Of a stretch of DNA of 51,862 bases, positions 1 to 51,862 are shown one piece after another. How positions within the stretch are numbered: the stretch's first letter is position 1; every line of letters starts with the position of its first letter. Made by a program: the position numbers and the translations under genes. The stretch is taken from assembly GCA_003427395.1 (NCBI GenBank), contig BFEA01000014.1, forward strand, positions 5,097,643 through 5,149,504, in the 5' to 3' direction. The notes under the pieces are model-generated. The model worked only from the letters and a program-made list of their open reading frames with translations, was not told the DNA's origin and searched no databases. This stretch comes from Chara braunii. Its lineage: Eukaryota > Plantae > Charophyceae.

Positions 1-61
<61 letters not shown>

Positions 62-495
62 GGTAGCTGTCAGAAATAGGTAGTGTGTATCAGCCTTACC
101 TAGGGAGTCAGGAGGTAGAGGTAGAGAACGGGTGATGGAGCGCATTGTGGGAGAGAGAATGGGCTTGTGGAAGAGAGCCATAGCTCGCCATGTGTAAGCG
201 AAAGGACTGAAGTTGTTCATAATTTGAATCTTCCAGCACACAGTAGTTGACTGCAAATGACCTCGTTCTTCAAAATCGGCGCAGACACATTTTCTAGGGT
301 CGTAGGTTTTTTGATCCAGAGTCAAGATTCAGTGGTCAAAGTGTGCATCTCTAGCTATATATAGAAGGGCGTCAGAAGAGTCCTTAGTCCTTAGGTCGAT
401 AGGTGATAGGTACTCAGCCAAGTGTCGAAAGAGGCACCCTGGACCCCCTGAAGCAAGTAATTGACTTTTTGGAAAGTCAAGAGTCAGGCCCAACT

Positions 496-525
496 GTCCT
501 CTGGGACATCCGTTAAAATTGGAAC

Positions 526-564
<39 letters not shown>

Positions 565-848
565 TGGAACTGTACAGAGAAGTGAAGATTCGCATGACCC
601 CTGCGAGCTTCCATGGCATCTTGACAACTACGTCCTGGCCTAAATCCATAAGAGTGAGGTTCAAAACGGGCTTCCCATTCGGGTTCTAGAACCATTTTAG
701 CTAATGCCTGTTTAGCTCGATCCGAAAAAGGAAGTGGTTCCATCCCGTCCAAGTTTGGCCATCGAACTTCAGTGTTCGAACTAATTCCATTTTTCCTCTC
801 GTCGCAAGGATGATACACATGAATCGAGAAATGGTCCAATTTTTTTTT
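496..848 (+). pseudogene. U6 snRNA retrocopy 1, interrupted by a poly(A) insertion and a group II intron RT fragment
   Basis: GTCCTCTGGGACATCCGTTAAAATTGGAAC...ACAGAGAAG...GATTCGCATGACCCCTGCG (496-605), resuming GCAAGGATGATACACATGAATCGAGAAATGGTCCAATTTTT (804-848). A-rich tail; TSD TCAGGCCC(A/G)ACT at 484-495 and 876-887. Confidence 0.92.
606..802 (-). pseudogene. Fragment of a group II intron-encoded reverse transcriptase/maturase ORF (organellar/cyanobacterial type)
   Basis: Minus strand encodes DRAKQALAKMVLEPEWEARFEPHSYGFRPGRSCQDAMEA (RT2/2a signature). An upstream piece in another frame reads MELVRTLKFDGQ (RT0/1-like); the intervening segment is deleted. Confidence 0.88.
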
Positions 849-1406
849 AAAGAAAAAAGGAAAAAAAAAGAATATTCAGGCCCGACTCGCGGACAATAGT
901 CAAAGTGTCAGAGAGAGATTTCATAGGAGTCGATCATGACCAGATATCTCACACACATCCCAAGGCTGAGTGGAGTGCTCCAGAAGCTCTCGAGGCCTGC
1001 TGGGTACCGACACACTTTGGGTGGCAACAAATCTGGGCCATCCAAGATCAAGTCCTTGTGTACTTTCCTTATTTATTCTAGCCAAAGCCGGGAAAAGGCG
1101 GCCCCAAAGAAACTACAAGAATGAATACAGCACACAAGGGGGGATATATTCAAATGGTTTCGCAAGGAATGCATATGAGATGCTGGACCCGGATTCCAGC
1201 AGGTGCTGCTCCCCGCCGCTAATAGACCGGAGCGATCTGTGGCAGGTGCTTCTAGAGGAGGCGGACGCTCATATCACCCCCTCTAGCACACTGGCATGCG
1301 GTTTTGTCCAAAAAAGAAAAAAAGAAAAGGAATTCTCAGCCACACAAGGAGGCAAGAGGGAGGCAGCCAGAGCTGAGTCAACAAGATAGAAGACTGACCT
1401 GCCCTA

Positions 1407-1511
1407 CCGTCTTCACCCGAATATAATGCCCGGTCATTATAACTGTATCTGGCACAACTTTCAGCCCAGATACGACGATAATTATGGGGCGTTCTATTCA
1501 GGTAAAGACGG
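1407..1511. mobile_element. ~105-bp Tc1/mariner-type MITE, copy A
   Basis: TA|CCGTCTT...AAGACGG|TA, near-palindromic, with a TA TSD. Confidence 0.8.
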
Positions 1512-1797
1512 TAGTTGGCTCATTCATTCTTGCCTCAGCCCCCTTCTTTTTTCTTCGCGACTCTCCTCTTGCAACAAACCTTCAATGCGAATTTGCGAAC
1601 ACCGATGTTCTGAGCTGCAAAAGCCTCAAAGCAGGACAAATGTCAAGTGGAGTTGAAAGTAAGATCACAAAGCTGAAATCACGCCAACTGAGAACATACA
1701 TGCGCTGACGTCTGTCGATAAAGAAAGCCCAACTTATCGCCTCGGCTCATCAATACAACCACAATGTAGCCGCTCTAGTATGATGTCACAACCTACA

Positions 1798-1800
<3 letters not shown>

Positions 1801-1869
<69 letters not shown>

Positions 1870-2132
1870 CATCCTACTTCTCTCCCTTACACTGTTTTCT
1901 CTCTCTGTCCAGTGCCCTCTCTCCTAGCAATGTTTGTTTGTCACCCAGACTCAATGCCAACCCACTTCCAACCCCAGTGCAGGTAAGGCCCTCTCTCTCT
2001 CTCTCTCTCCACATCCTACTTCTCTCCCTTACACTGTTTTCTCTCTCTGTCCAGTGCCCTCTCTCCTAGCAATGTTTGTTTGTCACCCAGACTCAATGCC
2101 AACCCACTTCCAACCCCAGTGCAGGTAAGGCC
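1801..2132. repeat. (CT)n followed by a near-perfect 142-bp tandem duplication
   Basis: CCACATCCTACTTC...GCAGGTAAGGCC occurs twice. Confidence 0.9.
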
Positions 2133-3017
2133 GCTGCTGGGTAGAGCAGCTACTGCTGCTGCTGCCTGCTTCTCACTTTCTCTTCCTCAATGAGCGCTGG
2201 ACTGGCCGCTGGCACTTGTGCAAAGCGAGCACTGAAAGCCAGTACCTCCGGATGTGTAGAATGCTGTGGCCTCCTCCCTTTTGTTCCTTCCTGGAGACCC
2301 TGTCTGAGTTTCTGACGACCGATTGGGCTTGAGCCTGGATTGCTAGACGCCGCAACTGACACGGAGGCCGGGCCTACTGGGTAGTTGGAGAGGCGGTGGT
2401 CCCGCCCCCAAATCCAATTGGATCATACCAGCTTTCACTCAGGGCTGGTGGATTTTTCTTTCTGCCATGGCCTTCACTTAGGGCCGGACATTTATTTTGT
2501 GGGTGGGCCCCTGCGAAGGGTTGTCGAAGCTTGAAGTCGCTTTCCAGCGCCCTTAGGTTCAAAGCCCTTGGCAGAACCCTTAACACCACCAGCACCTACC
2601 ACATTTTTGTAACCCCCCGGCTCGAATGAATATGAACCCAAGGGGCAGACCGATTCGGCTACCGCGTTAATGGATGCGCCAACCGTTAGGTACTGATGGT
2701 TTAATCTTACCTTTGCTTCCCTTTTATAGCCCTCTCATAACGAAAAAAAGGGCTTTGAAGTTTGAACCACTTCTACTTTTTTTTTTCTTTTTTTTTTTTT
2801 TGAGATGCAGACTTGGTTAGTTATTCTCTGGTATATCTAGATGAGCCTTGAAAGCCACTCTGAAATGCATCTGCGGATTGAGTGCTCTTCCATTACCCGT
2901 GACTTTTGCACAGGCATGGCGCATACGGAGGGGAACACTCTTCCATTACCTGTGACTTCCTTGCGCAGGGATGATTAGCATTCCCTCCGTCTTTTTTTGT
3001 TGTTTTTTTTTGTTTGT

Positions 3018-3120
3018 AATTTGGACCGTTTCTCGGTTTATGCGTGTCGTCCTTGCGCAGGGACGATGCTAATCTTCATTCGCTGTCTCATTCAATTTTT
3101 TAACGGATGTCCCAAAGGAG
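3018..3120 (-). pseudogene. U6 snRNA retrocopy 2 (near full length, diverged)
   Basis: Reverse complement reads CCTTTGGGACATCCGTTAAAA...ACAGCGAATGAAGATTAGCATCGTCCCTGCGCAAGGACGACACGCATAAACCGAGAAACGGTCCAAATT, followed by an A-rich tail. Confidence 0.9.
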
Positions 3121-3344
3121 TCACGGGCATGCTTTCTAGCTTCACCCCTGGCCAACTTTCTTGCCGCACGGGCCTTGTGCATGCGTGCTGGGTCTTCACT
3201 CGCTCACTTGTTGATGAAAGTAACGTGGGACCTGGGACTTGGGACCTGGGACTGTCCCTCACCCATTGCCGCACAGCACTGAGCACGCACGAAGTGCACA
3301 TGAGATAGGCATCCAAAGATAGGCTCTGCAAGGTCAACTCGTAC

Positions 3345-3900
3345 GTACAATGGCCGCCGGCAACAGCACACAGGTATGGTCTCTCCCTCGTGTACCCTAC
3401 TCTCGGGCTCAAGTCCTCTTTGAATACCACCTCCGGCCCCCTCCCGCTCTCCCCCAGACTATATAGCTATGGGCGCCTAGCGCCGTCGACATGCAGGAGC
3501 ACACAATAGTGCAGCAGTGATGTCTTCNNNNNNNNNNNNNNNNNNNNNNNNNNNNNNNNNNNNNNNNNNNNNNNNNNNNNNNNNNNNNNNNNNNNNNNNN
3601 NNNNNNNNNNNNNNNNNCTCCCCCAGACTATATAGCTATGGGCGCCTAGCGCCGTTGACCTGCAGGAGCACACAATAGTGCAGCAGTGATGTCTTCTTCA
3701 TGGCTGGACGGCAATGGCCGCTGGCAACAACACACAGGTATGGTCTCACTCTCTCTTTCCCTCTCCCTCTCCCTCTCGTACCCTACTCTTGGCCTAAAGT
3801 CCTCTTTGAATACCCCCTGCCCCCTCTCTCTCTCCTAGACTAGAGCTATGGGCGCCTAGCGCCGTCGACCTGCAGCAGCACACGATAGTGCATCAGCGCT
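3345..3900. repeat. Tandem repeat spanning an assembly gap (N run 3528-3617)
   Basis: AGCTATGGGCGCCTAGCGCCGT occurs three times, with shared flanks. Confidence 0.8.
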
Positions 3901-4301
3901 TCCACCTCGGCACGCCAGTGAATATGTGTTGACGACTTGCACAATTGCATGCTTGTATGCAGTGAATGGCCTTCGGGACTTCCTGTACCGGTACCAGACT
4001 GGATGTTGTTGCTTCTGGAATGTGTACAGCACCATATGGTATACCATATGGTATACCACTCACGTCTGGCGGACCTTCCATCGTCCGGAAGGTTACTAGA
4101 TTTCTAGTGTTAAGGGTCTCCTAGATTGCATCCTCATTTTATGGTGTTTGTAATTGCATCTGCTAACTTGCACGCTTTCGGTGTCTGTCACTGCATGTAC
4201 CTCGCTGCCATGACTCAGGGTCTAGGGGCTCCAGTGCGTTAGTGCGTCGAGCAAAGCAGGCAGAGAAACAAAAGCTCCCTCATCGCACTAAGCATACTGC
4301 T

Positions 4302-4367
4302 ATGGAGGACACTCGAACAGATCACCGCCCCCCTCGACACACGACGTCCAAGTATGATTTTGTCAAG
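4302..4367 (+). CDS. Exon 1 of 2-phosphoglycerate-kinase-like P-loop NTPase (MEDTRTDHRPPRHTTSKYDFVK)
   Basis: ATG at 4302 and 22 codons ending AAG|GTAAAC (donor at 4368). SKYDFVK joins in phase 0 to VKVWLGD of exon 2, rebuilding the conserved plant motif SKYDFVKVKVWLGD. Further upstream exons cannot be excluded. Confidence 0.85.
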
Positions 4368-5509
4368 GTAAACAAAAGACCCAGTACTCCTCCCTGTATT
4401 GTCCCCTCCTTCTCTCCCTTTATTGCCCCCTCCCTCGCTCCCATCTTGCGTACTCCCTGCCTCTGTGGACTTCTCCCTCCCTCCCTCCCTCCCTCCCTCC
4501 CTCCCTGGATTGCCCCCTCCGTCCCTCACTCCCTGGACCACTCCGTCACTCCTCCCTGGATTGTTCCCTCCCCGGATACCTCCCTCCCTCTCTCTCTCCC
4601 TCCCTCGCTCCCTCCCTGGCTCGCTTTTGCCTGTGTCTGCATGTTTGTGCATGTTGTCTCCCTTCCATGCATGTACTGCAATTGGGTAGCTGCCTCTGTG
4701 ATCTATCCTGCCTTTCATGTTCTTTCTCTTCTTCTGTTTCCTGTCGTTTTTTTTTCGTTTTTTTTCCCCTTGTCCTTCTGTGTGTTCATGGCAGCCCTTG
4801 CGATGTTGGCAAGGATATCGGACGGTTCGATTTGGCCAAATTTGTTGAATGTCATTTTCAAGTGGCACGGTCCATTACACAGTCCGTTAGGCGGCAGTGC
4901 TATTTCCCTCCTTTGAGGGATTTTCTTTTCTTTTCTTTTCTTTTTCCCGCGCCTCTTTGGGCCATCAGCAGGCTGAGTGTTGGTGCTCTGGTGCAGCTGT
5001 GTTTGGGGCTGCTGGAACTCCCGTGGTACATATGTAGTTGGGGCCATCGGGGAGCTTTTGGGTTGAGGATGGGGTTGTTTGTCCTGGGATAAAAAAAAAA
5101 GGGCGATGGCCTTGAGATATCATCATTGAACTGACCTGACCCAGGTAACTCGGAATGAATCTATTATGCTGATCTTGTTGTGTCGGGATTCGAACTTCGA
5201 TCTGTATTTCAACAGTTCGTTGGGTGTAGCAACTGAGCCAGGCCTGTTGGTGCATCCTTGGATTTTTCAAAATTTGTGCGGAAGTTTTTTGAGTTGGTCT
5301 TGACTTCTTGAGATTTTGTTGGGGCGGACATTGGACTCCTTAGAAGTTAGTTATTTTGACAGGCATGGGGGGGCTCGACATGGGGACCACCTGTGTGGAC
5401 AGGCAGTGCGAGTAAGAGTTTAAGAGATGAACTGGGACTGCGACAGGGGAGGGACTGTGCAATTCATGGGATGGGGATGGTACTACCTACCTTCCAGGAG
5501 ACTACCCTA

Positions 5510-5615
5510 CCGTCGTCACACGAATAGAACGCCTGGTCATTATGGCGGTATCTAGACTGAAAGTTGCCCCAAATACAGCTATGATGACCGGGCGTTATAT
5601 TCGGGTGGAAGACGG
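5510..5615. mobile_element. ~105-bp Tc1/mariner-type MITE, copy B (intronic)
   Basis: TA|CCGTC...GAAGACGG|TA; similar to copy A in the opposite orientation. Confidence 0.8.
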
Positions 5616-5734
5616 TAGGGAGCAAAAGAAGGGAAAAGGAACGATTTGTCCTTCCATCCGGGAGACAGTAGTCGTACTGTGCACTTCCTGAAGAACTGGC
5701 GGGTGGGCCAGCGAATCGCATCCAGGAGAGAAGT

Positions 5735-6182
5735 GCCCACGTCGGTTCATTCTTTTACTGACATGCAACAGAAATCGGGAAAAAGAGGCTTGGAGGTACT
5801 GGTGGTTTGATCGCGCAAACGAGTCCGCCGCGGCGTCACGAACCTTAGGACGGGAACGAGCAACGGAGGAAAAGAACAGAACCCAGATGAGAAGCAAAAT
5901 CTCTTCAGTGGAATTTCATGCCCATGTCCATCCAGGACATTGCTGTGTTTTCTATGTTGGCGGTGACTCAGTGTCGTTGTACATGGATGGACATGCACAT
6001 GGAGTTCCAGTGATGAGTTTTTGCTTCGCATCTGAGTTCTGTTCTTTTCTCTGTTGCTCGCTCCCGTCCTACGGTTCGTAAAGCCGCTGCGGACTCGTTT
6101 GCCCGATCAAAGCACCAGTACTGCCGAGCTTCTTTTCCCCGATTTCTGTTGCGTGTCAATAAAAGAATGAACTGCCGTGGGC
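5735..6182. repeat. Long inverted repeat (foldback), ~200-bp arms, in the host intron
   Basis: GCCCACGTCGGTTCATTCTTTTA... pairs with ...TAAAAGAATGAACTGCCGTGGGC across a short central loop. Confidence 0.9.
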
Positions 6183-6271
6183 TTTTTTTTTTTTTTTTTT
6201 TTTCTTCTGGCCTGGTGCCGCCAGCTGTTTTGATTCGGCAGGCCAAGTCCCGAAGGACATCGTGCGTTAGG

Positions 6272-6335
6272 ATAGGGGTCAGTGCAGAACGCCTGCCCTC
6301 AGAACCACACGTGACAGTTTCCCGTCATGCAGCTC
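6272..6335 (-). ncRNA. Group II intron domain V + domain VI (3' end), probably an organelle-derived relic
   Basis: Reverse complement GAGCTGCATGACGGGAAACTGTCACGTGTGGTTC is a canonical 34-nt DV (AGC triad, GAAA loop). It is followed by a DVI-like stem with a bulged A ending ...CTGACCCCTAT (AY terminus). Confidence 0.88.
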
Positions 6336-6627
6336 GCCCCCCAAAACCTTAGCCTTGTTTGTGGGCTCGGGAAGGGAAGCTGACAAACAGCTTCGGTTCG
6401 CGCCTTCCGACTCTTAATTGTCTGGAATCAATCACATCTGAGCCATGGTCATTGAAGTGGCTGGGAATGGTGCTAGTGCTTCATAAGCAATTTAGGCCGT
6501 TGACAAGGAAGTTCAACACGGCCGATATCGCTTGATCCATGCAAGTGGACCTTGCCCCTGGTGGTGGTCCTCCAATATTTCGTTCTTGTGGCCGCTCCCT
6601 GTTGTGTGATCTATGTGTTGTGCTTTC

Positions 6628-6661
<34 letters not shown>

Positions 6662-8869
6662 CTTTTTTTTTTTTTCCAAATGCAGTCGCTGTGTAGTGGC
6701 GCGAACACTTTTTCACTGATCTGATTTCAGGAGGATATGATCAATTACCCCGGCGCACCCTCACCCCCCTGTTGTGTGATCTTTGTGTTGTGCTTTCGTT
6801 TTTTATTTATTTATTTATTTATTTTTTAATGCAGTTGCCGCTAATGTAGTAACCTGCTCAAAACATGCTACTGTCGTCGGCCAGGGGCCGCCCACAGGCC
6901 ACAGTAAGGCCCTGTGCCAGACGGTACCCAAACAAGGCCCCGAAACGAGGCTTCAGAGGCCCTGCGCCCGACAGTTGACTGAAGAAAGTCAACTGGAGGT
7001 TGGAAATTGAGCCTCACGAAATTGAGCCTCACGAGTCAAAGTCTGCACGGACCCAGTCCAGGCCACCGATCAGATACGCACATTTGACTGTATGCAGGTA
7101 TCCGGGCCAAATCTGGTCCAAGTGGAAGTCTGCAACTGTATGAGATCCAGGCCATCGACTGCGAGTCAATCTGAGCCCTCGTATCCGGGAGACCAGAGGC
7201 TGGTCAACTTGCGACTACACTACTTATTGATTCAGGCCCGCTCATCGACATTCAGTCTTGCACTTGCTGCTCGACGCTGGCACGACGCTGGCATGACGCT
7301 GGCATGGCCCTGGCACGGCGCTGGCATGATGCTGGGACAGCGCTGGCATTGTGTGTGACGACGAGCTGAGACTGCTGCATTGTGTTGCTGCCGCCTCTCT
7401 GTTGTTGGCGCTAGCTGAGGTATTGGGTATTGATTGCCTACGTGGCACTTGCGACATTGTCTTCGACACAGCGTGGGGTATCGACAAGGAGGGAGATCAG
7501 GGCTGTGAGATTGGCTGTGAGAGAGAGGTAAGCTTACCTGATTATTGTTGTCGACATTGCGCACTGCTGTGACGTCTTCATGGGAGATCTGTGCCTACGT
7601 GGCACTATGTTGTAATCGGTTCTCGCCAGGCTCGTCTTTGGGGTGCTGTACGCTGACGTGGACAGAGGGGAGATGCCCAAAGGAGGAGTGTGACGCGAGG
7701 GAGATCGATCTTCGATGACATTGATGGATACTTTTCTCTTCCAGCCTCTAAGTCTTATCTCTCTCCTATCAGCTTCGTCCCTTGGTTACGAGACGTTGTA
7801 CTTCGGATCACGTTCATGATTATCGGAGACATTGATTTGCGCCGAGAGTCCGAGACATCTTGTACTTTGACTTGACGAGGTTTCCGATTGACTGGGCTCA
7901 TTGCTTTAAGTTGCTGTAACACTTTTCTCACTGATCTGATTTCAGGAGGATATGATCAATTACCCCGGCGCACCCCCCTCTGTCCAACTTTAGTGTGGAC
8001 CACCCAGGCTGAGCGGGGGGACCACCACTACTTCCCCACTCAGCCCTGGTTGAAGTGGACGCCGTGCAGGCCCTGTTGCGTGGGTTCTTCGGGAGCTAGG
8101 TGTGAACGTGCGACTACAGGTCTTGCCTGAGAGGGTTTAGACTCCCCTCTGCCAGCAATCGGTATTGTATTATTGTTGTTATGACCTGGGGCCCGCAGGA
8201 TATGAGTCGAACTATAGCCTATAGACATCGCGGGCAGTGTCTAATGGCGTCTCCCCAGCCAAGGTCTAACCTCATGACATCCCCTCTGAAGCCCAGGTTA
8301 CCTACCTTTTTTTTTTTTTTTTTTTTTTTTTTGAAGCCCAGATTACCTGCCTAGTGATACTGTTGTTGTGGTTATTCTGAACGTTATTTGATTGGATGCC
8401 AGTCTGTTTGGATCCTAGCCTTCTGTCATCAGTGGGTTCTCTGGTCCAGTCATCCATTACCTCACCTCGGTCATGAGCTAGATCCCTCTGTAGTTGTTAT
8501 ACGGTTGTAAACGGCCCTTAGTCGCCGTCATTAGTATGTAGGAGGCGGCCACCATCCGTTCCATTAATTCCGTCATGAACTAGGGTCGCTGTTAGAGTTT
8601 TGTATTAGGACGGGACGGGGACAATCTTATGTTGGAGGATCCCCCTCAGACAGCAGCCCCTACTGCAGGTTCCCCAACGATCTCCTTCACTAGAGTCTGT
8701 GGGGTCCCTAAGACAACCCCTACTGTAGGTTCCCCCCCAGTATCCTCCAGCAGAGCTTGTCCCAACCAGGCCGCCCCTGAAACAGGACCCCATCACCCCA
8801 CCTAGGACCTTGGGCCCCGAAAGCAGAGCCGTAATCCTACCTGCATCCCCACTATAGCCATGGAATATG

Positions 8870-9236
8870 CTCAACCCAGCCCAACCGGATTTGAACCCGC
8901 AACCTCCACGAGACAGCTACTAGCTCAAACCTACCGAGCTACTATAACACCTGGTCTGTTTATGCGCTGTTCTAGACTGGAAGACAAGCGCGTTGGGTAC
9001 CACACTAACACCAACGAATTGTGCGCGGGGACGACCGAGGGCCGACAGAATGGAACCTGCAACCTCCCCGTTACAACGCCGGAGCTCAACCCACTGCTAC
9101 CGGATACTTTCTTACCAACTGGCTGTCTCGAAGGTCAGACGCCAAGCATGCCGAAGGCAGCGTCGTGGGGGTAATGGGAGTTGAACCCATGACCTCCTGA
9201 GTGCCCCTTGAGCACCTTACGAACTGAGCTACACCC
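8870..9236 (-). mobile_element. Three tandem tRNA-like units (tRNA-derived SINE or tRNA pseudogenes)
   Basis: Minus-strand A/B boxes: GGTGTAGCTCAGTTCG...GGTTCAACTCCC (~9236-9166), GGTAGCAGTGGG...GGTTCCATTC (~9105-9040), and TAGCTCGGTAGG...GGTTCAAATCC (~8943-8870). Confidence 0.65.
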
Positions 9237-9747
9237 ACTTGATCTGTTGATCCAGAATTACGTGTGTGTAACGGTGTTCTTTCGTTTGCACTTTCTCTTT
9301 TTTCAATTTTTTATTATTATTTTAAAGAAAGGAGTATCTCCTGACACTATTGCATCGATCTTATTTCAGGAGGATTCGAACTCTTGATCTTTTTCTAGAC
9401 AGTTACATGTCTGTACCATTCAGCAATGTGAGGCAGGTTCTTTTGCACCGCCTCTTGCTCTTTCTCGTGACCCAAAAAGTCCTTTTCGTTGTCTTATTTA
9501 TTGTTTCCTCCGCTTCTTTCAAGTCTTTGTTTCCTTCTGAAGATTCTCTGTTCTTTTTCTTTTTCTTTTTCTTTTTCTTTTTTTTTTTTATATTTGGGTG
9601 GGTGAGGGTTAGGAGGAGGGGCACTGTCATGCGATTGTTTTTTTTTGTTTTTGTTTCTTTTTTTTTTTTTTTTTTTGTTGTCGTCTCTTTCTTTTTGTGT
9701 AATTCTTTTTCTGTTTGTTTGCTTGTCGCCTTGTGTTGTCATTGCAG

Positions 9748-11460
9748 GTTAAGGTATGGTTGGGCGATCACAACGATCACTATTATGTACTGTCTCGCTT
9801 CCTTGTGAGTAGGACGCTCACACTTACGCAAATCCCTCATGTGACAGCGATCAAGATTGCTCTTGAGCTGAAGAAGCTCCTCGTGGACAATTCTTTATTG
9901 GATGTATCGCAGAGCGACCTGGAGGCCAACCTTTTCAAACTTATGCGAAGACGAGGATTCGGCGACGAGTACATCAGTCGCTATCAGATGATGACCCGGT
10001 TTCATCATTTGCGTGTTCCGCTCATTGTTCTGGTCTGTGGGACAGCGTGTGTGGGAAAGTCGACGATCGCCACACAGCTGGCCCAGCGCCTGAACTTGCC
10101 AAATGTCTTGCAAACGGACATGATCTACGAGTTGCTTCGTACGGCCGAGGATTCACCGCTGCATCCAGAGCCGGTGTGGGCAAGGAACCTGAGTCCTGAG
10201 GAAGTCCTCAGCGAGTTTTGTAGAGAGTGCCGGGTTGTGCGGAAAGGGCTTGAGGGCGATCTTGCAAAGTCGATGCGAGAGGGCAAGCCCATCATCATTG
10301 AAGGGGTACAAATAGACCCTGCTATTTACCTCCAGGAGATGGCTGGCATTCTGCCTCCGTTGTCGACTGCTTCTGGTCCCAATGGCGTGGTCCCCACCCC
10401 ACCGGCGACCATCGATTCATTAGGCGTCTTGGTAACGCCACCGGTTCCTGATGTCTGTGGTCCCGGTCGGGGGCCCGACGGCGACACCGCGGATGCAAGT
10501 GTTGCGCGCAGGTCACAACAGCGTTCCGATGATGAGAGCAGCGGTAGAGGGCAAGGCGAGGCAGGTTCTGTAGCGATCGCTGATCGAGCGAAGGTTGGGT
10601 GGAGCAGTGGAAAAGGGCTAGAAGAGGAGGGCAGGGGCACACCTTCACCGAGCGAGTCGAGCGGAGAAAGGGAACTCCAGCACGCCGGTCCCAGCAGTGG
10701 CAATGTCAGAGGCTCCAGCTGTGCCACGGCCGGCAGTGGAAGGTTTGGTTCCGTCACGGCACAGGGAAACGGGACAAGTGGCGAGGGTGATGAACCAGAG
10801 GAAGGAGGTGGGGAGAATGGGGTGAGGAAGAGCATCGAACGTGCGGAGCTTGGCTCCGTAGACAACGCAAGTGAGGAGTTGGACGAGCATGTCGGCTCAA
10901 GATGCAAGGCGGAGGGTTCAGTTCAAGCAGCATTAGGGAACTCAAGTATAGGGAGGGAGGAGACGGAGAAGGGTGCAGCGATGGAGGGCAGGACTGGAGG
11001 GGGAGAGAGCATAGAGGAGACGACGGGGAGGGAGGAGGATGGGCAGTTGAAAGCTGGAGAAGAAGGGAAGGCGGAACTGGGGAAGGATGCAAGAGAGGAC
11101 GTTGCGGTTGTTGGGAAGAGCGAGTCGTCGAGGGCGGAATGCACGAGGAGAAAACAAGTAGGGAAACATACTTTGAAACCGATCATTGTGTTAATTGTGC
11201 TGAAAATGGACGAGGAGGACCACGACTCGCTCCTGGAGGAGTGGTTCGGGAACAGAATGAGCCCACCGTACGATGGCAACTTAGCGCAAGTGAGGGCTAA
11301 TCTCAGGGTCATTCAGAAGTACCTCTGCTCTTTTGAAGGTCAAGGGGTTGCCACAGTAAAGGTCTCACCAACCACTTTTTCTCAGACCCTTGATGGGCTT
11401 CATGGTTTTCTTCTACAAAGCATTGAAATGGGATGCCGCATGCAATCTCTGAAAAAATAA
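9748..11460 (+). CDS. Exon 2 of 2-phosphoglycerate-kinase-like P-loop NTPase (plant family related to LPA1-type proteins; resembles Arabidopsis At5g61450); spliced product ~592 aa
   Basis: Pyrimidine tract and TTGCAG acceptor at 9747. Uninterrupted ORF with Walker A (GTACVGKST), TQLAQRLNLPNVLQTD and GKPIIIEG, a long low-complexity G/E/S linker, and a C-terminal PIIVLIVLKMDEEDH...NLRVIQKYL block. Confidence 0.9.
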   Translation, partial: VKVWLGDHNDHYYVLSRFLVSRTLTLTQIPHVTAIKIALELKKLLVDNSLLDVSQSDLEANLFKLMRRRGFGDEYISRYQMMTRFHHLRVPLIVLVCGTACVGKSTIATQLAQRLNLPNVLQTDMIYELLRTAEDSPLHPEPVWARNLSPEEVLSEFCRECRVVRKGLEGDLAKSMREGKPIIIEGVQIDPAIYLQEMAGILPPLSTASGPNGVVPTPPATIDSLGVLVTPPVPDVCGPGRGPDGDTADASVARRSQQRSDDESSGRGQGEAGSVAIADRAKVGWSSGKGLEEEGRGTPSPSESSGERELQHAGPSSGNVRGSSCATAGSGRFGSVTAQGNGTSGEGDEPEEGGGENGVRKSIERAELGSVDNASEELDEHVGSRCKAEGSVQAALGNSSIGREETEKGAAMEGRTGGGESIEETTGREEDGQLKAGEEGKAELGKDAREDVAVVGKSESSRAECTRRKQVGKHTLKPIIVLIVLKMDEEDHDSLLEEWFGNRMSPPYDGNLAQVRANLRVIQKYLCSFEGQGVATVKVSPTTFSQTLDGLHGFLLQSIEMGCRMQSLKK

Positions 11461-11538
11461 CAGGAAATTGCTAGATTGTGGAAACCCTGCTCCTCCTCGT
11501 TTTCTAATTGTCTGCATCTAGCTTGTTTGCCCAACTTT

Positions 11539-11880
11539 CTCCTCCTCCTCCTCCTCCTCCTCCTCCTCCTCCTCGTTGGTCACTAGACTCACTATACTTT
11601 CATTTTTTTCTCATTTTCTTTCTCCTCTCGCCAGTGTCCTCAGACTCCGCTCCTCCTCCTCCTCTTCCTCCTCCCCTTCCTCCTCCTCTTCCTCCTCCTC
11701 TTCCTCCTCCTCTTCCTCCTCCTCTTCCTCCTCCTCTTCCTCCTCCTCTTCCTCCTCTTCCTCCTCTTCCTCCTCTTCCTCCTCTTCCTCCTCTTCCTCC
11801 TCTTCCTCCTTCTCTTCCTCCTCCTCTTCCTCCTCTCTTCCTTCACTGCCTCCTCTTCTTCCTCCTCTTCCTCCTCCTCG
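11539..11880. repeat. (CCT/CTT)n low-complexity tract
   Basis: Direct inspection. Confidence 0.9.
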
Positions 11881-13550
11881 GTGTCTATGGGTCCTGATCT
11901 TCTTCTCCTCTACATCTATAGCCGTTCTCACTCCCTTTGTCCTCGTCGCTGACGTCGTCGTTGTCCTTATCGTCGTTGTGGCCCTCTCCTCCTCGCTGTC
12001 TTCGGTGCCCGTTTAATGACTAAAATTTGCTCCTCTCTCTCAGATGTTTGACTCTCCCCTCCCTCTATCTCTACAAGCATTTCCTTGCCTTTCTCCACCT
12101 CCCCCACCTCCTTTTCCTCCTCCTCCGCCTCCTCCTCCTCTGCTTCTTCCACTAACTACCCCATTCATCTACGCATATTCGTCGATGTAAGTATGTTCTT
12201 CCTTATATCCCGACTCGTGCCTCTATATCTCCCCACATCCTGCGGCGTCTCAACCTGAGCGACATCCCCCCCGTGGTTTTCTCAGCCGGCCCTCGATGAA
12301 TTCGTTTGCGTGTCATTTATTTATACTCTTTAAAATTCTTTTGCACAAATTTGCAGGCGATTGCGCTTCTCTTCCTTTTCCGAACACTGTCTCCACCACC
12401 AGCCTCACTCTCCCTCATCCACACATGTACGAGGATCTACCCTGAATGTCCACGCTACACAGACACACACACTCTGTACACTCTGTCCGTGATAACAGCT
12501 GGGCGGCTATGGCCGCCGTCGTCTTCCTCGCTGCCGACTTCAGCTCCGGGCACCTGCAGACCTCCATGCACAAGTCACCAAGTCAGCGCTTCCGCATGGC
12601 TCACAGGCGAATGAATGAATGGCTGGACGCTGCCTCTTTATTTATACTTCTTCGGAGGTGGTCGGGCCCTGCCTGGGCCAAAACGCGTGGGCCTGGCCCC
12701 TTACCGCATGGGGCCCGCGTCTGGACTCTTCCAGGCCGTGTAGGCCTGGTAGGCCCAAAACGCGTGGGCTGCTGGGCCCCAAAACGTGTGTTCCGGACCC
12801 TTCTGCATACCACGTGGCCACATCCTTCCCCCCACGTGCAGCCCTTCCCTGATACTTGCTGACTGGACCGGTCCACAGGGACCTACAGTCTTCTAGAGTC
12901 TACAGTCCTACGGACTGACTCTAGGTCCTCAGTAGACTCAGGTAGAGACTTCTAGAACAGCCCCTCCTAGGACTACCGGTAACATACTCTACCTGAGTCT
13001 AGGGCCCTACTAACCGACATACCTCGGGATAAAGTCCAACTTACCCAAGCTACGGCCTAACCTATGACACGGGACAGGTTGCGGGTTCGAATCTCACACA
13101 GTCCAGTCACTGGGTAGATGTGCAGGGCACAGGCATAGGTCTAGGGATCGAATCTCACTCAGCACACAGGGGCAATGTACAGGGTTCAGGCATAATAGGT
13201 CTAGGGATCGAATCTCAGTGTCTGAAAATGTCGGATCAACGGGGTGAAACCGTTTCGTTTCACAGCGTTAAACTTTTTCAGTTTTGTGCTTTTGTCGTTT
13301 TGGGAATTGCATGTTTGCCCTTTGTTCAATTTCTGAAAACTGGCCTCGGGGGATATTTCTGTAATTTCCGCACCTGGGACAGGCCTGCAATATAATTTCG
13401 GCAAACAGAACTTGACCGTGACCGGGTAGGCCTAAAAAAAGTAACGGAGGGTACCAAATCTTTCAGGTAAAACTATTTCCGACCCCCCCCCCTCCCCTCG
13501 CCATCTTTTGAAGTGGCAAGATGCCGTGGTACTGGCTCATGGGGTAATCT

Positions 13551-13581
<31 letters not shown>

Positions 13582-13687
13582 GTGGACCCATGGGGTATTC
13601 TATCCGCACCAACTCCCTGAAAGTAGGCCAGGCCCCCGCAGCCGGCGGCTGACTGCCTGACCGTCAGTGTACTTGAACCACCAGTAA

Positions 13688-13854
13688 GGGCCAGATCCCA
13701 CTGGCAAAGAGGATTGGAAGAAGTGTCTGAATCTGCACGTGTTCCACGCAGAGGTGCAGAAAAAGTAGATCAATCATAGTTTTTGGCACCTGTCCACAAA
13801 CACGTCCGCATTCAGACACTTGCTGCAATCCTCTTTGCCAGTGGGATCTCGCCG
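13688..13854. mobile_element. Tourist/Harbinger-like MITE (167 bp, almost fully palindromic)
   Basis: TAA|GGGCCAGATCCCACTGGCAAAGAGGATTG...CAATCCTCTTTGCCAGTGGGATCTCGCCG|TAA. Confidence 0.82.
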
Positions 13855-14340
13855 TAAGTACACCCGGGCCTGGAGGCGCCGTACTGCGCGCCACACTTTT
13901 CCGAACCGCCAGCGGCACACTTTTTTTTTTTTTTTTTGGCTGGCGCCACCAGTCATTGTGGTCCTGTAGGTAGGCCGAGCCTCCGAATATTTTTGTAGGC
14001 GACGAGTTGCATTTTCAGCAAGGCGGTTGGGCCGTGTACTGGCGGTTTAAGGCCCAGCCGGTCTGGTCAAGCGCACACATGTCAATGCCCACTCCTCGAC
14101 CCGTCCGCTGACGGGAAAGGTCTACCGTCTTCCCCCCAACATCCAAACAAAACACATATGTGTTGCATTTGAGTTTTCAAAAAACTCAAAAATCCGAATA
14201 GAAAGCATACGCGTTGTATTCGAAATAAGGGCTGTTCGAATAGAAAGCAACCTCCATGTTGTTTTCCTTTAACAACACATCTGTGTTTTGTTCGGGGGAA
14301 GCCTGTAGTCAAATGCACACTGGTCAATGCCAATTTCTGA

Positions 14341-14427
<87 letters not shown>

Positions 14428-14499
14428 AGAGTGCGCCGCACCAGCGTTGTTTGATTTGATCGTCTGCCGACGCCGGCTTCAGTGTGCCTGACCAGTTAC

Positions 14500-15030
14500 A
14501 GCTATGCTCTGTGACTTGTCGGCCATTCTCAAGGTACGCGGTTCCTGAGCCGAGGTATCTGAGCAGAGACCAGTCTGGCCGGCGAGGGGAACAGTGTGGT
14601 GTGTACACCTCGCAGCGGGGAATTTTCGGAGTGGAGGCTTTGGGCATTTTGTGCATGGTGGGGTGCGGTGAGAGTGACGACCGAAGCAGATGCAGGGGAT
14701 GGTAGAAGTGTCGAAGTGTGTACTAGGAAAGAAGGCTGCTGTGACTTGTTCGACGTCGTCAAGGCACGCGGTTCATAAAAACAGTGGCATCTGTGGTATC
14801 TGAGCCGAGACCATCTGCTTGGCGAGGGGCATAACAGTGTGTACGCCTCGCGACGAGGAATTTTCGAAGTGGTCTTGGCTAAAGATACCACTGTTTTTAT
14901 GAACTACGCGACAGGGAATTTTGGAAGTGATGGCTTCGGCCTTGGGTAATTTGTGTGCATGGTGACATGTGGCAAGATTGAAGCGTAAAGCAGGTGTGTA
15001 GATGACGGTGGAAAATGTCGAAGCGTGTCA
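14500..15030. repeat. Degenerate tandem repeat (~240-bp and partial units)
   Basis: GGTATCTGAGC.GAGACCA and GGAATTTT.G.AGTG recur two to three times. Confidence 0.65.
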
Positions 15031-16045
15031 CACGTAAGGGTGCTGGCTGGTGATGATGGGTGACGGCGGCACATCAGAGCTGCGCGGCGAGGTTGCACGG
15101 AAGGCTGCTGGGTGAGTCGCGATGACGAACTGAAGAGCAAGTTCAATCAGTTGTGGCTGTAATTTGTTATGCAGTGCAAGAAAAAAGGTCTGTTGTGGAG
15201 AAATATGGGAGGAGGAATGATGGAACAGCCATATATTTTTGTCAAAAAAAAAAAACAAGAAACAAAAAAAAAAACGGGAGGAGGTTAGTATAGAGTACAA
15301 TGGGGAGACAACAAGTTCGAATGAGTAGTGCAGAGGAGAATTTTGGGAGATATAACCAACGAGCGACAAGCGTAGGTCAGTTGGCACACCCGTGAACTGT
15401 TGAAATACAGACGTGAGTTCGAATCCGTATGGAGAAAGGAGAAAGGAGAATTGGGAGATATAAGAGTAGAATTGAGGTGGGAATTTGAATTAGTAGTACA
15501 GAGTAGAACTGAGGTGGGAATTTGCGCTGCTGCAACTACACAAGGACAAGTTGAGTTTTTCTTTTCGTATTCTTTTTACTTTACTTCGATAAAAAAACAT
15601 CTTCCTCGGCTATGGTCTGTCTCTCGGACAGGTATTGTTCTTCCCCTTGAGTGATGTCCGACTAATCATCAGACTGAGGGCCTCGCCTGGGCACTCGGCA
15701 AATATGCAAAATGGGAATGAATCTTTCGCTAGGACATGGAAAGATACGCCGCCGTAAGTTGTCTTTTTTTGTTTTTTTTGCATTTGGTGAGTAGCGCGGC
15801 GAGAGGCCTTGGTGTCATATCAGAGCTTATATTCTAGAGAAGATTCCAAGGATGAATCAGATGAGAGTTCCTTCCCGGAGAAGAAGGCGGCAAATGTACT
15901 ACACACCAACGGAATCATGACGCATAGGTGATTTTTTTTTTCCCCCTTTTTTTTCTCTTTTTTTTCTATATTTGGTGAGGGAATTGAGAATTTCTGCAGA
16001 AGTAGAGGTTGATTTCTTTTTATCTTTGTTTTCATCTTTTTTTTT

Positions 16046-16147
16046 TTTTGGACCATTTTTCGATCCATGCGTGTCATCCTTGCACAGGGGACCATGCTAA
16101 TCTTCATTCTCTGTATCGTTCCAATTTTAACGGATGTCCTGAAGGAC
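16046..16147 (-). pseudogene. U6 snRNA retrocopy 3 (full length)
   Basis: Reverse complement GTCCTTCAGGACATCCGTTAAAATTGGAACGATACAGAGAATGAAGATTAGCATGGTCCCCTGTGCAAGGATGACACGCATGGATCGAAAAATGGTCC, then poly(A). Flanked by AGAGGTTG(CA)ATTTCT direct repeats. Confidence 0.93.
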
Positions 16148-16223
16148 AGAGGTTGCAATTTCTGCAAAAGTAGAGGTAGCAATTTGTTTTCGTCTTTTTT
16201 TTTTTCTTTTTTTTTTTTTTTTT

Positions 16224-16331
16224 AAGTTCACCCCTTCTCAATTTATGCGTGTCGTCCTTGCGGAGGGGCCATGCTAATTAATCTTCTCCGTATTGTTACA
16301 CATTAGAATTTTAACTGATGTCCCGAACGAC
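16224..16331 (-). pseudogene. U6 snRNA retrocopy 4 (tandem with copy 3)
   Basis: Reverse complement GTCGTTCGGGACATCAGTTAAAATT...ACGGAGAAGATTAATTAGCATGGCCCCTCCGCAAGGACGACACGCATAAATTGAGAAGG, then poly(A). Confidence 0.88.
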
Positions 16332-16374
16332 AGAGGTTGCAAATTGCAATTTCTTTTTTTTTTCCAGAAAAAAA

Positions 16375-16430
16375 CATGGCCCCTGCGCTTTGAAGGATGA
16401 CACGCATAAATCGAGAAATGGTCCAATTTG
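16375..16430 (+). pseudogene. U6 snRNA 3'-half fragment (copy 5)
   Basis: CATGGCCCCTGCGC[TTTG]AAGGATGACACGCATAAATCGAGAAATGGTCCAATTT matches the 3' half of plant U6 with a 4-nt insertion. Confidence 0.9.
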
Positions 16431-16506
16431 TTTTTTTCTTCTTATACTGTCACTGAGGCCTTCCCCTTATCGCTGTCCTACGTACATCACCATCTAGAAT
16501 GCAAGG

Positions 16507-16540
<34 letters not shown>

Positions 16541-19113
16541 TCCGTACGTGCCCAGCTCCATATTCATTCTGGGGTAGTTGCAGTGTCTGTTCTGTTCTGT
16601 TGTCAGTCTCTGCAAGTAGTTGGGGGAAGGAATCAATTTCGAAAAAATGCACCCCTTCTCAATTTGCGCTTATCATCGAAGCTGGGCGCTTTAAGGACCT
16701 GTTTTTTTTTTTTTTTCCCTGAAGAAGGAAATACATTGTTATAACTTATAAATGAAGACAGGAACGGCCATGCCCAAGGCTGCTCTTGAGTACTTGCTTG
16801 GTTGTGCAGAGAGCTTGTGAGCTCTCTGTATCGCTTGGGTCACAGTGCCACCTGTTCGGGGACCAGTGGCGCTGAATGTAACCTGAGCCTGTTGGGGGAA
16901 GGTGCTGGTTTCACTAATATCCTTGGGTGGGGNCTCTCATCACCCCGATGCGGGCAGTCCGTCGCCTCACACCCACACAGAGTTGTCACCCCGCTTGATC
17001 CAAGCATGCAAGACAGGTTCGCCTGTGTGCCACAGTCCGTCACGGCCCCACGTCAACCCCGCACGCTCCGCATCAGCTCGTGGATCGCCAAACTCTCTAC
17101 TCACCTGCCAGATTTCGCTCGTTAGCCGATCCTCTCCTCTCGACCGCGCTAAGTTCCAAAATTCTTAGAGAGGGAGTTAACCGCGCTTACGAAATTTATA
17201 GCAGGCATGCGTGTGCGCGCGATACCCGGGATTGTGTCTGAGTACGGGGAAGAAGGAGGAAGGGAGTGCCTACGACTGCATGGCCAGGCCATGGCGTGGG
17301 GGACATAGGCTCACTCCACACATCGATCCAGTCATGCACGCGTTCAGGCCAATAGGGCAGAGGAAGAAATACGCGAGCACGGAGGCGCCACAAAAGATAC
17401 CAAGAGCGAGGGAATTACAGTTGCAATTATGCCCGCCAAAACAAAATTTACAGTTACACTCAGGATTAAGGCGTGGAGAAATCAGAGCACAGATCTTGAC
17501 GTGGCATGGCGTGCGCAAGCAAGAACCGCCGTGCAGCAGAATTGAGGTGCGCCTAAATTCCTAATTCTAATTCCTAGTTGCAAAAAGAAATTCCAGACGA
17601 AGCAATTTCCGAGAGCCCCGCCGCGGGGGCTCGACATCAGTTGAAAATTCAAAAAAAGATTTCCACGCGCTACAATCGCGCCAAAAATTCCCCATTCTCA
17701 CAGCAGAACAAGAAAGAAGCTATGGCAACAGTTATTCGTCGCACTCGCTAAGGCGAGATCAACTACCAACCGTCACGGGACCAGGCCAGCCCCCCCCTTC
17801 CCAAAGGATGCGAAAGCACAAGGACGCGTAAAGCAAGGGCATCCATGCAATTCACCAGGCCATCCGGACTCAACCCATTTCAACCCCCGACGTAGCCTGA
17901 CGCAGAAGATCATGCGGTTGCAGAAAGTAGTTCGTCACAATGCAACCGTGCCTTATTCTGCTGGCTGAAGGTATGTTGCCCCCTCTGCTGCAGAGGCGTG
18001 ATAATGGATGTCATCTGGACAGCAAGAAATGCAAGGGTTTACAGAGGAGAAGATTCCCTCCAAATTTCAAGAGCAAATGCAGATCAAACAAGGTATTAGG
18101 AGGATTTTTCAGGCGGATTGGCAGAGAAGAAAACATTATATGGTTCCAAAAAACTTGGGCATACAAGGATAGACTAGCGATAGTCAATGCCAAAGGTCGC
18201 TTCTCCTTTTGTACTTTGTTCTCAGATGCACATGACTGAGTATGCGTCATAGACTGCACAGCCACCTTTGGCACAGAAACCAGGAATTTTAGACTGTGGA
18301 CAGCCCTGTCAATAGGGTATAAAGGGAGTATACAGTGGCTGTCACTCAGGGGGGGCTTTGCTACCCCACCTTTTTGGTGCTTCAAGTTTTATCTTCTGGA
18401 AGAAGAGATCTTTTAGAAGGCGTAGAGCTATGGTACACTGGACCCAGTTTCCAGGACAAGCCTATACTGGGTAATGACCCCAGGTCTTTCACCAGGTTGT
18501 TTGTGAGGATTCGTGGCCTCGACATTTATTTGTTATTAAAGCATGATTTCTTCCAAAAAGAAGGAATAATAATAATTTCATTGTCGGAAACACAAATGAA
18601 TACCACAGAGGTGAGACTTGCAAGTCGGCCCCACACGCCGCCCTCCCAGATCGAGGTCCCAGGAGTTCAGGGCCTCACCATGCTAAATGCCAAGTGCATT
18701 GTTATGGAGAAGGGGGCAAGATGCATCCTTCAAGTATGCGTAGGGTGCAGTGGTGGGTCTTCCATGTCCTATGGGAGGAGTTACCTGCCATTTCAAGTTG
18801 TCAGGGTACATGAGTAGTGCGGCGATGTCCCTTTCTCCTGCCTTGAGGCCTAGTTGCACCACTACCACCAACATGTTGAATGCATCGGGACAGCTTTGCC
18901 TGCTCAGATTCGTGCACGATTTTGGCGGATGGCGAGTGGTACAGTGAGGTCTTTGCTCTGAACTCCGCTGTAAGTATACCTGGATCAATGGACGGACGGT
19001 CGGGATGACCAGATTCATCCACAACTTTGCCTGGTGTGTGTTCCAGCAGAGATTCCTGTGGTCATGGTGGAACAGCAGACGTAGACCAGCAGACACCACC
19101 ACTGCCATTACTC

Positions 19114-19228
19114 TTTTCTTTTTTTTTTCCCTTCTTTTTTCTTACTTCTTAGTCGTTCATCGTCCTTGCGCAGGGGCCATGCCAATCTTCTGCGTATCGT
19201 TCCAATTTCACGGGATGTCCCGAAGGAC
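19114..19228 (-). pseudogene. U6 snRNA retrocopy 6 (3' end diverged) with A-rich tail and TSD
   Basis: Reverse complement GTCCTTCGGGACATCCCGTGAAATTGGAACGATACGCAGAAGATTGGCATGGCCCCTGCGCAAGGACGA, then an A-rich tail. TSD CTGCCA(T/C)TACTC at 19102-19113 and 19230-19241. Confidence 0.92.
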
Positions 19229-20266
19229 GCTGCCACTACTCCAACCTTAGGGCATACTCAGATACCACTTAGTACGTTTTGCTTCACTTCATTTCCTTGC
19301 CCCCCCCCCCTCATATTTATCCTCCCTCAAACTTTTCATGCTCTCAAAATGGCATTGGGGCCTGGCCGCACCGCTCGCCAAATGCGCAAATGACAAAACT
19401 TGACGACCTGATGTTGGTGTACATTCGTTCTCATTTTGCACATTTGCCGAGTGGCGCGGGGAGGCCCTTGGTCTCTGTTTTGGGACCCCGCCACTATGGG
19501 ACGTCCCACTTTGCTGGCTGGGGGTCCCACTGGATTCTTTTTTGTATGCAGGTTGCAGTTTGCTGGTACCAGCCGTAGATTACGTAACTGCACCCAAAAC
19601 AAAAAAGAAAGTAACTGAGATCAATGGGCCTCGCTCCACTACTCTAGACTCCCGAAGTTTTGAGAGTAACGCTTTGCCAGTGCTCCACTTACTCTACACT
19701 GGAACTCATGACAACACCCTTCAAGAGCTGTCAGAAAGCGCTCGAAGGACTCTCTCCGAGTCTATTTGTTTAGAGTTCATAGCCTTGCAACACTCATGTT
19801 TTCTAGCGTCCTCCCTCCTACCCCTGCTCTGGCCTCTTTTATCGCGAGTGTGGCCCCTGCCCCGACCATCAGAACGAGGTGGCGTTGTCATCTAGCACTC
19901 TAGAAGGGCTGTCAGTAGCGCTGAGAATTTTGTGAGTGCTTCTTCAGTTCTTGAGTCTGGAGTAAGTGGAGCGATGCATCTGTTTTCAAGAGTCCTAGAC
20001 CTCTGACAGCTCTAGAGTCACTCACAATTTTTTCCGCAAGTCCAGTGTAGTGGAGCGAGACCCAATGACAAGGAGTGGGATTGCCCCGTTCTTTTGACAG
20101 TGGGCCTGGCTGCACTGCGGTTGATTCCTTCTTATTTTGCACATTTGGTGAGTGGCAGAGCAACGTTCATTTTTACAGCAGGCAATCATTTTATTTCATT
20201 TCTTCGGGCCCAATCCCCAAGGGGGAACAGAATCTGCGGGAACGAGATCCGTCCCTGTAAGACAGT

Positions 20267-20322
<56 letters not shown>

Positions 20323-21112
20323 CGCACTCCGGGCACTGGCCCGGACTGTCCGGGTCCGGTGATATCCGGGTGTCCGGTGATGGTGATGTCCGGATCACCG
20401 GACAGTCCGAATCAGTCCGGACACTGGTCCGGAAGACAGTCCGGAAGTGTCCGGTGCCCGGGTCTGGGGTTACCATGCTCATTTCTGTTTCGCCTCCTTT
20501 TTGTTACTTCTGAAGGTTCCTTTTGCTTGCCAAAATATGAAATTGAAAAATAATGGGGACCTGTTCAAGGTAAATAAGGTACTCCCGACACTTCTTTTTT
20601 CCCCTCCCTCTCAAACCATCAGTACTTGGCCCATACACCGGCCTCGGGCCCTTGTCGTATACGCGCCCAGACCACAATGGCCGGCGGTGCCAGGCAAACG
20701 AAAAAAAACAAGTCGAGCCGGCGTTTCGACAAAGCTTGGTAAGCAGGGCGTTTCGAGCATCGGAGAAAAGTGCCTCGGAAGTACGGGTGGTTTAAATGAA
20801 AAAAAAAAAAGGAAAGGCTCCAATCTTTTGGTGGGGAGTTGGACCTGCTGGAAACCGGGTCCAGCATCCCATAAATGTGCAATGAGTACTCGAACGATGC
20901 AACTCACGTCTATCTGTAGCCATTACTTCATCGGATTATGACTGACAGCATCACCCCTCCTAGCGTGGCAGCGTGGTTTTAAAAAAAATGGATTATGGCG
21001 GCATCGATCGATTACTTCTCCGAGTCTAGAATCTCTACTGCCTTTGCTTGTTTTTGCATCAGTTTGAGTCGTTGCTGAGCGTTGACTTGGCTCTCATTTT
21101 ACCTGGCAAGCC

Positions 21113-21245
21113 TACCCTCTTCGCCCGAATTGGACATCCAGTCGGTATCGCGGTATCTAGCCTCTTCACCCGAATAGGACATCCAGTCAGTATCGCGGTA
21201 TCAAGACCGAAAGTTGCATTGAATGCAGCTATAATGACCGGGTGC
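21113..21245. mobile_element. Degenerate, partly duplicated copy of the 105-bp MITE family
   Basis: TCTTC(G/A)CCCGAAT...GCGGTATC occurs twice, then GAAAGTTG...CAGCTATAATGACCGGG, matching the interior of copies A and B. Confidence 0.6.
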
Positions 21246-21525
21246 GGGCGTTTCTCTTCGCGTGAAGGTGCAATAGACTGTGACCAATGGTTTGGAATTG
21301 GCCCGAGTGCCTCTCCCATTCCAGAGGGTCGCCCTTGTTTGTGAGGGTTGCATCCACAGTCCGTTTCCCAGCTTTGTATAATAAGAGTGAATTTTAAGTT
21401 GGGGGGGGGGAGGGGAGGGGGGGAAAGTTGCACGCCTAGGAGATAGGAGGCGGAAAATTAGAGGGTGTAGAATGCACTGAAGTTAGTGCGCTGCAAATGA
21501 CGATAATGCAGTCTGTAAGGGCTAA

Positions 21526-22072
21526 GGGCCTGATCCCACTTCTTATAGGCGAGGCACTTTTTGGTAAATTTTGGTATCGCACCTCTTTCAGCGAGAGCTG
21601 GAGGTGGCCCTGTTTTTTCGAAGAAGTGGAAACAGCCTACAGTATTCCCCCGAATACAACGCACGGTCATTATAGCCGAATTTAGACTGATATATGTACC
21701 GAATTCGGCAATAATGACCGTACGTTGTATTCGGGGGAAGACTGTAGTACGTGGCAGTGCGAGCGCGATTTGAGGACCGTTAAGGGGCAGATCCCACTTC
21801 TCTGTGTTTTCGTACGAACGTGAACGTGCCACGAAAGGTGGAGGCACAGCGCACGGAACGTGAAAGAAAAACGCGATCCCACATGCCCTACTTCTGCGGG
21901 ACTTTTCCAAACGGAGCGGCACTATCTTGTGGCGCCTCGAGGTCACACTGCTACATACTTGGCTGTTTCCACTTCCTCAAAAAAACAGGGCCGCCTCCGG
22001 CTCTCGCGGAAAGAGGTGGGATCCCAAAGTTTACCAAAAAGTGCCTCGCCTATAAGAAGTGGGATCAGGCCC
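21526..22072. mobile_element. Tourist/Harbinger-like MITE with ~110-bp TIRs
   Basis: TAA|GGGCCTGATCCCACTTCTTATAGGCGAGGCAC... and its reverse complement ending GGGATCAGGCCC|TAG. Confidence 0.85.
21640..21744. mobile_element. ~105-bp Tc1/mariner-type MITE, copy C, nested in a Tourist-like MITE
   Basis: TA|CAGTATTCCCCCGAATACAACG...CGTTGTATTCGGGGGAAGACTG|TA. Confidence 0.82.
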
Positions 22073-23294
22073 TAGTTCTATCAAAAATCAAAAGACGCCA
22101 CCCCCATACCCTGCACCCTGAAAGAAGGTGCCCTTGTTTTTTTCTTCCTTAAAAAAAGGCCCAGGTTGTTGTAGAGGCTGGATTACAGAAATATGAGAGT
22201 CACCTTCGGCACTCGGCCATGTGGTAGAGGCCCCCTAATCCTATAGGACTCCCTCCCAACCTACCTCTTTCGTAATTTCTCCCGGCGCACTCCTACTCCC
22301 ACTATCCTACCTCAGTGTCTACCACTCAGGATCGTCACCCTCCAGCCTTGGGGTTGACCTGACCGAACCGTGACCAGGGCTAAGCTGAGTCCCACACACC
22401 CCACTCAGCCCTGATCGAAGCATATTTGTGCGAGCCTTGTCGCCCATGTACTTCAGGTGCTAGGTACAGGCGTTTCACTACAAGTCCCATAGGTGGACCT
22501 ACCTATTTTGCATTCATATCGTTTTTTTTGTGTACACTGCTGTTGTTACTGTTGTTTGTTGTTAGGTTGTTTGCTGTGCACACTGTTGTCATCAGTACTT
22601 GTTTTTATTGTAGATAGTGAACTGAACATAGGAGGCAGGCAACCCAACCAAACCTGTGGAGAGGCCCCCCGACACAAGAGCCCTACCAGCACCGGCCATA
22701 GACTGTACTAAGTCTCACTTTCATCAACTGTTCTTTGTTCCATGGGCCGTCTGTAGGGTCCTAGTTCAGACAGACATCGACCATGGATTGTACTAAGTCT
22801 CCTTTCAACACTCCGTTATGGACATGAGCCGGCTTGTGAGTTGGTGGCGCCTTGTCGGCATGGCTCCCGACAAGGAATATCGAGGAGGTGATGTGGGTGA
22901 TGGCGTAAGGTTCTATTGGTCTTGTCTGGCGTGACCATTGACGTGATGCTTCGGCTAGAAGTGCTTTCAGCCTTGATAACCTAGGCTGAAAAGGTCTTGT
23001 GCTCTGTGCTTCGTTTATGTGGTGTCACGGGTTGACACGCTGGAGGAAGGGGAGGCTGTCGGGGTGATTAGGATAGTCTTCATGAGATCTTGGGCGTGGT
23101 AGTGGCCCTTCTCCTATGTTCCTGCACGAATCTAGTGGAGGTCGGTTGGGCAGTGCGGGCAGAAAGTGAGGAGCAGCTTCTCATGCGGAGTGGGAGGTTA
23201 CAAGCTGGAGCGTCAAAAAGAGCTGGCGGTTTCATGTGTTCTTTTGAGCTGGCTCGACGGTTAAAGACACGGAAGCAGGTAGCAGCACAATTCG

Positions 23295-23322
23295 TCATCA
23301 TCAGGGTGCTGCTCGCCATCAC

Positions 23323-23357
<35 letters not shown>

Positions 23358-24010
23358 ACGGGGTGTAGTTCAACATCATCATCATGGTAAAGATTTGTCA
23401 TCACCATCATCAGGGTACTGCTCGTTATCATCATCAAGGTGTAGGTCTTCACTCCAGGGGTGTTGTTCGTTACTCATCGTTGTACTACCATCATCAATAG
23501 TTCACCATCATAGAGCACGGTTGGTGAAGTTCATCATCATAGGGTGCTGCTTATCTTTATCATCATCATCATCATCATCATTAGGTTATCATCAAAGGTG
23601 CTCGTCATCAACACCACCATCATCTTGTTGTCATCATAGGGAGCGGTGTATCATCATCATCATCATCAGCAGCAGCAGCATTAGGTTATCATCAAGGTGC
23701 TCGTCATCAGCACCATCATCATCTTGTTGTCATCACAGGGCGCGGTGTATCATCAGCATCAGCATCAGCATCAGCATCGACATCGACATCATCAGTATCA
23801 TCATTATCATCATCTTTTTGTAATCATAGGGTCGGCAGCATCATTCGGTTTCATTCTCATCACTACCATCATCATCAGCATCATCGTCAGCTTGTCATCA
23901 TTAGATGTTTGCTCTTCAAGGCATTGTTTGCCGTCCACATCAGCAGGTGAGTTGGTCATCACCATCATCCTCATTATCATCATTTTTAGGGTGCTTTTCG
24001 TCGTCATCAG
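23295..24010. repeat. Degenerate (CAT)n microsatellite
   Basis: Direct inspection. Confidence 0.9.
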
Positions 24011-25458
24011 CAAAATCCAAAAAAAAGTCGTCTACCTTTCTTCATCAGAAATTTCCGATTGGATCGTTCCCAGAGGGTTAAACGGTAGGAAGGGGGAGGG
24101 GGGAACTCTATCTTGCAGGGGCACAAGGCGGGGGGTGAATGTCTTAAAGAAGGTAGGGGCGGAGTAGGGGGTTGCCCTATTCTGGGGTAGGGGCTGGTGT
24201 GTGGGTCAATATCAGTCCTGGCGGAGGCAGAAATGGGCAAGGGGCTGGGGGGGCATGCTTTAGGTGGGAACTGTGTGCTCCTGGGAAAAGGGGGGTAGAG
24301 GGTTGGTCCTATATTGGGGCCGAGGGAGAGTGGGTGACTCACCTCGGCGGAGGCAGTGTAGAGCTGAGGGGGGAGGGGTAGGGGGAGGGTGGGGCGATCT
24401 TTCTTGAATAAGTCTATCATGTAGATTAAGTTCACTATTTCTTTTCATTTGGTTTGCCGCTCGAGGAGGTTGTAGGAATAGGTGCAGTCTGACAATCCAT
24501 CTGTGATCCTGCGAAGGGTGGTTGAAAATTCGGTGGCCCTCGAAGACCGATGCTGGAGCAACGCTGGCCGGGGCCGGAGCCGGAGCCAGGTGGCGCAACT
24601 CTGTGACCTAGCTTAGTGGGGGCGTGAGGCCTGGTAGAGAGCTCTGGGGGGCTGTGTGCGGGGGCAGTCTCAGTGGTCATCGGGGGTCGTAACTGGAGCA
24701 GCGCTGACCGGTGCTGGAGCAAGGTGGTGCAACTCGGTTACCTAACCTGATGGGAGCATGAGGCCTGGAAGAGCTTCGGTTCGTGCTGAAAACAGTCATG
24801 CTAGCGGTGGTCGTATGTGGATTGAATAGGTTTCACCTATCTGATCTGTAGGTGGTTCTTATGAATGTCTTAGGACTCTAGGGACTCTTGGCAACCCATC
24901 CTAGGCGGTTTTGAAGCGGTTATACTCAGTGATCTGCGGCTGTTCGATGCCAAAACTACGCTGGCCCGTGCTGGGTGTTGCCCTGTAACCTGCTGATGCA
25001 GGAGCGTGAGGCCTGGTAGAGAGATATGGGGATGCTTTGGGGTGGGCATCCCAAGGGACAGCCAAGGTTTGTTGTTGGGACGACGCTGGTCGGAGCTGGG
25101 GCGAGTTGTGTTGCCCTGTAGCCCAGCAGGGTGGGGACGTGAGGCCTGGAAGAGCTCAGCAAGGAGTAAGACTGTGTTGGAAAGTCTTAGAAGGGCTTGT
25201 TAGGAATTCTGAGGGTTGTGAGCATTTGTAGGACCTCTATGGCAGCCTACTGCATGAGTAGTTCCTTAATAGGTCATTAAATATTCATAGACTGGTCTCA
25301 GTCGAGGCCGGGTAATGGCCCCGGTATCTCAAATGATCTCAAATGTTCTCAAATGTTTTCAATGATCTGTACAATTTGATATGGGACGCTGGGCACTTGC
25401 TGCTCCCCACGAATAGATTGGAGCATTTGCTTAAGAAAAAAAAAAAAGAAAAAAAAAA
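24010..25458 (+). mobile_element. Non-coding poly(A)-tailed retroposon, copy 1
   Basis: Shares G-rich blocks, GGTAATGGCC and the 3' tail motif with 35900-37620; ends in an A-run. 5' end approximate. Confidence 0.55.
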
Positions 25459-25631
25459 GTCTCCTTTCATCAACTATTTCTTATTCCATGGGCAAGATGT
25501 CCTAAGGGGAGCCCTCATTGTTACCCTCCCGTGCCTACTGGCTGACCCCCCAAAATCTCCAACTAGCAACAGGTCCCCCTACTCTAATCTTGCCCCAAGA
25601 AACCTACCACACCAACCACAGTCTGTACTAA

Positions 25632-27690
25632 GGGTCTTGTTAGATACTCCTAAAAGAATCCTAAAATTTTTAGGACGAGTCCTAAATGTTTTTTAGGATT
25701 TCGTGTGGCGTCGTTACACGCAATCCTAGAAATCATATTTTAGGATTCGTCCTAAAAGATCTCCCGCGGCCGGTTTTCATATGCGTATACGCAGCCGCGT
25801 CGCCGATGTCCGTCCATTCTTGGTTGGTGTCCGTGGTACACACTGCGGTGGCCCTTGGGCGGATGAGGACGGGTCGGTGAAAAGCGTGGTCACCCAGAAC
25901 TTCGAAAATTAAATTGAAATTCGAATTTTCGTAGACGCAGGGTGGGGGGGGCAGAGGACGGCCAGGCGACAAGTGTGACGTAGAAAAGACGGTGCTCAGG
26001 CTAGCGAACCGTTCGGCGTGGGTATCCATCTTTCGAGTCTACGCAAGTTGTGAGCAGCGGGCGCATCTTCCTGCAAGGCGCATCTTCACCTCCGGAGTGT
26101 GTACTGTCCTGTGGAAGCGTAGAGCAACGGGCGCGTCTTCGGCTTCGGCGTGCGTCATCTCCTGTGGCAGCGTACAGCAGCGGGCGCATCTTCAGTTCCG
26201 GCGTGCGTGGTCTCCTGCGGTAGGGTTGAGCAGCGGGCGTGTCTTCGGCGGCTGTGGTAGGCGTTACGCTGTAGACGCGGAACGATTGTAAGAGATGGAC
26301 GTTCGCGGCTGCGGGCACGGTCTACGCGAAGAAGAGATCGACGAGGTAGCGATGGCGGTGACTGCCATCGTCGTCAACACGATGAGCGACATGTCGTCAT
26401 CCTCACGCGACATGGTGATGCAGCTCTGCAAACGAAGAATGTTGTTGCAGAGCATTGCCGAAGCGCCGGATTGCATGAGGCAGTCGTCGAGTTGTGTGCC
26501 ACGCTGTCGTCTGGCGTTTTCCCGCGGCAGACCCCACGTTGGTGGATTAGACGACGGACTGGCGGAACATGGGAGGACCTCCGCTTGTGTGATGACGCGA
26601 CGAACGAGTACTATTGGCAGAAGTTGCGCATGTCGATGGCCATGTTCACCTAGATCGTAGCCGCATACGTGGAGAAGAAGGTCACGCATTATAGGATGCC
26701 ATTGCCAGTGGAGCAGGTGATCGCTTTCTCGTTGTACAGGTGGGCGTCCGGAGAGACGTACGAGAGGGGCACGTCAGCCGTCGGCATCGGCAAGGCAACT
26801 GGACTGCAGGTCATCCGCGACGTTAGTTCGGCGCTGCTGCAGGCGTACCCCGACGCGATAAAGTGGCCAGTGGGCCGTAGACGTGCGCAGATTCTGCGCG
26901 CTTTCTGTGAGAAGGGTTTCCCAAACTGCTTCAGCGCAATCGACTGTACACACATCGACATTGACAAGCCCGTCGGCGCACCTTCGGCCAACTTCTACGA
27001 CCGAAAACAGAAGTTCTCCGTGCAGGCGAAGGTGGTGCTGGATTTGGATCTGCGGATCCTCGACGTCCACATCGGATACCCGGGAAGTGTGCACGATGTC
27101 CGTGTCTTGCACAATTCCCAGCTGTGGAGGCGTGCAAGAACTGGCGAGTTGTTCGACGCACCTCCGGAGAATATGCCGCATGGTGTCGTCACACGAGGTT
27201 ACCTGCTGGGCGACAACGGTTATCCAGTTGCCTGTCCATGGATCGTGCAGCCGTACGGAGGAATCGACCAAGGTCCTAACGAGGAGCGCTTCGACATGCG
27301 GCAGAAGGTGGCGGGAGGGTGTGTGGAGAGGGCATTCGGGTGACTGAAGTGCATGTGGCGTCTGTTCTTGCGCACCCACAAGACGAACCTGGAGACCTTG
27401 CCATAACAATTCGTGGCCGTGTGCACTCTCCACAACATCCTCCTCGACGCGGGGATCGACTTCGACGAGAACCTTTTGTGGGAGGTGGATGCAAACGGCG
27501 TTCAGCGTAGAGTGGACTTGGGCATCGTGGGGAACGGCACGGGCGGGCGGCGACAGAGCACGAACGTGGACGCGGACTCGTTGCGGGATGCACTTCGAGA
27601 CCTCCTAGCTCTGATGTAGGACCGTGCGGATGGGAGGGAGGGGCGGGGGGAGGGGGGTGGTAGGGAGGGGGAGTTAGTTCCACTTACAAC
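25632..27690 (+). mobile_element. PIF/Harbinger DNA transposon remnant (left end plus transposase; right part lost)
   Basis: Harbinger-like terminus TAA|GGGTCTTGTTAGATAC with subterminal TCCTAAAA/TTTTAGGA repeats, followed by a transposase pseudogene. Confidence 0.75.
26295..27619 (+). pseudogene. Harbinger/HARBI1-like DDE transposase pseudogene (DDE_Tnp_4 type)
   Basis: Motifs SAIDCTHI, GYPGSVHDVRV, YLLGDNGYP, VERAFG*LK and VCTLHNIL. In-frame stops near 26651, 27341 and 27403, plus an N-terminal frameshift. Confidence 0.93.
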
Positions 27691-27699
27691 CGCGCCTCA

Positions 27700-30600
27700 G
27701 AATGCTGAGGGATTTGTGTACCCCCCTCTCACTTTTTAACACCTTCAGGCGTAGCCACCCGACCGAAAAGGCCTTTACTTGTTTTCGAAACAATAACCCC
27801 GACAGGCTGTCAAAATCTAAAATAGATCCAATCCTGGCGTCCGAAGACTTGGTTGGAGGGTTTACCTTAGCAGCAATACTGGCGATCAGCCCGCACCCAG
27901 GCCTGGACCACAGGATGTGTATGGCAGTCTAAACCTTCCGGAAACGACCAGATCAGGGGGCCAGCTACTATAAACTGAACACCTCCCTGCTCCAGTCTAA
28001 ATCCTTCCTGAAGTACCTACATCAGGTTTGGAACTTCTGGAAGGGTCACCGCTCCCTACAAGACACTCAAATTGCATGGTTTAATAACGGATTGTTTTTT
28101 TTGGCAAAAAAATGCAATAAATATTCCAAATATATAGCTGCACAGCGATACCAACAAGAAATTACGGTAAACGCCCGACTCTTGAAGCATGCACAATATC
28201 GATGGCAGGGAGCCCAGATAAGGGCAAGGCTATCCAGACTCTCAACCCAAGGAGTGATGAATGCTCACTTCTTCAGCCTATCTAGGCCACGTTTCAAAAG
28301 GGCAATGATCGAGGCGCTCTACGAACCACAAGTCATGGAATCAGATCCGACTGTGTCCACGGCTCGTTGCACCAAAATAAAATATGACTTCTAAAATAAA
28401 CTTTTCGCCTCGCATGTTGACAGATCAAACTCATTGTACCACGATTGTTAACTAAAATAATTTTTGGAACCAGTAAATAAATCATTGACATCTGAACAAC
28501 GTGATTCTTTAGAGGCCCCAATCTCCAAGCAGGAAATCTGGACCGCACTCCTACAAATGAAGGAGGAAAACGCATCAGGGATTGATGGTTTCCCCAAAGA
28601 ATTTTGGGAGACCACATGAGACTTCCTGGGTCAGGACATCATGGACTTCTATAAAGAAGTATGGCTCACGGGCGAGATGGGTGAAAGGGTGGGGCAAGGA
28701 GTATTGACTCTCCTATATAAAAAGGGGGGGAAAATAGATACTAGAAACTACCACCCTATCACACTTCTCACAGTGATATACAAAATGTTGTCTAAAGCCT
28801 TAGCTAACAAAATGATCCCTGTAATGAAAAACATAATTCATCTCTCTCAAACCGGCTTTATGGAGAACAAGAATATACAAGAGAATATTCTTTTAATCCA
28901 TGAGGTACCCAACTCACGAGACACTCTCGTCAGAACGCAACGTTGGTCTTTATTGACTTCGAAAAAGCTTACGATCACGTGGACTGATTATTCTTAGATA
29001 AAAGCCTGGAAAAATGAATTTTGGATCGGACTTCATACGCTGGGTTCAGATCCTGCACCAGAATGCAACCACTTGCATTCAAGTTAATGGGTGCATGGCA
29101 CCACCCCTACGCCTGGAATGTTCGGTCCGCCACGGGGACCCAATTGCCCCCTTCCTTTTTTTGGTCATCATGAAAGCACTAGCCGCCACCTCCGGGCAAA
29201 CAAGAACATTACCAGAATCCGAGTCACACACATCCAGGAGGAGGCAATCCTGGCGTGCTCCCTTTTTGCGGACGATCTCACTATCTTGGCAGAAGCCACT
29301 CACAACAACATGGAGGAAATCCAACAAATGATGGACAAGTTTGTCAAGGTTTTCGACAAGACAGTCAACTGGGGGAGCAAAATTCAAGGATGGTGGATTC
29401 ATTATCAAGGGGGACGCCCCCCGGAGTTACCACGTATCAAATAAATGCCTTTAGAGACCCCGGTAAGAATTCTAGGGGTTTCCATGACCACCGAGGGACG
29501 CCCACCAATCAACGATGAATGGACTAGCGCCCCGACACGACAAAAAATAGATAACTGGAGAAATAAGCACACATCCCTCTTTGGCCGTGCCTTAGTAATT
29601 AACAATGTGGTCTTCGCAACATTATGGTACACATCGTTGTTGTGGCCACTAAGCAAAACAGTCTTAAGAAGCTTAAAGAGAAAGGCAACAACTTTCCTAT
29701 GGAGAGGGGACGGCGAGCAGAACAACGTGATCAGCCGCGTGGCGTGGGAGTCTATTATCCAACCTAAGGCAGGGGGAGGCTTGGGAATAATCGACCCAGC
29801 CACGCAAGTGCAAACACTAGAACCAAAATGGATTAAAAACTCATTTTCGCCCCCCAAGTGTCCGTGGTGTGCATTGGCTCTGGAACATCTAGCCCGTCTG
29901 GCCCCAGAAGCCCCCCGCTGATATGGCTGGAGGACCGATTATGGACAGTCCCGCGCAAACTCCCCCGAGGAAGGGAGGGGTTGGACGAAGGCGACCAGAT
30001 TTTGGACAACTTCTGATCATCCTTGTTGGAGACCTGACGCAGACTCTCGCTCCCAGACAGAATCTATCCTAACTGCTGGGAGGAAGTCTACTGACAACCC
30101 CCTTTTGGAAACCGATGGGTGACGAACTGGAGTGGTTGTATCATGATAAGCTTAGAGTTGCCTTGGAAAAGCTGGGTAAAGAGAGGGGTGCATAAGGTTG
30201 GGGATATTGGGACCATGACAGAAGGGACTGAAAAACAGGAGACCAGATGCGAGGAATTCTACGATATTGCCACCACGTAGAAGAGCATTTGGATAAGTTG
30301 ATTGAAGCTATCCCGTTGGCATGGTACCAAATCCTTAAACAAGGCCCCTCCTTAAAAGAAGGCGACTGGGTAGCAAGTACGGAGTCTCCTCAAAAGATAG
30401 GTCAGATACACATGGTTTCACCTCAGACTGTCCTGGTTGAACACTACACAATCACTGGAACTGACACCCTCCAAGGTAGCAGAGCCCCCCTCGAATGGAA
30501 AGAGGGAGCATTTGTGTATCGAGTGAGAGTTTTAGAAGAGAAAGGACAAAGGGTGGTGATCCAGCCCTTCAAATCAATCCAGGACCTGGCTCTGGACCCA

Positions 30601-32095
30601 CCAGAATGAACATGGGAACCCCCCCAGCAGAGGGGAGGCCCCAAAGCAGGTCATATCAGCCTACACCAGTTATCGGTCAAATCAGCCTATAAAATGCTTA
30701 AACCTAAAAGATGGCTGAGAGACATAGTAAACGACCGATGGGCCAGACACCTAAATGTGGATCGCTCCCTTCTGACTTTAATAAAATGGTTCCAAGAACA
30801 GAAAACAAAACCTATAAAAATCACTTCCCTGCAGTGGCAGATCGCCCACCGCTGTCTGCCAACAAATGACTGGTCGACCGACCGTACCAATTTAGAATAA
30901 AAAGGTTTGTTGCTTCCGTGGTGCCAACGGTGTCAGAGTTTTTTCCCTTTCTACAAGAAGGCGGAAACCATCGAACACATCTTTATGCAATGCCCGATCG
31001 CCCAATTTATATGGAGTTGGCGGGATTGCATATGGAGAAAGATGGAATCTGCAATTCCCTGACCCTGGTCTTGGCAAGCCATATTGGTCGGCCATTGGCC
31101 AAAGGCAGAAACAGTCATGACCTTCGTAGAGAAAATGTACAGACTTGGAAGGAGAGCGGTGATATGGGCACTTTGGTTGCAAAGATGCACGCTGGCTATG
31201 GAAAAGGTGAGAGTAGAGGAGCCAGAAATCACCGAACAGATTCAGCAGCAAGTACATTTCGAACTCATACAAAGGTGGCTAGACACAAAAGCATAGTTAG
31301 ATTTCTTTAAACAAGTAGGAGATGTTAGGAGACGGATCACAACATTTTGCACAGATTGGGTGGGAGGGGAGAGAGAAGGATGGATTGCAAGAGTAGTGGA
31401 GCGGAGATAGGGGAGAGGGACGGAGGGACTTAGAAGAGATGAGAGACTATCGCCTAAGCTTCAAAGACTGGACAAACATAGAACCCTCATTCCCACTTCG
31501 CCCCCCCGCTGATTTCTTAGACCCTTTCCCACCCCACGCTCTTTCCCTGGCAGAGATCCTGTCCTGTGTGATAAAATCCGGTAACCCAATCTTCTACACA
31601 TTTCTTACTCATACAAGGAATTCCTCCCTAGAGCCCCCCGGGGAGGTTTTTCTTCTGCTAACAGTCCTTTTTTTTTTCACTGTTCAGTGATCCCCCCATT
31701 CTACGGAATGGGGCAGTCAATGCTGGCAGCCTGAGCACTCTAAACAAGAAAGTATTAGGAACTGGGAAGGGGAGGGAGGAACTAGTGTGTATCAGTAGGT
31801 ATCCGGCACCGGGTTCAGGGTGAAGAGGTTCCCCCTTCCTTTCAAATATCCCGCTCAGTCAATCCCCTGGATCCCAGGGTAATCAATGCTGGCAGGGACC
31901 CCCCCCGTAACTGGTTTTTTTTTTGTGTACTCTATATCCAATCTGTATATGGGACGCTGGACCCGTTTTTCAGCAGGTGATGCTCCCCTCCAATAGATGG
32001 AGCCTCTCCCCAGGTGCTAGTGTTGTCTGCACTTATCAGCACCACTAACACTGGCGGGGGCATGTTCTGTTTAAAAAAAAAAAAAAAAAAAAAAT
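27700..32095 (+). mobile_element. 5'-truncated degenerate L1/Tx1-type LINE (end of APE endonuclease, RT, zf-RVT CCHC, 3'UTR, poly(A))
   Basis: Fragments AFTCF...KIDPIL...DHR, TLLYKKG...NYHPITLL...YKMLSK, QTGF, RHGDPIAPFLF, LFADD, GGGLGI and ETIEHIFMQC, with many stops and frameshifts. A-run at 32073-32094. Confidence 0.92.
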
Positions 32096-32146
32096 CTTCC
32101 AGATTTTACTCCTAGGTCTCTTTCTCACAAAGGACGGGATTTCTAA

Positions 32147-32566
32147 GGGTAGGACCCCACTGCTTGGCGGTACTTGGGGCCAGGAAAACATCCGCCAGCC
32201 CAAAATCGTAGCCGTCGGGAATGGGCAAGTGAAAAGGGACTCCACCGCCACAACAATTTGCGGGACTTCCCAAGGTTCCTGTTACCCGATCGGGAAGACT
32301 TGCCTTTTCGGGCAAGTTTGCCTCCGCGTTTTCAGCACACCGACCAATCCCCGTGCTTTCTTTTCGCACGGGATGGGTAAATCTAGAGGGTGTGGGCCTA
32401 CCTTTAGAGGTAGGCAAATGCACCCTCTGGATTTTCCCATCGACGGGGATTGGTTAATGTGCTGAAAAAGCGGAGAGTGGAAACAAAAATCTTCCGTTTG
32501 CCACCAGCAGTGGAGTCCCAAAAAATGTCTTACAAAGGCTTGCCGCCGTCCAGTGGGGTCCTACCC
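32147..32566. mobile_element. Tourist/Harbinger-like MITE (420 bp)
   Basis: TAA|GGGTAGGACCCCACTG...CAGTGGGGTCCTACCC|TAA: perfect 16-bp TIR and TAA TSD. Internal palindrome at 32329-32468. Confidence 0.88.
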
Positions 32567-32622
32567 TAAGCATCTCCAAACATCTGTTGGGGCAACTAGA
32601 TCCCATTCTGTCGATAGGGGGA

Positions 32623-32625
<3 letters not shown>

Positions 32626-32667
<42 letters not shown>

Positions 32668-51862: not shown

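Follow-up and report, generated by a model that had tools for sequence, protein, structure and literature searches.

A window of 51,862 nucleotides of Chara braunii DNA (contig BFEA01000014.1) was analyzed in this study, which revealed at least eight U6-derived pieces, mutated and promoter-less, within approximately 19 kb (Table 1). An earlier note on this stretch had listed at least six U6 copies; all six places were confirmed as U6-derived sequence by Rfam and blastn, and two further fragments (2952–2975 and 16645–16700, both on the minus strand) were added by blastn. Four of the six exceed the gathering score of the Rfam U6 model (RF00026; 44 bits), and the E-values of the matches, 1e-10 to 1e-15, rule out chance matches. 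The copies lie on both strands as had been reported, copy 1 and copy e on the plus strand and the others on the minus strand. Judged by ACAGAGA–AGC spacing, internal stem-loop, U-tract terminator and upstream USE/TATA, no functional U6 gene was recognized.

Two host genes have annotated ranges that enclose the U6 copies, whose position is most likely intronic; a 100% match was obtained to the Chara braunii gene CBR_g12525. Searches covered 75 kb of the genome, in which U6 is absent from the 23.4 kb upstream and the 32.6 kb downstream of the cluster; local clustering, which had been raised against a widespread family, is thus seen at the scale of these 75 kb. No tRNA, 5S, 7SL or other snRNA copies were found in the same 75 kb, which suggests that U6 was favoured for retroposition. 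No U6 copy is closer than 400 bp to the assembly gap listed in Table 1. This gap is bordered by a 79-bp direct repeat (3449–3527 and 3618–3696, 97.5% identical) with a third copy at 3767–3896 (85–87% identical), and the repeat on either side indicates that the gap is situated within a tandem repeat or within an artefact of overlap.

Table 1. Features of the U6-bearing region and neighbouring LINEs (positions in the window).
Position	Strand	Feature	RF00026 match	Remark
484–495	+	5′ TSD, copy 1 (TCAGGCCCAACT)		abuts U6 +1
496–529	+	copy 1, U6 nt 1 to ~33		from +1
530–564	+	A32 + TCC within copy 1		later poly(A)-only insertion
565–605	+	copy 1, U6 continued		up to loop of internal stem-loop
606–802	-	197-bp captured fragment		in U6 internal stem-loop of copy 1
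803–848	+	copy 1, U6 3′ part	802–845(+), 24.6 bits	T9 end; under gathering score
849–875	+	copy 1, A-rich tail		
876–887	+	3′ TSD, copy 1 (TCAGGCCCGACT)		
2952–2975	-	short second U6 fragment		internal stem-loop part; shortly 3′ of copy c tail
2991–3015	-	copy c, A-rich tail		
3016–3124	-	copy c, full-length U6 retrocopy	3015–3124(-), 57.1 bits	
3528–3617	.	assembly gap		within tandem repeat; outside every U6 copy
16037–16049	-	copy a, A13 tail		U6 U-tract lacking
16050–16147	-	copy a, U6 retrocopy	16042–16147(-), 66.8 bits	best-scoring
16148–16195	-	~47-nt spacer of tandem unit		second instance 3′ of copy a, ~15985–16036
16196–16223	-	copy d, A-rich tail		
16224–16331	-	copy d, full-length U6 retrocopy	16220–16322(-), 51.5 bits	actual 5′ end at 16331
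16375–16436	+	copy e, 5′-truncated	16336–16432(+), 30.2 bits	3′ half of U6 only; under gathering score
16645–16700	-	fragment f, decayed U6		internal deletion; AAATTGAGAAGGGGTG in common with copy d
19102–19113	-	3′ TSD, copy b		
19114–19159	-	~19 nt non-U6 sequence + A-rich tail, copy b		
19160–19228	-	copy b, U6 nt 1 to ~76	19131–19228(-), 59.1 bits	3′-truncated
19230–19241	-	5′ TSD, copy b		
28400–32093	+	decayed LINE, A26 end		RVT_1; example of poly(A)-tailed LINE type able to supply machinery
38584–45615	+	second decayed LINE		approximate limits; RVT_1, weak zf-RVT match, A-rich 3′ end

Structure of the U6 copies

Copies 1, a, b and d begin with GTC(C/G), which corresponds to U6 +1, and the 5′ end of copy c lies within 1–4 nt of it, bearing out the claim that the starts of five copies coincide with or adjoin this nucleotide. 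A-rich tails, previously ascribed to most copies, follow copies 1, a, b, c and d and are absent from copy e and fragment f. Clean TSDs occur in two of the five full-length copies: the 12-bp repeats already described for copies 1 and b each match at 11 of 12 bases (p ~0.003 for random flank pairs). The flanks of copy c yielded no clear TSD, and the tandem array masks those of copies a and d; a flanking repeat of ~14 bp at copy a, formerly listed beside these TSDs, proved to belong to the ~170–185-bp array unit and is no TSD. No USE-like motif was found near any U6 copy using the angiosperm USE consensus, which may not be that of Chara, and no TATA was seen by eye at −30 in any of the five full-length copies, so the absence of USE/TATA stated by the earlier note for two inspected copies holds for these and beyond.

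Copy 1 is interrupted twice. Its poly(A)-only insertion is bracketed by an exact 9-bp repeat, TGGAACTGT (520–528 and 565–573), both copies of which carry the same two substitutions relative to canonical U6, indicating that the duplication arose in the DNA copy. The 197-bp fragment codes, antisense to U6, for part of a group II intron reverse transcriptase (TIGR04416, E 2.2e-13; PDB group II RTs), and reading of its junctions revealed neither a TSD nor an A tail. Near copy c, the short second U6 fragment is preceded by an inverted GATTAGCAT piece.

Copies a and d are part of a tandem arrangement, in which 15989–16158 and 16157–16342 are 76% identical. Copy e, which stands head-to-head with copy d, has no substitutions over 48 nt; its internal stem-loop has gained TTTG in the loop. 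Judged by sequence, copies a and d and fragment f belong to one rearranged local array and are not independent events; copy e is perhaps a further member of this locally multiplied array.

Divergence from canonical U6 ranges from 0 to 12% across the copies (5.4% in copy a, 9.6% in c, 10.1% in b and 11.7% in d), and this range of decay points to retroposition over an extended time. Four of the five copies spanning the ACAGAG–AGC spacer carry 4–5 extra bases there, the exception being copy b with canonical spacing. The extra bases are AATG in copies a (after ACAGAG) and c (after ACAGCG), a 5-base AAGTG in copy 1 (ACAGA-GAAGT-GAAGATT) and an ATTA duplication before AGC in copy d, which also has seven additional bases near nt 25. 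A C at the bulged U is found in copies b, c and d and the +4/+5 insertion in copies a, c and 1, so that the two markers conflict. These extra bases may represent either descent from variant U6 sources, whether a single gene or lineage or several, or a recurrent stutter of reverse transcription. Plain, independent copying of a single canonical gene does not readily explain the indels shared among copies. Accordingly, the star-like radiation that had been named as the mark of plain processed pseudogenes is not seen, although a recurrent hot spot could also give shared indels.

Origin of the U6 copies

No intact LINE is present in the window. The reverse transcriptase of the second decayed LINE has human L1 ORF2p as its best PDB match (E 1e-23, versus 1e-10 for an R2-type RT). 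Taken together, the +1 starts, A tails, TSDs, lack of a promoter and L1-like LINEs alongside indicate LINE-made U6 processed pseudogenes, and it is likely that the copies form a dense population of such pseudogenes in the nuclear genome of Chara braunii. The earlier attribution of massive U6 retroposition to local L1/Tx1 LINEs is therefore supported as regards an L1-like machinery. The 3′ ends of the U6 copies have no sequence in common with any LINE in the window, and no LINE-like sequence that would form a U6/LINE chimera lies 3′ of any copy. Because no LINE is intact and none is similar to these 3′ ends, the partner LINE is inferred, as are the LINE family that acted and the way in which the RNAs gained their A tails.

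In the proposed mechanism, a U6-sized RNA with an A tail would be copied into nicked chromosomal DNA by target-primed reverse transcription, with the endonuclease and reverse transcriptase supplied by L1-like, poly(A)-dependent LINEs. Two sources of the A tail are conceivable: polyadenylation by nuclear surveillance, and a switch of template that began on the poly(A) tail of a LINE. After insertion, local multiplication and rearrangement of one copy gave a, d and f, and perhaps also e, and copy 1 was hit twice more, by the poly(A)-only insertion with its 9-bp TSD and by the captured fragment.

Spread mainly as DNA, whether by tandem or segmental duplication within the locus or by carriage in larger mobile elements such as LTRs, could account for the unit shared by copies a and d, including its 47-nt spacer, and for the derived bases common to fragment f and copy d. 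As an explanation for the copies in general it is improbable, since the U6/tail limits of copies 1 and b coincide exactly with TSDs of their own, copy a resembles c and b only up to the limits of U6 and tail, and, the a/d unit aside, no copy resembles the rest of the window beyond U6 and tail. A cluster of functional or recently functional U6 genes, which four copies above the gathering score and two in tandem might suggest, is close to refuted: the copies score 51–67 bits versus 87–96 bits for intact U6 genes with the same 5′ motif, four of five copies have a disrupted catalytic spacer, the U-tract terminator is replaced by A tails, TSDs are present, USE/TATA are absent, and the copies are inside host-gene ranges.

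The shared extra bases bear on two other readings. The possibility of a true U6-derived SINE, put forward by the earlier note, would involve a variant lineage marked by the bases after ACAGAG that has its own master copies, has either retroposed copies or a small number of source loci as its transcription templates, and amplifies in an Alu-like manner via LINE machinery. Such a lineage is consistent with the same four bases in a and c, the 5-base version in copy 1 and an A-to-G change common to copies a and 1, and the 0–12% ages suggest long activity; the shared-indel argument by which Kojima recognized SINEU-3 as a family is of the same kind (PMC4494074). It nevertheless seems quite unlikely, as the copies share only U6 and an A tail, with neither a head-body-tail structure nor a LINE-derived 3′ end in common among them, and their 3′ ends differ in every copy. 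In addition, a motif search found no A-box or B-box within the U6 copies, USE/TATA are absent upstream, the insertions are not one state and all three resemble local re-copying, the distribution of the C at the bulged U disagrees with that of the insertions, part of the copy density stems from one local array, and only five to six copies are informative.

It is possible, though less likely than not, that the extra bases are instead a mutational signature. The LINE reverse transcriptase would stall on mature U6 once it had copied the G of ACAGAG, perhaps because a nucleotide there is modified or paired, add one base, backtrack 3–4 nt and re-copy, so that independent retrocopies of ordinary U6 would gain near-identical insertions. 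Each insertion does re-copy adjacent U6 bases, reading GAA+T+GAAG in a and c, GAAG+T+GAAG in copy 1 and a perfect ATTA duplication in d, and four of the eight indels of at least 3 nt fall within 9 of 104 positions (P = 0.003). An extra T would be the expected outcome of non-templated A addition to cDNA by reverse transcriptases. However, the identical insertion in a and c is more simply explained by common descent, DNA slippage after insertion may be an alternative source, and mammalian U6 pseudogenes are not known to show a signature of this kind.

Comparison with known snRNA-derived retroposons

Mammalian U6 snRNA processed pseudogenes made by LINE-1 comprise poly(A)-extended and 3′-truncated classes with TSDs (Doucet et al., 2015; PMC4476161); such pseudogenes were reportedly also described by Garcia-Perez et al. 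in 2007. Similar to the Chara copies, they have full-length 5′ ends, poly(A)-extended or 3′-truncated 3′ ends, variable TSDs and a lost external promoter, and require an L1-clade LINE of the poly(A) ("relaxed") type. Unlike them, the Chara copies reside in a streptophyte alga, carry a recurrent 4–5-nt insertion in the catalytic spacer, occur partly in local tandem arrays and include no U6/LINE chimera in the window. Their local density, one Rfam-grade copy per ~19 kb, is ~180 times that in human (one per ~3,400 kb; 906 hits, ≥90% identity), although the counting methods differ. U6/LINE-1 chimeras, which arise via template switching or RtcB ligation (PMC6789731, PMC13174262), likewise have U6 at the 5′ end, full-length from +1, in one TSD-bounded insertion, but in the window no LINE fragment follows U6, and copy b has ~19 nt of unassigned sequence before its tail.

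The crocodilian SINEU elements are U1/U2-headed SINEs with a fixed composite consensus, a target preference and a tie to Tx1 LINEs (Kojima, 2015; PMC4494074). Both they and the Chara copies are short retroposons of snRNA origin, the parent gene having an external promoter, with indels shared among copies; in contrast, the Chara copies consist of bare U6 and an A tail, have L1-like LINEs nearby and display no preference for particular targets. A precedent for a family descended from U6 is reportedly the ancient U6-derived primate repeat of Hasnaoui et al. from 2009 (Gene 448:139). We read the Chara copies as a dense U6 retropseudogene population rather than a demonstrated SINE. It is conceivable, if unlikely, that Chara braunii hosts the first SINE-scale retroposon family from U6. 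The extra bases would reflect either a catalytically dead "master" variant of U6, preferentially polyadenylated and retroposed, or reverse-transcriptase stutter at a fixed spot of mature U6.

The mechanism favoured here, LINE-mediated formation of U6 processed pseudogenes, is already known from mammals, but the local density in these probable introns of a stonewort alga is very high. If the stutter reading is true, these retrocopies would record an RNA feature of mature U6, such as a modification.

Structure and location of the U6 copies

All six places at which the earlier note had recognized U6-derived sequence were genuine and correctly positioned to within a few bases, as judged by the Rfam U6 model (RF00026, gathering score 44 bits) and by blastn with the copies as queries. 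The copies are called 1 and a to e here, and f is a fragment. Four matches in the window exceed the gathering score, every one on the minus strand, and the sequence belongs to the U6 type of the green plant lineage.

Position 1 of the window corresponds to base 23396 of the annotated locus L001 on contig BFEA01000014.1, and a large exon at 9715–11460 was matched at 100% to CBR_g12525 of Chara braunii by protein search. Copy 1, copy c and a scrap of a group II intron lie within the range of this plus-strand gene, 5′ of its last exon, and copies a, d, e and b together with fragment f lie within the range of the next gene, on the minus strand. Because a 79-bp direct repeat (97.5% identical) stands on both sides of the assembly gap at 3528–3617, the gap probably falls within a tandem repeat or represents the overlap of two contig ends; a third, more diverged copy of the repeat is found 200 bp further on. 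The nearest U6 copy is 400 bp from the gap, which affects no U6 reading. An exact 142-bp tandem duplication beside GA/CT low-complexity sequence (1849–2132, +; 100% identity) reflects a recent duplication event or else an artefact of assembly.

Copy 1 extends from U6 +1 through a T9 end into an A-rich tail and is interrupted at two points. The first interruption consists of 32 A plus TCC between exact 9-bp repeats TGGAACTGT (520–573, +). Both repeats carry the same two substitutions relative to canonical U6, and therefore the poly(A)-only insertion came later, into the DNA copy; with its exact 9-bp target-site duplication (TSD), it can be read as an abortive LINE insertion. The second, a 197-bp piece (606–802, −), occupies the loop of the U6 internal stem-loop. 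In antisense to U6 it codes for a portion of a reverse transcriptase of the group II intron type (TIGR04416, E = 2e-13; also PDB matches), and its best relatives are metagenomic proteins 76–92% identical over ~40 residues. Because this is an antisense internal piece of a reading frame with no intron ends, no tail and, apart from perhaps 2 bases, no TSD, we rejected an RNA-level (reverse-splicing) event, and filler DNA captured at a break appears more likely. Copy e carries a 4-nt TTTG insertion in the same loop.

The 12-bp TSDs reported earlier for copies 1 and b are present, and their lengths have a probability of ~0.003 each in random flank pairs. No clear TSD was found in the flanks of copy c, and a short second U6 fragment lies just past its tail. 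Copies a and d are both full-length, with A13 and A-rich tails, respectively, and occupy two units (76% identical, 47-nt spacer included) of a ~170–185-bp tandem repeat; the 14-bp repeat that the earlier note saw flanking copy a is this tandem unit and no TSD. Derived bases are common to fragment f and copy d, and copy e is a 5′-truncated 3′ half of U6 that stands head-to-head with copy d and has no tail. Thus, although all of the at least six copies claimed in the earlier note are U6 sequence, they represent only about four to five independent insertion events in the window, rather than six or eight.

Positions of U6-derived features in the window
Feature	Position	Strand	Description
Copy 1, single insertion	484–887	+	Bounded by TCAGGCCCAACT and TCAGGCCCGACT
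Copy 1, U6 5′ piece	496–534		blastn with copies as queries
Copy 1, U6 middle piece	574–605		blastn with copies as queries
Copy 1, 3′ part, U6 match	802–845	+	RF00026, below gathering score
U6 fragment beside copy c	2952–2975		blastn with copies as queries
Copy c	2991–3124	−	Full-length, A-rich tail
Copy c, U6 match	3015–3124	−	RF00026, 57.1 bits
Copy a, U6 match	16042–16147	−	RF00026, 66.8 bits
Copy d, U6 match	16220–16322	−	RF00026, 51.5 bits
Copy e, U6 match	16336–16432	+	RF00026, below gathering score
Fragment f	16645–16677		blastn with copies as queries
Copy b	19102–19241	−	U6 nt 1 to ~76, ~19 nt of non-U6 sequence, A-rich tail, 12-bp TSD
Copy b, U6 match	19131–19228	−	RF00026, 59.1 bits

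Gene features and probable LINE retroposition

Intact U6 references were obtained by a metagenome scan with the Chara-type U6 5′ motif, which retrieved eight snRNA-gene clusters of other organisms. These reference genes score 87–96 bits, as against 51–67 bits for the Chara copies, and every one of them has the canonical ACAGAGAAGATTAGC spacing, with U as the bulged nucleotide of the stem-loop. Substitution divergence from canonical U6 amounts to 5.4% in copy a, 9.6% in c, 11.7% in d, 10.1% in b, 9.5% in copy 1 and 0% in e, a spread suggesting that insertions took place over an extended time. Upstream of the U6 copies in the window there is no plant USE motif, and no TATA at −30 was seen by eye, as the earlier note had reported for copies a and b. 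On these scores, divergence and promoter results, we rejected the copies as working genes. The JGI metagenome contigs L002–L009 carry compact eukaryotic clusters of U1, U2, U4, U5, U6, U3, 5S, SRP RNA and tRNA-Sec genes, in which U6 has the Chara-type 5′ motif.

A B-box is likewise missing from every U6 segment of the window. Elsewhere, tRNA-type B-box motifs (AGTTCGAATCC) recur at 5186–5236, 9372–9382 and 15377–15426, the first and last of which are connected by an inverted 50-bp match; these repeats may be a tRNA-derived SINE or MITE. At 26669–27343 (+) the window encodes part of a DDE transposase of the PIF/Harbinger type (DDE_Tnp_4, E = 2e-16).

Two decayed LINEs are present on the plus strand. 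One ends in A26 at 32068–32093, and the other, A-rich at its end, encodes an RVT_1 domain and matches zf-RVT weakly. For the LINE reverse transcriptase domain, the match to human L1 ORF2p has E = 1e-23, whereas that to an R2-type enzyme reaches only 1e-10. Protein searches with the LINE reading frames found no Chara proteins, and exact look-ups of the window's reading frames found nothing. In mammals, poly(A)-extended and 3′-truncated snRNA pseudogenes require a poly(A)-dependent L1-type LINE (PMC4476161). With L1-like poly(A)-tailed LINEs in the window, and with A-rich tails on five of the copies and TSDs on two, the LINE retroposition of U6 proposed earlier is well supported.

An A22-tailed insert at ~6190–6345 (−) contains domain V/VI of a group II intron (Rfam, 50.9 bits, 6272–6337) and then ~60 nt in which 12 nt of the U6 5′ stem-loop recur exactly (GTCCTTCGGGAC, 6247–6258); the insert is flanked by a possible 7–8-bp TSD (AGCCCAC). 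Together with the poly(A)-only insertion in copy 1, this insert shows that insertions of this kind were common in the region. Another insert, of ~25 nt plus A38 (16487–16537, +), has similar short sequences on either side (GTCCTACGTAC and GTCCGTACGT) and is probably a further, extremely 5′-truncated retro-insertion. No tRNA, 5S, 7SL or other snRNA copies were identified in the 75 kb of Chara DNA covered (the window and 23.4 kb upstream of it); U6 is the favoured retroposed RNA here.

Density and shared bases among the copies

Over 75.3 kb of Chara DNA there is one Rfam-grade U6 per 18.8 kb, compared with one U6 BLAST hit at ≥90% identity per ~3,400 kb in human (PMC4476161), giving a local density ~180 times the human figure, a rough ratio because the two counts were made by different methods. 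No U6 was found in the 23.4 kb upstream or the 32.6 kb downstream. The window copies are thus clustered, the chance of four or five random sites lying this close being 0.05 to 0.016.

The earlier note considered a true U6-SINE, which the structure of these copies does not support: likeness between them ends at the limits of U6 and tail, their 3′ ends vary (trimmed U-tract plus A13, T9 plus A-rich tail, truncation at nt 76, and others), and they have neither a common body nor a LINE-derived tail. A true SINE therefore appears to be a minority possibility.

Several derived states are nevertheless shared and may mark a U6 family descended from a variant source lineage. Copies a and c have the same four extra bases in the catalytic spacer (ACAGA-GAAT-GAAGATT), copy 1 has five (GAAGT) at the same point, an A-to-G change is common to copies a and 1, and copies b, c and d have C at the bulged U; since this change creates a CpG, inheritance from a source is more probable than three separate gains. 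Kojima argued the family status of SINEU-3 in this manner, from a shared indel (PMC4494074). However, the extra-base and bulged-U markers conflict in their distribution, the 4-base gain of copy d in the same 9-nt spacer is of another kind (an ATTA duplication), and all three insertion types look like re-copying of neighbouring bases, with one additional T in two of the types. If the reverse transcriptase backtracked repeatedly at a single point on mature U6, the same picture would be expected among the five informative copies; of the eight indels of ≥3 nt, four lie within 9 of the 104 positions (P = 0.003). A scan of viral contigs for the motif with four extra bases gave no matches.

Implications for Chara

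A search of literature other than the Chara genome paper itself gave no paper describing U6 copies in Chara. The mechanism appears to be the mammalian one, acting in a new lineage and at an unusual local density. U6 copying by LINEs, as characterized in mammals, seems to occur in a streptophyte alga as well, beyond the animals, and it helps to explain the filling of the large Chara genome. It also creates an annotation hazard, as snRNA counts made with Rfam in Chara will be dominated by dead copies. The insertion that recurs in the catalytic spacer calls for an explanation: it may stem from a variant source gene or may be a reverse-transcription signature. If the former is true, it would be a natural case of an externally promoted gene seeding a retroposon family; if the latter, thousands of retrocopies would record the state of U6 RNA.
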